Positions 1 through 64,000 of a stretch of 64,000 nucleotides of DNA are shown here, in pieces; the stretch's first letter is position 1; each line of letters starts with the position of its first letter. Below the pieces are notes generated by a model. That model was not told where the DNA came from. It ran no database searches and saw only the letters and a program-made list of their open reading frames with translations. The position numbers were made by a program, and so were the translations under genes. This DNA is from Candidatus Tayloriibacteriota bacterium (GTDB taxonomy: Bacteria; Patescibacteriota; Minisyncoccia; Phycocordibacterales; PALSA-1337): assembly GCA_016215455.1 (NCBI GenBank), contig JACRJP010000003.1, forward strand, positions 66,657-130,656, written 5' to 3'.

Positions 1-353
1 CGCTCAGGAAAAGCTGTATACGGTATTGGAGTAAACTTATCTTGATTACGAACAAGAAGATCCTGAGGAATAAGAACGGCATCGGGACCTTTACCACGAG
101 CAAGAGCTTCTACAAATTGTGAAGTAAAATTCGCCTCTGAAAGCTCAACATAAGTTACTGATAGAGGATTCTGGCGACTAATATTTATATCTCTCACCAA
201 TTGATTAAAGGTAGTTTCAGATACCGTACCCCATATCGTAATTGCAGGAATTTGATTCTTTACACTATCACCTTTAAATGTTGCAAAAGCTGCAACTCCA
301 GCAATTATGAAGACAATAAAGATTGAAGTGAGAATAAGTTGAAAGCGTGTCAT
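1..353 (-). CDS. Extracellular solute-binding protein, N-terminal part (runs off window edge)
   Basis: Not in ORF track; read manually from ATG at 353: MTRFQLILTSIFIVFIIAGVAAFATFKG...ITIWGTV...FVEALARGKGPDAVLI. N-terminal TM anchor plus the ITIWG and GKGPD motifs of sugar-type SBPs; ATGA overlap with the upstream methyltransferase stop. Confidence 0.7.
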   Translation of the reverse strand, partial: MTRFQLILTSIFIVFIIAGVAAFATFKGDSVKNQIPAITIWGTVSETTFNQLVRDINISRQNPLSVTYVELSEANFTSQFVEALARGKGPDAVLIPQDLLVRNQDKFTPIPYTAFPE

Positions 354-868
354 TGTTTTTTAAATATAAGCCCGTAGTGATGATCCCCTGCTGCAAAACC
401 ACTCTCACGAACAAATCCATGTTTTTCAAAAAGCGCTTCAGCGGCCATTTCAGGAAAGAGAGCCTTTGGACCAATACTACTATGACTTCCCCAGTCAATA
501 ATAAGGACCCTACCATTTGGCTTGAGTATTCTTTTTATCTCAAGACAAAGATTATCTTTATGTTCCACTTGGAAAAGCACATTTGAAACGATCACCCGAT
601 CAACGATAGCGTCATGGAGTTGTGTGCCTCCTATTTTTTCAATATCTCCCCAAACAATCTGCACATTACTCAAATGTGCAGCAGAAGCTCCTCGAGAAAG
701 TTTTTCGAGGAGCTCACGCTGTACTTCAATTGCATACACACGACCACGAGCACCAACTTTGCGAGCCGCTGCAAATGTATAGAAACCTGAACCGGCGCCA
801 AAATCAGCGACGTGCATTCCATCTTCGAGTGAAAGGTGTGCAATGTTTTGCTCAGGGTCAGAGAACAT
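350..868 (-). CDS. Class I SAM-dependent methyltransferase
   Basis: VADFGAGSG motif I; start moved to ATG 868, which has TATAAT 6 nt upstream. Confidence 0.85.
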   Translation of the reverse strand: MFSDPEQNIAHLSLEDGMHVADFGAGSGFYTFAAARKVGARGRVYAIEVQRELLEKLSRGASAAHLSNVQIVWGDIEKIGGTQLHDAIVDRVIVSNVLFQVEHKDNLCLEIKRILKPNGRVLIIDWGSHSSIGPKALFPEMAAEALFEKHGFVRESGFAAGDHHYGLIFKKQ

Positions 869-885
869 GCAACTATTATACCCCA

Positions 886-3405
886 CTATAGACAAATCAG
901 AGAAGCGATGGAATCCCCATCTCGGAGTTTCATGATACGAACACCTTGTGTCTGACGACCAAGTTCTGGAATTTCTTTACTATCAACACGGATAACCTGA
1001 CTCTTCTTTGACATAGCAACAATCTCTTCTTGAGTATCAGTGATTACCTTTGCTGCAATGAGATTACCTGTTTTATCAGTAACTTTTGCAGTAAGGATAC
1101 CTGTACCACCTCGATTTTGAGTTTTATATTCTTCGAGAAGTGTCTTCTTTCCATATCCATTAGCACTCATGACGAAGAGCGCTGGGTTTTTGAATTCTTT
1201 ATTCACTACATCGGCACTAATAACAGAATCCCCCTTACTGAGTTTAATAACACGGACTCCGGCAGCACCACGACCCATTTCACGAACATCAGACTCTTTA
1301 AATCGAATCGATTGACCTTCTGTTGTTGCAATGAGAACTTCGTCTCCCTTAGCAACAAATGATGTCGACATGAGTTCATCACCATCATCGAGAGTGATCG
1401 CAATAAGACCTGAACGTCGTACATCATGGAAACTCTTTGCAGCAACCTTCTTTCCAGTACCACCCTTTGTAACCATCATGATAGAGACGTCTTTTTGCTT
1501 AGTAGCCTTTGGCATCGGAAGGATTGATGTTACTTTTTCTCCCTCAGCAAGAGAAATGAAGTTTACGATCGCCTTTCCACGTGTTGCACGCTTACCTTCT
1601 GGGATATCGTACATCTTGATCTGGTATGCCTTACCTTTATCACTAAAGAATAAGAGATCACTGTGTGTTGTGGTTGTAATTAGGTGAGTGATGAAGTCTT
1701 CTTCCTTTGTATCGAGATCGACAACTCCTACACCACCACGCTTCTGCTTCTTATATTCATCAGGGTTGGTACGCTTGATATAGCCTCCTTTTGTGAGAAC
1801 AAGTACTGTTTCTTCATCCGCGATGAGATCTTCTTCTGAGAAGTCCTTGAGACCGTGTTTAATGAGCTTCGTACGTCGTTCATCACCGTAACGAGCCTTA
1901 ATATCAACGAGTTCTGTTTTAATAATTGAAACAACACGCTTATGACTCGCCAAAATATCTTTGAGATCAGCAATGAGATCTTGAGTTTCCTTGAGTTCAG
2001 TTTCAATTCTCTTTCGTTCCAAACCAGCAAGCTTCTGCAAACGCATTTCAAGAATAGCTGTCGCCTGGAGTTCAGAGAATTTAAACTGCTTCATCAAGTT
2101 ACGATGAGCTTCTGGTGCATCCTTCGAACCTCGAATCAATGTAATAATCTTATCGATATAATCGAGAGCTTTCTTCAAACCAAGAAGGATATGTTCACGA
2201 GCAAGAGCCTTGTCGAGATCAAATTTTGTACGACGACGAATAACATCAATACGGTGAGCAATGAATTCTTCAAGAATCGATTTAAGACCAAGTGTTAAAG
2301 GTACACCGTTAACAAGAGCAACGATGTTCACATGGAATGTGTCCTCGAGTTGTGTGTGCTTATAGATATAGTTAAGAACCTTCTCTGCATGAGCACCCTG
2401 CTTAAGGTCAATCACTACACGAATCTCTTTGTCAGACTCGTCACGCATCGCTTTGATACCTTCAATTTGTTTATCACGTACGAGATCAGCAATACGAATC
2501 ATGAGTTCGGCCTTGTTGACGCGGTATGGAATAGAAGTAATGACAATCTGGTAAGTACCCTTTTTGTCTTCAACAATTTCAGCTTCTCCACGTACCACAA
2601 TACCTCCACGACCCGTCGCATATATATGATGGATATCCTTCTCTCCATACATAACTGCTCCTGTTGGAAAGTCTGGACCCTTGATGTACTGAAGAAGATC
2701 ATCTGTCGTCGCATCTTTGTCTTCGAGAAGATGCACCGTCGCATCAACAACTTCCCCGAGATTGTGTGGAGGAATGTTTGTTGCCATACCCACAGCAATA
2801 CCCAATGTACCGTTCAAAAGGAGGTTAGGAACAGCTGTTGGAAGTACTGTTGGCTCTTTACGAGTACCTTCATAGTTTGGTCGAAAATCAACAGTTTCCT
2901 TTTCAATATCACGGAGCATTTCTTGAGCAATTCGTGACATCTTTGCTTCGGTATATCGATCGGCAGCAGCGTTGTCTCCGTCAATTGAACCAAAGTTTCC
3001 TTGGCCAATCACAAGTGGATATCTCATACGGAAATCTTGCGCCATGTTCACCATGGATTCATACACAGCAACAGTGCCGTGAGGGTGATAGTTACCGGTC
3101 ACGTCTCCAACAATCTTTGCAGACTTACGCGTCTTAGCTCCAGCAGTGAGACCGAGCTCTTGCATTGTATAGAGAATACGGCGATGTACTGGCTTCAATC
3201 CATCTCGTACATCAGGAAGTGCACGTGCAGTAATAACCGACATGGCATAGTCGAGATATGACTCACGCATTTCAGTTGTAATACTTCGAGAAATAATTCC
3301 TCGTTCAGGAACAATCTCAGCAGGCACATTTGATCGTTGTGCTTTGTTGTTTTCGTTATTCTCTGGAGTCTTGCCCGATTTCTTGTCTGAATTTTCTTTT
3401 GCCAT
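886..3405 (-). CDS. gyrA: DNA gyrase subunit A
   Basis: [21 protein letters not shown], catalytic RYTE, GyrA-box QKRGGVG, C-terminal beta-pinwheel repeats. Confidence 0.97.
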
Positions 3406-3439
3406 GTTGAGATTCTAAATACTGTGATTGATGTTGATA

Positions 3440-3763
3440 TTATTGTTTCGTCGCTCCTCCTTCCGACACCACTTCGACAACATCAGGTGGTGCAGTATAC
3501 GTATGATTATTACTGAAAACCCTAAATATATTTTTAGGAAGTGAAGCTATAGAATCCCAAGCCCCGACAACTGACGCAGTAAGGGGTCCTGTACTCGTTG
3601 CTGAAGCATTTTGTACCACAACAGGCTTTTCACTTGAAAAAACAGTCCCTGACGACAACCAGAACATAAATACAAAGAATGTAATAATAGCAGAAGCTCC
3701 AAAAGCTACTTGCTTTCGAACATGTTGAGGTTGGGCACGGAGTGTATCAAGATGGCGTCGCAT
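3440..3763 (-). CDS. Hypothetical single-TM membrane protein
   Basis: 107 aa ORF with one hydrophobic segment; TACTAT 6 nt upstream of ATG. Confidence 0.65.
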   Translation of the reverse strand: MRRHLDTLRAQPQHVRKQVAFGASAIITFFVFMFWLSSGTVFSSEKPVVVQNASATSTGPLTASVVGAWDSIASLPKNIFRVFSNNHTYTAPPDVVEVVSEGGATKQ

Positions 3764-3775
3764 AGATATATAGTA

Positions 3776-4420
3776 CTACTCTTTCGCAGACTCGAGAACT
3801 ACCACATCAGCTTCTTTACCTTCCAAATCCTTCTTCTTAAGAGTGAGCTTTGCCTGAGGTTCAGGATTCTCACCCGCTTCCTTAAGAAAGACTTTGAGAG
3901 CATCTTTTATTCCAATATCTCCATAGTGCATTGGGATAATAATCTTTGGTTCAAGGGAAACTGCAAGCTTGTATGCCTTTGCTGGCTCAAGAACACCTTC
4001 ACCACCAATTGGTACAAATAGAATATCAATATCATCAAGAGCTTCGATGGTCTCCGCTTTGAGCTCATTAGCATTATGAGCACCCAAGAAACAAAGATTC
4101 ATATTTTCGAGCGATACAGTATATATAGCGTTCACTAATTCTTTACCACCAAAACCATACGCTGTTGTTGAAGGAAGACCTTTGATAAAAACTCCCCCCA
4201 CTTCGTACTCACCAGGACCAGCAACAACAAAAGGCTGCTTATCACCGTGTGCAACTTGGTCTGAACCATTAAAATCAGGATGATTCGCTGAAATGAGAGC
4301 AATATCAGCGCCAAACCGAGAAGGTTTTAAATCTGAATCCTTAGAAATAGGATTAAACGCAAGCGTCACATCACCGAATTGCACCTTGAAAAATTCCCCT
4401 CCGAGATATGTGATAATCAT
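3776..4420 (-). CDS. Metallo-beta-lactamase-fold hydrolase-like protein (metal motif degenerate: SANHPDFN)
   Basis: MIITYLG start, GPGEYEVGGV, DILFVPIGG, IIIPMHY motifs; TATAAT 6 nt upstream. Confidence 0.8.
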   Translation of the reverse strand: MIITYLGGEFFKVQFGDVTLAFNPISKDSDLKPSRFGADIALISANHPDFNGSDQVAHGDKQPFVVAGPGEYEVGGVFIKGLPSTTAYGFGGKELVNAIYTVSLENMNLCFLGAHNANELKAETIEALDDIDILFVPIGGEGVLEPAKAYKLAVSLEPKIIIPMHYGDIGIKDALKVFLKEAGENPEPQAKLTLKKKDLEGKEADVVVLESAKE

Positions 4421-4466
4421 GGCCGTATTATACCAAAAAGGCACTTGATATGCTACTGTACAAGAC

Positions 4467-5180
4467 ATGAATAATCATGCTGCGTGGGAACGAGAATATC
4501 GAAATCCTAAGCTCGTTACCCTCCACAACGAGCCTCAATCTTCTGTTAAAGAATTCTTTCGTTGGCTTCGTAAAAAGGAGAATGTTGAGCTCACCGGACT
4601 CCACACTCTCGACTTGGGATGTGGTACGGGACGAAATACTCTTCACCTCGCATCCGAAGGTGTTGCTCAGGCAGTTGGCATCGATATATCGAAGACTGCA
4701 ATAGAGTATGCACAGAAAGCGGCCGCAACAGAGAATCTAACATCAGTAACAAAATTTATTGTCGGATCAATTGGCGAACAACTTCCCTTTACCGATCAGT
4801 CATTTGATCTCATTCTTGATGTTACAGCATCAAATGCACTATCTGAAAAAGAACGTTTAACCTACGTATCAGAAATGCATCGTCTCCTCAAACCAAATGG
4901 TCACATATTTGTCCGTGCACTGTGCAAGGATGGCGACACCAATGCAAAAGAATTGATTAAGGCTTCACCTGGACCCGAAACTGATACATATATAATGCCT
5001 GATACAGGCTTTATCGAGCGCGTTTTCTCAAAAACAGACTTCGAAGCACTCTATGGTCAATATTTTACCGTTGCATATATTGATAAAGAGACTCACTATA
5101 CTCTTTTTAATGGTCGCCGTTACAAGAGAAACTTCTGGATTGCTTACCTTAAGCCCCTGCAAAATAACTCGACAAAATAA
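4467..5180 (+). CDS. Class I SAM-dependent methyltransferase
   Basis: LDLGCGTGRN, LPFTDQSFDLI, RLLKPNG. Confidence 0.88.
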   Translation: MNNHAAWEREYRNPKLVTLHNEPQSSVKEFFRWLRKKENVELTGLHTLDLGCGTGRNTLHLASEGVAQAVGIDISKTAIEYAQKAAATENLTSVTKFIVGSIGEQLPFTDQSFDLILDVTASNALSEKERLTYVSEMHRLLKPNGHIFVRALCKDGDTNAKELIKASPGPETDTYIMPDTGFIERVFSKTDFEALYGQYFTVAYIDKETHYTLFNGRRYKRNFWIAYLKPLQNNSTK

Positions 5181-5288
5181 GGGTTTTTCTGTATAGTGTT
5201 GTACGTGCTCATTACAACTGTATACGTAACCCCGCACCTTATTGTGCCCCATTATTATCATAAACGCGGACCGTATACCGAATAACAA

Positions 5289-6509
5289 ATGTTAAAGAAA
5301 TTAAAAGAAAAGCTCCTCGGTGTTGAGGAGACTGCAGAGACAAAGACAGAAGAAAAGAAGGTTTCGACAAAGGCAGCAAAAGCACCAAAACCAGCTCCAG
5401 AACTCTCTCCAGAAGAGGCTGAAAAAGCTATTGCAAAGAAGAATTCGTTCATGGCTAAGATCCTTGAACAGACAGGTAATCCACCAGCAATAAGTGATAT
5501 TGTTGAAGGTCCTGTTATCAATATCGAAAAGGCTGCGGTCTACATCGACCTCGCACCGTACGGTACTGGTATCATCTTCGGTCGTGAATACATCACTGCT
5601 CGAGATATCATCAAGAAACTCAATATTGGCGACAGTATTGCTGCTAAGGTTGTTGATACAGAGAACAAAGAAGGTTACATCGAACTCTCTCTCAAGGAAG
5701 CTCGACAAGCTCTCATTTGGAGTGAAGCAGAAGAAGCTATCAATAAGAAGACTATTCTTGAACTCCCTATTCTCGAAGCAAACAAGGGTGGTCTCATCAT
5801 TGCATGGCAAGGTATCTCAGGATTCCTTCCTGCTTCACAGTTGAAGACTGAACACTATCCACGTGTTTCAGACGGTGATAAAGACAAGATTCTCGAAGAA
5901 CTCAAGAAACTTGTTGGTACACGAATTGCAGTTTCAATCATTGCAGCAAACCCTAAGGAAGGTAAGCTCATCTTCTCTGAAAAGAGTCCTGAAACTAAGG
6001 ATAAAGAAAAGATCATCGGAAAGTACAAGGTTGGTGACGAAGTATCTGGTGCAGTTACTGGTATCGTTGACTTCGGAGTATTCGTTAAGATCGAAGACGG
6101 TCTCGAAGGTCTCGTCCACATCTCAGAAATTGATTGGTCACTCGTTGAGGACCCTCGACTTCTCTTCAAGGTTGGCGATAAGGTAAAGGTTAAGATTATC
6201 GAAATCAAGGAAGGTAAGGTTTCTCTTTCTATCAAGGCTCTCAAGGAAAATCCTTGGAATGAAGCTGCGAAGAAATACAAGAAGGATAAGGTTGTTGAGG
6301 GTGTTATCATCAAATTCAACAAGCATGGTGCTCTTGCATCAGTTGAAGAAGGTATTGCAGGACTTGTTCACATTTCTGAATTCGGTTCAGATGAGAAGCT
6401 CCGTGCAAAGCTCGAACTTGGTAAGAGTTACCAGTTCAAGATCACTCTCTTTGATCCAAAGGAACAGAAAATGGCTCTCTCTTTCGTAGATAAGGAGAAG
6501 AAGGCGTAA
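5289..6509 (+). CDS. rpsA: Ribosomal protein S1-like, multiple S1 domains
   Basis: Repeated S1 motifs GFLPASQL, FGVFVKIEDGLEGLVHISEI, GLVHISEF. Confidence 0.9.
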   Translation: MLKKLKEKLLGVEETAETKTEEKKVSTKAAKAPKPAPELSPEEAEKAIAKKNSFMAKILEQTGNPPAISDIVEGPVINIEKAAVYIDLAPYGTGIIFGREYITARDIIKKLNIGDSIAAKVVDTENKEGYIELSLKEARQALIWSEAEEAINKKTILELPILEANKGGLIIAWQGISGFLPASQLKTEHYPRVSDGDKDKILEELKKLVGTRIAVSIIAANPKEGKLIFSEKSPETKDKEKIIGKYKVGDEVSGAVTGIVDFGVFVKIEDGLEGLVHISEIDWSLVEDPRLLFKVGDKVKVKIIEIKEGKVSLSIKALKENPWNEAAKKYKKDKVVEGVIIKFNKHGALASVEEGIAGLVHISEFGSDEKLRAKLELGKSYQFKITLFDPKEQKMALSFVDKEKKA

Positions 6510-6537
6510 TCTGACAGAAAGAACTAGAAATAGTTTA

Positions 6538-6569
6538 AACAAAAAGCGACACATGTGTCGCTTTTTGTT
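6538..6569. terminator. Bidirectional intrinsic terminator (perfect 32-bp palindrome)
   Basis: aacaaaaagcgacaca|tgtgtcgctttttgtt between convergent genes. Confidence 0.85.
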
Positions 6570-6590
6570 ATGAGCCTTGTATGAGGTTTA

Positions 6591-6917
6591 TTAAGCAATT
6601 TTTTCTTCAAGTTTATCTACTCGTTTTGAAAGAGTTTTGTGATCAACGTACGACACCTTTGTTTCCATCAAATACTCAAGTTTTTTGTCGACGGTATTAA
6701 AACGTCGGTCCATTCGGACTTCCAATTCATCAAATCTTTTATCAATTTGATTGAACTTCTCGTCTATTTCATCAAACTTTTTGTGGACGATCTTAAATTC
6801 ATCACGTACTTCTTTGAAGCCTGCACCAACTATCAATGCAAAGTCATCTATTTCCTCTTTAACAACTCCTTTGATCAACTGAATATCTGCACTATTTAAT
6901 GTTGGTTGTGGATTCAT
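6591..6917 (-). CDS. Small coiled-coil protein, paralog of 25070..25411
   Basis: MNPQPTLNSADIQLIKG start; F-D-E-I-D-E-K heptad-like repeats; C-terminus KRVDKLEEK. Confidence 0.75.
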   Translation of the reverse strand: MNPQPTLNSADIQLIKGVVKEEIDDFALIVGAGFKEVRDEFKIVHKKFDEIDEKFNQIDKRFDELEVRMDRRFNTVDKKLEYLMETKVSYVDHKTLSKRVDKLEEKIA

Positions 6918-6995
6918 ACTTTTTCTTTGCTTACCATTCTCATAATTCTTCAATGTCCCAAGTGTAACTAAACTTAAAAAATATTGCAGCAAAAT

Positions 6996-7018
6996 TATGA
7001 AGTTTTGATAAAGTTTTT
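6996..7018. repeat. 23-bp motif, inverted copy at 25480..25502
   Basis: tatgaagttttgataaagttttt vs reverse complement of aaaaactttatcagaatttcata: 21/23 identical. Confidence 0.65.
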
Positions 7019-7044
7019 ATGGAAAAATCACCTCTGCAACATAC

Positions 7045-7776
7045 CTAGAGAGGTTTGCCAAGAAATACTTTTTCGAGAATACCGTCAGCTATGATCTTTT
7101 TGGGATCGCCTTGAGCCACCACCTTCCCTTTATCAAGAACATACGCACGATGAGTGATCTCGAGAAGTGATGTGAGATTATGTTCCACCACTACAATAGC
7201 GGTTTTTCGACGTTCGTTAATCTCTTTAATTTTTGCAAACACTTCCTTTACAATCTTAGGGGCGAGACCAAGAGATGGTTCATCAAGAAGTAGGATTTTT
7301 GGATCGGTCATGAGACCTCGAGCAATAGCAAGCATTTGTTGCTGACCTCCTGAGAGAGTACCTGATTTTGCTTTGAGTTTACCGCGAAGCGCTGGGAAAA
7401 GTTCAAGAACATTTTCAATACGCTCTTTGCGTTCTCCTGCTGAGATTGCCCAACCACCGATCTCAAGATTTTCTGCAACGGTAAGATGTCGAAATACACG
7501 ACGACCTTGAGGAACAAAAGAGATACCTCGATGCACCACTTCGTGAGAAACGGGAGTAAATGACTGTCCTTCCCATACCACCTTTCCTAATTCGATGGGA
7601 GCGAGACCGAATATTGCCTTGAGAATCGTTGATTTACCCGCTCCGTTTGGACCCATGAGTGCAACCACCTCCCCCTCATCAACAGCGACTGTAGCGCCAT
7701 TAAGCGCCTTTACACCACCATAGTGAACATGGATGTCATTAAGTTGAAGGAGAAGTTCTTTGGGTATAGTTGTCAT
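7045..7776 (-). CDS. livF: Branched-chain amino acid-type ABC transporter ATPase LivF
   Basis: GPNGAGKST, VPQGRRVF, LSGGQQQMLAIAR, LLLDEPSLGLAP. Confidence 0.92.
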   Translation of the reverse strand: MTTIPKELLLQLNDIHVHYGGVKALNGATVAVDEGEVVALMGPNGAGKSTILKAIFGLAPIELGKVVWEGQSFTPVSHEVVHRGISFVPQGRRVFRHLTVAENLEIGGWAISAGERKERIENVLELFPALRGKLKAKSGTLSGGQQQMLAIARGLMTDPKILLLDEPSLGLAPKIVKEVFAKIKEINERRKTAIVVVEHNLTSLLEITHRAYVLDKGKVVAQGDPKKIIADGILEKVFLGKPL

Positions 7777-7838
7777 GACGAGACCATTATACACCTTTCT
7801 TACCTTAGATTAAATAAAAATCCTACTTACGTGACGAG

Positions 7839-8132
7839 CTATGCACGGCGCAAAGCAAGGAACACGAGCAGAACAAATCCCGCAAGAGTAGATCCCAAAC
7901 AAACCAAAGCCTTTTGCAGACCCCAATCTTGCCAAACGTAATACCCCAAGGTCGTCCAGAATCCAATGAGTCCGGCCAGGATGTGGCCAAGAAGAAGGAT
8001 CCACGGACCGACCATGAACACCCCAGCGAGGGTGGTGGTCACGAGAATACCGAGAGCCAACTGGGCCGTCGATTTCTGTGTGGGTTGTGAAGCGACAAAT
8101 GCCACTGAAGATGAAGATAGAGTAGCATGCAC
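7839..8132 (-). CDS. Small GC-richer multi-TM hypothetical protein
   Basis: 97 aa, GTG start, 2-3 hydrophobic segments; TTGACG-17-TATAAA promoter at 8208..8180. Confidence 0.45.
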   Translation of the reverse strand: MHATLSSSSVAFVASQPTQKSTAQLALGILVTTTLAGVFMVGPWILLLGHILAGLIGFWTTLGYYVWQDWGLQKALVCLGSTLAGFVLLVFLALRRA

Positions 8133-8224
8133 GGGATGTGTGGTTGGAAATGAATACCATTAAACTGCTTCTGTTGCAATTTATACCACCATACTAATAA
8201 TCCGTCAAATACACATTATGTGTA

Positions 8225-9229
8225 TTACTTCACTACAACAGGACTACCTCTTTCTATCTTCTTGAGTACTAATTCGCGCACTTTTGCACCCGTAGTATCA
8301 AAACCATCTTTGTTAATGTATTCTTTTACACAAACATACGTATCTCCACAACTTTTGAATGCCTTCGATAGGAGCTCTGCAGACTGAAGTGAGAGTCCTG
8401 CAACAGCACCTTGACCATCAGCAATATTTCCAGGGAAAGAATAGTACACACCTTCGACAAGTTCACGTACAGCTGGTAACTCAACCGCATACTGAGAAAA
8501 GATCGGGGCTTTAATACCAAGTTGTGTAAGTCGAGCTACACCCTGACCAAAGAAGAATGCAATGTCAGTTGAAAATATAGCATCGTAGTCCCCTTTTCGA
8601 ATCTTAACCAATTCTGAGGAAACATCAGTTGTATTATCTGGATAGCTAATTTCATGAACAATTGTACCCTTATAGTTTGCTTTAAAACTATCATAATGAG
8701 TCTTTGAAAAAGCATTTTGATAACTAATGAGTACTACTTTTTTATATCCTCGTGCATACATTTGCTCAGCAATAAACTTTGATTCATCTTCAAGGGCGTA
8801 CTGCATGTTATAGAAGTTTCCTCCACTCGTCTCATAGAGTGTTCGTGATGCAGCAGAAGGTACCACTACAATATTCTTTGAATTCTTGAGAAGTGGAACG
8901 ATTGCTTCCTGAGGTGAGCCACAAGCTGGACCAATCACATAGTGCACCTTATCAACTTCGGTAAGTTTTTTAAATGCTGACACGGCCTCTTTTGGTTCAC
9001 ACTTATCATCTTCAAAAATAAATTCGATATTCGGATCTTGTACTGCAAGTACACCCTTCTTCACTTCCTCACCATAGTCAGCAAGAAAACCCGAGAGAGG
9101 TGCAATGACTCCTATTTTTATTTTACCTTGTGTTGTTTGATTCGTGTTATACACCGAAAAACCCAAAACAATCAAAATAATAACAGTAAGAACAATCCGC
9201 TTTTTTGATTTGTTTTTTTGCAGTTCCAT
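8225..9229 (-). CDS. ABC substrate-binding protein, Liv/type-1 PBP family (SBP1)
   Basis: N-terminal TM, KIGVIAPLSG, EDDKCEP...GPACGS. Confidence 0.9.
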   Translation of the reverse strand: MELQKNKSKKRIVLTVIILIVLGFSVYNTNQTTQGKIKIGVIAPLSGFLADYGEEVKKGVLAVQDPNIEFIFEDDKCEPKEAVSAFKKLTEVDKVHYVIGPACGSPQEAIVPLLKNSKNIVVVPSAASRTLYETSGGNFYNMQYALEDESKFIAEQMYARGYKKVVLISYQNAFSKTHYDSFKANYKGTIVHEISYPDNTTDVSSELVKIRKGDYDAIFSTDIAFFFGQGVARLTQLGIKAPIFSQYAVELPAVRELVEGVYYSFPGNIADGQGAVAGLSLQSAELLSKAFKSCGDTYVCVKEYINKDGFDTTGAKVRELVLKKIERGSPVVVK

Positions 9230-9234
9230 ACCTT

Positions 9235-10371
9235 TTATTCAACATCAACAACCTTGCCACCAGAAACCTTTTTCATGACAAACTCTCGTTCAGTATCTCC
9301 ATTTTTATCGATACTAATGACTCCACTAATACCCTGATAATCTTTAACCTTATACAACTCAGACTTGATACACTCAACATCATCACCTCCACATTTTTCC
9401 ATAGCATCAAACAAAACATTGTATCCGTCATACGCAAGAGCAACATAGAGATCTTGAGATGGTGCTGCCGAGTATGTTTTTACATACTCATCAATAAGTG
9501 TTTTTAGAGCCGGTGCCTCAGTATCATACTTGTATGTCGAAGTAAGAACTCCTTCAGCATCAGGATTTGCCAAAATTTCTCGTTGAATGAAATACTCATT
9601 ACCCATGATTGGAGTTTTTACCTGAAGAGCAACTTTTTGCTTTAGGGCTGCTTGAGATGTTGCGACAGAGTTTGTAATAAACAATATTACATCAGGCTTA
9701 GCTTGAGTAAGTTTTAAAATCTGGCTTCGGAGATCTGTTTCATTAGGTGCAAAACCTTCGGTCGCCACTACTGTATATCCAGGTGTACTTGGAAATTTTT
9801 GAACAAAAGCATCCTTAATACCTGTTGGATACTCTGCTGATTCATAGAGAATAGCAGCCTTTTTATAGCCTAGTTTAACAGCTGTCTTTATCATCGCATC
9901 AGCAGTTACCACACCGGATGCTGAGGTACGAAATACATAGTCACCCGCTGTAGTAAGTTTTGGAGTAGTTGAAACAGGGGTAAATAGAATTGCCTTAGCT
10001 TTTTCAGCAAGTGGAGCAGCTGAAAGTGTTGATCCACTACACACACCAGAGATAAGTACTTTTACTTTATCAACATTTAAAAGCTTTGTTGCTGCAGCAA
10101 CTGCTTTTTTAGGATCACAACTATCATCTTCATAAATTACTTCAACTTTTTTACCATTAATTGTGTGATTCTTTGCGTATGCAAGTTTAAATCCATTACC
10201 AATATCAGCACCAGTTGATGCGGCGACAGGACCACTGAAAGGACCAAAATATCCTATTTTAATCGTGTCAGATGAAGACTTATTTGAAAAATAAGTTACA
10301 AAAATCACAACGAGAATCACCACAATAACCCCCCAGAAAACACCCTTCTTGTTTGTTTGTTGCTCAGGCAT
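9235..10371 (-). CDS. ABC substrate-binding protein, Liv family (SBP2)
   Basis: KIGYFGPFSG, EDDSCDP, GVCSGST, GDYVFRT, AYDG, GISGVISIDKNGD. Confidence 0.92.
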   Translation of the reverse strand: MPEQQTNKKGVFWGVIVVILVVIFVTYFSNKSSSDTIKIGYFGPFSGPVAASTGADIGNGFKLAYAKNHTINGKKVEVIYEDDSCDPKKAVAAATKLLNVDKVKVLISGVCSGSTLSAAPLAEKAKAILFTPVSTTPKLTTAGDYVFRTSASGVVTADAMIKTAVKLGYKKAAILYESAEYPTGIKDAFVQKFPSTPGYTVVATEGFAPNETDLRSQILKLTQAKPDVILFITNSVATSQAALKQKVALQVKTPIMGNEYFIQREILANPDAEGVLTSTYKYDTEAPALKTLIDEYVKTYSAAPSQDLYVALAYDGYNVLFDAMEKCGGDDVECIKSELYKVKDYQGISGVISIDKNGDTEREFVMKKVSGGKVVDVE

Positions 10372-10445
10372 GGTATTTTAATAGTAAATAACCGCTTAAT
10401 TATACACCTGCTACAGAAAGTGCAATAGAATGTCGAGAGCTGTAA

Positions 10446-11474
10446 TTAAAACTCCACTTGTACGAGATATTTTGAACCGATAACTTCCCCATTTGGTTCA
10501 AAGGTATACTTAGTAATTTTTCCTTCAACTCCAGCAAGAATAGTCTTCTTTAATTCTTCAATAGACTTAGTTTTTGGTAGAAGTTGCGTCAAAAGCGTAC
10601 CAACATCATATGTTACTGCATCATAGAATGGGTATGCAGGGTCAGCGTTATACGTCGCCTTAAATGTTGTTTTAAAATCTTCAAAACCTGCTGTGGTAAG
10701 TTCTGCTCTCCAACAAACTCCGTGTAAACCAAAATCTTTAGGTGAGAATGAATAATCACAGAGGTTCACGTCTCCGATAATCGGAAGATTGAGTTTAAGA
10801 GTTTGCATTTCCTTGAGAACTTCCTTGGCAGCAATATCACTCACAGGAACATAAATAACCTTTGTTGCTCCAGAACCCTTTATCTTTGTAATAAGTGTCA
10901 GATATGTCTTATCTTCAGGTAGATACGCTTCTTTGAATACAACCTTTGCCTTATCAGACAATGCATCAACAACAGACTTTGCATAATCTTGATTTTGATA
11001 CAGTACAGCGTATGTATCTTCAGGGTGAGCAGCTATGTATTCATTAATCGCATCAACAATAGTTAGAGCATCAGGGATGAAACGAATGACTTCAGTGCCA
11101 GTTTTTCGAATATCAGATGATCCAGCATATGCAGTGAGAATAACATTACCATCTTGAGCAGCAAGAGGAGCAAGTGCTGAGACACTACCACTACATGCAG
11201 CATAGAATACTTTTACATCTTTAAGTTTGAGATTCTGATATGCCGAAAGAGCTTTCTTTATATCACATTGATCATCTTCATAAACAAAATTAACACCTGA
11301 ACTTGTTGCAACCAAACCAAGAGAACGTTGAATACTTTCACCAGCAGATGCGGCTGGTCCTGAGAAAGGTCCGATTACGCCAATAGTAAGATTTGTGGAC
11401 GACTTATTAGAAGTTACTCCAACAACAATAACGAGTAGTACTATGACGATAACGGCAAGTATAACTTTTTTCAT
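10446..11474 (-). CDS. ABC substrate-binding protein, Liv family (SBP3)
   Basis: TIGVIGPFSG, EDDQCD, AACSGS, TYD, FEPNGE. Confidence 0.88.
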   Translation of the reverse strand: MKKVILAVIVIVLLVIVVGVTSNKSSTNLTIGVIGPFSGPAASAGESIQRSLGLVATSSGVNFVYEDDQCDIKKALSAYQNLKLKDVKVFYAACSGSVSALAPLAAQDGNVILTAYAGSSDIRKTGTEVIRFIPDALTIVDAINEYIAAHPEDTYAVLYQNQDYAKSVVDALSDKAKVVFKEAYLPEDKTYLTLITKIKGSGATKVIYVPVSDIAAKEVLKEMQTLKLNLPIIGDVNLCDYSFSPKDFGLHGVCWRAELTTAGFEDFKTTFKATYNADPAYPFYDAVTYDVGTLLTQLLPKTKSIEELKKTILAGVEGKITKYTFEPNGEVIGSKYLVQVEF

Positions 11475-11495
11475 AGATAAATGAATTACTTTAGA

Positions 11496-12647
11496 TTATT
11501 GTAAATCAACATACTTTCCATCTTTCACTGTTCGGAATACCGCAGGACGTTCTACTTCACAGTCATTGTTAAATGAGAGAGTTCCAGTTATACCCTTATA
11601 TCCCTTGAGATTACTAATGTAGTCAGCAACCTTCTGTGGATCATCTCCCACCTTACCAATAGCTTCTGCGAGAAGAGTGACCATTTCATAGTGTGATGCT
11701 GCTAGATACACCGGTTTTGCAGTATATTTTGCAACATATTTTTCTTTGAAGCTTTTTGCTCTCGAAGAATCATTTGATGCTACATCAGATGTATATTCGT
11801 AATCGATGTAATCAATACCTTCTGCAAGTGAGATATTTTTGAGAGCAGGATTTTGAATTGTATAGTAATCGCTCACAAGTGGTTTTTTCCAACCGAGTTC
11901 AGAAATTTGCTTAAGCATTGGCTCCACAGTATTAGCTACCTGGACAACAACCATTGCCTGAGCTTCATTTTGCACAGTCTTAAGTTTTGTTATATTAGTG
12001 CGATAATCTCCATTACCTGCTGCATTGTAAAATTCAGAAACAAGAATCTTACCTCCTTGAGCCTCAAAAGCCTTAGAGAATTCAGTATATATACCTCTTC
12101 CATATTCATTATCAGGTAAAAATGTCACTACCTTAGTGTAATTTTTCTTTGCAAGAAGTTGTGCATAGCCAGGACCAAAGCTTTTTGCAGTCAAAGCGAT
12201 ACGACATGATAGATTTGACCCATCAAAATATGCTGGGGTTGTTGCTCCTGGGACCAACATGACCTTACCGTCCTTAACTGCCACAGGACGAATCGCAGCA
12301 ACTACAGGACTACCATCAGCGACAATATAATTGATACCGGCAAGTTTGAGCGCATTATACGCATCTAAAGACTTTTTAGAATCATAGGCAGAATCTTCCA
12401 TGACCAGCTCAAGTTTTCGGCCATTAATACCGCCAGCTGCGTTAATTTCCTCAATAGCAATAAGACTTGCTTGTTTCTGAAGATCACCAACGAGAGCTTG
12501 TGAACCTGAAAGAATATAAGCACCTCCAATTTTAATTGTTTCGTTTGAAGCTTTATTTCGAGAGAGACCTGTCACTACAACAGCTACTATTACAATCAAG
12601 ACAATGGCCCATAACCATACCGAACTCTTCTTTTGACCTGTTTCCAT
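11496..12647 (-). CDS. ABC substrate-binding protein, Liv family (SBP4)
   Basis: KIGGAYILSG, INAAGGINGRKLELVMED, GITGTLSFN. Confidence 0.9.
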   Translation of the reverse strand: METGQKKSSVWLWAIVLIVIVAVVVTGLSRNKASNETIKIGGAYILSGSQALVGDLQKQASLIAIEEINAAGGINGRKLELVMEDSAYDSKKSLDAYNALKLAGINYIVADGSPVVAAIRPVAVKDGKVMLVPGATTPAYFDGSNLSCRIALTAKSFGPGYAQLLAKKNYTKVVTFLPDNEYGRGIYTEFSKAFEAQGGKILVSEFYNAAGNGDYRTNITKLKTVQNEAQAMVVVQVANTVEPMLKQISELGWKKPLVSDYYTIQNPALKNISLAEGIDYIDYEYTSDVASNDSSRAKSFKEKYVAKYTAKPVYLAASHYEMVTLLAEAIGKVGDDPQKVADYISNLKGYKGITGTLSFNNDCEVERPAVFRTVKDGKYVDLQ

Positions 12648-12695
12648 GGAATTATGCTTATATATAATGATTTATACATTAAGCATAACATATCC

Positions 12696-13766
12696 CTAAA
12701 TTTGCACACCCTTACCATCCTTGATAGTCCAGATTGATGCCTTTGTGTGGAAGTTGCTACTTTCAGGAGTCTTTGTTACCTTACCCGCCTTACCATCATA
12801 TGCAGTAATTGCCTTAAAGTTTGTAACAGCATCTCCTTCTTTTTCAAAACTCTGCACGAGCATATTGAAGATGTCATATCCGTACGGCGCAGCTCGAACA
12901 TTAAAGCGAAGTGTTGGATTCTTTTGTGCAAAAACATCAGCAAATGTAGGGTCAGCGAGCATTGAATCACTGTACCAAAGACCTTCATAGAGTTTTGGTT
13001 CTGGACTTGCAGCAAAGAGAGCTGTAGTACTGAGATTCTTTACCCCTTCATCAATAAATTGCTTTGAAATAATATCGAGAGACGGTGGAAATGCACCGAT
13101 ATAGTAGAGATCAGGCTTACTTGCCTTTGCTTTTGAAACAATAGTTTTAAAATCACGAACATTTCCATCAAATGCATCTCGATACACAATCTTGATACCA
13201 TATTGAGGGATAATTCGTACCATTTCATCAGTAATAACCTTAATACCAGGATGTACCTGCTCAAGAACTGCAATAGTTTTTACCCCGCGACGCTGTGCCT
13301 CTCCTAACCAAACAGGAACTTCATCAACAGGTGTCATACCGTTAGTGAAGTTATACGGAACATTACCAATCGTAACATCAGTGCAGTCACAAACATGGAT
13401 TACACCAGCTTTTTCAGCAATATTTTTTACTGCATTACCTGTACTTGAAGTCGTTGTAATGATCGCCTTCACTTTATCAATAGCAATAAGTTTGTTTGCG
13501 GCACTTGCTGCAGTTGCTTGGTTTGTTGTGTCGTCTTCAACAATCACTTCGTATGTATATTTTGTTGATTTGCCCACAAGATCAGCTACTGCGAGTTCAA
13601 CTCCTTTAGCAAGAGTCGCACCATATGCAGCACCTCCTCCTGTTAGAGGGGCTACGACACCAATTTTAATAACTTGTGTTTCACTTGATGGAGAAACAAT
13701 GCCAACATATGCAAGTACTGCGATAATAATGATAGCTACCACTGACACTATGATTCTTTTATTCAT
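12696..13766 (-). CDS. ABC substrate-binding protein, Liv family (SBP5)
   Basis: KIGVVAPLTG, EDD, DFKT, YGYD; TATACT 7 nt upstream of ATG 13766. Confidence 0.9.
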   Translation of the reverse strand: MNKRIIVSVVAIIIIAVLAYVGIVSPSSETQVIKIGVVAPLTGGGAAYGATLAKGVELAVADLVGKSTKYTYEVIVEDDTTNQATAASAANKLIAIDKVKAIITTTSSTGNAVKNIAEKAGVIHVCDCTDVTIGNVPYNFTNGMTPVDEVPVWLGEAQRRGVKTIAVLEQVHPGIKVITDEMVRIIPQYGIKIVYRDAFDGNVRDFKTIVSKAKASKPDLYYIGAFPPSLDIISKQFIDEGVKNLSTTALFAASPEPKLYEGLWYSDSMLADPTFADVFAQKNPTLRFNVRAAPYGYDIFNMLVQSFEKEGDAVTNFKAITAYDGKAGKVTKTPESSNFHTKASIWTIKDGKGVQI

Positions 13767-13905
13767 GTCTACTAGTATACCTCTAAAGATTATATTGACC
13801 AATAAATAAGACACTAATTTATCAAAATATACAAATAACCTTGATTTATATAGATTCTATGTTATATTATAGTTGTCATAAATCTTGACAGTAATCACAT
13901 ATATC

Positions 13906-14664
13906 ATGAATATCCCTCAATCACTCATTTTCCTTGGTCTCGATGAACACCAAGCACGACTATATACTCATCTCCTAAAACAGCCTAAAAATGCTGAGCT
14001 AACTGTCTTTTCTATTGCCAAAAATATTGACATGCCCCGCTCAACGGTCTACCTTACCCTTCAAGAACTTGAGACAAAGAAACTTGTGTCGTCGTATAAG
14101 AAGAATAATGTACTTCGATATATCGTTGGTGATCCTTCACGACTTGTCCGTGACCTTGAAGAGAAGCAAGAGATCCTGACTGCACTCCTCCCTACTCTAC
14201 AATCACTATCAAAAGATTCTCCTTTCTCACCTTCTGTTCAAACATTCTCAGGAGCAAAAGGAGTTATTACAGTATTCGATGATCTCTATAATAATCCAAA
14301 AGAGAATGGTGTTCGAGAATATCACACATTTTCTCATCCTAAACTTATTGAATATATGCCGAAAAAGTTTCCCAAATATATGGAAGCAAAAAAGAAACTC
14401 AATATTCCAAGCAAACTTCTTGTTCCTGGATTTCTCGCAAAAAACACCCCTAAAGAATATATGTCAGATAGCCATCGTGAGACTCGCTTCTTACCTAACT
14501 CAGTCAATTTTGAAGGAACCCTTGTTATCTATGGTCGCAAAACAGCAATATTCTCTCATCGAGACAATGAAGTCTATTCTATGATCATTGACTCGCCTGC
14601 TATTACCGAAATGCTTGATGCTATATTTCTTACGCTGTGGAATTTGGTACCGAAGAGTAAGTAA
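13906..14664 (+). CDS. TrmB-family transcriptional regulator (TrmB1)
   Basis: N-terminal wHTH (IAKNIDMPRSTVYLTLQELETKKLV), linker helix, C-terminal PLD-like effector domain (RFLP...IYGRKTAIFS...F..LW). Confidence 0.88.
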   Translation: MNIPQSLIFLGLDEHQARLYTHLLKQPKNAELTVFSIAKNIDMPRSTVYLTLQELETKKLVSSYKKNNVLRYIVGDPSRLVRDLEEKQEILTALLPTLQSLSKDSPFSPSVQTFSGAKGVITVFDDLYNNPKENGVREYHTFSHPKLIEYMPKKFPKYMEAKKKLNIPSKLLVPGFLAKNTPKEYMSDSHRETRFLPNSVNFEGTLVIYGRKTAIFSHRDNEVYSMIIDSPAITEMLDAIFLTLWNLVPKSK

Positions 14665-14666
14665 CT

Positions 14667-15419
14667 CTATTCCCCCAAATAAGCTTCTATCACATCTTTA
14701 CGAGCAAGCACTTCAAGAGGTTTTCCGTCAGCAAGAAGTTTACCAGCATCGAGAACATAGAGATGATCGGAGAGTTCACGGATAATATCCATATTGTGTT
14801 CAACAAGCACTACTGCCTTTCCCTTATCGCGTAATTCTTTCATAACAGAGATAACTGTCTTTACCATCTCTGGAAAAAGTCCTGCAAAAGGTTCATCAAA
14901 GAAAATGAGCTCAATTTCTCCTGGAGCACCGTGGAGCATTCCAAGTACACGAGCAATTTCAAGAAGCTTACGCTGACCATATGAAAGATTCTTTGCTAAT
15001 TCATTTCTTTTCTCCCAAAGACCAACTCGCTTGAGAACTTCTTCGGCACGTTCAAGATGGTACGTTCCGTGTTTTTCAAAAAGAGCAGAGACAATATTGC
15101 GCTCCGTAAGCACCACGAGAACATTGTCGAGTACTGGCATTTGTTCAAAGAGTTTTACATCTTGAAATGTTCGCGTCATGCCATAGAGTGGAACTTGATG
15201 TGGTACAACTTTTGTAAGATGTGTTGTGTCAGCAATGATAACGGCACCACCATCAACAGGAATCATACCTGTGAGAGTATTGATAAGAGTCGACTTGCCT
15301 GAGCCATTAGGACCGACAATACTCGTGATTTTACCGGCTTCAAATGTCACCGATAGATGATCGACAGCATGAACACCATCAAATTTCTTCTCTAGATTGT
15401 GAGTACGGAGGTAAGGCAT
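14667..15419 (-). CDS. livG: Branched-chain amino acid-type ABC transporter ATPase LivG
   Basis: GPNGSGKST, RTFQ, LSYGQRKLLEIAR, DEPFAG, VIEAYLG. Confidence 0.92.
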   Translation of the reverse strand: MPYLRTHNLEKKFDGVHAVDHLSVTFEAGKITSIVGPNGSGKSTLINTLTGMIPVDGGAVIIADTTHLTKVVPHQVPLYGMTRTFQDVKLFEQMPVLDNVLVVLTERNIVSALFEKHGTYHLERAEEVLKRVGLWEKRNELAKNLSYGQRKLLEIARVLGMLHGAPGEIELIFFDEPFAGLFPEMVKTVISVMKELRDKGKAVVLVEHNMDIIRELSDHLYVLDAGKLLADGKPLEVLARKDVIEAYLGE

Positions 15420-15443
15420 AGATGTTTCCTTGTCCCCTATATT

Positions 15444-16523
15444 CTACTTCATTTCAGATATTTTTCCACCTGAGATGACCATGATCTTTGTCTTAGGTTT
15501 TCGATTACCTAATGCATCAAATTCTGTTTTGCCTGTAGCACCATCAAGAGATATATTCTTAATATTTTCTATCCATTTCTTTTGATCAGTCGCATATGCT
15601 GTTACAAGAATATTGAATGCATCATATCCAATATCTGCCAAAAATGGAGCATCTACCCCGTAACGTTCTTTATATGCTTTTTTAAAATCTTCTGTCGTAT
15701 CAAACTGAGACGTACCAACGAGTGTTCCATCAAGTACCGTGAGATCTCCCATGATTCTTTGATAATCAGAATAACCTGACTGGAAACTCGCATCAAAGAA
15801 AAACTGTGGCTTATTTTTAGCTACTTTCAAAAATTCCTTCATAAACTGTGCGCCTTGCTGAGGAAAGATAAATAGCCCAACGTTACTTGGTGATCCTTGA
15901 GAAACCTTAAGAGCATGAGTTCGAAAATCTTTTTCTGAAGAGTCGATAATAAAATCATGCGTTATACCAGCAAATCCTTTTTTAAAACTCTCCACAAAAC
16001 GAATCATCGCATCGTTATTTGTGTACACAATCGACATTTCTTTTACTCCCTTGTTCTTCATATATACTCCGTAATCATATTCAGATGCAATACTGTTCGG
16101 CCAAATACCAAACACATTATCAACAGCGGGTTCACGTCCTTGTTCGCCCAACTGTATTACGGGAAGATTGGTTTTTGTAACAAGATCGTATATAGAGTCA
16201 ATGGTAGGTGTTGAAGCATTAATGAGAGCATCCACCTTATCAACTGAAACAATCTTTCGATATGCACTTACTCCTTTACCTCCATTAAAACCATCATCTT
16301 CAATAACAATACTCACTTGAGAATTGGGATTATTCTTATTGTAGGTTTCTTGAGCAAGAACAACACCATTCTTGAAACTTTCACCAACAACCGCATAGTC
16401 ACCACTTAAGATACTTATGAGACCAACCTTAAAACTTTTTGGTTGTAAATTTTGTTGGAAGCCCCATACCACAAAGATGATCACAATGACTGCAGCAATA
16501 CCCCACCCGATTTTTTTATTCAT
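15444..16523 (-). CDS. ABC substrate-binding protein, Liv family (SBP6)
   Basis: KVGLISILSGD, EDD, DFRT, GYDA, GATGKTEFD. Confidence 0.88.
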   Translation of the reverse strand: MNKKIGWGIAAVIVIIFVVWGFQQNLQPKSFKVGLISILSGDYAVVGESFKNGVVLAQETYNKNNPNSQVSIVIEDDGFNGGKGVSAYRKIVSVDKVDALINASTPTIDSIYDLVTKTNLPVIQLGEQGREPAVDNVFGIWPNSIASEYDYGVYMKNKGVKEMSIVYTNNDAMIRFVESFKKGFAGITHDFIIDSSEKDFRTHALKVSQGSPSNVGLFIFPQQGAQFMKEFLKVAKNKPQFFFDASFQSGYSDYQRIMGDLTVLDGTLVGTSQFDTTEDFKKAYKERYGVDAPFLADIGYDAFNILVTAYATDQKKWIENIKNISLDGATGKTEFDALGNRKPKTKIMVISGGKISEMK

Positions 16524-16631
16524 AGCGCTGATAATTAAATAATGTACAAAGTGTAACACGACCCTCTTTTTGGCAATAGGCATAAAATCATCAGAATTGC
16601 TGATATTTTTGGTTTGTGGTATACCTGTGAC

Positions 16632-17378
16632 ATGTCTCACTTAGAAACACTTCTGAATGATATCGGCCTTACCCCAAAGGAAAGTTCGGTCTATATAGCC
16701 TTGTTAAAGCTTGGTTCTGCCTCTGCATATGCTATTTCAGAGATGGCGGGAATTAAGCCGCCAACTACCTATCTTACTCTTCAAAATCTTATCAGAAAAA
16801 ATATCGTTATCACCCTTCCACGAGCAAAGAAGCAGTTATTCGCAGTAAAGCCCCCCGAAGAACTCATTAAGATGTATGAAGATAAAGTAAGTCGCATCAA
16901 GAAATCTTTACCCCAATTTGAAGCTCTTGTGCCCGATGTGAAGCCTCAAATTAAAGTGAGCTACTATCAAGGATATAAAGGTGTCGAAGAAGCCTTACAC
17001 TATAGCGACAAACGGCATCCAACATCAAAAGAAATGATCGCGTTTTATGCGAGCGGAGAAAAGATAGACGAGAAATACATTGAGCTTTCAAAGAGATACA
17101 TGACTACTCGTCATAAGTTAGGAACAATCATTCGAGGTATTACACCCAAAGATCCAACTTACGATAGAGAGTTACAGAAATTTAATGAAAGTCTCGGATA
17201 CAATATCTTGTCTGTTCCCCATAACGAATATTCTGCCCAGGCTTCAATCGAAGCTGATGATTATATTGTTCGCATTATCATGCTAAAAGAGGAAAAAGCT
17301 CTCATCATCGAAAACGCCGAACTCGCAAAAATGGTTCGACAGATATTCGAGATGGTGTGGAAGGTAAAAAAACCTTAG
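16632..17378 (+). CDS. TrmB-family transcriptional regulator (TrmB2)
   Basis: IGLTPKESSVYIALL...GIKPPTTYLTLQNL; C-terminal FEMVW. Confidence 0.88.
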   Translation: MSHLETLLNDIGLTPKESSVYIALLKLGSASAYAISEMAGIKPPTTYLTLQNLIRKNIVITLPRAKKQLFAVKPPEELIKMYEDKVSRIKKSLPQFEALVPDVKPQIKVSYYQGYKGVEEALHYSDKRHPTSKEMIAFYASGEKIDEKYIELSKRYMTTRHKLGTIIRGITPKDPTYDRELQKFNESLGYNILSVPHNEYSAQASIEADDYIVRIIMLKEEKALIIENAELAKMVRQIFEMVWKVKKP

Positions 17379-17382
17379 GTAT

Positions 17383-17412
17383 AAAAAACGAAACCCCGCC
17401 AGTGTGGCGGGG
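17383..17412 (-). terminator. Intrinsic terminator downstream of SBP7
   Basis: CCCCGCCA-gtg-TGGCGGGG with U-tract on minus strand. Confidence 0.75.
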
Positions 17413-17480
17413 AATCTCTGAGGCCGAAGCCGATAGTGAGTACGTAGTACATCCATTTCTTTCAAAACACAACTTTCAAT

Positions 17481-18575
17481 TTAATACTTCACCTGTACCC
17501 CATTTCTAATAACCTGAATCTCAACGAGATTACTTTGAGTTGTATGATCAGGATTAAATTTAATAACACCATTTGGAGTCTCAAAAGAATTCTGTGCTAT
17601 ATACGAAGCCACCTGACTCGCATCAGTCGTTTTAGCAATTGCATCTGCTAACACATGCACAGCTTCAAAACTCTTATCAGCAGACTTTGCCGGCTCAGCA
17701 TTGTATTCCGCTTTATACAACTTCGTAAATTCAGGTGATGAGACTTCCCAATTAATGATTGCAACCCCTTCAAGAATACTCTTGTCTTTCTCATCTACGA
17801 ATGAATCAGTCAAACCATTGTAACTAATGATTTTTGGGGTGAAGCCAAGTTGCTTTGACTGTACCAAGAAATTCACCGGATCATTACCCACCATATCCAA
17901 GAACACAGCATCAACCTTTTGAGATTTTAATTTAGCAATAGTCGTCTTGAAATCGTTATTTCCAATCTGAGTGTATTCTTCATTTACAATTCCAGCATAT
18001 CCAAGTGATTTCATTACACTATCGAGAGTCTTTGCGATTTCTTTTCCAAAACTAGATTGTAAATGTACCACAGCAAGATTGTTTATTTTTTCTTTTTCAA
18101 GATATCTTCGAAGTTCACCGAGGGGCTGATTGAAATTTGTTCTCATAACAAAGCTCTGAGCATTGAGATCAAATCCTTCTTCAATTCGAAAGTTGGCCGG
18201 AGAAATGAATGCTCGTTTATTATTCAAAGCCAAAGGAATAAGTGGCTGTGCAGTGAAATCAAATGTTCCACCAATGACACCATCAACATTATCCAGACTT
18301 ACAAGCTTATTGTATGCAGTAACAGCATCTTTACCTTCAGTATGATCATCTTCAATAACAAGCTCAATCTGTCGGCCATTGATTCCGCCATTTGCATTAA
18401 TATTCTTGACCGCTAATTCCATACCGTTTTTCGAATATTCACCCCATGGTGCAGCAAATCCTGTTAGAGATATAACAGCTCCGATCTTAATCGTATCGTT
18501 ATTCTTTGGTTGTACATTGATGATAATAGCCACTATCGCCGCACATATAAGTACTATAATGATTACTTTTTTCAT
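17481..18575 (-). CDS. ABC substrate-binding protein, Liv family (SBP7)
   Basis: KIGAVISLTG, INANGGINGRQIELVIEDD, DFKT. Confidence 0.9.
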   Translation of the reverse strand: MKKVIIIVLICAAIVAIIINVQPKNNDTIKIGAVISLTGFAAPWGEYSKNGMELAVKNINANGGINGRQIELVIEDDHTEGKDAVTAYNKLVSLDNVDGVIGGTFDFTAQPLIPLALNNKRAFISPANFRIEEGFDLNAQSFVMRTNFNQPLGELRRYLEKEKINNLAVVHLQSSFGKEIAKTLDSVMKSLGYAGIVNEEYTQIGNNDFKTTIAKLKSQKVDAVFLDMVGNDPVNFLVQSKQLGFTPKIISYNGLTDSFVDEKDKSILEGVAIINWEVSSPEFTKLYKAEYNAEPAKSADKSFEAVHVLADAIAKTTDASQVASYIAQNSFETPNGVIKFNPDHTTQSNLVEIQVIRNGVQVKY

Positions 18576-18636
18576 ATTGTCATAAGTATATACTCATGGT
18601 ACTATATGTCCATAATACGGCGAAAAGCGAATACTT

Positions 18637-19407
18637 ATGAAAAATAATGATTTTTTAGATGTTTTAGGTCTTAAAGCAGTTCCCAAGAAAGTTTTGGTGG
18701 ATCTAGTTCAGCATGGCACTTCCAAGGTAACTGAGATCTCTTCCCGTCTCCACCTCCCTAAATCATCGGTATATGATGCCCTTTCAATACTTGTCGAAAA
18801 AAGTCTTGTAAATGAATACAGTGACGATCGCGGGAAGATGTTTGGACTGTCTGATAATGAACAACTAGCACGAGTTCATGCTGAAAAAATAGAAGAATTC
18901 AAAAAGGCACAGGCTTCCCTCCTCTCTTTCATTACAACCCATGCTCGTGAAGACAATGTAGTACAACCAAAAATTAAATTCTATTCAGGTATCATTGGTA
19001 TCAAACAAGCCTTCCGTGACATGATGTGGAATAGCAAGTACAAGGAGGCATATCTCATGTGGCCAATGCAAAATATGCTCGATAGTATCGATGAAGATTT
19101 TCTTAAGTGGCATGGCAAACAACGCTACAAATACAATGTAGTTATTTACTCTATTGAAAAACACAGCGACAGAAAATTAAAGATACGAGATCGTGAGTGG
19201 CTTGAAAGTGATCTAAAAACAAAACTCACAGAAGTCCGTTATCTTCCCAAAGGAATCGATTGGAAAATGAGTTACTGGATCTATGGTGACAAATGTCTCT
19301 TTGCCAGTGGTGATAGAGAACAAATTGCTTTCACCATTCACAGCAAAGAATTCTGCGACATCATGAAACTCATGTGGAAACAAATGTGGGTAGTGGCGAA
19401 GAAGTAA
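18637..19407 (+). CDS. TrmB-family transcriptional regulator (TrmB3)
   Basis: ISSRLHLPKSSVYDALSILVEKSLV; PKIKFYSG; VRYLP...IYGDK...MW. Confidence 0.88.
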   Translation: MKNNDFLDVLGLKAVPKKVLVDLVQHGTSKVTEISSRLHLPKSSVYDALSILVEKSLVNEYSDDRGKMFGLSDNEQLARVHAEKIEEFKKAQASLLSFITTHAREDNVVQPKIKFYSGIIGIKQAFRDMMWNSKYKEAYLMWPMQNMLDSIDEDFLKWHGKQRYKYNVVIYSIEKHSDRKLKIRDREWLESDLKTKLTEVRYLPKGIDWKMSYWIYGDKCLFASGDREQIAFTIHSKEFCDIMKLMWKQMWVVAKK

Positions 19408-19410
19408 TAA

Positions 19411-20547
19411 TTACTTAATCTTCATCGGCGTACTGGTCGCACCATCAAAGCCCATGAGAATAACCTGAGCATCTGATCGATCACGAAATTCGTTGAAGGT
19501 GATTGTTCCAGAAGCACCATCAAATGGCGTGAATGCTGTCTTTACCTTTTCCACATCAGTAGTACCAGCTTTTTCAACTGCTCGAGCAATCATATATACA
19601 GCATCATACGCTGTATCTGCCCCAGGACCTGGTTCAGTACCATACTTTGCTTTGAAAGCATCAACGAAAACTTGTCTCGAAGGTGTGTAGATAGCGTATA
19701 TTAGGTTCTTAAGATACGGAACTGAAACCTTGGCTGTTGCACCAAGAGCCGCAACATCAACTGGGTAAAGAATGGGTGTGCCAATTTTAAGCTCACCAGA
19801 CTGCTGGAGAAAACGTTCGATAGGGCCAGAAGTAATCGCAGCAAATACTGCATCAGGCTTTGATTGCTTAATCTTACTAACATGTGTTTTGAAATCCTGA
19901 GTATCGATTGGGAAAGAAACTGGACTCACGACCTTAATTCCCTGTTCTTTTGCAAGTGAGGTAAATACTTCAATGAGAGAATTTTCCCAAGGACCGATAC
20001 TTTGAACGAGTGCTACCTTTTTGAAATTTTTACTCTTTGCATATGCGACCAATTCCTTTACAGCAATTGCATCAGACGGCCATGTTCGATAGAGATACTC
20101 ACTTTTCTTTGTAAAATCAGCAGCTCCAGCAGAGACAGTAACTGTTAAAATCTTATTCTGAGTAATGATAGGAATTACCGGTTCTGTCTGATCAGTCCAG
20201 CCAGTGAGAAGGAAATTGACCTTGTCGATTGAAATAAGTTTATTGACAGCAGAGACTGAGCCCTTTGCCTCACTATAATTGTCTTCTGTCACCACTACCA
20301 CCTGTCGGCCGAGAACACCACCATTTTGATTGATCTGGAAAGCCGCCAATTCCGCTCCTTGTTTTGAAGGTTCGCCCCATGAGGCACCGAAGCTTGAGAG
20401 CGCGAAATTAGCGCCAATTTTGATGAGTTCTTGAGTACCACCTACATCCTGTCGTGAAGTCGAACCCTTTGTTACAAAGCTGACCCCTACAACAATAATC
20501 ACCACAAGTACCACCAATCCGACGATGATTTTACCTAATTTAGTCAT
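19411..20547 (-). CDS. ABC substrate-binding protein, Liv family (SBP8)
   Basis: INQNGGVLGR, YLYRTWPSD, DFKT, AYDAVY, GASGTITFN. Confidence 0.92.
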   Translation of the reverse strand: MTKLGKIIVGLVVLVVIIVVGVSFVTKGSTSRQDVGGTQELIKIGANFALSSFGASWGEPSKQGAELAAFQINQNGGVLGRQVVVVTEDNYSEAKGSVSAVNKLISIDKVNFLLTGWTDQTEPVIPIITQNKILTVTVSAGAADFTKKSEYLYRTWPSDAIAVKELVAYAKSKNFKKVALVQSIGPWENSLIEVFTSLAKEQGIKVVSPVSFPIDTQDFKTHVSKIKQSKPDAVFAAITSGPIERFLQQSGELKIGTPILYPVDVAALGATAKVSVPYLKNLIYAIYTPSRQVFVDAFKAKYGTEPGPGADTAYDAVYMIARAVEKAGTTDVEKVKTAFTPFDGASGTITFNEFRDRSDAQVILMGFDGATSTPMKIK

Positions 20548-20601
20548 ATATTTAATGTATGACCATATTCTGGGCTTAAACAAAGCACTTGTAAAGAGTT
20601 T

Positions 20602-21750
20602 CTACTCAGCCTTTACGAACTTGCCACCCCTCACAGTTTGCATCTCAAATGCATCATCAGGTGTTATCAAATAACCCTTTTGATCAAAAGAAATTCTTGA
20701 CAAAGCGGCACCCTTCATATCTTTTGTCTCAGCGATAGCGTCTCGCAAAGTCTGGCCTCCCTTCCCCTTAGTTTTTTCAAGTCCACGAGCAATAACAAAT
20801 ACAGCATCATACGCAGTTACTGCTGATGGATACTGTGGAACATGTCCATATCGTGCAGCGTATACATTTTCAAATTTCTGATACTCAGTCGAATGTTTTG
20901 GTGTTGAGAAATACGATGTCTCAAGATCACGGGCACATGTGGATAATGAGTTATAGTTACCCGCAGCTTCAGTTGCAAGAATTGGTACAGTGAGACCAAG
21001 TTCTCGTGCTTGTTTAGCAAAGACACACTGAGCAGGATCAGTTTCAACAATGAATACAGCGTCCGGATTACTTTGTCGAACCTTAGCGATAGGAGTACGA
21101 AAATCTGTAATCAATGGATTACCGAGGTCCATATCACCAATAATAGTCACACCATATTGTGGAGCATATTCTGTAATAAGATCGGCTGTGAACTTCCAAA
21201 AACCGCCATTAACCGGTCGTATGATGTATATTTTCTTTAAATTATGCTGATTGGCATATGCGAGAATAGTTCGAATTCCAACTCGATTGTCGTACCATGT
21301 TGAAAAGAAGTATGGAGCATCTCTGTCTATCTCAACATGATTAGTAGCGTCAGGCGATATTGTAGGAATTTTTGCTGCCTCTATGAGCGGAATGATCGCT
21401 TCGGTAGGCTCGTCCCACTGTGCACCAACAATTGCAACAACCTTATCGACATCTATCAATTTACTCACTACGAGTGATGCATTTTTCATCTTATCCAATG
21501 AAAGATCTCCTTCGACTAATGCAAGTTGACGACCATCAATGCCGCCTTGTGCGTTAATCTCTTCAACAGCAAGTCGTGCGCCGTTTCTTTCCTCTTCACC
21601 AGGAGCAACTCCAATACCTGTCAAAGCAGATATGCTACCTATATTAATAACAGCACCTTCAGATAGCGCAGGCTGTCGCATATATATAGCAGAAACAGCC
21701 ACTCCCAGAACAACGAGAACAAAAAGGCTTTTAATTACACGTTTCGACAT
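20602..21750 (-). CDS. ABC substrate-binding protein, Liv family (SBP9)
   Basis: EINAQGGIDGRQL, DFRT, AYDAVF, ISFDQKG. Confidence 0.9.
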   Translation of the reverse strand: MSKRVIKSLFVLVVLGVAVSAIYMRQPALSEGAVINIGSISALTGIGVAPGEEERNGARLAVEEINAQGGIDGRQLALVEGDLSLDKMKNASLVVSKLIDVDKVVAIVGAQWDEPTEAIIPLIEAAKIPTISPDATNHVEIDRDAPYFFSTWYDNRVGIRTILAYANQHNLKKIYIIRPVNGGFWKFTADLITEYAPQYGVTIIGDMDLGNPLITDFRTPIAKVRQSNPDAVFIVETDPAQCVFAKQARELGLTVPILATEAAGNYNSLSTCARDLETSYFSTPKHSTEYQKFENVYAARYGHVPQYPSAVTAYDAVFVIARGLEKTKGKGGQTLRDAIAETKDMKGAALSRISFDQKGYLITPDDAFEMQTVRGGKFVKAE

Positions 21751-21838
21751 AGTGATTATATTTAATATGGTAATCCTATAATAATATGCTAATATATAAA
21801 TTAAGCAAACACTCCCTAGTAGGAGAGTAATTAATTAT

Positions 21839-22591
21839 ATGCAAACACCTTACCCGCGCATTCTCAAACAATTTGGACTCAATCCAAACGACATTAAGAT
21901 ATATAGGACTCTCTATAACCTCGGTAGATCAAAAACAGGTATTATCATACGCGAGACAGCGATCGCCAGTTCACGTGTCTACGCTTCCCTACAGAACCTT
22001 GTGCGCAAAGGCCTCGTTTCATATCAGGTTAAAAACAACATTAAATATTATCAAGCCGAACTACCTGATCAACTTATTGAGGAGGCTGAGGATAATGTCG
22101 AGGAGTTGAAGGGTTTCGCCGACAATCTTAAACTATTCCCTATTTCAAAAAATAAGCGTAACGAAACTAATACATATGAAGGAGTACACGGACTCAAGAT
22201 GGCATACGAGCAACACACCGAAAATCTTGAAAAAGGAGAGACTGTTTCGATCATCGCTTTTGTGGGAGAGGAGTATGCGTCATCACAACCTATCCGGCTT
22301 TTCTTTTCAAAAACAATAGATCGTATAATGATCGAAAAAAAATGCCACGGCAAAATGATCACTCACAAAGAAATTAAAAAGATTATCAAACGTGACCGGC
22401 CTGACAGCTCTATCTATACGATTCGACACTTATCTGAGAACTACACTCTTCCCTACACGGTTAATATTTCAAAAAAAGAAGTTGTCATGGGTGTTTGGGG
22501 CGACGAACCAACAGTATTTACTATCAGCAATCCAGTAGTGGTAAGCGCCTTCCAAAAAAACTTCGATTATCTGTGGAAAATCGCCAAATAA
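21839..22591 (+). CDS. TrmB-family transcriptional regulator (TrmB4)
   Basis: FGLNPNDIKIY...IASSRVYASLQNLVRKGLV; YEG; FDYLWK. Confidence 0.88.
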   Translation: MQTPYPRILKQFGLNPNDIKIYRTLYNLGRSKTGIIIRETAIASSRVYASLQNLVRKGLVSYQVKNNIKYYQAELPDQLIEEAEDNVEELKGFADNLKLFPISKNKRNETNTYEGVHGLKMAYEQHTENLEKGETVSIIAFVGEEYASSQPIRLFFSKTIDRIMIEKKCHGKMITHKEIKKIIKRDRPDSSIYTIRHLSENYTLPYTVNISKKEVVMGVWGDEPTVFTISNPVVVSAFQKNFDYLWKIAK

Positions 22592-22605
22592 CAACAATAT
22601 CGAGG

Positions 22606-23271
22606 TTATACACCTACCTTGTAATATCTCCACTTGTAACCGATTGCATCAATTTCTTCAAAAGAGAGAACTCTATATCCATATCTTCCAATCATCATTT
22701 CAAAATCAGAAAAATCATCCTCACCTTTAAAATTAATATGAGTTATTGCGATATTCCCTTCTGGTGATACATAAGATTTTGCTTCTTCAAGAAATCTTTT
22801 GTGGATTTGATATTCAGGATCATAGAGTGATGATTCAATAATACCTTCAATAGGAAAGTCTGTTATGGGTAGATTTGCGATGATGAGATCGAATTTGTCC
22901 TTGGGAACATTTTCGAATACATCACTTTCGATTACTTCTACTATTTCTCCTACACCATTCCTTTGTGCATTATCTTGCGCGCATTTTACAGCATCCTTGT
23001 TGATATCAACTGCAACTACTTTTTGTGCACCCATTTTTGCTGCCCTAATAGCATGGATACCTGTACCAGTTCCTATATCAAGAACTTTTTTATTCTTCAA
23101 ATCCCCAAAGACATGATGTAACTCTATGGATGAGTGAGAAAATTTACTCTGGGGAGGAAAAACATTTTTACATGTTTGAATCTGTATACCATCAATATCA
23201 AGAATCTTGGATTCCTGATTTTTAATATCGATAAGAAAATCCTGAGTAAGTTGTGGATTAATCTTTTTCAT
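22606..23271 (-). CDS. HemK/MTS-like class I SAM methyltransferase
   Basis: NVFPP, VLDIGTGTG, VDIN, SDVFE, FDLIIANLP (NPP-like motif IV). Confidence 0.85.
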   Translation of the reverse strand: MKKINPQLTQDFLIDIKNQESKILDIDGIQIQTCKNVFPPQSKFSHSSIELHHVFGDLKNKKVLDIGTGTGIHAIRAAKMGAQKVVAVDINKDAVKCAQDNAQRNGVGEIVEVIESDVFENVPKDKFDLIIANLPITDFPIEGIIESSLYDPEYQIHKRFLEEAKSYVSPEGNIAITHINFKGEDDFSDFEMMIGRYGYRVLSFEEIDAIGYKWRYYKVGV

Positions 23272-23306
23272 TTATTACTTAGCATAGTGCAATTTAATAA
23301 ACTTCT

Positions 23307-24173
23307 TTAAAGCTTATATTCCCCCACCAAACCTTGCGGCCGATACAACATGAGAAGAATCAAAATGACACCGTATGACACCTGGCGCATTTGAGCAGCG
23401 ATATCTGATGGGAAACCAACGAAACGGAGAATTTCTGGAAGAAGAATGAGAATGACGGCACCCAACACTGCCCCTTTATTATTCGCCAAACCTCCCATGA
23501 TGATGATAGCGAGAAGAAAGATTGATTCGTTCAGAGTAAATGTTGAAGGATCAATGAAGGTGATGTAACTTGCAAAGAGTGACCCTGCAATTGAAGCGAG
23601 CATTGCACCGATAACAAAGATTGCGAGTTTATAGAACAGAGTATTGTAACCAAATACTCGAATCGCATCTTCATCTTCACGAATAGCTTTAAGAACGCGA
23701 CCGAATGAAGATTTCACAATATACTGTGATACTCCATATACAAGAAGAAGTGCAAGTGCCGACAAAAGAAGGAACCAAATATTTTCTGAGAACGTAAAAC
23801 CAAAAAGTGAGGGTCGTGGAATGCCAGGAATACCAAGAGGGCCTCGTGTCAGTGACTGCCAATTCAAAAAGATACTGTATACGATAATGTTGAAACCGAA
23901 TGATCCGAGTGCGTAATAGTCATCTTTGAATTTCGACAAAACAAAACCAATGAGCAAACTTACCACACCTGAAATAATCATTCCAAGAATAACTGATACA
24001 AAGAAATTCATTCCTGTTGTCGTGAGAAGAATTGCTGTTGCATATGCTCCCATTCCATAGAACGCAGCCTGAGTCACTGACAACAACCCTGTCACACCCA
24101 CAATAAGATTGAGCGATAGGCCCAAGATGCCGTAGATACAGATCAGTATGGCGATGTGGATGAGATATTCCAT
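23307..24173 (-). CDS. livM: Branched-chain amino acid-type ABC transporter permease LivM
   Basis: LSLNLIVGVTGLLS, AAFYGMGAY, LTRGPLGI, FGRVLKAIREDE, YRPQGL. Confidence 0.92.
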   Translation of the reverse strand: MEYLIHIAILICIYGILGLSLNLIVGVTGLLSVTQAAFYGMGAYATAILLTTTGMNFFVSVILGMIISGVVSLLIGFVLSKFKDDYYALGSFGFNIIVYSIFLNWQSLTRGPLGIPGIPRPSLFGFTFSENIWFLLLSALALLLVYGVSQYIVKSSFGRVLKAIREDEDAIRVFGYNTLFYKLAIFVIGAMLASIAGSLFASYITFIDPSTFTLNESIFLLAIIIMGGLANNKGAVLGAVILILLPEILRFVGFPSDIAAQMRQVSYGVILILLMLYRPQGLVGEYKL

Positions 24174-24174
24174 A

Positions 24175-25041
24175 TTATTTCTTTAATATTCCCTGCGGCC
24201 GAACAAGAAGGAATATGATGAGTACACCGAATGCAATAGCATCTTTCCATTCTCCTGAAATTTTCCAAATACCGAAGTTCTCAACAAAACCAAGAAGGAA
24301 TGCACCAAGAACTCCACCATATATATTACCAATACCACCAATGATAGAGGCGATAACTCCCTTTAAAAGAAGTGAAAGCCCCATCGTTGGTTCAATTCCT
24401 GTATCAAATCCTACCAATATACCTGCAAGTCCCGCGATTGCTGAACCGATAAAGAACACCTTACCGATAATTGATCGGGTATTGATCCCTACAATCTTTG
24501 AAACTTCCTCATCATCTCCTACCGCCTTCACCGCCTTACCAAACATCGTGTACTTGAGAGTAAGTGCCATAGCGAACATAAGCACGAGACCAGTGATGAG
24601 AATAATAAGTTGGACCTGCGTAATGACTCCACCAGCTATTTCAAATACTCGTTCATCTCCTGCACTTCGAGAAAGAGTTTGAAACTGACTTGTAAAAAGG
24701 ATTGCGAGCACGGACTGTAGTGCAGTAAAAGCACCGAGAGCAGCTACGAGTAGCACCATACTTGAGGACTTTCTTTCACGAAGTGGTGCATAGATAGAAC
24801 GATAGATAAAGAAACCAATGAGTCCTGCTATAACCATACCAAGCGGAATAGCGATCCAGAGACTAAGACCAAGTGTTTTATAAAAATAGAAGACTGCATA
24901 GCCACCCACTGCTGCAAGTGCGCCGTATCCAAGATCAAAGAATTTTGCAGTACCGTAGATGAGATTAAAACCAAGTGCCACCATCGTATAAATCGCTCCT
25001 GCAATAATACTATTGACGATAAGTTGTGGGACAATGTCCAT
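24175..25041 (-). CDS. livH: Branched-chain amino acid-type ABC transporter permease LivH
   Basis: GAIYTMVALGFNLIYG, FGKAVKAV...GIN, IIGGIGNIYG, VRPQGI. Confidence 0.92.
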   Translation of the reverse strand: MDIVPQLIVNSIIAGAIYTMVALGFNLIYGTAKFFDLGYGALAAVGGYAVFYFYKTLGLSLWIAIPLGMVIAGLIGFFIYRSIYAPLRERKSSSMVLLVAALGAFTALQSVLAILFTSQFQTLSRSAGDERVFEIAGGVITQVQLIILITGLVLMFAMALTLKYTMFGKAVKAVGDDEEVSKIVGINTRSIIGKVFFIGSAIAGLAGILVGFDTGIEPTMGLSLLLKGVIASIIGGIGNIYGGVLGAFLLGFVENFGIWKISGEWKDAIAFGVLIIFLLVRPQGILKK

Positions 25042-25069
25042 GGCCTACATTATATGCCCCCGGAGGATT

Positions 25070-25411
25070 TTAGGAAAGTTTATGTTCGAGTTTACGCACC
25101 CTCTTTTCTAAAGCGCGATGATCTTCATATTTTACTCGTGTAATAGACAAATCGTCGATCCTTCGTTCAAGGCCATCAAAACGATAAATTGTATATTCTT
25201 TAAATTCAACAAATTCTTTATAGAAATTGTCGATTCTACCATTCGTATCTTCAAATCCTCGTGCAACCATCAAAGCAAACTCTTCAAAACGAGCATCGAG
25301 TTTAGTATCGATAAGAACATCAATTTTCTTTTCGAATCTAATTTCAAAATCATCGAAAAGACCCTTGATAAGGGTGATGTCTGCTGAATTGAGTGTTGGC
25401 TGAATATTCAT
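25070..25411 (-). CDS. Small coiled-coil protein, paralog of 6591..6917
   Basis: MNIQPTLNSADITLIKG start; FALMVARGF; KRVRKLEHK. Confidence 0.75.
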   Translation of the reverse strand: MNIQPTLNSADITLIKGLFDDFEIRFEKKIDVLIDTKLDARFEEFALMVARGFEDTNGRIDNFYKEFVEFKEYTIYRFDGLERRIDDLSITRVKYEDHRALEKRVRKLEHKLS

Positions 25412-25479
25412 ACTTTCTATTGTGCTGAGTATAAAATACTTCCCTACAAAAGACCATAAAATTCTGTTCAAAAAATCTC

Positions 25480-25502
25480 AAAAACTTTATCAGAATTTCA
25501 TA
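25480..25502. repeat. 23-bp motif, inverted copy of 6996..7018
   Basis: aaaaactttatcagaatttcata. Confidence 0.65.
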
Positions 25503-25545
25503 CAACAAAAAAGACCCTGTTATTGAGGGTCTTTTTTGTTGTATG
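25499..25545. terminator. Intrinsic terminator downstream of SBP10
   Basis: catacaacaaaaaagaccct-gttattg-agggtcttttttgttgtatg, 20-bp inverted repeat. Confidence 0.85.
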
Positions 25546-25553
25546 GATGATAA

Positions 25554-26669
25554 TTATTTTAAATCAACAAGACTACCATTAACAATTTGTCGAACTCGAT
25601 AAGCTGGATTCTTTACATCACCATATTGATCAAACTGAATATGCCCTGAAACCCCTTGAAAATCACTCGCTCGTACAGCGTCTGAGAGTTTATCAGGATC
25701 ACTCACACCAACCTGTTTAATCGCAGCAAAAACTGCCTGAGCTGCATCATATGCTTGAGGTGCACATGTTGGAACTTGATCTCCTCCAGTCTTAGCAAGT
25801 AATTTTTTAGCGAAATCAGGAGTTGGATTTGCAACAGATTCAGTAAATAGGATATCTATTGCTTTAGGAAGGTTTGCGAGGAATTTTGTGTCTCCAAATG
25901 TTTCTGAAGCAAACAATTTTGCTGTTATTCCAAGATCTTTGATCTGTTTAACAACGACAGTTGCACCTTCTGGATAAAGAGCGAAGTAAATATAGTCAGG
26001 TTTTGTATTCTTAATCTTAGTTAACTGTGTTTTATAATCTCGAACATCTGCAGTAACACCCTCTTCTGCTACCACCGTACCACCAAGTTCCTTAAATCGA
26101 TTAATGAAGACCTCCTTAAGTCCAGACCCATAATCACTTATATGGTAGATTAGAGCTACCTTACGTGCACCTAGATCATTATAAAGGTATTCAGCCGCGT
26201 ATCTTCCTTGAAGAGCATCTGACGGATACGTTCGGAAAAAGAATTTACCTGAATTACTCAATGGAGGGGCTGACGAACAGTATGAAACAACAATCTTCTT
26301 TGTCTCCATTGCTGATTTTACAAAGGCTGAGGTCTCACCTGAACACAAACCACCAATAACTCCACTCACCTTATCGATATTGAATAATTTTTGTGCTGCA
26401 TTAGTTGCTGGCAAAGGAGAACATTTTCCATCCTCATAGATAACCTCGACTTTTTGACCATTGAGACCGCCCGCAGCATTTACCTCATCGGCAGCGACCT
26501 CTACTGCTGCTCGAGAAGCAAGACCTAGAGATGACGCATCCCCAGTTAGAGGACCGACAAACCCAATCTTAATCGGACTCGTTTCTTTCTCTGTACGTGT
26601 TCCAAAAGCGAGCACGAGTATCACTACAAGAACGATACTACCTACCACCCATTTGCCGAATTTAGACAT
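25554..26669 (-). CDS. ABC substrate-binding protein, Liv family (SBP10, most LivJ/K-like)
   Basis: KIGFVGPLTGD, EDGKC, GGLCSGET, FFRTYPSD, AYDA, FQGVSGHIQFDQYGD. Confidence 0.93.
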   Translation of the reverse strand: MSKFGKWVVGSIVLVVILVLAFGTRTEKETSPIKIGFVGPLTGDASSLGLASRAAVEVAADEVNAAGGLNGQKVEVIYEDGKCSPLPATNAAQKLFNIDKVSGVIGGLCSGETSAFVKSAMETKKIVVSYCSSAPPLSNSGKFFFRTYPSDALQGRYAAEYLYNDLGARKVALIYHISDYGSGLKEVFINRFKELGGTVVAEEGVTADVRDYKTQLTKIKNTKPDYIYFALYPEGATVVVKQIKDLGITAKLFASETFGDTKFLANLPKAIDILFTESVANPTPDFAKKLLAKTGGDQVPTCAPQAYDAAQAVFAAIKQVGVSDPDKLSDAVRASDFQGVSGHIQFDQYGDVKNPAYRVRQIVNGSLVDLK

Positions 26670-26709
26670 AATAATATCCTTATTTGTAATAAGGATATTA
26701 TATACCTCT

Positions 26710-27810
26710 CTATTGTATTGTCACTGACTTACCATCTTGAATTATTCTCAGCACCGCCTTCGACACCACCAGTCCATCAGCATCAATCTTGAGTCCATTT
26801 CCCAAAGCTCCATTATAGTTATTAATTCTAAGGAGAGCTTGAGTAATGTCTGAAGTATTTGGTAACGACTTCTTTTCAATAGATTCTGTTGCTTCGACTA
26901 TGATGCCTAAAATATCATATCCATTTGGGGTTGCTATCGAAGGATTCTTTTGAAACTTGTCACTATACATTTTTGTAAATCCTGAAGTCGGATCAGCAGC
27001 ATTCACGTACCACAAATTCTCAAACATTCCAGGATTATCAGATAACTCAAACGATTCAATCGACGTCAAAGGAATTTTTACCCCCGCTTCACGAATCTGT
27101 TTTGTCAGTACTTCAAGTTCTGGAGAAAACATCATGAGGACAGTATAGTCCGCACCCGAATTCTTTAACTGACTTACCTGAGTTCTAAAATCTTTTGTTC
27201 CGAACGACGTGACACTCTCGTACACAATCTCAATATCAGTACCTGATATTTGTTTCTTGAGTTCCTTAATCATTTCAGTAATACCAGAAATCTGCTGACC
27301 AAAAACTGCAATCTTCTTGATTTGACGTTTTTCTGCTTCCTTCACAAAAAGACCGATCTCTTCAACTGGAGGAGTCCAATTAATGAAATTGTAATCTCCT
27401 TTTGCAATATTCGGATCAGAGGCAATACCAAAATGAATAATTTTATTTTTCTCAGCAAGTGGATTAACCGCAGATCCTGCCGCAGAAGCAAAAGTCACAA
27501 CAGCCTGTACTTTGTCATAGTCCACAAGTTTTTGAAAAGCTGAAACTGTTCGTGCAGGAACAAATCCATCATCTTCAAAAACTGCTTCATATGTATACTT
27601 TGTATTCTTCTTTTGAGCTTCCTCGACAGCAAGAAGAACTGCATTTTTTACACCTTCTCCCAAGAAAGCAACATTACCTGATAATGGGAGAATATATCCG
27701 ATTTTAATAACTGGCTTCTCTGGTGTATCTACTGATTTTTCTTTATATATCACACTACCTACAACCACGATTACGATAATACTAACAAGGGTAATAATTT
27801 TATATTTCAT
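26710..27810 (-). CDS. ABC substrate-binding protein, Liv family (SBP11)
   Basis: KIGYILPLSG, EDD, DFRT, GYD. Confidence 0.9.
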   Translation of the reverse strand: MKYKIITLVSIIVIVVVGSVIYKEKSVDTPEKPVIKIGYILPLSGNVAFLGEGVKNAVLLAVEEAQKKNTKYTYEAVFEDDGFVPARTVSAFQKLVDYDKVQAVVTFASAAGSAVNPLAEKNKIIHFGIASDPNIAKGDYNFINWTPPVEEIGLFVKEAEKRQIKKIAVFGQQISGITEMIKELKKQISGTDIEIVYESVTSFGTKDFRTQVSQLKNSGADYTVLMMFSPELEVLTKQIREAGVKIPLTSIESFELSDNPGMFENLWYVNAADPTSGFTKMYSDKFQKNPSIATPNGYDILGIIVEATESIEKKSLPNTSDITQALLRINNYNGALGNGLKIDADGLVVSKAVLRIIQDGKSVTIQ

Positions 27811-27964
27811 ATATTTATACTTACCCTAAAATTATAGGACAATTATTAATTATACATGTCAAATATATCTATACACACATCATTATACGGCTCTATATAT
27901 AGATATAATACATATTCTGTATATTTTGTTCGTCATAAGTAACAAAAAATGCTACGATACGCAT

Positions 27965-28768
27965 ATGATCTCCCATGAAGATTTAGTCCACAAAATCAAT
28001 AAAACGGGACTTACCGACAAAGAATCTTTTGTCTATAGCTATCTCATTGAAACAGGAGGTGGGTACCCCTCAAAAATATCTGAAGTAACAAAATTAAACC
28101 GAAGTACGGTATATAAGATTCTTACTTCCCTTGCTGTTAAAGGATTGGTAACTGAAATCGAAAAAAGAAAGAAGCTATTCTTTCAACCAGAATCTCCCGA
28201 AAAACTTCTTCGCTTTGCAGAAATGAAGAAACAACGTGCGTCCGAAGATCTTGAGTACGCTAAAAAAGTATTTCCTGAACTCGAAGCTCTCTTTTCTCTT
28301 TCTCCAGGTAAACCTGTTGTTAGATTCTTTCAAGACAAAAGTGGAATCATGAGTATTTTTGAGGATCATATAAAAACCACTAAGGCGTATGAAATGGTGG
28401 GCTTTGCAAACATAGGAGGACTCGAAGATATATTTCCTAAAGACTTTTTTAGAAAATATGTAGCAACAAAAGAAAAATTAAAAATTACTACTCGAGGCAT
28501 CGTACAGGATACAACACAGGATCGCACCTTTAACGATCGAATGTATACAACTGTGCAAGCTGCATATAAGTTACAACTACGATATGTACCAAGTAAATAC
28601 ATTCCCCTACAAGGAGAACTTATTTGCTACGCTGAAAATAAAGTTTCAATTGTTAACAAAACTGAATCTGGCTTTGTTGGTATTATTATCGAAGACAAAC
28701 CTATTCACGAAATGGTTCGCAAAATATTTGAGCTCGCATGGATCGGAGCAGAAAAGTTTCAAAAGTAA
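27965..28768 (+). CDS. TrmB-family transcriptional regulator (TrmB5)
   Basis: GLTDKESFVY...LNRSTVYKILTSLAVKGLV; KPVVRFF; FELAW. Confidence 0.88.
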   Translation: MISHEDLVHKINKTGLTDKESFVYSYLIETGGGYPSKISEVTKLNRSTVYKILTSLAVKGLVTEIEKRKKLFFQPESPEKLLRFAEMKKQRASEDLEYAKKVFPELEALFSLSPGKPVVRFFQDKSGIMSIFEDHIKTTKAYEMVGFANIGGLEDIFPKDFFRKYVATKEKLKITTRGIVQDTTQDRTFNDRMYTTVQAAYKLQLRYVPSKYIPLQGELICYAENKVSIVNKTESGFVGIIIEDKPIHEMVRKIFELAWIGAEKFQK

Positions 28769-28776
28769 GCAGAGAC

Positions 28777-29400
28777 TTACCCTGCGTTGTATACACTCAT
28801 CGCCTTCTCACGACCTTCAAATACGATAGTTTCAATAGCTTCTACTGCGCGTTTAATTACTTTTTTGAGTTCTGCTTCCTCAACAGACTTAAATGGACCA
28901 AGAATAAACTTCTCTACCTCTTTATCACCATGAGGAACTTTTGTTTTTCCTGATGCTGTAGTTGGACTCACCCCAACTCGAATACGGACAAAGCCTTCAG
29001 TCTTTGCCGCTTTAATAACTGACTCTACACCATTATGACCTCCTGAACTTCGATTAAATGAAACTTTGAGTGAACCAAGAGGAATATGAAAATCATCATA
29101 GATAACAATCAACTTCTCTGCTTTCTTTGGACTTACCTTTCCCATAGTCGTTACAAGTGGTCCAATAGCCTTCCCTGAGTTGTTCATGAACGTTTCAGGC
29201 ATCATGAGAAGCAAAGATTCTTGTTGTTTTCCTTTTTTAAGATCAACTTTTGTTGTAAGAGCCTGAACTTTTTTTGTAGTAGCAAAATCTTCTGCTCCGT
29301 GAGCCTTCGCAAAAGCCTCAAGAACCATTCTTCCGACATTATGTCGTGTATTTTTATATTCTTCTCCTGGATTCCCGAGTCCTGCGATGATGTATGACAT
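28777..29400 (-). CDS. pth: Peptidyl-tRNA hydrolase
   Basis: GLGNPGEEYKNTRHNVG, PETFMNNSG, GGHNGV. Confidence 0.95.
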   Translation of the reverse strand: MSYIIAGLGNPGEEYKNTRHNVGRMVLEAFAKAHGAEDFATTKKVQALTTKVDLKKGKQQESLLLMMPETFMNNSGKAIGPLVTTMGKVSPKKAEKLIVIYDDFHIPLGSLKVSFNRSSGGHNGVESVIKAAKTEGFVRIRVGVSPTTASGKTKVPHGDKEVEKFILGPFKSVEEAELKKVIKRAVEAIETIVFEGREKAMSVYNAG

Positions 29401-29476
29401 GTACAAATAATACACAAGCAGCACGAAACGTACAACTGTCTTGTGTCAAAGGCCTTCGACGTATTACAATTGTGCC

Positions 29477-30061
29477 ATGACACCACTTGCTCCAGAAAAA
29501 AAAGAATCGTATCGAGAATTAATTATCACTATTCTCATAATCATCGCGATTCTCTTTCCAATACGTTATTACATAGTTCAACCATTCATTGTAAACGGAG
29601 CTTCAATGGATCCAACATTTACAACAGGACAATATCTTATCGTTGATGAACTCTCTTTCCGTTTTCATAAGCCTGAACGTGGTCAGGTTATTATTCTCAA
29701 GTATCCAAGAGACCCAAGTACTTACTTTATTAAAAGAATTGTTGGCTTACCGAATGACAACATTATGATCAAAGACGGTAAGGTAACAATTACGAACGCA
29801 GAATATCCCGAAGGATTTGAGCTCGAAGAAAACTACGTACAGATCAATCACATCTCTCACGAAACATACCAAATCACCCTTGGTCCCACCGAATACTTCG
29901 TCATGGGTGACAACAGATCACAGAGTTCTGATTCGAGAAGTTGGGGACCGCTTGATCGTGAATTAATTGTAGGACGACCACTACTCCGCCTATTACCACT
30001 AAGTAAGATAGACATATTTCCAGGAACTATCACGAACGACCATGAAAACAACCAAAAGTAG
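29477..30061 (+). CDS. lepB: Signal peptidase I
   Basis: GASMDPT (catalytic Ser), FIKRIVGLP (Lys), MGDNRSQSSDSR. Confidence 0.95.
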   Translation: MTPLAPEKKESYRELIITILIIIAILFPIRYYIVQPFIVNGASMDPTFTTGQYLIVDELSFRFHKPERGQVIILKYPRDPSTYFIKRIVGLPNDNIMIKDGKVTITNAEYPEGFELEENYVQINHISHETYQITLGPTEYFVMGDNRSQSSDSRSWGPLDRELIVGRPLLRLLPLSKIDIFPGTITNDHENNQK

Positions 30062-31292
30062 CCCGAAAAAAGAAAGCAAGAATAAAAAAGATCAAGGTAC
30101 TATCAATCACAATCATCTCGACAAAATTGGCGAGATAGCTTTGTACTATGGTTGTAGTCCTCACGCTCCAATCGAAATCAAAAAAACTGATATTGATACT
30201 GCAAAGGAATTCCTTGATCACGATTATATTGATGATAATGGCAAGGGTGACCGACTTCCTCTCCATGTCGAAGAAAAAGTTGCCCTATTACGTACATACA
30301 CTGAAGAAGAGATGCATACACTTCCTCAACCTGTGATGTTGTATTTCAAATCTGCTTTCAAAAATCCTTTACTCAAAAAAACAAGTGACTATCCTCGCTA
30401 CTGTGATATTGAAATCTTGGGTAATAGCAAAAGTGTAGCTGAAGCAACACTCATTCAAATCGCTCGAGCAATTCTCGCAGAAGAAGGCTATGAAAATATC
30501 TGTATTGATATCAATAGTATTGGTGATAAGGATTCAATGGCACGCTTTACTCGAGATCTCACAAACTACTACCGTAAACACATCAATGATCTCCACACAG
30601 AATGTCGTCAACTTTTGAAGAAAGATCCTTTTGAACTTCTTGCATGTAAAAATGACCGCTGCAAACAATTGAATGAAAATGCACCTCAATCAATGGGGTT
30701 TCTTTCGGAATCGAGTCGTGCACACTTCCAGGAAGTCCTCGAATATCTTGAAGCTCTCGATATCCCCTACCGTATCAATAACGGTCTCATTGGTAATCGA
30801 AAATATTGTTCAGAAACTATTTTTGAAATTATTAATCTTGACCACGAAACAAAACCGAAAGAACAACGGACCCTTGCTATCGGAGTTCGTTATGACGGAC
30901 TCTCAAAAAAGATGGAATTCAAACGAGAAATTCCAGGAGTTGGTCTTTCAATACTTATTAAAGGTAAACGCGAAGAACTTCGCAAAGAAGTAAAGAAAAC
31001 AAAAATCCCTCAAGTGTATTTTATTCAACTTGGCTTTGAAGCAAAACTCGCAAGTCTTAAGGTAATTGAAATTCTTCGTAAGGCAAAGATCCCTGTATAT
31101 CAGTCACTTCCAAAAGATAAACTTGGGGCTCAAGTATCTATGGCTGAAAAAAATCAAACCCCCTTCACTATCATCATTGGTAAAAAAGAAGCTATGGAAG
31201 GTACCGCAATTGTCCGAGATACCGCTACTCGCTCTCAGGAAACTATCAAAATTGAGGATTTGGCGGTGTACCTCAAGAAAGCTTCAGAATAA
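30042..31292 (+). CDS. Degenerate histidyl-tRNA synthetase paralog with anticodon-binding domain
   Basis: HisRS-like layout (INSIGD, YLEALDIPY, VRYDGL, PGVGLS, C-terminal HGTP anticodon domain) but motif 2 not recognisable. Confidence 0.75.
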   Translation: MKTTKSSPKKESKNKKDQGTINHNHLDKIGEIALYYGCSPHAPIEIKKTDIDTAKEFLDHDYIDDNGKGDRLPLHVEEKVALLRTYTEEEMHTLPQPVMLYFKSAFKNPLLKKTSDYPRYCDIEILGNSKSVAEATLIQIARAILAEEGYENICIDINSIGDKDSMARFTRDLTNYYRKHINDLHTECRQLLKKDPFELLACKNDRCKQLNENAPQSMGFLSESSRAHFQEVLEYLEALDIPYRINNGLIGNRKYCSETIFEIINLDHETKPKEQRTLAIGVRYDGLSKKMEFKREIPGVGLSILIKGKREELRKEVKKTKIPQVYFIQLGFEAKLASLKVIEILRKAKIPVYQSLPKDKLGAQVSMAEKNQTPFTIIIGKKEAMEGTAIVRDTATRSQETIKIEDLAVYLKKASE

Positions 31293-31368
31293 GCCTCAGT
31301 TGAGTCATTTTTAAACCTTCCGTCGAAGGCCTTGCAAAAACAGTCTAATATGGTATTCTAAAAACCTC

Positions 31369-31614
31369 ATGATAAACGTAGAAATCACAAGAAATCCCAA
31401 CGAAAATGGCATCAGCGTCATCCGACGTTTTACCAAGAAAGTGCAGAGTTCAGGAGTTCTCCCACGCGTACGAAGTATTCGTTACAGTGACCGAACTCTC
31501 TCTCCTTACAAAGTAAAGATGAAGACTTTGAAGACAATCAACCGAAAGGCTGAAATCGCAGAGCTCATTAAGATGGGTAAGATGGCCGAAAAGCCTTCAC
31601 GTTACTCAAAGTAA
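31369..31614 (+). CDS. rpsU: Ribosomal protein bS21-like
   Basis: Short basic protein, NE...VIRRFTKKVQSSGVL. Confidence 0.7.
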   Translation: MINVEITRNPNENGISVIRRFTKKVQSSGVLPRVRSIRYSDRTLSPYKVKMKTLKTINRKAEIAELIKMGKMAEKPSRYSK

Positions 31615-31630
31615 CAATTACAATAACTTC

Positions 31631-32020
31631 GTGAAGACGGAACCTACGTTCACCCTCACTAATGTAACAAAAGCCAAGCTTCCCCGCTTGGCTTTTGCCG
31701 ATATGAAAGACGCCATCCTTGGTCCTGACTACACTCTCGACTTCTCTATTGTTGATACAGAAACAATTCATCACCTTAATCGCACAACTCGAGGTATTGA
31801 TGCTCCGACTGATATTTTAAGTTTTCCTTTGAGTGACACTGAAGGAGAAATATATCTTAATCCTGAATATACTGAAATTGAAGCAAAGAAATTTGACCGA
31901 GATTATGATAATTTTGTTGGTTTTTTATTTATCCACGGACTTGTTCATTTGAAAGGATTCGATCATGGTAGTACAATGGAACGTATAGAGGCCAAATTCC
32001 GCAAACAGTTTGGTATTTAG
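31631..32020 (+). CDS. ybeY: rRNA maturation RNase YbeY
   Basis: PTDILSF, GEIY, IHGLVHLKGFDH. Confidence 0.92.
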   Translation: MKTEPTFTLTNVTKAKLPRLAFADMKDAILGPDYTLDFSIVDTETIHHLNRTTRGIDAPTDILSFPLSDTEGEIYLNPEYTEIEAKKFDRDYDNFVGFLFIHGLVHLKGFDHGSTMERIEAKFRKQFGI

Positions 32021-32046
32021 TACTGGTTCCTTTTGCACTCCACCAT

Positions 32047-33228
32047 ATGTCCCGACCAATAATTACAGGTATCGATATCGGTACCTATCATGTTAAAGTC
32101 GTCATTGCACACCCTGCAACGAAGTCTTCATCAGCACCTGTCATCATAGGAACAGGTGTTTCAGAATCTCGTGGTATTCGACATGGGTACATTACGAGTG
32201 TTCATGATATCGGCCGCAGTATCCGTGCTGCTCTTGATGAAGCAGAACGAAAAGCTAAAGTAAAAGTAAAGCGAGCCTTCATTTCTATTGGTGGTATTGG
32301 TCTCGGAAGTATTACTTCACAAGGAGCAACGATTGTTACTCGTGCTGATAATGAAATTACCCAACTCGATGTCAAAAAAGCTCACGAACAAAGTGAGCAT
32401 GACATACAAGCTTCTGCGATTCTCAATCGTAAAATCATTCACTCTGTTCCATTGGAATATAAGATTGATGGGAAAAAAGTGCTTGGAAAACCAGAAGGTA
32501 TGAAAGCTCAGCGTCTTGAAGTAAAGATGCTATTCATTACTTGTCTCGAACATCACTTGAATGATCTCATTCAAGCTGTTGAAGAAGCTGGTGTTGAAGT
32601 TGAAGATGTCATGGCATCTCCTCTCGCAGCAAGTCTTGTAACTCTCACAAAATCTCAAAAAATTGCAGGCTGTGTTCTTGCAAACATTGGAGCTGAAACT
32701 GTTTCAATTGCAGTATTTGAAAATAATATTCCAATTTCACTTGAAGTATTCCCTATCGGTTCTACCGATATTACAAACGACATTGCCCTTGGTCTCAAAG
32801 TCCCTCTTGAAGAAGCTGAACAAATTAAAATTGGTGCAATTACTGGTACGTCATATCCTCGAAAGAAACTCGAAGAAATTATCTATGCTCGTCTCTCAGA
32901 TATATTTGATCTCATCGAAGCTCACCTCAAAAAGATTGGCCGAAGTGGTCTTCTTCCAGCAGGTATTATCATCACCGGTGGTGGTGCAGGTCTAGGTAGT
33001 ATTGAAGACATGGCAAAGATTTCTCTTCGACTCCCTTCACGTATAGGAAGTGTCATGAGCTCTCAAGACTCTCGAGAAAGCTTTAAAGACGCTACATGGG
33101 CCGTAGCATATGGTTTGTGCCTCTTTGGTATCAGTGCTGATGAAGGACCCTCTCTTGATAGCGGTGCCCGTCTTGTTCGCACAACCAAAAACAATATCAT
33201 TGCTTGGTTGAAACAGTTTCTCCCGTAA
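32047..33228 (+). CDS. ftsA: Cell division protein FtsA
   Basis: GIDIGT, RGIRHG, NIGAET, ITNDIA, IITGGGA. Confidence 0.95.
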   Translation: MSRPIITGIDIGTYHVKVVIAHPATKSSSAPVIIGTGVSESRGIRHGYITSVHDIGRSIRAALDEAERKAKVKVKRAFISIGGIGLGSITSQGATIVTRADNEITQLDVKKAHEQSEHDIQASAILNRKIIHSVPLEYKIDGKKVLGKPEGMKAQRLEVKMLFITCLEHHLNDLIQAVEEAGVEVEDVMASPLAASLVTLTKSQKIAGCVLANIGAETVSIAVFENNIPISLEVFPIGSTDITNDIALGLKVPLEEAEQIKIGAITGTSYPRKKLEEIIYARLSDIFDLIEAHLKKIGRSGLLPAGIIITGGGAGLGSIEDMAKISLRLPSRIGSVMSSQDSRESFKDATWAVAYGLCLFGISADEGPSLDSGARLVRTTKNNIIAWLKQFLP

Positions 33229-33246
33229 GATTATCCTCAATACTGA

Positions 33247-34194
33247 CTACTCTGTATCACACGAGAAAGATGAGATTGCTTTTGGCTGTACTCTACCACC
33301 GAGAGACACATCATCAACACACCAGTGTCCTGGTTCTGTTTTAAGCTTTACTGAAAGTGCCCAGTGATTCTCATTATTAAAACACTGATATTGTGTTGTT
33401 AGAAACTTATTAAGTGTTGCAATCATCTGGGGATCGTTACAGAAATTAATCGCTCCTCCTTCTACCCCAGGGTCACTCGCTATATAATTTGACCGCATCT
33501 GAATAAGTGCTGCTCGAACTCCTGCATCATATGCCTTAGCTCGTGCTGTATCCAATGCAACAAGAACAACACTCGAGAAGACTCCTACTATTGCTATGAT
33601 GAAAAGTAGGATAACTACAGTCCCGATGACAACAGCAATGGGGTGTGTCTTGCCTTTCTCACGTGGATTAATCTGAGCAATCTCTTCTGGTGTATATTCA
33701 GCAGGAACCACCATTGTTTTGGTTATCTGATCATGCCAACCATATGGATATTCACCAAAAAGATACGAAAACTGTTCAAATGGAATTAAACGTGCAAATG
33801 TTCTTCCAACAACTCTCCAAAACTTTGGTTTAGAACCATCAAGACAAACAACTTTGGTATCACTCGCCCACTTACCAGGAGTACGCTGCCATATAGTTTC
33901 AAAGAAGATGTAATAGGCAGGGTATGCAACGATGAGAAGAAGCCAAGCTATAAAGAATGTTGTTCTTGCAGAATATCCTTGTCCTGAAAATAGAAAAGTT
34001 ACTCCAACAAATATACCAATGAAAATCACGGCGAGAATTCCATATCCAACTCGATCGATCAAATAGTTAACTAAACGTTGCCATATTGTCGCCGAATGAC
34101 GTGCTGTCAGAGACTCTCCTGTTGTTTGCGCCCCACACTTTCCACATAATTTTGTTCCTTCTCCAACAGGTTGGCCACACTTTTGACAATTCAT
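33247..34194 (-). CDS. Zinc-ribbon + RDD-family membrane protein with pilin-like C-terminal domain
   Basis: CQKCG...CGKCG; QRLVNYLID, QRTPGK, WHD; then IVGVFSSVVLVALDTARAKAYD pilin-like helix and WCVD. Confidence 0.75.
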   Translation of the reverse strand: MNCQKCGQPVGEGTKLCGKCGAQTTGESLTARHSATIWQRLVNYLIDRVGYGILAVIFIGIFVGVTFLFSGQGYSARTTFFIAWLLLIVAYPAYYIFFETIWQRTPGKWASDTKVVCLDGSKPKFWRVVGRTFARLIPFEQFSYLFGEYPYGWHDQITKTMVVPAEYTPEEIAQINPREKGKTHPIAVVIGTVVILLFIIAIVGVFSSVVLVALDTARAKAYDAGVRAALIQMRSNYIASDPGVEGGAINFCNDPQMIATLNKFLTTQYQCFNNENHWALSVKLKTEPGHWCVDDVSLGGRVQPKAISSFSCDTE

Positions 34195-34332
34195 AGTATA
34201 TGTTCTATTTATTAATATAATAATCTTATACTACAAACCTTTTTATTAAAAGCTTGTCAAAGCATAGACTCTTTCCTTTTTCTAAGCGTTTTTGGTATGA
34301 TAGGGGGACTTATAACGTAAGTAACGACCAAC

Positions 34333-35553
34333 ATGCCCAACATCACCCCAGAAATAGAAGCGTTCGCACGAATCAAAGTCCTCGGAGTCGGAGGTTCCGG
34401 AGGAAATGCTGTGAATCACATGGTCAATTCCAAAGTAAAAGGAGTTGATTTCATTACGATTAACACAGATGCTCAGGATCTTCACCGATCTCTCGCAAAG
34501 AAAAAGATTCATATTGGTAAAAACCTCACTCGAGGTCTTGGTACTGGTATGAATCCAGAGATGGGACGTCGTGCTGCTGAAGAAACTCGTGAAGAAATTC
34601 AGGATGCTATTAAAGGTGCGGACATGGTCTTCGTTGCATGTGGTCTTGGTGGTGGAACTGGAAGTGGAACAAGTCCTCTCATTGCTCGTACTGCAAAAGA
34701 ACTCGGTGCTCTCACTGTTGGTGTTGTTACTCGACCATTCTTCTTCGAAGGTCAACAGCGATCAAAGATTGCTGAAGCAGCTCTTGATGAACTTCGAAAA
34801 GAAGTTGATGCAATTATCGTTATTCCCAACGACAGACTTCTCTCAATCATTGATAAGAACACAACAATGAAGAATGCCTTCGCTATGTGTGACGAAATAC
34901 TTCGTCAGGCAGTTGAAGGTATTTCTGATCTCATCACTACTCCAGGTATCATCAACATCGACTTCGCCGACATTCGCGCAGTCATGGAAAGTGCAGGTTC
35001 AGCCCTCATGGGTATTGGAAGTGCTTCAGGAGAAAACCGTGCTATGGAAGCTGCAAAAATGGCTATCAATTCCCCTCTTCTCGATCTTTCAATCAACGGA
35101 GCAAAGGGTGTACTCTTCTCTATTGCTGGAGGTGAAGATCTCACTATGTTCGAAATCCAAGATGCTGCTAAGGTTATTACAGAATCAATCGATCCTCAGG
35201 CAAAGGTTATCTTCGGTACAATCCGCGACGAGAAGCTTAAGAAAAACGAAATTCGTATTACAGTCATTGCTGCAGGTTTCCCAGACAGTTCTCTTAATCA
35301 ATCAACTAACGGTGTCGCAGCGGCTCCCGCAACTCAATCTGCACCACAAGCAAAGAAACCTTTTCAGTCATCTGATGTTGCACCAGCACGAGAAGAAAAG
35401 AAGAGTATTTTCAATAGTGTAACTCCTCCAACACCAGCTCCTCAACCTATCAAAGACGTGAAGGTAGAAGAAAAAAAAGACACTTCTCGTAACGATGATG
35501 ACGATGATTGGGGTGCAGTTCCAGCGTTTCTCCGACGTTCAAAGATTAAGTAA
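34333..35553 (+). CDS. ftsZ: Cell division protein FtsZ
   Basis: GVGGSGGNAV, GLGGGTGSG, NIDFAD, C-terminal VPAFLRR. Confidence 0.98.
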   Translation: MPNITPEIEAFARIKVLGVGGSGGNAVNHMVNSKVKGVDFITINTDAQDLHRSLAKKKIHIGKNLTRGLGTGMNPEMGRRAAEETREEIQDAIKGADMVFVACGLGGGTGSGTSPLIARTAKELGALTVGVVTRPFFFEGQQRSKIAEAALDELRKEVDAIIVIPNDRLLSIIDKNTTMKNAFAMCDEILRQAVEGISDLITTPGIINIDFADIRAVMESAGSALMGIGSASGENRAMEAAKMAINSPLLDLSINGAKGVLFSIAGGEDLTMFEIQDAAKVITESIDPQAKVIFGTIRDEKLKKNEIRITVIAAGFPDSSLNQSTNGVAAAPATQSAPQAKKPFQSSDVAPAREEKKSIFNSVTPPTPAPQPIKDVKVEEKKDTSRNDDDDDWGAVPAFLRRSKIK

Positions 35554-35562
35554 TAACTTCGA

Positions 35563-36489
35563 GTGATATACGATCTTACAATCATTGGTGGTGGTCCTGC
35601 CGGCATTGCAGCTGGTGTCTACGCTTCACGAAAGCGTTTGAAGACCCTTTTCATTACCAAAGATTTTCTTGGTCAAAGCTCTGTCTCAGAAGGTATTGAG
35701 AATTGGATTGGTACCGTAAAGATTAGTGGTACACAGCTCTCTAAGGATCTTGAAAATCACCTCAAAGCATACGCTGGTGACATCGTTGATATCAAAGCTG
35801 GAGAATCATGTGAAGTGGTACATACAAATACTGATGGGACATTTGATATACAGACAAATAAAGGTTCATACTCTTCAAAAACCATACTTGTAACAACAGG
35901 TAGTGCTCGACGCAAACTTGAAATACCAGGTGCTGATCGCCTTGAACACAAAGGCCTCACGTATTGTGCTACGTGTGACGGACCTCTCTTTGCAGATCAA
36001 GATGTGATTGTTGTTGGTGGTGGAAATGCTGCATTTGAAAGTGCTGCTCAGCTTTTGGCATACTGCAAAAGTGTTACACTCATCAATCGAGGAAGTTCAT
36101 TCCGTGCTGACCCTGTCACTGTAGCAAAACTCTCTGAAAATCCTAAATTAAAGATTATTACCAACGCTATCTCTAAAGAAGTACTTGGTGAGAAGTTTGT
36201 GTCTGGTTTTGTATATACCAACAACACAACAGGTACAGATGTCACTCTTTCAGTAACTGGTATCTTCGTTGAGATTGGATCAGTGCCAACTACCTATTTC
36301 GTTAAAGATACAGTAAAGCTCGACCAATGGAACCATATCATGGTTGATCCACGAACCCAGCAAACATCACAGTCTGGAATCTGGGCTGCTGGTGATTGTA
36401 CTGATGGCCTCTATCATCAAAACAACATTGCTGCAGGAGACGCTGTAAAGGCACTCGAAGATATTTACGTACACCTTACGACTAAATAG
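35563..36489 (+). CDS. trxB: Thioredoxin reductase
   Basis: IIGGGPAG, YCATCDG, VGGGNAA, AAGD. Confidence 0.9.
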   Translation: MIYDLTIIGGGPAGIAAGVYASRKRLKTLFITKDFLGQSSVSEGIENWIGTVKISGTQLSKDLENHLKAYAGDIVDIKAGESCEVVHTNTDGTFDIQTNKGSYSSKTILVTTGSARRKLEIPGADRLEHKGLTYCATCDGPLFADQDVIVVGGGNAAFESAAQLLAYCKSVTLINRGSSFRADPVTVAKLSENPKLKIITNAISKEVLGEKFVSGFVYTNNTTGTDVTLSVTGIFVEIGSVPTTYFVKDTVKLDQWNHIMVDPRTQQTSQSGIWAAGDCTDGLYHQNNIAAGDAVKALEDIYVHLTTK

Positions 36490-36498
36490 TATATAAAG

Positions 36499-36527
36499 AA
36501 ATCCCCACTGAATGTGGGGATTTTTTT
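36499..36527. terminator. Bidirectional intrinsic terminator
   Basis: aaatccccac-tgaat-gtggggattt(tttt). Confidence 0.8.
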
Positions 36528-37263
36528 ATTCAAGAAACTTCTCGACGACCATCAATTGTTCAGGGGTATTCGCACCCAAAGCTTCATGAGCAGGAATAGT
36601 TACATGAGCAATGGTTTTACCTTCCTTAATCGCAAAAGCAACAAGATCAGTGAGATAGTATTCTTTTTGAGAATTAGTATTTGAAAGTTTCGGAAGAGAC
36701 TCCGTGAGCCATTGCTTATCGAAACAGAAATAACAAGGATTGAGTTCTGTTATCGCCAATTGTTCAGGTGTTGCATCTTTTTTCTCAACACTTTTTTCAA
36801 TTGAACCTTGTGCATTGCGCACAATTCGTCCGAAGTCATAGAATGGAGCACGCCATTCATTGAAGTCATCTACCTTTACTGTAGCCATAGTAATGGCAGG
36901 CTTTGTATCCTTGTGTGTAGCAGCTAATGCACGAAGTGTTTCCGAACTAATGAGAGGTTGATCACAGTACACAACTATAACCGCCTGAGCATCCTCATTG
37001 ACCGCAGACAGACCAGTTCGAACTGCGTGTCCTGTACCCAATTGTTCTGTTTGTTCTGCATAGCGAAATGAGTCTCCGAGAGCTTTTCGTACACTATCAG
37101 CACTATATCCCACCACCACAACAGGCTCATTTAATTGAGCTTCTTCGAGTGCCTTGAGGACGTACGAGACCATAGGGCGACCCTTCACTGGAACAAGTGC
37201 CTTAGGTATAGGACCACCCATTCTTTTACCTTGTCCTGCTGCCAATACAACAATATCGATCAT
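36526..37263 (-). CDS. GlmU-like uridylyltransferase domain only (no acetyltransferase domain)
   Basis: LAAGQGKRM..PKAL, EQLGTGHAV, FGRIVR, VEKKDA, NSQKEYYLTD; ends at 245 aa. Confidence 0.85.
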   Translation of the reverse strand: MIDIVVLAAGQGKRMGGPIPKALVPVKGRPMVSYVLKALEEAQLNEPVVVVGYSADSVRKALGDSFRYAEQTEQLGTGHAVRTGLSAVNEDAQAVIVVYCDQPLISSETLRALAATHKDTKPAITMATVKVDDFNEWRAPFYDFGRIVRNAQGSIEKSVEKKDATPEQLAITELNPCYFCFDKQWLTESLPKLSNTNSQKEYYLTDLVAFAIKEGKTIAHVTIPAHEALGANTPEQLMVVEKFLE

Positions 37264-37302
37264 AAATGTAAAAATGAGTATATCACAATCTCCACCTCGT
37301 CT

Positions 37303-37815
37303 CTACTTCTTTTTACTTGCTTTTTTTGTTGTAACTTCTTTCACAAGAGGAGCACTTTCTACAACAGGTTCTGTTGTGAGAGTTTGAGAGAGGTTATAGA
37401 CAGAAGAAATGAGTTTCTCGAGTTTTGTATTGATTCCTTCAAGTTGTTTCTTAAGTTCATCAATATTTCCACCATTACTTTGTGAAGTACTTGGCGTTGA
37501 ATATGCTCCAGGTGATTTGAAGTCACGTCGTTCTCGTCGATCTGGTCGATCTGATCGGTCTCCACCCATAGCAGCACGTCCAGCAAAACAATCGCGGCAG
37601 TATACAGGCTTTTCACCTGTTGGTCGGAATGGCACCTCACACGCCTTATGACAACTACTACATGTTGCAGCATGCATTGTTGCTGGGCCACGATCAGCTC
37701 CTCCCTTATTAAATCCTCTACCTCCAAACTTCTTACCTCCTCCTCGAAATCCCCCTTTAAAACCGCCATTTCGCCCACCTCGAGTAAATTTATCCATATA
37801 TGTTATTGAGGTCAT
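37303..37815 (-). CDS. CxxC-x17-CxxC zinc-ribbon protein with Gly/Arg-rich N-terminus
   Basis: CSSCHKACEVPFRPTGEKPVYCRDCF; alternative start at 37797. Confidence 0.85.
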   Translation of the reverse strand: MTSITYMDKFTRGGRNGGFKGGFRGGGKKFGGRGFNKGGADRGPATMHAATCSSCHKACEVPFRPTGEKPVYCRDCFAGRAAMGGDRSDRPDRRERRDFKSPGAYSTPSTSQSNGGNIDELKKQLEGINTKLEKLISSVYNLSQTLTTEPVVESAPLVKEVTTKKASKKK

Positions 37816-37841
37816 ACACTACCACACTTATGGCAAAATGA

Positions 37842-38207
37842 CTACTTTATACCCCGAGAACTCTCAAGAATCTTACGTACAATTTCTAACTTGGGATTAG
37901 GTTTCAATCCTCTTTCTTCTCTCATAGCAATCTGTGAATGTACTTCAGCAAGTTTTTTCTGTATCCATTTCTCAAATTCTTCAGGAGTCTGACTCTGAAG
38001 CTTTTTTAATTCTATATACTGTTCATCCATTATGACCCCTGGATTATTACGAATCATTGCAATAGCGATACCTGCAATGATGATAGCAGCCGCAAAGTTA
38101 TACGGAGATTGTATATTGGTATACACAATGTAACAGAGGGCAGCACCAATAGCTGCGTATATAAATTGTCTGAGAGTTAACGGACCGAAGATTTTTTCTT
38201 CATCCAT
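37842..38207 (-). CDS. PrgI-like membrane protein
   Basis: EEKIFGPLTLRQFIY followed by two TM helices. Confidence 0.65.
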   Translation of the reverse strand: MDEEKIFGPLTLRQFIYAAIGAALCYIVYTNIQSPYNFAAAIIIAGIAIAMIRNNPGVIMDEQYIELKKLQSQTPEEFEKWIQKKLAEVHSQIAMREERGLKPNPKLEIVRKILESSRGIK

Positions 38208-38210
38208 ATA

Positions 38211-38948
38211 TTATTTCTTGATAAATCCTTCAAGTGCCTTGAGAGCTTCAACTGGAACCATATACACCACAGTATTACTCTGATCAGATGCCATATCATT
38301 GATTGACTGTAGTGTTCTCAAATGAAGTGCTCCTGGAGTCTTAGCGAGCATTTCTGCAGCTTGAGCGATGTTTTGAGAAGCAGCCAATTCCCCTTCTGAG
38401 TTGATGATAACAGCTCGCTTTTCTCGTTCAGCTTCTGCTTGTTTACCAATTGTGCGTTCCATGTCAGCAGGCAAACTTACATCCTTCAATTCTACATTCT
38501 GGACTTTCAATCCCCACGCACCTGTTTCCATATCGACAATTTCTCGAATTCGATCAGCAATCTTATCGCGACTTGAGAGAAGTTCATCAAGTGTTACCTC
38601 ACCAACAATATTTCGCATTGTTGTCTGAGCATACTGAGAAATTGCATAGCGAAAATCTTCCACTTCAACAATAGCTTTGTTTGCATCACTTACTTTATAG
38701 TAAATAACAGCATTAACTCGAACTGATACGTTATCTTTTGTAATCGCATTCTGATCAGGAACATCAACAGCCTTTGTTCGGATATCAACTTTCTGATAGC
38801 TCTGAATAACTGGCCATACGATTCTCCAACCCGGTTCCATGATAGAGGTAAACTTTCCAAAGGTGAATTTAACCCCTCTTTGATACTGGTTAATCTGACG
38901 GATGCTTGTAATGACCAAAAACACAACAATCGCAATGATGATATACAT
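38211..38948 (-). CDS. SPFH/stomatin-like (slipin) protein
   Basis: ITKDNVSVRVNAV, AQTTMRNIVG, QAEAEREKRA, ALHLRTLQ. Confidence 0.92.
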   Translation of the reverse strand: MYIIIAIVVFLVITSIRQINQYQRGVKFTFGKFTSIMEPGWRIVWPVIQSYQKVDIRTKAVDVPDQNAITKDNVSVRVNAVIYYKVSDANKAIVEVEDFRYAISQYAQTTMRNIVGEVTLDELLSSRDKIADRIREIVDMETGAWGLKVQNVELKDVSLPADMERTIGKQAEAEREKRAVIINSEGELAASQNIAQAAEMLAKTPGALHLRTLQSINDMASDQSNTVVYMVPVEALKALEGFIKK

Positions 38949-39031
38949 AATATGTGTTTATAACGATAATCTATATACGTAATATAGCATAAATTTTGCA
39001 TTACAAGTCCAACTGTCTTACTATACCTAAT

Positions 39032-39493
39032 ATGATATACAATATCCCTGGTGTTGGTGAACTCAAGCTCACAACACTCATTCTTGATCTTAATGGCACC
39101 CTCACGGTAAAAGGAATCATTCCTCCGGGAGTCAAAGAACGACTTGCTCAGCTCAAGACACTTGGCTATCGTGTCTTGTTTTTCACTGGCAACACTCGCA
39201 ACAACGCAGACACAATAGCATCTGAACTTGGCATTGAATGGATCCTAGCAGAAACAGGAGAAGCAAAACGTGACGAAGCTCTTAAGCTTACTCCATCTAC
39301 ATGCGTTACTATTGGTAACGGTCTCATTGATCTCGAATTAATGAAAACTGTCAGACTTAGAATCGTTACACTTCAAGCTGAGGGTGTACACACTCAAACA
39401 CTACTGAACTCTGATATTGTCGTTCCTACAATTCTTGACGCCTTCGATGTACTTATTGATCCAGCAATTCTCGTTGCAACGTTACGGAAGTAA
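39032..39493 (+). CDS. HAD-family hydrolase (soluble P-type ATPase-like)
   Basis: LDLNGTL, TGN, IGNGLID. Confidence 0.8.
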   Translation: MIYNIPGVGELKLTTLILDLNGTLTVKGIIPPGVKERLAQLKTLGYRVLFFTGNTRNNADTIASELGIEWILAETGEAKRDEALKLTPSTCVTIGNGLIDLELMKTVRLRIVTLQAEGVHTQTLLNSDIVVPTILDAFDVLIDPAILVATLRK

Positions 39494-39495
39494 AG

Positions 39496-39816
39496 CTAAA
39501 GTACTTTTACCAATTTACCACTCTTCCTTTCGTATTGAGAACCAACCACTGAATCTAATAACGGAATAATATCTCTGTCGTAATTAGCTATTGTATTAAC
39601 ATCATAGATAGCTAAATTATTAGGATTATCCAAATACTCTTGGGATTCTGAACCACTTAAAAAGAACCAGCCACTATCTCCTTTGTCTCGTGGATTTTGT
39701 CGATACATATATCCAACCTTTTTACCTTGAACAGTTATCTCGTCGGTTGCCATACAATACTCACCCGAAGGAATAATCTGTTGTATCTGCTCTGCTTTTA
39801 GAAAAAATTCTTTCAT
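39496..39816 (-). CDS. DUF2185/Imm33-like protein
   Basis: KVGYMYR, DSGWFFLSGSESQEY, NTIANYD. Confidence 0.8.
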   Translation of the reverse strand: MKEFFLKAEQIQQIIPSGEYCMATDEITVQGKKVGYMYRQNPRDKGDSGWFFLSGSESQEYLDNPNNLAIYDVNTIANYDRDIIPLLDSVVGSQYERKSGKLVKVL

Positions 39817-39908
39817 TTAAAAAATATATCATTATTTCACGATCTATTGACCAATACCTTGACGGTATACGAAATAATCCGTAATGTATTAAAAGATACA
39901 CTAGACAT

Positions 39909-40112
39909 ATGAATGACGATGAGTATATCCAAGCTCTCGAAAGATACTCCCAAGATAGGGAGTGTTTGATTCCACAAGAGTTCTACAGGAAAGCACTGAT
40001 GCGAATTAAAGACGGTAAGGAACCTGTCGTTACCGACGCACACAGAAACAGACCTTTGCTGTCAGATACCTACGATGTCGCTCTTCGCCTCTATAAAGAG
40101 TCAGGAAATTAA
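39909..40112 (+). CDS. Hypothetical protein
   Basis: 67 aa ORF filling an intergenic gap; no motif recognised. Confidence 0.45.
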   Translation: MNDDEYIQALERYSQDRECLIPQEFYRKALMRIKDGKEPVVTDAHRNRPLLSDTYDVALRLYKESGN

Positions 40113-40226
40113 CCATCACTCAACCCTACTAGCACTTTATGTAATAACAGAATTTTTTAATACCTATTACTTAGTTCGGAATCCTCCTGCTCCGACACTG
40201 TCAGATTCTATGTTTAATAATCTCTG

Positions 40227-40298
40227 TGACCCTACAGGGAATCGAACCCTGGTTTAGAGCTTGAAAAGCTCTCGTCCTAGCCGTTAGACGATAGGGCC
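40227..40298 (-). tRNA. tRNA-Glu(TTC)
   Basis: GGCCCTA..AGAGC-TTTTCAA-GCTCT..GGTTCGATTCC..TAGGGTCA; CCA not encoded. Confidence 0.93.
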
Positions 40299-40391
40299 GT
40301 ACGATGTTCACACAGCTTCTGTGACGGAAAATATCATAGCACATCTTGATGAAATTGACAAAAAGAGGTACAGTTTCCTTTATACAAATAT

Positions 40392-40802
40392 ATGACTACC
40401 CGGCACGTTTCTTCCCTTATCTTAATTGATAAGGATGGTAAGATTCTCTTTCAGCGCCGTACTGCTGACGCCAAACGCTTTGCAGGACTTTTAAGCTTCT
40501 TTGGAGGTGGACTCGAAAATAATGAGACTCCCGAACAAGCTTTAGTCCGAGAACTTAAAGAAGAACTCGATTATTCCGTAACCAATGCAACCTACGTCGG
40601 AGAACACCCGTATACCCTTCCTGAAACACAAGAAACAGGTATTCAACATGTGTTTACCGAACTCTATGATCCAGCAAAAACATTTCATCTCAATGAAGGA
40701 GCTGGTATAGAGTGGCATCCTCTGGATACCATCTCAACAATCCCTCTCAACGCCATTGATCGAGGAGCTCTTGAGCTCTATCAACAAAAGATGCTATCGT
40801 AA
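40392..40802 (+). CDS. NUDIX hydrolase
   Basis: GGGLENNETPEQALVRELKEEL Nudix box. Confidence 0.9.
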   Translation: MTTRHVSSLILIDKDGKILFQRRTADAKRFAGLLSFFGGGLENNETPEQALVRELKEELDYSVTNATYVGEHPYTLPETQETGIQHVFTELYDPAKTFHLNEGAGIEWHPLDTISTIPLNAIDRGALELYQQKMLS

Positions 40803-40808
40803 AAGTAT

Positions 40809-40898
40809 GGAGAGATGGCTGAGTGGTTGAAAGCACCGCTTTCGAAAAGCGGCAGAGGCGAAAGTTTCTCGGGAGTTCGAATCTCCCTCTCTCCGCCA
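40809..40898 (+). tRNA. tRNA-Ser(CGA)
   Basis: GGAGAGA..CCGCT-TTCGAAA-AGCGG, long variable arm, GTTCGAATC, GCCA end. Confidence 0.95.
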
Positions 40899-40935
40899 AA
40901 ATTAAGAACATCCTGTTCCAGCACTGAATACCACA

Positions 40936-41787
40936 CTACTCCTCTCCTCGTATCTTTACTGAGAAATCAGGATCATTAGCATATTTCATTGCTCGATCAT
41001 TGATCAAGAAACGTTCTCGTGCTTTTTCAAAAGAAAGGTCAGTATCAATAAGTCCAAGACCATACGCAAGCTTATCTGAGTTAGCAGGAAGAAGTATGCG
41101 TAGATTAAAGAATGGAACTTTATGTGGAGTGATTGTATTAACATGATGCACGATATTGGTCGTACAGGTATTCGTCACTGTATTATAAAATTCAGGATGA
41201 TCCTTGAGAGTATTTGCACGACTCACCATATCTAAAAATAATGCTCGGGCTTTCTCTGAAGTAGTCTTAATCGGATACACATACACCAAATCTTTTCGAT
41301 AGTTTGATCGTAATTTAATCACATCAGATTCATCAGCAATCACATACATCAATTCATAGTTATTAAACAATCCTTTGAATGGATGGTACGCCTCCCCTTT
41401 TTCTTTACGAATTTCAACTGAAATAGAAACAAATTGATTGCGTTCAAATTCGAAACTCAAAAACGTATGAGCTGAACCAGGTATTCCAGAAAAAGGTTCA
41501 ACAACATACCACACCTTTTTCATCTCATTGAGATCAAATGTTTTATCATAGTAATGAGCGGTATAACTTGTTGTTGAAGCATATGAGAAGTTTCGTATAT
41601 TACGAATCATAACCTTATCGCCCTGCACCTCAGCGGACGGAAGGATCTTCTGATCCTCATTCCAATTACGATCGTTTGAAGGAGTGGTAACAAACGAAGT
41701 AATCACAAATACAAGAACACTACAGCTAATAATAACAAGTACGGCATACACCACAAACTTTCTTAACAAACGTAGGAAGGTGTTCAT
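40936..41787 (-). CDS. DUF4105 (Lnb N-terminal-like) protein
   Basis: AHTFLSFEF, SISVEIRKEKGE, PEFYNTVTNTCTTNI. Confidence 0.85.
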   Translation of the reverse strand: MNTFLRLLRKFVVYAVLVIISCSVLVFVITSFVTTPSNDRNWNEDQKILPSAEVQGDKVMIRNIRNFSYASTTSYTAHYYDKTFDLNEMKKVWYVVEPFSGIPGSAHTFLSFEFERNQFVSISVEIRKEKGEAYHPFKGLFNNYELMYVIADESDVIKLRSNYRKDLVYVYPIKTTSEKARALFLDMVSRANTLKDHPEFYNTVTNTCTTNIVHHVNTITPHKVPFFNLRILLPANSDKLAYGLGLIDTDLSFEKARERFLINDRAMKYANDPDFSVKIRGEE

Positions 41788-41840
41788 ATCATTATACTAA
41801 CAATACCTTTAACGAATTCAAAATTTGCTATACTTATCTC

Positions 41841-42524
41841 ATGACCAAATATAGAATTACACTTATTGTTATTTTTGTTCTCGTCTGGATCTGGGCAGCA
41901 ATTAACCCACTTTTTCCTCATGATTGGCTTCTTGAAAATTATCTGGTATTCATTTTCGTCCCCATCATTCTCATCCTTGGACGATACTTCAAACTTTCAG
42001 ATACATCCTACACTCTTATCACTCTCTTCATGGTAATGCATGTCATCGGATCTCACTATACATATGCTGAAGTACCCTTCGGTGACACCTTGCAACAGTG
42101 GCTTGGGTCAGATCGAAATATGTATGACCGTCTCGTACATTTTAGTTTTGGTCTCCTTCTTGCATATCCAGTACGTGAAGTTTTTATGAGAATTTCTCAA
42201 GCAAAAGGATTCTGGTCGTATTATTTACCTGTTGACCTTGTACTTGCAGGATCGGCTGTCTACGAAATCATTGAGTGGATCACGGCGCGTAATGTAGACC
42301 CTTTGGCAGGCTTAGCCTTCCTTGGTTCTCAAGGTGATATCTGGGATGCTCAAAAAGACATGCTTCTCGCAGGTTGTGGTGCTCTCATTGCAATGCTTGT
42401 TGTATTCATCATCAATTGGATGTGGAACAAGTATCATTGGACAGAGCTGCGAGACAGCTTCAAGATCCCTAAAGGTGATCGACCTCTCGGTGAAGAAAAA
42501 TTGAAGGAATTTTTCAAAAAGTAG
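41841..42524 (+). CDS. DUF2238 (YjdF-like) inner membrane protein
   Basis: WLLEN, HYTYAEVP, RNMYDRLVHF, YEIIEW, FLGSQGDIWDAQKDM. Confidence 0.88.
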   Translation: MTKYRITLIVIFVLVWIWAAINPLFPHDWLLENYLVFIFVPIILILGRYFKLSDTSYTLITLFMVMHVIGSHYTYAEVPFGDTLQQWLGSDRNMYDRLVHFSFGLLLAYPVREVFMRISQAKGFWSYYLPVDLVLAGSAVYEIIEWITARNVDPLAGLAFLGSQGDIWDAQKDMLLAGCGALIAMLVVFIINWMWNKYHWTELRDSFKIPKGDRPLGEEKLKEFFKK

Positions 42525-42526
42525 AA

Positions 42527-43192
42527 CTATAGTACAGGGTCGAGTCGAAGGAAGACTCCAGAGAAAGCCCAGAAGTTAAACGAATTGAGAGCAACATATA
42601 TTTCGCCTGTTGCAGTATTCAAGAATGGTGCGGCAACTTGCTGATTACCGTCCTTTCGACGTCCATCACTTGTGATGACGTACCACTTCCATGTTCCTGG
42701 TTCGATAGTATTATTTTCCACACTGATAGTATCAAGACCGTTCATGGTAAATAGAGGATGATCAACACCGTTTGAAGTCACACCAATCTCTCGAATAGAG
42801 TTATTAAACAAGTGACCACTAACATATGTCGGTATTACAGGTGAAGTAACCACAAACTCTGCTGCAGCATCATACGAAGCTGACTGACCTTTTTGAATTC
42901 CCCAAAAAGAAAGATTTTCCATAGGAATTTGAGGTGTCAAAGCGGGTTCATAATTATTACCTGTTCCTGTAAGGAAATATGTAGGACTAATATCTACTTG
43001 GTAGTAGATAGAGTGATTTGGAACTGCATCATATTGAATATCGTGGAATGGTTTCTTATCATTTGTATACTCAAACTGACCTGCTGCTATCCAATTTGCA
43101 CTCTTTGAACCTTGAATATCAACCTGCGCAAAAACCGGTGTACCGCTGAGTGTAAAAACAGCTACAATTGCTATATATAGTAAATTTTTCAT
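42527..43192 (-). CDS. Secreted hypothetical protein
   Basis: Signal peptide ending VFA-Q; no family recognised. Confidence 0.65.
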   Translation of the reverse strand: MKNLLYIAIVAVFTLSGTPVFAQVDIQGSKSANWIAAGQFEYTNDKKPFHDIQYDAVPNHSIYYQVDISPTYFLTGTGNNYEPALTPQIPMENLSFWGIQKGQSASYDAAAEFVVTSPVIPTYVSGHLFNNSIREIGVTSNGVDHPLFTMNGLDTISVENNTIEPGTWKWYVITSDGRRKDGNQQVAAPFLNTATGEIYVALNSFNFWAFSGVFLRLDPVL

Positions 43193-43389
43193 GATTATAT
43201 GTGATTATTCCTTCTTTCTGAGCGTATCATCCTAAAGTATACACCTACCTCACAAAGAAGGAAGAGTCGATTTAGAAAATGGTAAAATACGTGGTAAATT
43301 AATGGAGTATATTTATCGTAAACGTCCCGAACATTACCAAGCACTTGTAGATGCAGGAGTAGTTTGGGATCCACAACCACAAAAATAAT

Positions 43390-43608
43390 ATGAACAATAA
43401 TCTTCCAACACCAGGTCTATATCGACACTTCAAAGGTATGCAATGTGAAGTCATTGGTATCGGCAAACACAGTGAGACTCTCGAAGAAATGGTGGTATAT
43501 CGTGAAATTGATAATAATTCTCTGTGGGTTCGCCCCGCACACATGTTTCTCGAGACTATTGAACGTGACGGAAAAAGATTTCCCCGATTTGAACGAGTTG
43601 AAAAATAA
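43390..43608 (+). CDS. DUF1653 protein
   Basis: GLYRHFKG, HSETLEEMVVYR, WVRP..MF, PRF. Confidence 0.9.
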   Translation: MNNNLPTPGLYRHFKGMQCEVIGIGKHSETLEEMVVYREIDNNSLWVRPAHMFLETIERDGKRFPRFERVEK

Positions 43609-43686
43609 TCTTGATAAATACGAATGCTATAATATTCGGCAGATTTTCTCTTTCTGACTGAACATCGACTACCTTAAGGAACAACT

Positions 43687-44556
43687 ATGACATCGCCGGC
43701 ACTGCGGCATACAAAAGAAAGTCCTATCGATTGGAGGGGGAGTATTCCCTTCCTGACTTTATGGGCAACTGGAATCATTGGCCCATTCTTCACAGGGCTG
43801 AGTTCAATCTCAGTTGCTGTCGCTATTCTTCTCTACTATGTGAGAATGTTTTTTGTAACGGCGTTTCTACACCGCTACTTCTCACACAAGTCGTATCGTG
43901 TGAATCGCTTTTGGCAATTCATTTTTGCCATACTCACCTGCCTTGCTGTCCAAAACGGACCCTGCTGGTGGGCGGCTCACCACCGACATCATCATCAACA
44001 CTCTGACACTGAGAAAGACTTCCATTCCAATTTTTGGTGGGGATTCCTTGAATCACATGTTCTATGGTTCCTGCGAATCAATAGCCAAAAAACTGACTGG
44101 GGTCGAATTGGTGATTTGAAACGTTATCCTGAGATTCGAGCTTTTGACAACAAGCTCATCTATATCATTCCTCCAACACTACTCGCCGTTGGTTGTTATT
44201 GGTTGGGCAGTTTTCTAGGAGATGACTATGGGACAAATGGCTGGCAGATGATGATTGTGGGGTTCTTCTTGAGCACCTTCATACTTCACAACGGCACATT
44301 CACGATTAATTCGATCTCCCACATGTGGGGCAAACAACGCTACGCCGACACAGGTGACATGAGCCTCAACAATTGGTTCTTGGCTATCTTTGTCACCCTT
44401 GGTGAAGGTTGGCATAACAACCACCACAAACACCAATATCTTGTCCGACAAGGACATACGCCATGGGAAATTGACATTACCTATTACGGTATCAAACTAC
44501 TTGAAGCCTTAGGAATTGCTCGGGGTCTACGCATGTCGAATTCTCCAACAATGTAG
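43687..44556 (+). CDS. Membrane fatty-acid (acyl-CoA, delta-9 type) desaturase
   Basis: Three His boxes HRYFSH, HRHHH, GEGWHNNHH; INSISH. Confidence 0.92.
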   Translation: MTSPALRHTKESPIDWRGSIPFLTLWATGIIGPFFTGLSSISVAVAILLYYVRMFFVTAFLHRYFSHKSYRVNRFWQFIFAILTCLAVQNGPCWWAAHHRHHHQHSDTEKDFHSNFWWGFLESHVLWFLRINSQKTDWGRIGDLKRYPEIRAFDNKLIYIIPPTLLAVGCYWLGSFLGDDYGTNGWQMMIVGFFLSTFILHNGTFTINSISHMWGKQRYADTGDMSLNNWFLAIFVTLGEGWHNNHHKHQYLVRQGHTPWEIDITYYGIKLLEALGIARGLRMSNSPTM

Positions 44557-44559
44557 TTA

Positions 44560-44590
44560 CTGCTATCCGCAAGGAAGGCAGATTTTTATT
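44560..44590 (+). terminator. Intrinsic terminator after desaturase
   Basis: ctgctatcc-gcaa-ggaaggcag followed by attttt. Confidence 0.55.
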
Positions 44591-44658
44591 AAAAAATTCA
44601 TAAATATTTTATTTTTTCTTTATCATTTCTTCATAAGAAATGTGCTATAAAATAATAG

Positions 44659-45348
44659 ATGCAATACAATATACCCACCAAAAACTCAGCTCTAAAATTA
44701 CGTAAAAAAGGAATGTCTCTTAAAGAAATTAAAGATACTCTTAATATTCCAAAATCTACTCTAAGTGGCTGGTTTAAAAATATAATATTAACCAAAAGAC
44801 AATCATGTAGACTACATATCAAAAAATATAACTCATTAAAATATGCTCGTTCAAAAGCCCTCATCATTAATCAACAAAAGAAACAGACAGAAAAAGATAT
44901 CTCACAAAAAGAGATTGATCATCTACTAATGAATATGAATTGCAATGAATATTCATCGCTTTTAACCAATTTATCAATGCTGTACTTGGGAGAAGGGTTT
45001 AAAAAGACAGGTGGGACCGGCATGGGAAATACAAACCCATTAATACTAAAGTTTTTTATCAAATCTATGGAGCAACTATTTTCCCTAGATAGAAAAAGAT
45101 TTCGATATCGACTTCACTTACGTGCTGATCAAAATGAGGATAAACTTCTTAAATTTTGGACCGAACAACTCTGTGTATCAAGAGAATTGTTTATGAAAAG
45201 TGCCTTCGATAAACGCACTGTCAATATACCTACATATTATGATTATAAAGGAGTATGCGTTGTTAATTGCGGAAATATTGCTATACAAAGAAAATTAATG
45301 TATCTTAGTGAGCAGTATTGCCATCGGGTGATTAGCTCAGTTGGCTAG
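44659..45348 (+). CDS. HTH + LAGLIDADG-like domain protein overlapping tRNA-Val
   Basis: ALKLRKKGMSLKEI..LNIPKSTLSGWF HTH; MLYLGEG...GNTNP..LKFF LAGLIDADG-like segment; AT-rich. Confidence 0.7.
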   Translation: MQYNIPTKNSALKLRKKGMSLKEIKDTLNIPKSTLSGWFKNIILTKRQSCRLHIKKYNSLKYARSKALIINQQKKQTEKDISQKEIDHLLMNMNCNEYSSLLTNLSMLYLGEGFKKTGGTGMGNTNPLILKFFIKSMEQLFSLDRKRFRYRLHLRADQNEDKLLKFWTEQLCVSRELFMKSAFDKRTVNIPTYYDYKGVCVVNCGNIAIQRKLMYLSEQYCHRVISSVG

Positions 45349-45399
45349 AGCGCAGACTTGACGTGTCTGAGGTCACAGGTTCGAGCCCTGTATCACCCA
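45326..45399 (+). tRNA. tRNA-Val(GAC)
   Basis: GGGTGAT..CAGAC-TTGACGT-GTCTG..GGTTCGAGCC..ATCACCCA. Confidence 0.93.
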
Positions 45400-45404
45400 C
45401 CTAT

Positions 45405-46022
45405 ATGAAATATACACAAGAAAAAGGTTTCCTTATCCAACGTAAGATTGAAGTTGATCTTCAAAAAACAGGACTGACCTATACATCTACAGAAACAAGT
45501 TTCTTCAAAAAAGAAGACGAGGTAACTGAAGTCTTTTTCTCATACGGAGAAATTTCAAATCAAAAAACATATATACGGAGTGCAAATTCACTCAAGAAAA
45601 ATATTTACATCCGTACAGCAATCTTTCTCCTCGTAATTTACTTTGTAACATTAGGTTCTGCAGGTCTCCTGTCGCAAGGAGATTCTAACCTCACAAGATC
45701 ACTCATCTATACCCCTATTGTTCTTGCACTAGCGATCTATAGCGCTTTTATAAAGACAAAATATCTCATCCTTCACACTCATCAAGGTGGGCGTCTCGTA
45801 TTTTTTTCTGACAAAGTTGCCGAGGATATTAACAAAGATATTCTTGCTCACCGCAACACCTATCTTCGAGAAAAATATATCGATGATACTGCAACAAAAA
45901 ATATCCTGACTCAAGAAACTTTAGACTGGCTATTCTCTCTAAAGATCATCTCGGCTGAAGAACTAGCAACCATTAGCGCGCATAATAAAAAGGACATAAG
46001 TTCTGTAGGGTTTAATAAATAA
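45405..46022 (+). CDS. Hypothetical two-TM membrane protein
   Basis: ATG 5 nt after the tRNA; two hydrophobic segments. Confidence 0.65.
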   Translation: MKYTQEKGFLIQRKIEVDLQKTGLTYTSTETSFFKKEDEVTEVFFSYGEISNQKTYIRSANSLKKNIYIRTAIFLLVIYFVTLGSAGLLSQGDSNLTRSLIYTPIVLALAIYSAFIKTKYLILHTHQGGRLVFFSDKVAEDINKDILAHRNTYLREKYIDDTATKNILTQETLDWLFSLKIISAEELATISAHNKKDISSVGFNK

Positions 46023-46035
46023 AAATAGACACGGT

Positions 46036-46632
46036 TTAGCGTTCAAGAGTTGCAAGACGCACTCGCACAATCCGAACAATCTCCTGCACCGTCTCTTCCA
46101 GTTGTCCTTCTCGATTGATCACCAAGTGGGAGAATCGCCATGCCTGAGCTCTCTCTTCGGCCCCAGACTCCAGACGACTCCTGATCTTGTCATCAGGAAG
46201 ATCTCCCCTCGCACGAAGGCGACGTTCAATGTGTTCTGGACTCTCAGCGTCCATAAAAATACTGACCACTTGGTTGGGATACTTCTTCGAAAGATTAACC
46301 ATTCCCGGCCACGTAAGCGCCAAGAAAGGATGTTTGCCCGACAACCATGGTTCTTCGATCACACGACATTCAGTGCCGTAGAAAGATCCTTCTCCTCCGG
46401 GAGGAAACTCATCGTATTCGGCAATCTTTCCCTCAGCAATCAACTCGATGAACTGAGAGCGTGTCCGAAAGTAGTAATGAACACCATCCATCTCCCCACG
46501 ACGAGGAGTTCGGCTCGTCGTGCTAATTCCACGAGTGAGCCGAGGATGGAGAGTGGTGACAACCCGTTCAACAACGGTAGTTTTTCCTGTTCCAGAAGGA
46601 GCAGAAAGAACAAATATGAGTCCTTCGTCCAT
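46036..46632 (-). CDS. gmk: Guanylate kinase
   Basis: SAPSGTGKTT, STTSRTPRRGEMDGVHYYF, FYGT. Confidence 0.9.
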   Translation of the reverse strand: MDEGLIFVLSAPSGTGKTTVVERVVTTLHPRLTRGISTTSRTPRRGEMDGVHYYFRTRSQFIELIAEGKIAEYDEFPPGGEGSFYGTECRVIEEPWLSGKHPFLALTWPGMVNLSKKYPNQVVSIFMDAESPEHIERRLRARGDLPDDKIRSRLESGAEERAQAWRFSHLVINREGQLEETVQEIVRIVRVRLATLER

Positions 46633-46711
46633 AAGAAGTGTAGGTAGAATGAGCCAAATAACACTACAGCGAAACCTACCACAAACAGCTAGTAAATGCT
46701 ACTATCTTTTC

Positions 46712-47890
46712 ATGATCATCCTAGGTATCGAGACAAGTTGCGACGAGACAGCCGTCTGTCTCCTAGAAAGCCGTGCTACTGAAACAGGAATTGAGTATCG
46801 CGTCCTCGGTTCTCTTATTCATTCTCAAATTGATATTCACAAAGAATATGGGGGTGTATTCCCTATGATGGCAAAACGCGCTCATGCAGAAAATCTTGTT
46901 CCACTTCTTGAAAAACTCATCACACAAAGTGGCATAGCAACAAAAACAGTCACAGAACAACTTGATGAAAAAATACTTGAACAAGAACTTGTACTGAAAG
47001 ACAAACTTCTTGCTTCATCTCTCATCACATCCCAACCAAAAATTGATGCTATCGCAGTTACCTATGGACCAGGTCTTGAACCAGCACTTTGGGTTGGTAT
47101 CAACTTTGCACAAGCACTTGGTAAACTCTGGAGGGTTCCTGTATATCCAGAAAATCATATGGAAGGACACATTGTCTCAACTCTCATTAATGAAAACCCA
47201 ACAACTACATGGAATACAATTCATACAATTACCTACCCTGCCTTAGCAGTACTTTTAAGTGGCGGACATACTGAATTAGTTGCAATAGAACATCTTGGTA
47301 ATTACAGAATCGTTGGTCGAACACGAGATGATGCTGTCGGTGAGGCATTTGATAAAGTGGCACGCATCCTTGGTCTTGCATATCCTGGTGGACCAGAAGT
47401 GAGCCGACGAGCAGCGATTGCCCGGACAACCAAACTACCACATACAATCGATCTACCACGCCCTATGCTTCACTCAAAAGATCTCGACTTTTCATTTTCA
47501 GGACTCAAAACAGCTGTCTTATATTTGGTAAAAGAAACATCACACAATGGAGAAAAAGAACTTTCAGAAAACTTTATCAATGAACTGTGTCGAGAATTTG
47601 AGGATGCAGCGTGTGAAGTAATCGAGAAAAAAACGCGTGGAGCACTCGATGCATCAGGAGTCCAAACACTCATTGTTGGAGGCGGTGTTATCGCTAATAC
47701 ACTCCTACGAACGATGTTTGATCGCCTTGCAAATGAATATGGAATATCTCTCTACATACCAACACAGCACCTTTCAGGAGATAATGCCCTCATGATCGCA
47801 CTTGCAGGAAGTCTTCACGTACTTCGAGGTGAACAGCCAGTTCCTTTTACTCGAGCCTTGGGTAACTTAAGATTAGACGGTGGTAAATAG
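46712..47890 (+). CDS. tsaD: tRNA threonylcarbamoyltransferase TsaD
   Basis: LGIETSCDET, GPGL, HMEGH, SGGHT, DDAVGEAFDKVAR, DNALMIA. Confidence 0.95.
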   Translation: MIILGIETSCDETAVCLLESRATETGIEYRVLGSLIHSQIDIHKEYGGVFPMMAKRAHAENLVPLLEKLITQSGIATKTVTEQLDEKILEQELVLKDKLLASSLITSQPKIDAIAVTYGPGLEPALWVGINFAQALGKLWRVPVYPENHMEGHIVSTLINENPTTTWNTIHTITYPALAVLLSGGHTELVAIEHLGNYRIVGRTRDDAVGEAFDKVARILGLAYPGGPEVSRRAAIARTTKLPHTIDLPRPMLHSKDLDFSFSGLKTAVLYLVKETSHNGEKELSENFINELCREFEDAACEVIEKKTRGALDASGVQTLIVGGGVIANTLLRTMFDRLANEYGISLYIPTQHLSGDNALMIALAGSLHVLRGEQPVPFTRALGNLRLDGGK

Positions 47891-47899
47891 GATAGTACA

Positions 47900-47936
47900 A
47901 ATAAAAACACCCTCAGTGAATGAGGGTGTTTTTATT
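47900..47936. terminator. Bidirectional intrinsic terminator
   Basis: aataaaaacaccctca-gtgaa-tgagggtgtttttatt. Confidence 0.85.
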
Positions 47937-47963
47937 ATCTAGTGTACGTACCTGAGAGATTAT

Positions 47964-49046
47964 TTATCGGCAAATAGGTGCAGTAACAGAGTTCCAGATA
48001 TTCTTGAAGAATTTACCAATCTTAGCACCAAATGATGAGCCAGCTGCGGCTGCAGTATTTGATGAAACTGGTGATGTTGTTGCGACTGCAATAACACCTC
48101 CTGTTTCTTCTGTGCCTGGAAGAGTAATTTTTACTTCAACACCACCTGATGTATCTGTTCCAACTGCAGGTCGTGCTGATGGAGTTGATATAACTTGTCC
48201 AACTGCTGGAGTAAGAGCAATCTCAGTACCGAAGAGTACGCCTGAACCAATCTTAGCAACTGGTCGAACGTAATATGTAGTACCAGGAACAATAGTGATA
48301 ACTGCTGTATGGTTAAATGTTGCAGAATCAAATTGTGTTCCATTTGAGTATCCGTACAATGTAGAACCATTAAGATTCTTCACTGATGTAGTTCCCCAAA
48401 CGAGTTGACCCTGAGCATTAGGAGTTGTGTTGAAACTTACCTTAATCTGAGTGTTACTGATCTTTGAGATCATAACATCAGTGATTTTCATAGCTGAGTA
48501 TCCTGAACCACCACCTGATCGTCCACCTGTTGATCCTGTAGAAGGATTAACTACTGGAGTAGAAGGAGTTGTTGTATCAGTACTTGCACTTGTACCACCT
48601 GAAGTTGTACTTGGTGCTGAAGCAGGATTTGTTGCACTGTTTCCACCTGCAGTTGTACTAGGTGCTAAAGCAATATTAGTTGCACTTGTACCACCTGAAG
48701 TTGTACTTGGAGCACCCGCAGTAACTGCACTATTTCCACCTGAGATAGTTGCTGGAGCTCCTGAAGTAGAAGCACTTGAACCACCTGGGATGAGAGTTAG
48801 TGATGAAACACTCACGCCACCTGAAACTGTTCCAGGAGCATATGTAACTATTGCACTTGAGCCACCTGAAATCACTGAAGGATTTCGATGTGATGAACGA
48901 ACACCACTACCTGTGCGGCCACCTGAAGCACTTGAGCCACCTGAAACTGTTCCAGGAGCTGCATCTGCTACAGTAGCAGTCAATGCAAAGGCCACCACAA
49001 AAGCATAGGCCAAAAACTTTGTAATTTTATTCATAAATGTATTCAT
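47964..49046 (-). CDS. Secreted Ser/Thr/Gly-rich repeat protein with FN3-like domain
   Basis: Signal peptide; ~8 AP-x-T-x-SGG-x-SA repeats; GTTYYVRPVA; C-terminal amphipathic helix. Confidence 0.75.
   Translation of the reverse strand: MNTFMNKITKFLAYAFVVAFALTATVADAAPGTVSGGSSASGGRTGSGVRSSHRNPSVISGGSSAIVTYAPGTVSGGVSVSSLTLIPGGSSASTSGAPATISGGNSAVTAGAPSTTSGGTSATNIALAPSTTAGGNSATNPASAPSTTSGGTSASTDTTTPSTPVVNPSTGSTGGRSGGGSGYSAMKITDVMISKISNTQIKVSFNTTPNAQGQLVWGTTSVKNLNGSTLYGYSNGTQFDSATFNHTAVITIVPGTTYYVRPVAKIGSGVLFGTEIALTPAVGQVISTPSARPAVGTDTSGGVEVKITLPGTEETGGVIAVATTSPVSSNTAAAAGSSFGAKIGKFFKNIWNSVTAPICR
48580..48965 (-). repeat. Intragenic tandem repeats (APSTTSGGTSA type)
   Basis: 31-bp identical copies at 48584..48614 and 48680..48710; several degenerate copies. 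Confidence 0.8.
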
Positions 49047-49082
49047 GCGTATAAGTGTTACCGATAAACTGTAACAAGTAGT

Positions 49083-49110
49083 ATTATATCACATCATACA
49101 TACTTGTCAA
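49083..49110 (-). promoter_or_regulatory. Consensus sigma70 promoter for the repeat protein
   Basis: TTGACA-16-TATAAT with extended TG. Confidence 0.8.
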
Positions 49111-49120
49111 TAGTATTGTA

Positions 49121-49151
49121 AATAAAAAGCGTCGGCCCGGAGGACGACGCT
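49121..49151 (-). terminator. Intrinsic terminator after the GC-rich gene
   Basis: AGCGTCG...CGACGCT followed by TTTTATTT on minus strand. Confidence 0.75.
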
Positions 49152-49179
49152 GAACTGAGTGGAAGGGGTCAAAAACCCA

Positions 49180-50178
49180 CTATTCCCTCAGCCGAAGAAA
49201 ACCACGCTGCCAATCGACCACGAGCTCAAGATGGGCCGCCGAGCCGATGTAGGCGAGAGGTGTCCAAACCGTGTCGTCAATGTTGCTCGCCCCCTCAACG
49301 AGGTAGGCGTGCCCCAGAACACCTCCGGGGACATTGATCTGAACATTGGCACCACTGTGCACAGCAGTCAAAGCAGGCAAAGGCGCCGCTTGACGTGTGC
49401 TCAAGCCTGCGCGTGTCGTGAGGGCAATGCCCGCATTAACACGGCAGTCGATGTTGATCGCGAAGGTGCCACCGTTCTCGACTTCGATCCAGGACTTAAT
49501 AGCCTGGAGTTCAGTCGCATTCGAGGCGGCGTAGAGCTGAGGATAGACGATCACGGCAAACTGCCGCACCGCCTGCGAACCCGAGCCCGAGTCCACCACT
49601 GAGTTGTCGCGACGAACGCCAATCGCCGTCTTCGCGTAGCCGAGTCCACCAAAGGACCGGGCTTCGTTGATTTGCCCATCCTGTGGGGACGAGCAAATCG
49701 TCGAGAGCATGTTCAAGTTGACGTCGCCGTCATCGAGAGCAGTCACCACGACGAGGACAGCAGCAGTGAGTCCGGGTTTCCCCGAAAACACACCCGAGGC
49801 GTTCGTGCCACCCCACGTGCTGTAGCCATTCACGGCCACAGCATAGTGCCACCAGGCATACGGCTCCTGACGGAGACGATACCCAGACGGAGTAGTAATC
49901 GGCGCGGTGTGCAGATGCCCAGAGCGCCAATCGCTCATAATCTGGGTTTCAGTTCCGGTGGATTCCGCAGCACTGAGCCACGGCAGTTCCAAGGGATACG
50001 CCTGGATGGCGTAATTGCTCGAGGGTTGTCCGACCGCCTGCTTGGCGATCTTCGGACCATCGTAGCTGGGGGCCGAAATTCGACCCGCCTGGATGGTCCG
50101 CGAAGCGGCCATCGAGGTGAAGGCGAAGACGAGGCTGACCAAGGCGGCCAGCACGAAACGGAACGATTTGGTGTTCAT
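49180..50178 (-). CDS. GC-rich secreted protein with Verrucomicrobia-like C-terminal domain
   Basis: Signal peptide MNTKSFRFVLAALVSLVFAFTSMA; C-terminus AYLVEGASNIDDTVWTPL...RGFLRLRE. Confidence 0.75.
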   Translation of the reverse strand: MNTKSFRFVLAALVSLVFAFTSMAASRTIQAGRISAPSYDGPKIAKQAVGQPSSNYAIQAYPLELPWLSAAESTGTETQIMSDWRSGHLHTAPITTPSGYRLRQEPYAWWHYAVAVNGYSTWGGTNASGVFSGKPGLTAAVLVVVTALDDGDVNLNMLSTICSSPQDGQINEARSFGGLGYAKTAIGVRRDNSVVDSGSGSQAVRQFAVIVYPQLYAASNATELQAIKSWIEVENGGTFAINIDCRVNAGIALTTRAGLSTRQAAPLPALTAVHSGANVQINVPGGVLGHAYLVEGASNIDDTVWTPLAYIGSAAHLELVVDWQRGFLRLRE

Positions 50179-50291
50179 AGGAACGGTAACAGTATTGAGT
50201 CGATGAGCAAAGTGGCAACGAATGCCACATCGAGCTGCACAGTTTACTTGGTATCCGAACGAGATCGGAACCAGTCGGCAGTCTGCAAAGT

Positions 50292-50319
50292 ATCTTATCA
50301 CATATCTATACTTTGTCAA
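50292..50319 (-). promoter_or_regulatory. sigma70-like promoter for the GC-rich gene
   Basis: TTGACA-16-TAAGAT with extended TG. Confidence 0.65.
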
Positions 50320-50383
50320 GTGTCTCCTCGACAAGATCTTACAGATGTTTTATTACTATTTTTTCGCTCACCAGAGCCAAAAC

Positions 50384-50411
50384 TTGACAATATTCTTATA
50401 TATGCTATTAT
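50384..50411 (+). promoter_or_regulatory. sigma70-like promoter for the orphan ncRNA
   Basis: TTGACA-16-TATTAT with extended TG. Confidence 0.7.
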
Positions 50412-50418
50412 ATTAACC

Positions 50419-50527
50419 AGCAGAAACAGAAATTGTTCCTCTAGGCCACCGCGTGTGCGGAGGCGGTCGTTAGGCATCCTGTAAACCGTGTGTCAGGGAG
50501 CCTGTCGATTTGAACAGTCTGTTCTGC
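50419..50527 (+). ncRNA. Unassigned structured RNA (three-way junction)
   Basis: Closing stem 50420-50438/50512-50527, hairpins 50445-50464 and 50465-50510; own promoter and terminator; no AUG within it. Confidence 0.6.
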
Positions 50528-50566
50528 GAAGCCCTATGGATCACATCCTGGGGTTTCTTCTTTTTT
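50528..50566 (+). terminator. Intrinsic terminator after the ncRNA
   Basis: gaagcccta-t-ggat-cac-atcc-tggggtttc followed by ttctttttt. Confidence 0.7.
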
Positions 50567-50637
50567 ATTTTTCATTCTCTTTTAAGGTTCCTATCCCCCG
50601 CTATATTTTTCAATCATATTTTGCTAGTATAGTTCTC

Positions 50638-52887
50638 ATGACCGACGACATCTCGAAAAAGAAACCAGCATCTGCGACACCTATTCCCCAGAATATTCCT
50701 GACGCATTTCTCAAGCCATACGATCCAGCTTCAACCGAAGATCGTATCTATGAACTTTGGGAAAAGAGTTCACCTAAAAGTGGCTACTTTAACCCCGACA
50801 ACCTCCCTGAACGAAATCAAAAAGGAGATCCTTTTTCTATTGTTCTTCCCCCACCAAACGTAACCGGTACACTTCATATGGGTCATGCAGCGATGCTTGC
50901 CATCGAAGACATTATGATTCGCTATGCTCGTATGCAGGGCAAGAAAACTCTTTGGCTTCCTGGTACCGATCATGCAGCTATCGCGACTCAATCAAAAGTA
51001 GAAGGAATTATATACAAAGAAGAAAAGAAACGTCGTCACGATCTTGGTCGAGAAGAATTTCTCAAGCGTGTAGAAAAGTTTGCACAAGATAGTCATGACA
51101 CCATTGTTAATCAAGTTCGAAAGATGGGATCATCAATCGACTGGTCACGTGAAGCGTTTACTCTCGATGAGAAACGTAATATCGCAGTGCGTACCGCTTT
51201 CAAAAAAATGTATGACGATGGTCTAATCTATCGAGGTCACCGCATTGTTAACTGGGATCCAAAAGGTCAGACCACAATCTCTGATGATGAGATGGTGTAT
51301 CAAGACGAAACTACAAAGTTTTATTATTTCAAATACGGACCTTTTACTATTGGTACCGCTCGACCTGAAACAAAGTTCGGTGACAAATATGTTGTAATGC
51401 ATCCTGATGACACACGCTTTGCAGAATACAAGCATGGACAGAAAATTGATCTCGAGTGGATCAATGGCCCAATCACCGCAACAGTTATCAAAGACACTGC
51501 TATCGATATGACATTCGGTACTGGTGTCATGACGATTACTCCATGGCACAGTGTTGTCGACTTTGAAATAGCTGAACGTCATGGACTTGATAAGGAGCAG
51601 ATCATTGATAGTTACGGTAAACTTCTCCCTATTGCCGGCGAATTCTCTGGAATGAAAATTACTGATGCTCGAGGAAAAATCGTTGAAAAACTAAAAGCAA
51701 AAGGTTTGCTTGTAAAAGAAGAAGATTATTCTCATCGTGTTGCGACAGCAGAACGTACAGGAGCTCTCGTTGAACCTCAGATTATGAATCAATGGTTCAT
51801 TGGTGTTAATCAAGAATTCGACCATAACGGAAAAAAGACCACTCTCAAACAACTCATGCAGAATGCAGTTAAAAAAGATGGTATTAAAATCCTTCCTGAT
51901 CGTTTTGAGAAAACATATTTCAGTTGGATTGATAATCTTCGTGACTGGTGTATTAGTCGACAAATTTGGTATGGCCATCGTATTCCTGTGTGGTATCGAA
52001 CAGTAGATGGCAAAGAAGAAATTTACTGTGATATCGAAGCTCCACAAGGCTCTGACTGGAAACAAGATGAAGATACACTCGATACATGGTTCTCATCAGG
52101 TCTTTGGACATTCTCTACTCTTGGTTGGCCCGATGAAAAAGAATTCGCCAAAATGCGGATGTATCACCCTACATCAGTTCTTGAAACAGGCTACGACATT
52201 ATCTTCTTCTGGGTTGCTCGTATGATTCTCATGAGTACCTATATCTTAGGTGAGATTCCTTTCCAAACCGTCTATCTCCACGGGCTTGTTCGTGATGGCC
52301 AGGGTCGCAAAATGAGTAAATCACTTGGTAATATTATTGACCCTCTCGATATGGTTAAGAAGTACGGTGCTGACGCCACTCGCCTCTCACTCATCATTGG
52401 TACCGGACCAGGTAACGATACAAAGCTTTCAGAAGATAAGGTGAAGGGATATAAAAATTTTGCAAATAAACTTTGGAATATTACACGCTTCGTTCTTGGT
52501 AGTACCGAAGGTCATACCTACGATCCAAACTTTACTGCATGGTCAGCAACTGATACACAGTACATCACTGAATTTAAAGCTCTCCTTTCTGAAGTTACCA
52601 AGGAAATGGAGGAATATAAATTCTATCTCGTAGGAGAAAAACTCTATCACTATGCATGGCATACGTTTGCAGACAAAATTCTTGAAGAAAGTAAGGTGAT
52701 TTTTGCAAACAAAGATACATCTGCATTCGCAGATCAAAAATCTCGAGCACAATTCCTTCTTCATACTCTCTACAGTATTCTCAAAGCACTCCACCCATTC
52801 ATGCCATTCGTAACTGAAGAGATCTGGGGACTTCTTCCAGTACATAAAGACAAGCAGCACCTCATCGTGGAAAACTGGCCTGCATAA
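50638..52887 (+). CDS. valS: Valyl-tRNA synthetase (lacks C-terminal coiled coil)
   Basis: PPPNVTGTLHMGH, DWCISRQIWYGH, DTWFSS, KMSKS; TAGTAT 7 nt upstream of ATG 50638. Confidence 0.96.
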   Translation: MTDDISKKKPASATPIPQNIPDAFLKPYDPASTEDRIYELWEKSSPKSGYFNPDNLPERNQKGDPFSIVLPPPNVTGTLHMGHAAMLAIEDIMIRYARMQGKKTLWLPGTDHAAIATQSKVEGIIYKEEKKRRHDLGREEFLKRVEKFAQDSHDTIVNQVRKMGSSIDWSREAFTLDEKRNIAVRTAFKKMYDDGLIYRGHRIVNWDPKGQTTISDDEMVYQDETTKFYYFKYGPFTIGTARPETKFGDKYVVMHPDDTRFAEYKHGQKIDLEWINGPITATVIKDTAIDMTFGTGVMTITPWHSVVDFEIAERHGLDKEQIIDSYGKLLPIAGEFSGMKITDARGKIVEKLKAKGLLVKEEDYSHRVATAERTGALVEPQIMNQWFIGVNQEFDHNGKKTTLKQLMQNAVKKDGIKILPDRFEKTYFSWIDNLRDWCISRQIWYGHRIPVWYRTVDGKEEIYCDIEAPQGSDWKQDEDTLDTWFSSGLWTFSTLGWPDEKEFAKMRMYHPTSVLETGYDIIFFWVARMILMSTYILGEIPFQTVYLHGLVRDGQGRKMSKSLGNIIDPLDMVKKYGADATRLSLIIGTGPGNDTKLSEDKVKGYKNFANKLWNITRFVLGSTEGHTYDPNFTAWSATDTQYITEFKALLSEVTKEMEEYKFYLVGEKLYHYAWHTFADKILEESKVIFANKDTSAFADQKSRAQFLLHTLYSILKALHPFMPFVTEEIWGLLPVHKDKQHLIVENWPA

Positions 52888-52916
52888 CCTTGCATCTCTG
52901 CGGTATACTGTAGGAC

Positions 52917-53612
52917 ATGGAGCTTACGCACTTTCTATACGGACTACTTTCTGGTGTCATCCCCGCTATTCTTTGGCTTATGTTTTGGTTGCGTGAAGAT
53001 AATCTTCACCCTGAACCTCGTTCTCGTATCGCAAAATGTTTCTGTGCAGGTATGGTGGCGGTAATTGCTGTTCTTCCTTTCCAAATCCTTACATCAAAAT
53101 ATATCTCTGATACTCAGCACCAATACCTTATCTGGGCAACACTTGAAGAAATCTTTAAATACCTCGCGGCACTTATTGTTGCCCTCCGTACCAACATTCT
53201 CGAAGAACCGATTGATGCAATGATCTACATGATCACCGCTGCATTAGGTTTTGCTGCTCTTGAAAATGCTTTTTTTATCATGGGACCCCTATCAACTGGA
53301 GCAATCGCAAAGACAATTATTACAGGTAACCTACGTTTCATTGGAGCAACTCTTCTCCATGTTGTTGCCTCAGGAACAGTAGGTATGTGCATGGGGCTCG
53401 CATTCTATAAAAAAGGTTTTGGTCGTTTCCTCGCTCTTATCACAGGACTTATCATAGCAACAGCATTGCATACTACCTTTAATTTATTTATAATAAGTGC
53501 AACAGCGTTTGATACCTTGAAGATTTTCGGTGTTGTCTGGATTGGAGTTATCATCATCATACTCCTCTTCGAGAAAGTGAAAGCTGTGCAACCGACACCA
53601 ACAACTATTTAA
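52917..53612 (+). CDS. PrsW-family intramembrane protease
   Basis: EEIFK, LGFAALEN, LLH, LHTTFN. Confidence 0.9.
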   Translation: MELTHFLYGLLSGVIPAILWLMFWLREDNLHPEPRSRIAKCFCAGMVAVIAVLPFQILTSKYISDTQHQYLIWATLEEIFKYLAALIVALRTNILEEPIDAMIYMITAALGFAALENAFFIMGPLSTGAIAKTIITGNLRFIGATLLHVVASGTVGMCMGLAFYKKGFGRFLALITGLIIATALHTTFNLFIISATAFDTLKIFGVVWIGVIIIILLFEKVKAVQPTPTTI

Positions 53613-53621
53613 CAATTTTTT

Positions 53622-54101
53622 ATGCCAAAAGAGAAAAAATCATTCTTCGAACGTCTAACTGGAAGTGTCAAACTTGAGGAAAATGAGTTCGAAACTCGCC
53701 CTTCTTCAAAAAGCCCTATCCTTAGTGAGGAAGTCGAGAAAGATGCTTGGGAAAATACTGAGCAAGAAAAAGAAGGTGAACTCACTGTTGATGTCTATCA
53801 AACAGCAGAGCATATTGTTATAAAAACTATGGTTGCAGGTGTACGCCCTGAAGATCTCGATATTTCTATCACACGAGATTTGGTAACTATTCGAGGAAAG
53901 CGAGAAGAAGACCGAAGTGTGAAAACAAATGACTATTTCGTTCAAGAACTCTACTGGGGCGCCTTCTCACGTTCAATTACTCTTCCCGAAGAAGTGGATG
54001 TTGAAGAATCAGAAGCGATTGAGAAGCACGGCCTACTTATCATCAAAATGCCAAAACTTGATAAGGGACGACAGACAAAACTCAAAGTAAAAACAATATA
54101 A
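53622..54101 (+). CDS. Hsp20/alpha-crystallin small heat-shock protein
   Basis: VDVYQT, AGVRPEDLDI, ELYWGAFSRSITLP, GLLIIKMPK. Confidence 0.92.
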   Translation: MPKEKKSFFERLTGSVKLEENEFETRPSSKSPILSEEVEKDAWENTEQEKEGELTVDVYQTAEHIVIKTMVAGVRPEDLDISITRDLVTIRGKREEDRSVKTNDYFVQELYWGAFSRSITLPEEVDVEESEAIEKHGLLIIKMPKLDKGRQTKLKVKTI

Positions 54102-54139
54102 CAAAAAAAGAACATCGCAAGATGTTCTTTTTTTGTTAT
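54098..54139. terminator. Bidirectional intrinsic terminator
   Basis: ataacaaaaaaagaacatc-gcaa-gatgttctttttttgttat. Confidence 0.85.
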
Positions 54140-54214
54140 GGTGCCGAGAACCAGATTTGAACTGGTGACCTATCCCTCTTCAGGGGAGCGCTCTACCAAC
54201 TGAGCTATCTCGGC
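54139..54214 (-). tRNA. tRNA-Phe(GAA)
   Basis: GCCGAGA TAGCTCAGTTGGTAGAGC..CTGAAGA loop..GTTCAAATC..TCTCGGCACCA. Confidence 0.95.
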
Positions 54215-54255
54215 ATATTTATTATTCTACATCATAAGTTACAGCCTCCACGTTA

Positions 54256-54284
54256 TCTACCAAAACAGCTATCTCGGCATATTT
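54256..54284 (-). repeat. Degenerate duplicate of the tRNA-Phe 5' end
   Basis: tctaccaaaacagctatctcggcatattt vs 54192..54220 tctaccaactgagctatctcggcatattt (26/29). Confidence 0.8.
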
Positions 54285-54299
54285 GATCTTATCCTCTTA

Positions 54300-54566
54300 T
54301 TATTTAGTCGTGTTAGAAAAATCTGACAAGAGCTCTCTAAACTGAGCAACACTATCTGTTGCAGTTCCATATACACCACTTGCTGCTTTAAGATACGGCT
54401 GAACGAAGTAGTACGCACCAAATGATGTCACGATGATAAGAGTCCAGTAGAGTACACGAAATGCTGTGCCGAAGCGTTGTGCTCGGCGCAATGAACGTAA
54501 CATGTCATTGTTTTCTTCTGTAAGCCTATACGTGCGCTCAAGAAGTGCTTTCTCCTCAGGACTCAT
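54300..54566 (-). CDS. Hypothetical single-TM protein
   Basis: 88 aa, EENNDMLRSLRR then TM; TATACT 7 nt upstream. Confidence 0.75.
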   Translation of the reverse strand: MSPEEKALLERTYRLTEENNDMLRSLRRAQRFGTAFRVLYWTLIIVTSFGAYYFVQPYLKAASGVYGTATDSVAQFRELLSDFSNTTK

Positions 54567-54621
54567 GGAAATGAGTATACCAAAAAACCATTAAAAATCC
54601 AGTTTTATTCACAATAATCTG

Positions 54622-54693
54622 TGCCCCCGGCCTGAATCGAACGGGCAACTATTCCTTAGGACGGAACTGTTATATCCATTTAACTACGGGGGC
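54622..54693 (-). tRNA. tRNA-Arg(CCT)
   Basis: GCCCCCG..GTTCC-GTCCTAA-GGAAT..GTTCGATTC..CGGGGGCA. Confidence 0.88.
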
Positions 54694-54712
54694 CGGCCAA
54701 AAGAAAATTTGG

Positions 54713-54949
54713 CTATTTAGTACCAAGAAGTTCAGCAAGGCGACTTTCTTCGTAACCAACAATCACCTTTCCATCAACTTCAATAACAGGTACGCCCATC
54801 TGACCAGTCTTCTCAATCATTTCCTTTCTTTTTTCAAGATCAGTCGCAACATTGATTTCAGTATATGCAACTCCCTTACTCTTCATATAATCCTTTGCCA
54901 TATTACAATATGAACATGTTGGTGTTGAATAGATAGTGACGTTTTTCAT
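54713..54949 (-). CDS. Glutaredoxin-like (NrdH/YruB) protein
   Basis: IYSTPTCSYC, GQMGVPVI. Confidence 0.9.
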   Translation of the reverse strand: MKNVTIYSTPTCSYCNMAKDYMKSKGVAYTEINVATDLEKRKEMIEKTGQMGVPVIEVDGKVIVGYEESRLAELLGTK

Positions 54950-55068
54950 GGTTGTTACGTTAAATTTATAAGTTTGGTAATTATACCAGATTATACTAAG
55001 TAGCAAAATCTGCATATAGACAATGCCATAAGATAGTGTAGTATCAAAAATGGACATTCTTACATACC

Positions 55069-55677
55069 ATGGACACTCCTCGGTTATTCAAAAAAATGGT
55101 GAAGCGCCTGATACCAGCACGTCGCAAATACAGGACTAATACCACCACAAACTACAGCATGTTGGGTGGGCTGGCTACACCCTTTAATCCCACACCTAGT
55201 TTCATCTATGGTTTTAAGGGTCCCAACGAATCAGTCGAAGAAATCATCAAATCAGATGAAAACCTCCTCAGAGAGCTGAAAGTTACTCACGAAGAACTTG
55301 CTGCCCTAATCGACGAGGTCTTCGCGACAGACGATGATGTATTCTGTGGCTGCCCCCTTATACGTTGGACAAACATCCACAGTCCCATCTGTCCATTTGG
55401 AGACTTCTGCACAAAATCGATCTTTGATTACCAACCACAAGTCACTGAAATTTGGTTGTGTGACCCTGATCATTGGGAAGAAATCCAAGCTTGGTATCAT
55501 TCCTTTACTACAAATGGTTACCCGATCAATGACCTCAAAAGGTTTGTAGATTTAAAATGGGTCATTGTCTTCTCTGATCTTCATCCACATCTCATTCGAG
55601 CTCATCACTTTTTTGAAGGTCACGAAACCCCTTACCGGGTCGACCCAAGACTTCTTGCCCGTATGCTGCCAAGATAG
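55069..55677 (+). CDS. Conserved-looking hypothetical protein
   Basis: CPF and HLIRAHHFFEG..TPYRVDP motifs. Confidence 0.65.
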   Translation: MDTPRLFKKMVKRLIPARRKYRTNTTTNYSMLGGLATPFNPTPSFIYGFKGPNESVEEIIKSDENLLRELKVTHEELAALIDEVFATDDDVFCGCPLIRWTNIHSPICPFGDFCTKSIFDYQPQVTEIWLCDPDHWEEIQAWYHSFTTNGYPINDLKRFVDLKWVIVFSDLHPHLIRAHHFFEGHETPYRVDPRLLARMLPR

Positions 55678-55692
55678 CTCGGTCATTTTTAT

Positions 55693-56076
55693 TTAAAACC
55701 AATTCTTAATTTTCTGCCAAATTCCAACAGGAGCAGCGACTTGGGTACTTGTTGTAGTAGCTTCTTTAGGTGCACCGACGATCACAGCCACCTCTTCCCC
55801 TTCTTTTACCACACGAAACTTAGTACGAAGCTCAGCATCAATTCCTTGGCTTGTTTTGAGGTACTGAACAGAATTTGCGAGTGATTCTTCACGATCATGT
55901 ACTTTTTTTAGTTCATTTTGAGCTCGCTCAAGATACTCACGACTCATCGTTTCTTTTTGATATACCTTGTATACTCCACGAAGTGAGAATAAGACAACGA
56001 TGAATAATAACAAAAGAAACATGGGTGAAAATAACCATTTTTTCACGGAACGTCCACGATCTAGATTGACTGACAT
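55693..56076 (-). CDS. Septum formation initiator (FtsB/DivIC-like)
   Basis: TM + coiled coil + ELRTKFRVVKEGE. Confidence 0.75.
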   Translation of the reverse strand: MSVNLDRGRSVKKWLFSPMFLLLLFIVVLFSLRGVYKVYQKETMSREYLERAQNELKKVHDREESLANSVQYLKTSQGIDAELRTKFRVVKEGEEVAVIVGAPKEATTTSTQVAAPVGIWQKIKNWF

Positions 56077-56100
56077 AGATATAGTATACTACATCGTACT

Positions 56101-56211
56101 ATGATATTTAATCCAAAAAACCAGAAATACATTAAGGCCTTCGGTATTATTGTCAGTATCCTTATTGCACTAAGTTTGGTGTTGACTCTCGTTCCATCAT
56201 TCTTCTATTAA
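56101..56211 (+). CDS. 36-aa single-TM small protein (below ORF-track cutoff)
   Basis: MIFNPKNQKYIKAFGIIVSILIALSLVLTLVPSFFY*; fills the gap before the HD gene. Confidence 0.6.
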   Translation: MIFNPKNQKYIKAFGIIVSILIALSLVLTLVPSFFY

Positions 56212-56228
56212 GAAAATCAACCCTCGAC

Positions 56229-56786
56229 ATGACTCAAGAGGACCGTTCAATTATCCTTCGTGCGCGTAAACTTGCACGCGAAGCTCATAAGTCAATTATC
56301 ATATCAACCCAATCAGGTGATATGTGTCCTCATGTCGAACACTTACAGGAAGTAGCTGATCTTGTTTGGGCAGCAGGTGGAACTACTACCGAAATAGCCG
56401 CGGCCTGGCTTCATGACTCAGTTGAAGACACTTCCGTAACAATCGAACAAATTAAAAAAGAATTCGGGGACGAAATAGCAAATATCGTCGATGGCCTCAC
56501 AGATAAAGATGACCTCAAAGGCCTACCCGCTCTAAAAAGAAAAAGTCTTCAAGCAGAAAGAATAACGAGTAAAAGTCATAGCATTAAAAAAATTAAAATA
56601 GCCGATCAAACATCTAACGTTCGTATTGTTGCGACTGATCCTATTAAAGATTGGACTTTTGATAGTAAGCGCGAATACGTCATGGGAGCAAAACTCATCG
56701 TAGATCAATGTCAAAATATTGACCCCCTCCTTAACACACTATTTGATACTGAATACACGAAAGCTGCAAAATATTTTGGAATTTAA
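56229..56786 (+). CDS. HD-domain small alarmone hydrolase-like (Mesh1/SpoT HD)
   Basis: AREAH, H..EVA, AAWLHDSVEDT, FGDEIANIVDGLTD, IKIAD..SN. Confidence 0.85.
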   Translation: MTQEDRSIILRARKLAREAHKSIIISTQSGDMCPHVEHLQEVADLVWAAGGTTTEIAAAWLHDSVEDTSVTIEQIKKEFGDEIANIVDGLTDKDDLKGLPALKRKSLQAERITSKSHSIKKIKIADQTSNVRIVATDPIKDWTFDSKREYVMGAKLIVDQCQNIDPLLNTLFDTEYTKAAKYFGI

Positions 56787-56861
56787 GTTTCTAGTTGACT
56801 ATATTCTGTTTGAAGACTAGCATGGTGACAGACACCTTGTCCTCCCTATACCACTGAGTCT

Positions 56862-57440
56862 ATGACCTCCACCGCTGTCGCTCCCTCCTCTACCACCAAG
56901 AAACTGGAAGTGGGTTCGATCGTAAAGATTGACGCCACTGAAACCCGTTTCCATGAGTGCTACGGCATAATCATGGACATGAACAGTGATCTGAGACCCG
57001 AAGACGGGACGATCGCTGTATTTTTCGACCGGGAAGTTCCCGATCACGAATTCTTCGGTGATCGACACGCTCTTGAGATGTGGGCGACCAAAAAGCCCAC
57101 TCCCCAAAACTACAAAGACTGTCCTCGGGTAATGTGTTTTAAGGAGAGTGAACTCGAAATCATTGAGTCTGAACCAATTGAAATTTTGGTCAGGAGAAAG
57201 TTTGGAAACAACTTTCACTCAATTCATTCATTCAGTTTTCCCCTCAAACCCCACACCCATGCATGCCAACTCAAGGAATGTCAAAGTGACCTTCCGGCAA
57301 CTCACATCAGTTTGATCAACGTCTGGGGCTGCATTCAGACCGTATACACCTGTGAACCATGCAATAGCAAATGTCATGGGAAGCGAACAGATGGTGTTGA
57401 ACTCAAAAATCCTCTCCCCGGCTCTCCGCTGAGGACTTAA
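56862..57440 (+). CDS. Hypothetical protein with SH3/KOW-like N-terminus and Cys-rich C-terminus
   Basis: LEVGSIVKI..YGII; CQLKEC...CEPC. Confidence 0.55.
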   Translation: MTSTAVAPSSTTKKLEVGSIVKIDATETRFHECYGIIMDMNSDLRPEDGTIAVFFDREVPDHEFFGDRHALEMWATKKPTPQNYKDCPRVMCFKESELEIIESEPIEILVRRKFGNNFHSIHSFSFPLKPHTHACQLKECQSDLPATHISLINVWGCIQTVYTCEPCNSKCHGKRTDGVELKNPLPGSPLRT

Positions 57441-57457
57441 GGATCTGAGATTTTTAT

Positions 57458-59254
57458 TTAATCAGCCTTCATCATCTTGATGAATACATCCTGAGGAATA
57501 TTGACCTTACCCATCTCGGCCATTTTCTTCTTTCCTTCTTTCTGCTTTTCTCGAAGTTTCATTTTACGAGTAATGTCACCTCCATACATGTGTTGTGTGA
57601 CGTTCTTACGCATACCTGACAATGTTTCTGATGCAATAATACGACCCATCGCCTTACCTTGAATCTTAACCGTGAACATCTGACGAGGAAGTGCTTTTGC
57701 GAGACGCTCAACACTGATCTTTGCTTCTTCTTCCATACGGCGTCGAGAAACAACTCGAGTAAATGGTACAACGGGTTCATCAGCAACCAAGAGATCTAAA
57801 CGAACTACATCAGCAATCTTAGTTGGAAGCATTTCATATGAGATAGACGCATAGCCTGAGGTACAACTCTTGAGTGTGTCGAAAAAGCCTCGCATGAGTT
57901 CACGTAATGGCATATCGGCCTCAATCGACGCTCGACTCTCACCAAAAATATCTGAATCCCCTATGATCGCTTCATGTTCGTAGAGTAGTGTATTTATTTT
58001 TCCAACATATTCATGTGGAGTAATGATCTTAATACGAATCCATGGCTCCTGAACTTCAGCAATGAGATTATCTTCAGGAAAAAGAGATGGTGAGTAGATT
58101 ACATCCTCTTTTCCATTCTTATATTTAATATAGTACGTAATACTTGGAGTTGTCACAACGAGATCAAGATGAAATTCTCGACGGAGTCGTTCGGTGATAA
58201 TTTCAAGGTGGAGCATTCCAAGGAATCCACAACGATATCCTCGACCAAGTGTTCCTGATGATTCTTCTTCATACGTGTACGAAGAATCAGAAAGTGAAAG
58301 TCTTCCGAGAGCTTGTTTCAAAATATTAAGATCATCCTGACTTTCAGGATAGATAGAAGCCCACACCATTGGAATCGGCTTCATGTACCCTGGCAATGCA
58401 GGTAATGTTGAACGTTCATGCCCAACAGTGTCTCCAACAGAAGCTACACCCGGCTCTTTAATACCAGTTACGATATATCCAATCTCTCCCGGACCAATAA
58501 CCTCAACGGGAGTGTCATCAGGTTTAAAGACTCCAACTTCAAGAGCAAGAAATGTCTTACCTGAAATCTTAAATTCGAGTTTTTCATGACGACGAACTTC
58601 CCCGTTCATTGCACGAACATACACAATCACCCCCTTATGGTTTGAATATTGAAAATCAAAAACAAGTGATCGAAAATCTTTCTTCCCCACATTATCATCA
58701 ACTGGTGGTGGAATCTGTTTAATGATTTCATCAAGAAGAACGAGTACACCATCTCCTGTCTTACCCGACACCCCAAGAACAGAGTCAGGATCAACACCAA
58801 GAAGAGTTGCGATTTCTAATTTTACTTCATCAATACGAGCAAGTGGAGAGTCTATTTTTGAGACCACAGGAATGATACGAAGGCCTGCATCGCGCGCCAT
58901 ACCAAGCGTGGTAAGGGTTTGAGCTTGTACCCCCTGTGTTGCATCAACAAGAAGCAAACACCCTTCTACAGCCTTCATAGCACGTGATACTTCGTATGAG
59001 AAATCAATATGACCTGGTGTGTCGATGAGATTAAGGATGTACGGGGTACCATTTGAAACATACTCCATGCGTACCGGCTGCATCTTAATTGTGATTCCCT
59101 TTTCACGCTCCAATTCCATACTATCAAGCACCTGTTCCTGCATTTTACGCTTCTCTATAGTATTGGTAAGTTCAAGCATGCGATCAGCAAGCGTAGATTT
59201 TCCGTGGTCGATATGAGCGATGATACTAAAGTTTCGTATACGTGAGATATCCAT
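57458..59254 (-). CDS. lepA: Translation elongation factor 4
   Basis: IRNFSIIAHIDHGKSTLADR, DTPGH, CGFLGMLH, YGGDITRKMKL. Confidence 0.97.
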   Translation of the reverse strand: MDISRIRNFSIIAHIDHGKSTLADRMLELTNTIEKRKMQEQVLDSMELEREKGITIKMQPVRMEYVSNGTPYILNLIDTPGHIDFSYEVSRAMKAVEGCLLLVDATQGVQAQTLTTLGMARDAGLRIIPVVSKIDSPLARIDEVKLEIATLLGVDPDSVLGVSGKTGDGVLVLLDEIIKQIPPPVDDNVGKKDFRSLVFDFQYSNHKGVIVYVRAMNGEVRRHEKLEFKISGKTFLALEVGVFKPDDTPVEVIGPGEIGYIVTGIKEPGVASVGDTVGHERSTLPALPGYMKPIPMVWASIYPESQDDLNILKQALGRLSLSDSSYTYEEESSGTLGRGYRCGFLGMLHLEIITERLRREFHLDLVVTTPSITYYIKYKNGKEDVIYSPSLFPEDNLIAEVQEPWIRIKIITPHEYVGKINTLLYEHEAIIGDSDIFGESRASIEADMPLRELMRGFFDTLKSCTSGYASISYEMLPTKIADVVRLDLLVADEPVVPFTRVVSRRRMEEEAKISVERLAKALPRQMFTVKIQGKAMGRIIASETLSGMRKNVTQHMYGGDITRKMKLREKQKEGKKKMAEMGKVNIPQDVFIKMMKAD

Positions 59255-59294
59255 ACAGCGTGAATACTAGCAGAAATAAGAGAAAACTCCAGTT

Positions 59295-60971
59295 TTAATG
59301 AATGTCTTGCTCAGAAACAACCATTTTTACCTTAGTCACTTTGGTATGAAGAGTTGTCCATACATCTGACAATTCTTTACTCTTCAAGAGTTTGAGGATA
59401 ATGATACCAGCGAGTATTCCAATAATTCCAGCAAACAATCCCTGTAAGAAAATACCGATAAGAGTTGTAATATCGAATATCTTATCAAACAGATTAAGAC
59501 TCTCGTACGCTACAGTACCCATAATGATTGAAGCAGCGAATGTCTTCCAGAATACATCTCCGATAATAGACGAGACACCTTTAAAATCTCGTGCAAAGAT
59601 AAACCAAAGAACCAACGCATTAATAAGCATTGCTATGGTATAGCCAAGAGAGAGCATAAGAACTGAGGTACCTTGAATTCCTTCTACTCGCAATAGTGAT
59701 TCTATAAAACTCGCGAAAAATGTTGAAGTATTAAAGAACAATAGAGAGAGGTATGACACAACAACAATGAGAACTGCCCCTATAGCATTAATGATCAGTG
59801 GTTTCTTGGTCATTCCAGCGGCGTAATACCCACGAACAAGAAGAAGGATCACGGCTTGTGCCAAAGCTGAAACAGTAAATATCGCAAGACTCGCTGCAGT
59901 AAGACGAGTATCGTTCCAATCAAAGTTACCTGATCCTAAGACGGTACGTACTACCTGAGCACGGAGAACGATAAAGAGGACGGTAATAGGAATTGTCCAG
60001 AAGATAATATGTCGAAGTGACAAAACAATACTCTCAGCAAACTTATCAAGACTCCCCTCAGTAAAATATCGAGATAATGTCGGAAAGGCTGCAAGTGAAT
60101 AACTCACCCCTACCACCGATAAGGTTACCGATTGTAAATTCCATGCAAACGAAAATACAGAGATAGATCCTTCAATCATTTTTGATGCAAACGAAGTCAG
60201 TGCAATAAGCGATATACTCGATAATGATAGAGCACAGGTACGTGGAAGAGAAAGAAGGAAAACTTTTCGAGTTGCTTGCCAATCAATTTTACGGATAACA
60301 GCAGGTAGTAATTTCCTCTCCACAATAAATGGCAACTGCAACAATAAATGAAGCGTCGAACCAATGAGTACACCGTATACAATCCCCGGTAGACCTGCAA
60401 TAGGAAGAAGAACTGCAATACCGATGACAATACCGAGATTGTACACCACAGGACTAATAGCATACGCAACAAAACGTTGATGTGCCTGAGTAATACCTCC
60501 CAAAAAGTTTGAGATACCGAGAAGGATAGGTTGAAGCAAGAGGATGCGTGTCAGTAGAACAAGCTCCCCATGAGCCGCCACCGTCAATCCAGGATAGATG
60601 TACGAGAGAATTATTGGAGCTGCAATGAAAGCAATTACACTCGCTACAACCATAGCCGACAAAAAGACCGTAAAGAGACTGTCAACAAAGCGCTTTTCAT
60701 CTTCATAACTTTTTCCTAATCGCTCTACGATGAATGGAACAAGTACTGAGATCGAAACAGCCGATGCTATGAAAGCAGTGATGAAGTCTGGGATCTTAAA
60801 AGCAGCATAGTAAATATCGAGTGACTGCCCTGCTCCAAAGATATGAGCGAGCATACGATCTCGACCAAGAGCAAGTAACTGTGACAAAAACGAGAAGAAA
60901 GCCAAGAGATACGCAGCCTCATGTAACCCCCTCACTTCTTTATTGAGTACAGTAATAATCCTCTTAACCAT
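59295..60971 (-). CDS. murJ: Lipid II flippase MurJ
   Basis: LGRDRMLAHIFG, AAFKIPD, multi-TM, RGYYA..TKKP. Confidence 0.9.
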   Translation of the reverse strand: MVKRIITVLNKEVRGLHEAAYLLAFFSFLSQLLALGRDRMLAHIFGAGQSLDIYYAAFKIPDFITAFIASAVSISVLVPFIVERLGKSYEDEKRFVDSLFTVFLSAMVVASVIAFIAAPIILSYIYPGLTVAAHGELVLLTRILLLQPILLGISNFLGGITQAHQRFVAYAISPVVYNLGIVIGIAVLLPIAGLPGIVYGVLIGSTLHLLLQLPFIVERKLLPAVIRKIDWQATRKVFLLSLPRTCALSLSSISLIALTSFASKMIEGSISVFSFAWNLQSVTLSVVGVSYSLAAFPTLSRYFTEGSLDKFAESIVLSLRHIIFWTIPITVLFIVLRAQVVRTVLGSGNFDWNDTRLTAASLAIFTVSALAQAVILLLVRGYYAAGMTKKPLIINAIGAVLIVVVSYLSLLFFNTSTFFASFIESLLRVEGIQGTSVLMLSLGYTIAMLINALVLWFIFARDFKGVSSIIGDVFWKTFAASIIMGTVAYESLNLFDKIFDITTLIGIFLQGLFAGIIGILAGIIILKLLKSKELSDVWTTLHTKVTKVKMVVSEQDIH

Positions 60972-60980
60972 TTTGTGTCT

Positions 60981-63356
60981 TTATTGTGTATCTACCTGTG
61001 ATGAAGTCTTCTTATCGAGAGAATCCTTAACCGGTAACTTCTTTCGAGTTTCTGGCTTACTATCAATTGGTGGTTTTGCATCAGTAAAAGGACTCTTTCC
61101 TGCGATCAAGTTCTTCAGAATGAGCTCTACTTCTTGATTGTCAGGATTGAACTTCTGGATCTCAGTAAACTGAGCAATCGCATCTGTATACTTATTAAGT
61201 CGAGCATAACTCAAACCAAGGAAGTAGCGAGCATTTGAGTACTGAGGAGCATTTGTTACAGCCTTTTCAAAAGATTCAATTGCTAGCTGATAATTCTTAT
61301 CATTGTAGTACAAGAGACCGAGCTGGAAGAGTGCTGTTGGATTATTCGGATTAAGTTGTACAAGTGCCTGACTTGAAATGATAGCGTCCTTAATAGAACC
61401 TTCTGCGACCTGAATCTGAGATAGAAGGAAGATTGCATCAGTGAAGTTATTCTTTACCTGAAGTGCAGCTCCGATGTACTTCTTTGCTTCAGGATAATTC
61501 TTTCGAGCTACTTCAAGTTGAGCCAAAGAAAGATACAACGATGGATTCAACTGATTCACATTAATAGCAGCCGCATATGAACGCTGTGCATTTTCATACG
61601 CATCCTTCATCTGAATCGGCATTACTGACTCGTAGATTCGAGCAAACTCAACATAGTTCTGATAATTTTGTGCGTCATAGTTAACAGCATTCTGACTCGC
61701 AGCAAGAGCATTTGTAATATATGACTGTAATGCAGTAACAACTTGTTCACTACTACTTGTTGCTGTTGAAATAAGTCGATTAATCTTAAGAACATTTATT
61801 TCACTCAAAGCCTGATAGTACGATTCATGAGGAGCTAGACTCGCAGCACTCTGTAGTGCCTTTTCAGCAACATCAAGATCATTATTATTTCGAGAAAGAG
61901 TTACCAATGCACTCTGGAATTTTACTGAAGCTGTGTATTTAAGTAAGTACACATACAACCAAGAAAGTGACACAAGAATCACAACTCCCATTATGACAGA
62001 AGCAATGACCATCTTAATTCCCTTTTCTTGCCATACGAATACCTTTTTGAGAGTAGGATAATCAATAAAGTATGAACCAAGGAAGATTCCTGTAAATACA
62101 GCGAGGAGGGTAAGGATAACAAGAGATGGAGTAAAGAAGATACTCATTGCCCAAAGAAACGCAGCACCGAAGAATGATGAGAGGAGAACATAACGAGAAA
62201 ATAGATCACTTGGAGCTTGTCGTATTACCGTTACTCCCTTCTTAACAAAGAAGACCATAAAGACAACAAGGAGTAGGAGACTTGCAAGACCTCCAGTAAC
62301 AGCAAATGTAGGTATATATCCAATAGCTCCTGGGAAATCAACATTCCAGAACACTGTATTGTTAATAGCCTGAGGCTTGAACTTCAAATACTGAGAAGTG
62401 AATGTATTTGGACCTGAACCCAACAAAGGATCTTCTCGAAGAGTCTGGTATGCGAGATCAAACGTAAGCTGCCATGATGGACGAACATCGATTTGATTGA
62501 TACCGAAGTTAGTTGAAACAAATTGACCGATTGATGTTGAAGCTGTAACACCGATAATAGAAACAACGAGGACGACAATTGGGAGGAGGGCCTTCATTAT
62601 TGCCTGTCGTGTTGTTGTAGAGCTTCGAGCACCATTCCAGAGAGTAACAGCAAGAGCAAGACTAACAAAACCAAGGATGTACCAAACTGTTGTGAAGTTT
62701 ACATATGCAACCAAGAGGAGTGATGCAACGAGACTCACATACAAAAACACTTTAAATTTTCGACTCAAAGAGAGGAAAGATATTGTCACCATTGAAAGAA
62801 CAGCAATCAAACCAAAGTAGATTGCTACATCATTCCAATTTCCAATGAAGTTGGCTACAGGGTTTGTGAAAACACCGAACGATAACGCTGTTGGACCGAA
62901 CACGACTCGTACAACATGGAAGAGAGCTGTAAGAACAGCTGAGATAATGAAAGCTGTGTAGAAATGAAGTATTTTACTCTTGTCTCGAGCAATATATGCG
63001 ATAACGTATCCCAAAAGTACCAAAAGTAGGACGGTACTCGCTGTACCAACTTCAATACCGAGACCAAAAAGAGATTTACTCTGTGCTGCACTCAATAGTG
63101 CTGAGATGATGAGCACAATAGGGACACACACAATTGTGTATACAGAGACTGAACGGACCATTGTTACTGATCGTCCACGCAACTGATGTACGGAAAGTGC
63201 AATAAAAGCAACGAGTGTGCCTACTGCCAAGACAAACATCTTAGTCGCATCAAACGGAATAGATATCGATGGAATTGCTAATAAGGGGAGAAGAAAAACG
63301 GTTACCAAAGAGGCGTATAAAGCAACTTTCTCAAATATAGTCTGATTTGTGTTCAC
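60981..63356 (-). CDS. Multi-TM O-antigen-ligase-like protein with C-terminal TPRs
   Basis: Many TM segments, PLLGSGPNTF, TPR motifs (NARYFLGLSYA). Confidence 0.75.
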   Translation of the reverse strand: MNTNQTIFEKVALYASLVTVFLLPLLAIPSISIPFDATKMFVLAVGTLVAFIALSVHQLRGRSVTMVRSVSVYTIVCVPIVLIISALLSAAQSKSLFGLGIEVGTASTVLLLVLLGYVIAYIARDKSKILHFYTAFIISAVLTALFHVVRVVFGPTALSFGVFTNPVANFIGNWNDVAIYFGLIAVLSMVTISFLSLSRKFKVFLYVSLVASLLLVAYVNFTTVWYILGFVSLALAVTLWNGARSSTTTRQAIMKALLPIVVLVVSIIGVTASTSIGQFVSTNFGINQIDVRPSWQLTFDLAYQTLREDPLLGSGPNTFTSQYLKFKPQAINNTVFWNVDFPGAIGYIPTFAVTGGLASLLLLVVFMVFFVKKGVTVIRQAPSDLFSRYVLLSSFFGAAFLWAMSIFFTPSLVILTLLAVFTGIFLGSYFIDYPTLKKVFVWQEKGIKMVIASVIMGVVILVSLSWLYVYLLKYTASVKFQSALVTLSRNNNDLDVAEKALQSAASLAPHESYYQALSEINVLKINRLISTATSSSEQVVTALQSYITNALAASQNAVNYDAQNYQNYVEFARIYESVMPIQMKDAYENAQRSYAAAINVNQLNPSLYLSLAQLEVARKNYPEAKKYIGAALQVKNNFTDAIFLLSQIQVAEGSIKDAIISSQALVQLNPNNPTALFQLGLLYYNDKNYQLAIESFEKAVTNAPQYSNARYFLGLSYARLNKYTDAIAQFTEIQKFNPDNQEVELILKNLIAGKSPFTDAKPPIDSKPETRKKLPVKDSLDKKTSSQVDTQ

Positions 63357-63428
63357 GGTACAATGTCCTAAATAATAATGTCATAAGTATATCAGAATTA
63401 TTCAAGAAAGTTTACTCTACCCTGTTAG

Positions 63429-63459
63429 CAAAAAACCACGGTTATGCCGTGGTTTTTTG
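63429..63459 (-). terminator. Terminator of RNase P RNA
   Basis: caaaaaaccacgg-ttatg-ccgtggttttttg. Confidence 0.85.
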
Positions 63460-63825
63460 ATGTATGTACCGATAAGCCGAGTTCTGTCACTCTACAGTAA
63501 AGTAAAGCGGACAATCATTTCTCTGGGATGTGAGTTACCTCACACCTCAAGCGGCACTCCGGTGGAAATATTTCTACAACACCGGCACGGCCTTGCACAG
63601 AAGTAAGGATTTTGCCGTTGCACCTTTTATATTTCTATAAAAGCTCACCTTCTCTTACGAGATCAGGTGCTCGATTCGTTTCCAAACCAAGCGTCTCTGT
63701 TCGCACCTCTTGTATTACTACAGACGGGCGTTACCCGCTACCCTGCTGCTTCACTTGCGTAAAGCCTGTGCTCGGACTTTCCTCAGATGTACTTGCGTAC
63801 ATCCGCGATTGTCTGGTACATACAT
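63460..63825 (-). ncRNA. rnpB: RNase P RNA
   Basis: GAGGAAAGTCCGAGC and ACAGAACTCGGCTTA (P4 halves); P1 ATGTATGTACC/GGTACATACAT; TATAAT just upstream. Confidence 0.93.
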
Positions 63826-64000
63826 ACTATTATACCACAATATTAGATAAATTACAAAAATAAAAAACTGCAGTATATCTGTGCAACACCCCTCAAGATT
63901 CATACAAACTTAGGAACTGTTCGTGGGGTCTCTAACGGTTTATCTCTTCTAACCCTACGTCCTCCAGACTTTTTCCTGAATTCTCGTAAAGGACCATGTT

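Follow-up and report, generated by a model that had tools for sequence, protein, structure and literature searches.

A single Liv-type importer core interspersed with eleven anchored binding proteins, five of them facing TrmBL2-type regulators, in a Candidatus Tayloriibacteriota genome

The window analysed here, a 64,000-nucleotide stretch of a Candidatus Tayloriibacteriota genome, carries between rpsA and pth a block in which profile searches identify single copies of livH, livM, livG and livF, eleven substrate-binding proteins (SBPs; Pfam accession: PF13458), all on the minus strand, and five TrmB-family genes (PF01978), all on the plus strand; the counts, strands and coordinates of the preliminary description all hold on re-examination. 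The core, also on the minus strand, comprises a livF-like ABC ATPase (7045..7794, likely start 7776), a livG-like ABC ATPase (14667..15419), a livM-like permease (23307..24173) and a livH-like permease (24175..25041). Both permeases match BPD_transp_2 (PF02653; 163 and 161 bits), with LivM and UrtB/LivH as best NCBIfam matches, and both ATPases match PF00005 with visible Walker A, signature, Walker B and H-loop motifs, livG additionally matching PF12399. Two permeases, LivG/LivF-like ATPases and type-1 binding proteins place the locus among HAAT (Liv-type) importers, with all its scores far under the NCBIfam LivF/G/H/M/J cut-offs. The core is intact, with 67–87% (LivH) and 65–86% (LivM) identity to 39 relatives, and all five differences listed for livF in sequencing run X2 fall at third codon positions. 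The proposal of a single core was borne out: one livH/M pair stands alongside 14 SBPs in total, and no second livHM, to which the SBPs might otherwise have belonged, was found in the 664-kb, 95.8% complete genome.

The eleven HAAT/Peripla_BP_6 proteins are SBP1 (8225..9229), SBP2 (9235..10371), SBP3 (10446..11474), SBP4 (11496..12647), SBP5 (12696..13766, ORF to 13814), SBP6 (15444..16523, ORF to 16640), SBP7 (17481..18575), SBP8 (19411..20547, ORF to 20583), SBP9 (20602..21750), SBP10 (25554..26669) and SBP11 (26710..27810). All pass the Peripla_BP_6 cut-off and fall under that of NF011933, and at 17–36% pairwise identity they constitute eleven different sequence families. In each, a basic residue precedes a 19-residue hydrophobic stretch at the N-terminus and none of the eleven has a lipobox, confirming their earlier description as anchored proteins; the anchors are nearly without cytoplasmic tail. 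The block additionally contains, all on the minus strand, two paralogous small coiled-coil genes (6591..6917, likely start 6917, ORF to 6992; and 25070..25411, ORF to 25471; 34% identity, E 5e-17), a HemK-related class I SAM methyltransferase, regarded as a passenger (22606..23271), and a 116-aa ORF with no family match (7810..8160). A terminator-like hairpin on the minus strand separates SBP7 from TrmB2 (17394..17412), and a perfect 20-bp hairpin, likely a terminator, lies behind SBP10 (25499..25545). Likely starts of several genes lie downstream of the ORF-finder starts.

The regulators TrmB1 (13906..14664, ORF from 13885), TrmB2 (16632..17378, ORF from 16614), TrmB3 (18637..19407), TrmB4 (21839..22591) and TrmB5 (27965..28768, ORF from 27926) are divergent from SBP5, SBP6, SBP7, SBP9 and SBP11, respectively, as originally claimed, and the other six SBPs have no facing regulator. 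This head-to-head order has a chance probability of ∼0.04 (hypergeometric sum) and is partly forced, because the TrmB genes are the sole plus-strand genes and 11 of the 19 minus-strand genes are SBPs. The TrmB-type winged helix (PF01978) passes its cut-off in all five proteins, which are 250–268 aa long and score far under the NF047390 cut-off. Sugar-sensing TrmB/TrmBL1 proteins, defined by a length of about 340 aa and a complete effector domain bearing G320/E326, were rejected as an identity given this shorter length, the lack of a PF11495 match in any of the five and a best fold match to TrmBL2. For TrmB5, the one regulator modelled, that match (PDB 5bpd, used with 3qph as archaeal TrmB/TrmBL1/TrmBL2 reference) spans the whole length (E 1.6e-14, 16–18% identity), and the predicted arrangement of winged helix-turn-helix (wHTH), long helix and PLD-like domain in about 260 aa is TrmBL2-type. 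A PLD nuclease was likewise rejected, the HxK(x4)D catalytic motif occurring in 0 of 90 regulators. The initial expectation of a wHTH coupled to a ligand-binding domain therefore does not carry over directly; TrmBL2-type regulators are without the sugar-binding subdomain, and ligand sensing is something we can only infer.

A chimera assembled from strain variants, which the genuine strain variation at the locus might suggest, is scarcely conceivable and is refuted for 5200–18000, the span of the read-based check. Run X1, possibly the source, yields one 34-kb flat-depth contig and X3, from another study, one 32-kb contig, both reproducing the gene order of the left half; the layout recurs across dozens of genomes; and the SBPs are not strain variants, because they are just 17–36% identical on flat-depth long contigs. 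This objection, foreseen in the preliminary description, accordingly failed. Whole modules are missing from close strains (runs X2–X4): the SBP2 body is absent from the main form in all three runs, where the SBP1 body from codon 37 is joined in frame to the SBP2 anchor, and some three quarters of population X2 has lost the SBP6–TrmB2 cassette, apart from the last 11 codons of SBP6. Cassettes are, then, also lost within one population, beside frames that are largely intact. The genome encodes ComEC and DprA, and cassettes may come and go via RecA-type recombination following DNA uptake, putatively anchored in the core genes and in the conserved ends of the SBPs. An integron or site-specific cassette array was rejected: no integrase adjoins the island, the sole tyrosine recombinase match lying on another contig, and no att-like repeats occur at cassette ends, the listed repeats being coding homologies.

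Pairing recurs in relatives, where 75 of 85 TrmBs across 80 livH loci face an SBP. Gene order is H-M-G-F in 41 of the 42 loci showing all four core genes, at least one SBP lies between livH and livF in 32 of these 42, and SBPs share the strand of the core (296/302) while TrmBs oppose it (80/85); ‘one core’ is not universal, because a single assembly carries two livH loci (L033 and L045). Across 90 pairs in 34 genomes, SBPs and regulators are co-inherited (r 0.73 vs 0.13 ± 0.05 for shuffled partners, attained in 0 of 1000 shuffles), and a nearest-neighbour test recovers 59 of 76 pairings against 22 expected. Modular SBP-regulator units are supported both by this co-inheritance and by gain and loss among close strains. 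SBP repertoires, drawn from about 100 SBP families, overlap little between genomes (mean Jaccard 0.10–0.25), and the whole island is patchy (8 of 301 class genomes). With cassette loss inside a population, these features would suit a nearly neutral recombination hot spot through which cassettes drift, mostly unused; such an explanation is very improbable, however, as short genes are rare (6 of 277 SBPs in internal position, 3 of 84 TrmBs), same-family SBP pairs within genomes are avoided (13 vs 33 ± 6 shuffled), and predicted operators and pocket residues are conserved inside families. The intact SBP frames (6/277 short) argue for selection, which may, as first suggested, concern host range.

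Each regulator lineage is associated with its own palindrome, a predicted operator: TGTCA-N7-TGACA for TrmB1 (13874..13891), ATCAG-N5-CTGAT for TrmB2 (16585..16605), covering its −35 position, an ATTCG-N8-CGAAT type for TrmB3 (18615..18632), a CTCTCC-N6-GGAGAG type for TrmB4 (21807..21827), and TTTTGT-N12-ACAAAA for TrmB5 (27924..27947), its right half at the TrmB5 −35 position. With models built from other genomes and the window site left out, the cognate site ranked first in 664 kb for all but TrmB1, whose site ranked second. Upstream motifs are alike in 5 of 5 comparisons of the same TrmB with a different SBP and in merely 3 of 46 of the same SBP with a different TrmB; as far as sequence can tell, the palindrome goes with the regulator lineage, not with the SBP, and recognition helices differ from one lineage to the next. 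These predicted operators accord with the early idea of each regulator being tied to its own SBP unit, and such single, lineage-specific palindromes would argue for specific binding over an abundant, sequence-independent association with chromatin, although TTGAC-like halves in several of them could partly be back-to-back −35 boxes. That each cognate regulator controls transcription locally is very likely.

That each regulator switches on its own receptor, as first proposed, stands in part. A sigma70-like SBP7 promoter (TGGACA-16-TATACT, 18585..18612, minus strand) lies 2 nt behind the predicted TrmB3 operator, and in 14 of 14 SBP7-family sites inspected by eye a T..AC(A/T) hexamer follows after exactly 2 nt, then a −10-like hexamer; at least TrmB3 and TrmB4, whose sites immediately precede a weak −35, would activate the facing SBP7 and SBP9. 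The claim does not extend to the other three, whose sites are ∼80–130 nt away from where the SBP starts, fall within the promoter region of the regulator itself and may serve autoregulation only, nor to the six SBPs without a facing regulator. These distant sites suit a shared importer whose regulators are blind to the solute being transported, acting instead as autoregulated local repressors or activators that either answer other signals (stress, proteolysis, host contact) or make expression noisy as a form of bet-hedging. TrmBL2-type architecture without the sugar-binding subdomain, as described in the part of the source consulted (PMC4158304), points the same way, as do a partner swap, in which the closest relatives of TrmB1 (63–68%) face SBPs just 21–28% like SBP5, and similar regulators elsewhere that face radical-SAM, aminotransferase, inositol-phosphatase and Apyc1-like genes. 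We nevertheless consider this reading unlikely, as SBP-TrmB pairs persist over long distances, operator/−35 spacing toward the SBP is fixed in two lineages, and the regulator C-terminal domain, which has lineage-specific conserved residues, tracks the SBP family: SBP identity follows it more closely than the DNA-binding domain (beta 0.64 vs 0.12), a contrast that is weak because the C-terminal domain is longer and more variable. Of 20 SBP-free loci sampled, 16 have a TrmB-like gene opposite an unrelated gene, with some ORFs doubtful.

Pocket residues are conserved inside SBP families and different between them, in keeping with the suggestion that the SBPs would be receptors for different ligands. 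An acidic residue 226 is included as a further LivJ-pocket position. With Ser79, Thr/Ser102 and Tyr150 of LivJ (PMC6983066) as the remaining positions, the full signature occurs in SBP2 (S79, T102, Y150 and E226 equivalents) and SBP10, which aligns with LivK across the pocket, and partially in SBP4; a LivJ/LivK-type branched-chain binder was rejected for the other eight, SBP6 included. Their pockets suggest that SBP10 and SBP2 bind alpha-amino acids, and the remainder would accommodate other small solutes (other amino acids, amides, organic or aromatic acids). The SBP6 model adopts a type-1 SBP fold (TM 0.7–0.78), its top structural and sequence matches being hydroxybenzoate binders at 18–20% identity, too remote for a ligand call. 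The SBP10 family is the commonest (33 of 77 genomes, against 20 for the SBP7 family), precedes livH in 34 of 35 loci and is regulator-paired in 2 of 37, which suggests a default, unregulated receptor.

The LivJ signature is rarer in regulator-paired SBPs (3/92 vs 27/223 unpaired), and pairs occur far from a core: in G008 (24 SBPs, 22 TrmB matches, one livHM) 11 of 17 SBPs away from the core face a TrmB, G000 likewise has dispersed pairs, and G005 (one contig, 80% complete) holds three SBPs, two of them paired, with no livHM found. Only SBP10 and SBP2 might then feed the transporter, the divergent paired SBPs being core-independent surface receptors or adhesins, directed at molecules of the host or the environment, that collected in the island. 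This is quite improbable: divergent SBPs sit between core genes on the core's strand, their anchors have almost no cytoplasmic tail for signalling, and large SBP expansions are observed only alongside a core. The six class genomes of 300 with livH and livM hold 2–6+ SBPs each, whereas among the 12 of 18 SBP-bearing class genomes in which the livHM match is missing, 11 hold one SBP and one holds two; in G009 a lone SBP at the position of the whole G008 island appears relic-like.

Gene content, the presence of a single core, pair co-inheritance, regulator-linked palindromes and cassette presence or absence are observed, and the explanation that we favour with reasonable confidence is an accessory island of one HAAT core and eleven anchored SBPs, five in regulator cassettes. 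All eleven SBPs probably deliver to the shared core, a model that assumes that a single permease passes chemically diverse solutes. Five are inherited together with a TrmBL2-type regulator and its predicted operator; the regulator would repress its own gene, and the imported solute may bind its PLD-like C-terminal domain, so that costly receptors competing for one translocon would each be made only with the ligand present. Induction by the SBP's own ligand is plausible and slightly favoured. More speculatively, and on balance doubtfully, Paceibacteria may have in common about a hundred portable sense-and-capture cassettes, each an anchored receptor with a ligand-gated TrmBL2-type regulator and a private operator, which natural transformation swaps into one universal HAAT translocon; a genome's cassette list would then be a readable record of the metabolites that an uncultured symbiont takes from its host, and the PLD-like domain of TrmBL2-type proteins a sensor of small molecules that has diversified widely.

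Patescibacteria are commonly regarded as having little transport and regulation; here the island occupies 3% of a 664-kb genome, devoted to a variable set of receptors and their private regulators, and cassette differences would let cells retune what they scavenge. Each cassette offers two soluble proteins expected to recognise the same molecule and a predicted 18–24-bp site, therefore permitting ligand finding in vitro without culture, the paired SBP and regulator supplying a built-in cross-check. If correct, this would give the first ligand function for TrmBL2-type proteins, along with mutually orthogonal pairs of regulator and operator.

No description of this architecture was found in the literature searched, the closest known systems being LivJ/LivK and Borrelia OppA1-5. 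E. coli LIV-I has more than one SBP (LivJ, LivK) per LivHMGF core and shares the BPD_transp_2 permease pair, LivG/LivF-like ATPases and Peripla_BP_6 binding proteins; the present locus differs in its 11 SBPs (14 in the genome), N-terminally anchored, 17–36% identical and mostly without the LivJ pocket, and in accessory SBPs having their own divergent regulators instead of global control. Borrelia burgdorferi, likewise an auxotroph with a small genome and several binding proteins, has OppA1-5 with distinct predicted ranges and independent regulation, served by common, constitutive permease/ATPase parts; these are cluster-C peptide binders, five fixed paralogs with two permeases rather than a changing selection out of about 100 families, and the sections of that account consulted do not describe a regulator-plus-operator cassette dedicated to each binding protein (PMC5736914). 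HAAT-fold SBPs with ligands beyond Leu/Ile/Val are known from R. palustris (aromatic acids; PDB 4evq, 4ey3) and from Agrobacterium, whose two GABA systems, Atu2422/Bra and Atu4243, are treated as distinct in the portion seen and include a separately repressed specific SBP (PMC3907764); both are large proteobacterial genomes with many cores and, as far as the excerpts go, no cassette array. Archaeal TrmB controls ABC-importer operons and TrmBL1 regulates its own gene and can act as repressor or as activator, whereas TrmBL2, lacking the sugar-binding part, is a general chromatin protein, according to the extract consulted (PMC4158304). From that extract, the present regulators resemble the archaeal family in wHTH, dimer helix, PLD-like domain and short palindromic sites, and TrmBL2 rather than TrmB in their length of about 250 aa and missing sugar-binding residues; they differ from TrmBL2 in one specific local site (predicted) per lineage and from archaeal TrmB in bacterial sigma70 promoters and a HAAT SBP partner instead of a sugar ABC operon. 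The predicted TrmB1 and TrmB2 sites share their 17-bp geometry with the archaeal TATCAC-N5-GTGATA described there (PMC4158304).

The block at window positions 6591..28768 contains eleven Peripla_BP_6 substrate-binding proteins (SBP1–SBP11) on the minus strand, five TrmB-family genes (TrmB1–TrmB5) on the plus strand and one copy each of livF, livG, livM and livH, together with a methyltransferase, a 116-aa ORF and two small coiled-coil genes; ORF listing and family scans thus bear out the gene content claimed in a preliminary description. The predicted anchoring is also as described there, with basic residues and one hydrophobic stretch, and without a lipobox, in 11/11 SBPs. Pairwise identity among the window proteins is 17–36% for the SBPs and 18–28% for the TrmBs. 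Across the 664-kb genome (four contigs, 95.8% complete), which holds 14 SBPs and seven TrmB matches in total, no livH or livM match was found beyond the block, and other livHM cores do not explain the SBPs; one of the three SBPs outside the block faces a sixth TrmB. Nor did this 95.8% complete genome yield another amino-acid importer of family PF00497 or PF13520; PF00496 is represented by one protein. The CPR assignment holds, since the named records that contain LivH relatives belong to Patescibacteria/Paceibacteria, with Taylorbacteria as the label of the nearest.

Methyltransferase genes lie among the cassettes (SBP, facing regulator and its palindrome) both in the window (22606-23271) and in several other liv islands (L029, L073, L074 and L083). 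A 23-nt motif is located upstream of both paralogous coiled-coil genes (6996-7018 and 25480-25502; found 2 vs 0.01 expected), in opposite orientations relative to the gene, and a similar small gene lies downstream of livF in the relative genome G008 (L001:3506-3871). Four of the five TrmB genes end 2–14 nt from a convergent gene (14664/14667, 19407/19411, 22591/22606 and 28768/28777), leaving no space for a terminator, so that sense–antisense overlap is likely at these ends.

Four DNA sequencing runs from three studies (X1–X4) contain the stretch, X1 possibly being its source, and reads were compared over 5200-18000; no RNA run containing it was found among the matches listed. An assembly chimera of strain variants, the hazard raised in the preliminary description, is rejected over this interval, X1 giving a single 34-kb contig of even depth and X3 a single 32-kb contig in which gene order is unchanged. 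In X2, X3 and X4 the sequence passes over 9122-10282 and shows 19 other letters there; by a frame count made by hand, this joins the SBP2 anchor in frame to SBP1 codon 37, where the binding domain has its first strand, and leaves this form without the SBP2 body. Low-depth pieces in X2 also carry the long form with the SBP2 body. X2 contains a further bubble, in which the joint 15480-17488 has a depth of 29 versus 10 for the contig with SBP6 and TrmB2, contig depth being distinct from cell count and the 30 letters on the short side being usual for graph bubbles. The last 11 codons of SBP6 are retained behind the SBP7 stop; the short form is therefore a deletion of exactly one SBP–regulator cassette, and the retained piece appears from its sequence to hold a weak promoter-like match for livG. 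An X2 joint at 11372-17381, which would remove livG, is not relied on (depth 3.4, letters between not known).

SBP–regulator pairs are units of inheritance: in 90 pairs drawn from 34 genomes, the identity between two SBPs predicts that between their partner TrmBs with r 0.73, versus 0.13 ± 0.05 when partners are shuffled within genomes, a procedure that preserves genome relatedness (0/1000 shuffles reach 0.73; recurrence of families reduces the effective sample to tens of them). A nearest-neighbour test of the pairs gives 59/76 versus 22 expected. TrmB1, which faces SBP5, is an exception and shows partner swapping. SBP families favour particular operon slots, though their positions change, and there is little overlap between repertoires even where LivH identity is >80%. 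Such turnover would also be compatible with cassettes as neutral traffic, a reading considered very improbable beside the rarity of same-family SBPs within a genome (13 pairs vs 33 ± 6 shuffled). Exchange would proceed by transformation and homologous recombination, because ComEC and DprA are present in the genome and neither an integrase near the island nor att repeats were found, on which grounds an integron-like mechanism is rejected.

The full livHM pair occurs in 3/40 relatives (G008, G015 and G016). In G008 there are 24 SBPs and 22 TrmB matches; 15/24 SBPs face a TrmB, 11 of these 15 being among the 17 SBPs away from the core, counted with the eight weakest TrmB matches and three partial SBP matches left out. 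Pairing recurs more broadly: the best 80 of 199 livH loci in a species collection (among which the islands of G008 and G015 reappear, and many of which are truncated at a contig end or by the 10-kb flank) hold 302 SBPs and 85 TrmBs, 75 of the latter head-to-head, with gene order H-M-G-F in 41/42 complete views and SBPs between livH and livF in 32/42. The island is rare and patchy in the class, permease-family matches occurring in 7/300 other genomes and both genes in six; with up to six candidates scored per genome, these six carry 2 to 6+ SBPs each, and 12 other SBP-holding genomes carry one each, in one case two. Its chromosomal site varies, lying at rpsA-pth in the window, cysS-dnaB in G008 and beside rny in G015. 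In G009, a lone SBP (L020:4572-5708) between cysS and dnaB, where G008 has a whole liv island (L001), is likely a relic of island loss. Three dispersed G008 SBPs (L012:3769-4602, L013:3469-4269 and L010:5989-6807) face ~270-aa proteins without a Pfam match, two of which resemble another helix-turn-helix type.

Counting against a simple one-core picture are G005, with two SBP–TrmB pairs and no core detected, and one assembly with two livH loci on two contigs (L033 and L045), six SBPs being in view at each. The former would suit SBPs acting as core-independent surface receptors; with SBPs inserted between livH and livF at most complete loci on the other side, this is regarded as improbable, and all SBPs would instead dock on LivHM. 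A complex prediction for LivH, LivM and SBP6 (0.58, versus 0.47 for a control with LivH replaced) is counted for neither side.

At a 45% identity level, the 315 full-length SBPs from 77 genomes sort into 102 families, and those of the window fall into eleven separate ones. The LivK pocket, with Glu226 and a Cys53–Cys78 bridge as further reference positions, was transferred onto them via SBP10. The published pocket residues used are Ser79, Thr102, Tyr150 and Tyr202 (PMC6983066). SBP10 and SBP2 have a LivJ-like pocket, the remaining SBPs carrying family-specific substitutions. The SBP10 family is the commonest, lies upstream of livH at 34/35 loci and is regulator-paired in 2/37; the LivJ signature occurs in 3/92 paired versus 27/223 unpaired SBPs, family members not being independent. 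SBP10 may thus be the default amino-acid receptor, with accessory SBPs broadening the range. Ligand assignment via PDB matches failed, the best being 15–25% identical and mixing amino acid, urea and aromatic-acid binders, and the SBP6 matches, at 18–20% identity, being too distant to indicate a ligand. SBP6 is modelled as an ordinary type-1 SBP whose N-terminal helix stands apart; a scan of viral contigs with this one protein, reaching close relatives only, found none.

The TrmB5 model (pLDDT 96) comprises a wHTH, a long helix and a PLD-like domain, with TrmBL2 as best match; a nuclease role for this domain is rejected, the HKD motif being found in 0/90 regulators. According to a review, TrmBL2 is missing the 70 residues that include the sugar-binding part, and functions as a chromatin protein (PMC4158304); of the wHTH and ligand-binding domain previously ascribed to these regulators, the wHTH therefore stands and the ligand-binding premise is not inherited. 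Ligand-blind regulators would fit this likeness, although their co-inheritance with receptors sits more easily with solute response, and blindness is considered unlikely.

Every regulator lineage has its own conserved palindrome beside its gene, a predicted operator whose motif similarity tracks the TrmB, not the SBP (5/5 vs 3/46 discordant comparisons). Models built from other genomes only, on seeds picked by eye from a motif comparison in which the window sites were visible, rank the cognate window site first in the genome for TrmB2–5 and second for TrmB1; no convincing match indicating a wider regulon was found in the genome beyond the cognate sites. Generic promoter and terminator scans gave chance levels (31 vs 33 and 33 vs 33.5), and the sites used are those conserved in homologs. 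For TrmB3/SBP7, the predicted site spans the point where the regulator's transcript region begins, and in 14/14 homologs a weak -35 of the SBP promoter follows it after 2 nt. TrmB4/SBP9 is arranged alike, with a spacing of 1 nt. Self-repression combined with class II activation typically uses a site placed in this way, over the regulator's start and immediately before a weak -35 of the facing gene. The proposal that each regulator switches on its receptor is accordingly plausible for these two pairs on sequence layout; for TrmB1, TrmB2 and TrmB5 the predicted site adjoins the regulator's own start, 80–130 nt from the SBP start, and TTGAC-like palindrome halves may partly be promoter boxes.

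A mechanism combining a shared core, default and accessory receptors, solute-responsive partner regulators and exchange by recombination is probable overall; imported solute would act on the partner regulator, confining the production of costly receptors that compete with one another to periods when they are needed. By composition the transporter is a HAAT family member. Several SBPs on one core are known from LivJ/LivK, and TrmB control of ABC importers is also known; the window system is alike in both respects, but its SBPs are not a set of LivJ/LivK orthologs, nor are its regulators of the sugar-sensing kind. Borrelia OppA1-5 similarly share one core (PMC5736914). What differs is the exchangeable receptor–regulator–operator cassette and the size of the cassette pool in tiny genomes, no such system having been found in the open-access literature searched; one Woesearchaeota genome is reported with a complete liv set, the passage on it mentioning no such array (PMC11606122).

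In relatives without SBPs, 16/20 sampled TrmB-like genes face some other divergently transcribed ORF, which in many cases encodes a metabolic enzyme. One TrmB-like gene, in G008 (L006:12403-15814), is opposite an NMT1-type SBP that comes with an ATPase and a BPD_transp_1 permease of its own, so that the regulator arrangement extends to a different class of transporter; this regulator type is thus a general local partner in the lineage. TrmB-like genes also face an Apyc1-like metallo-beta-lactamase (G027, L114:1297-2226) and a Csx3-like small protein (G002, L104:1553-1918), both tied to cyclic-nucleotide turnover, a hint that nucleotides may be the ligands of some such regulators.
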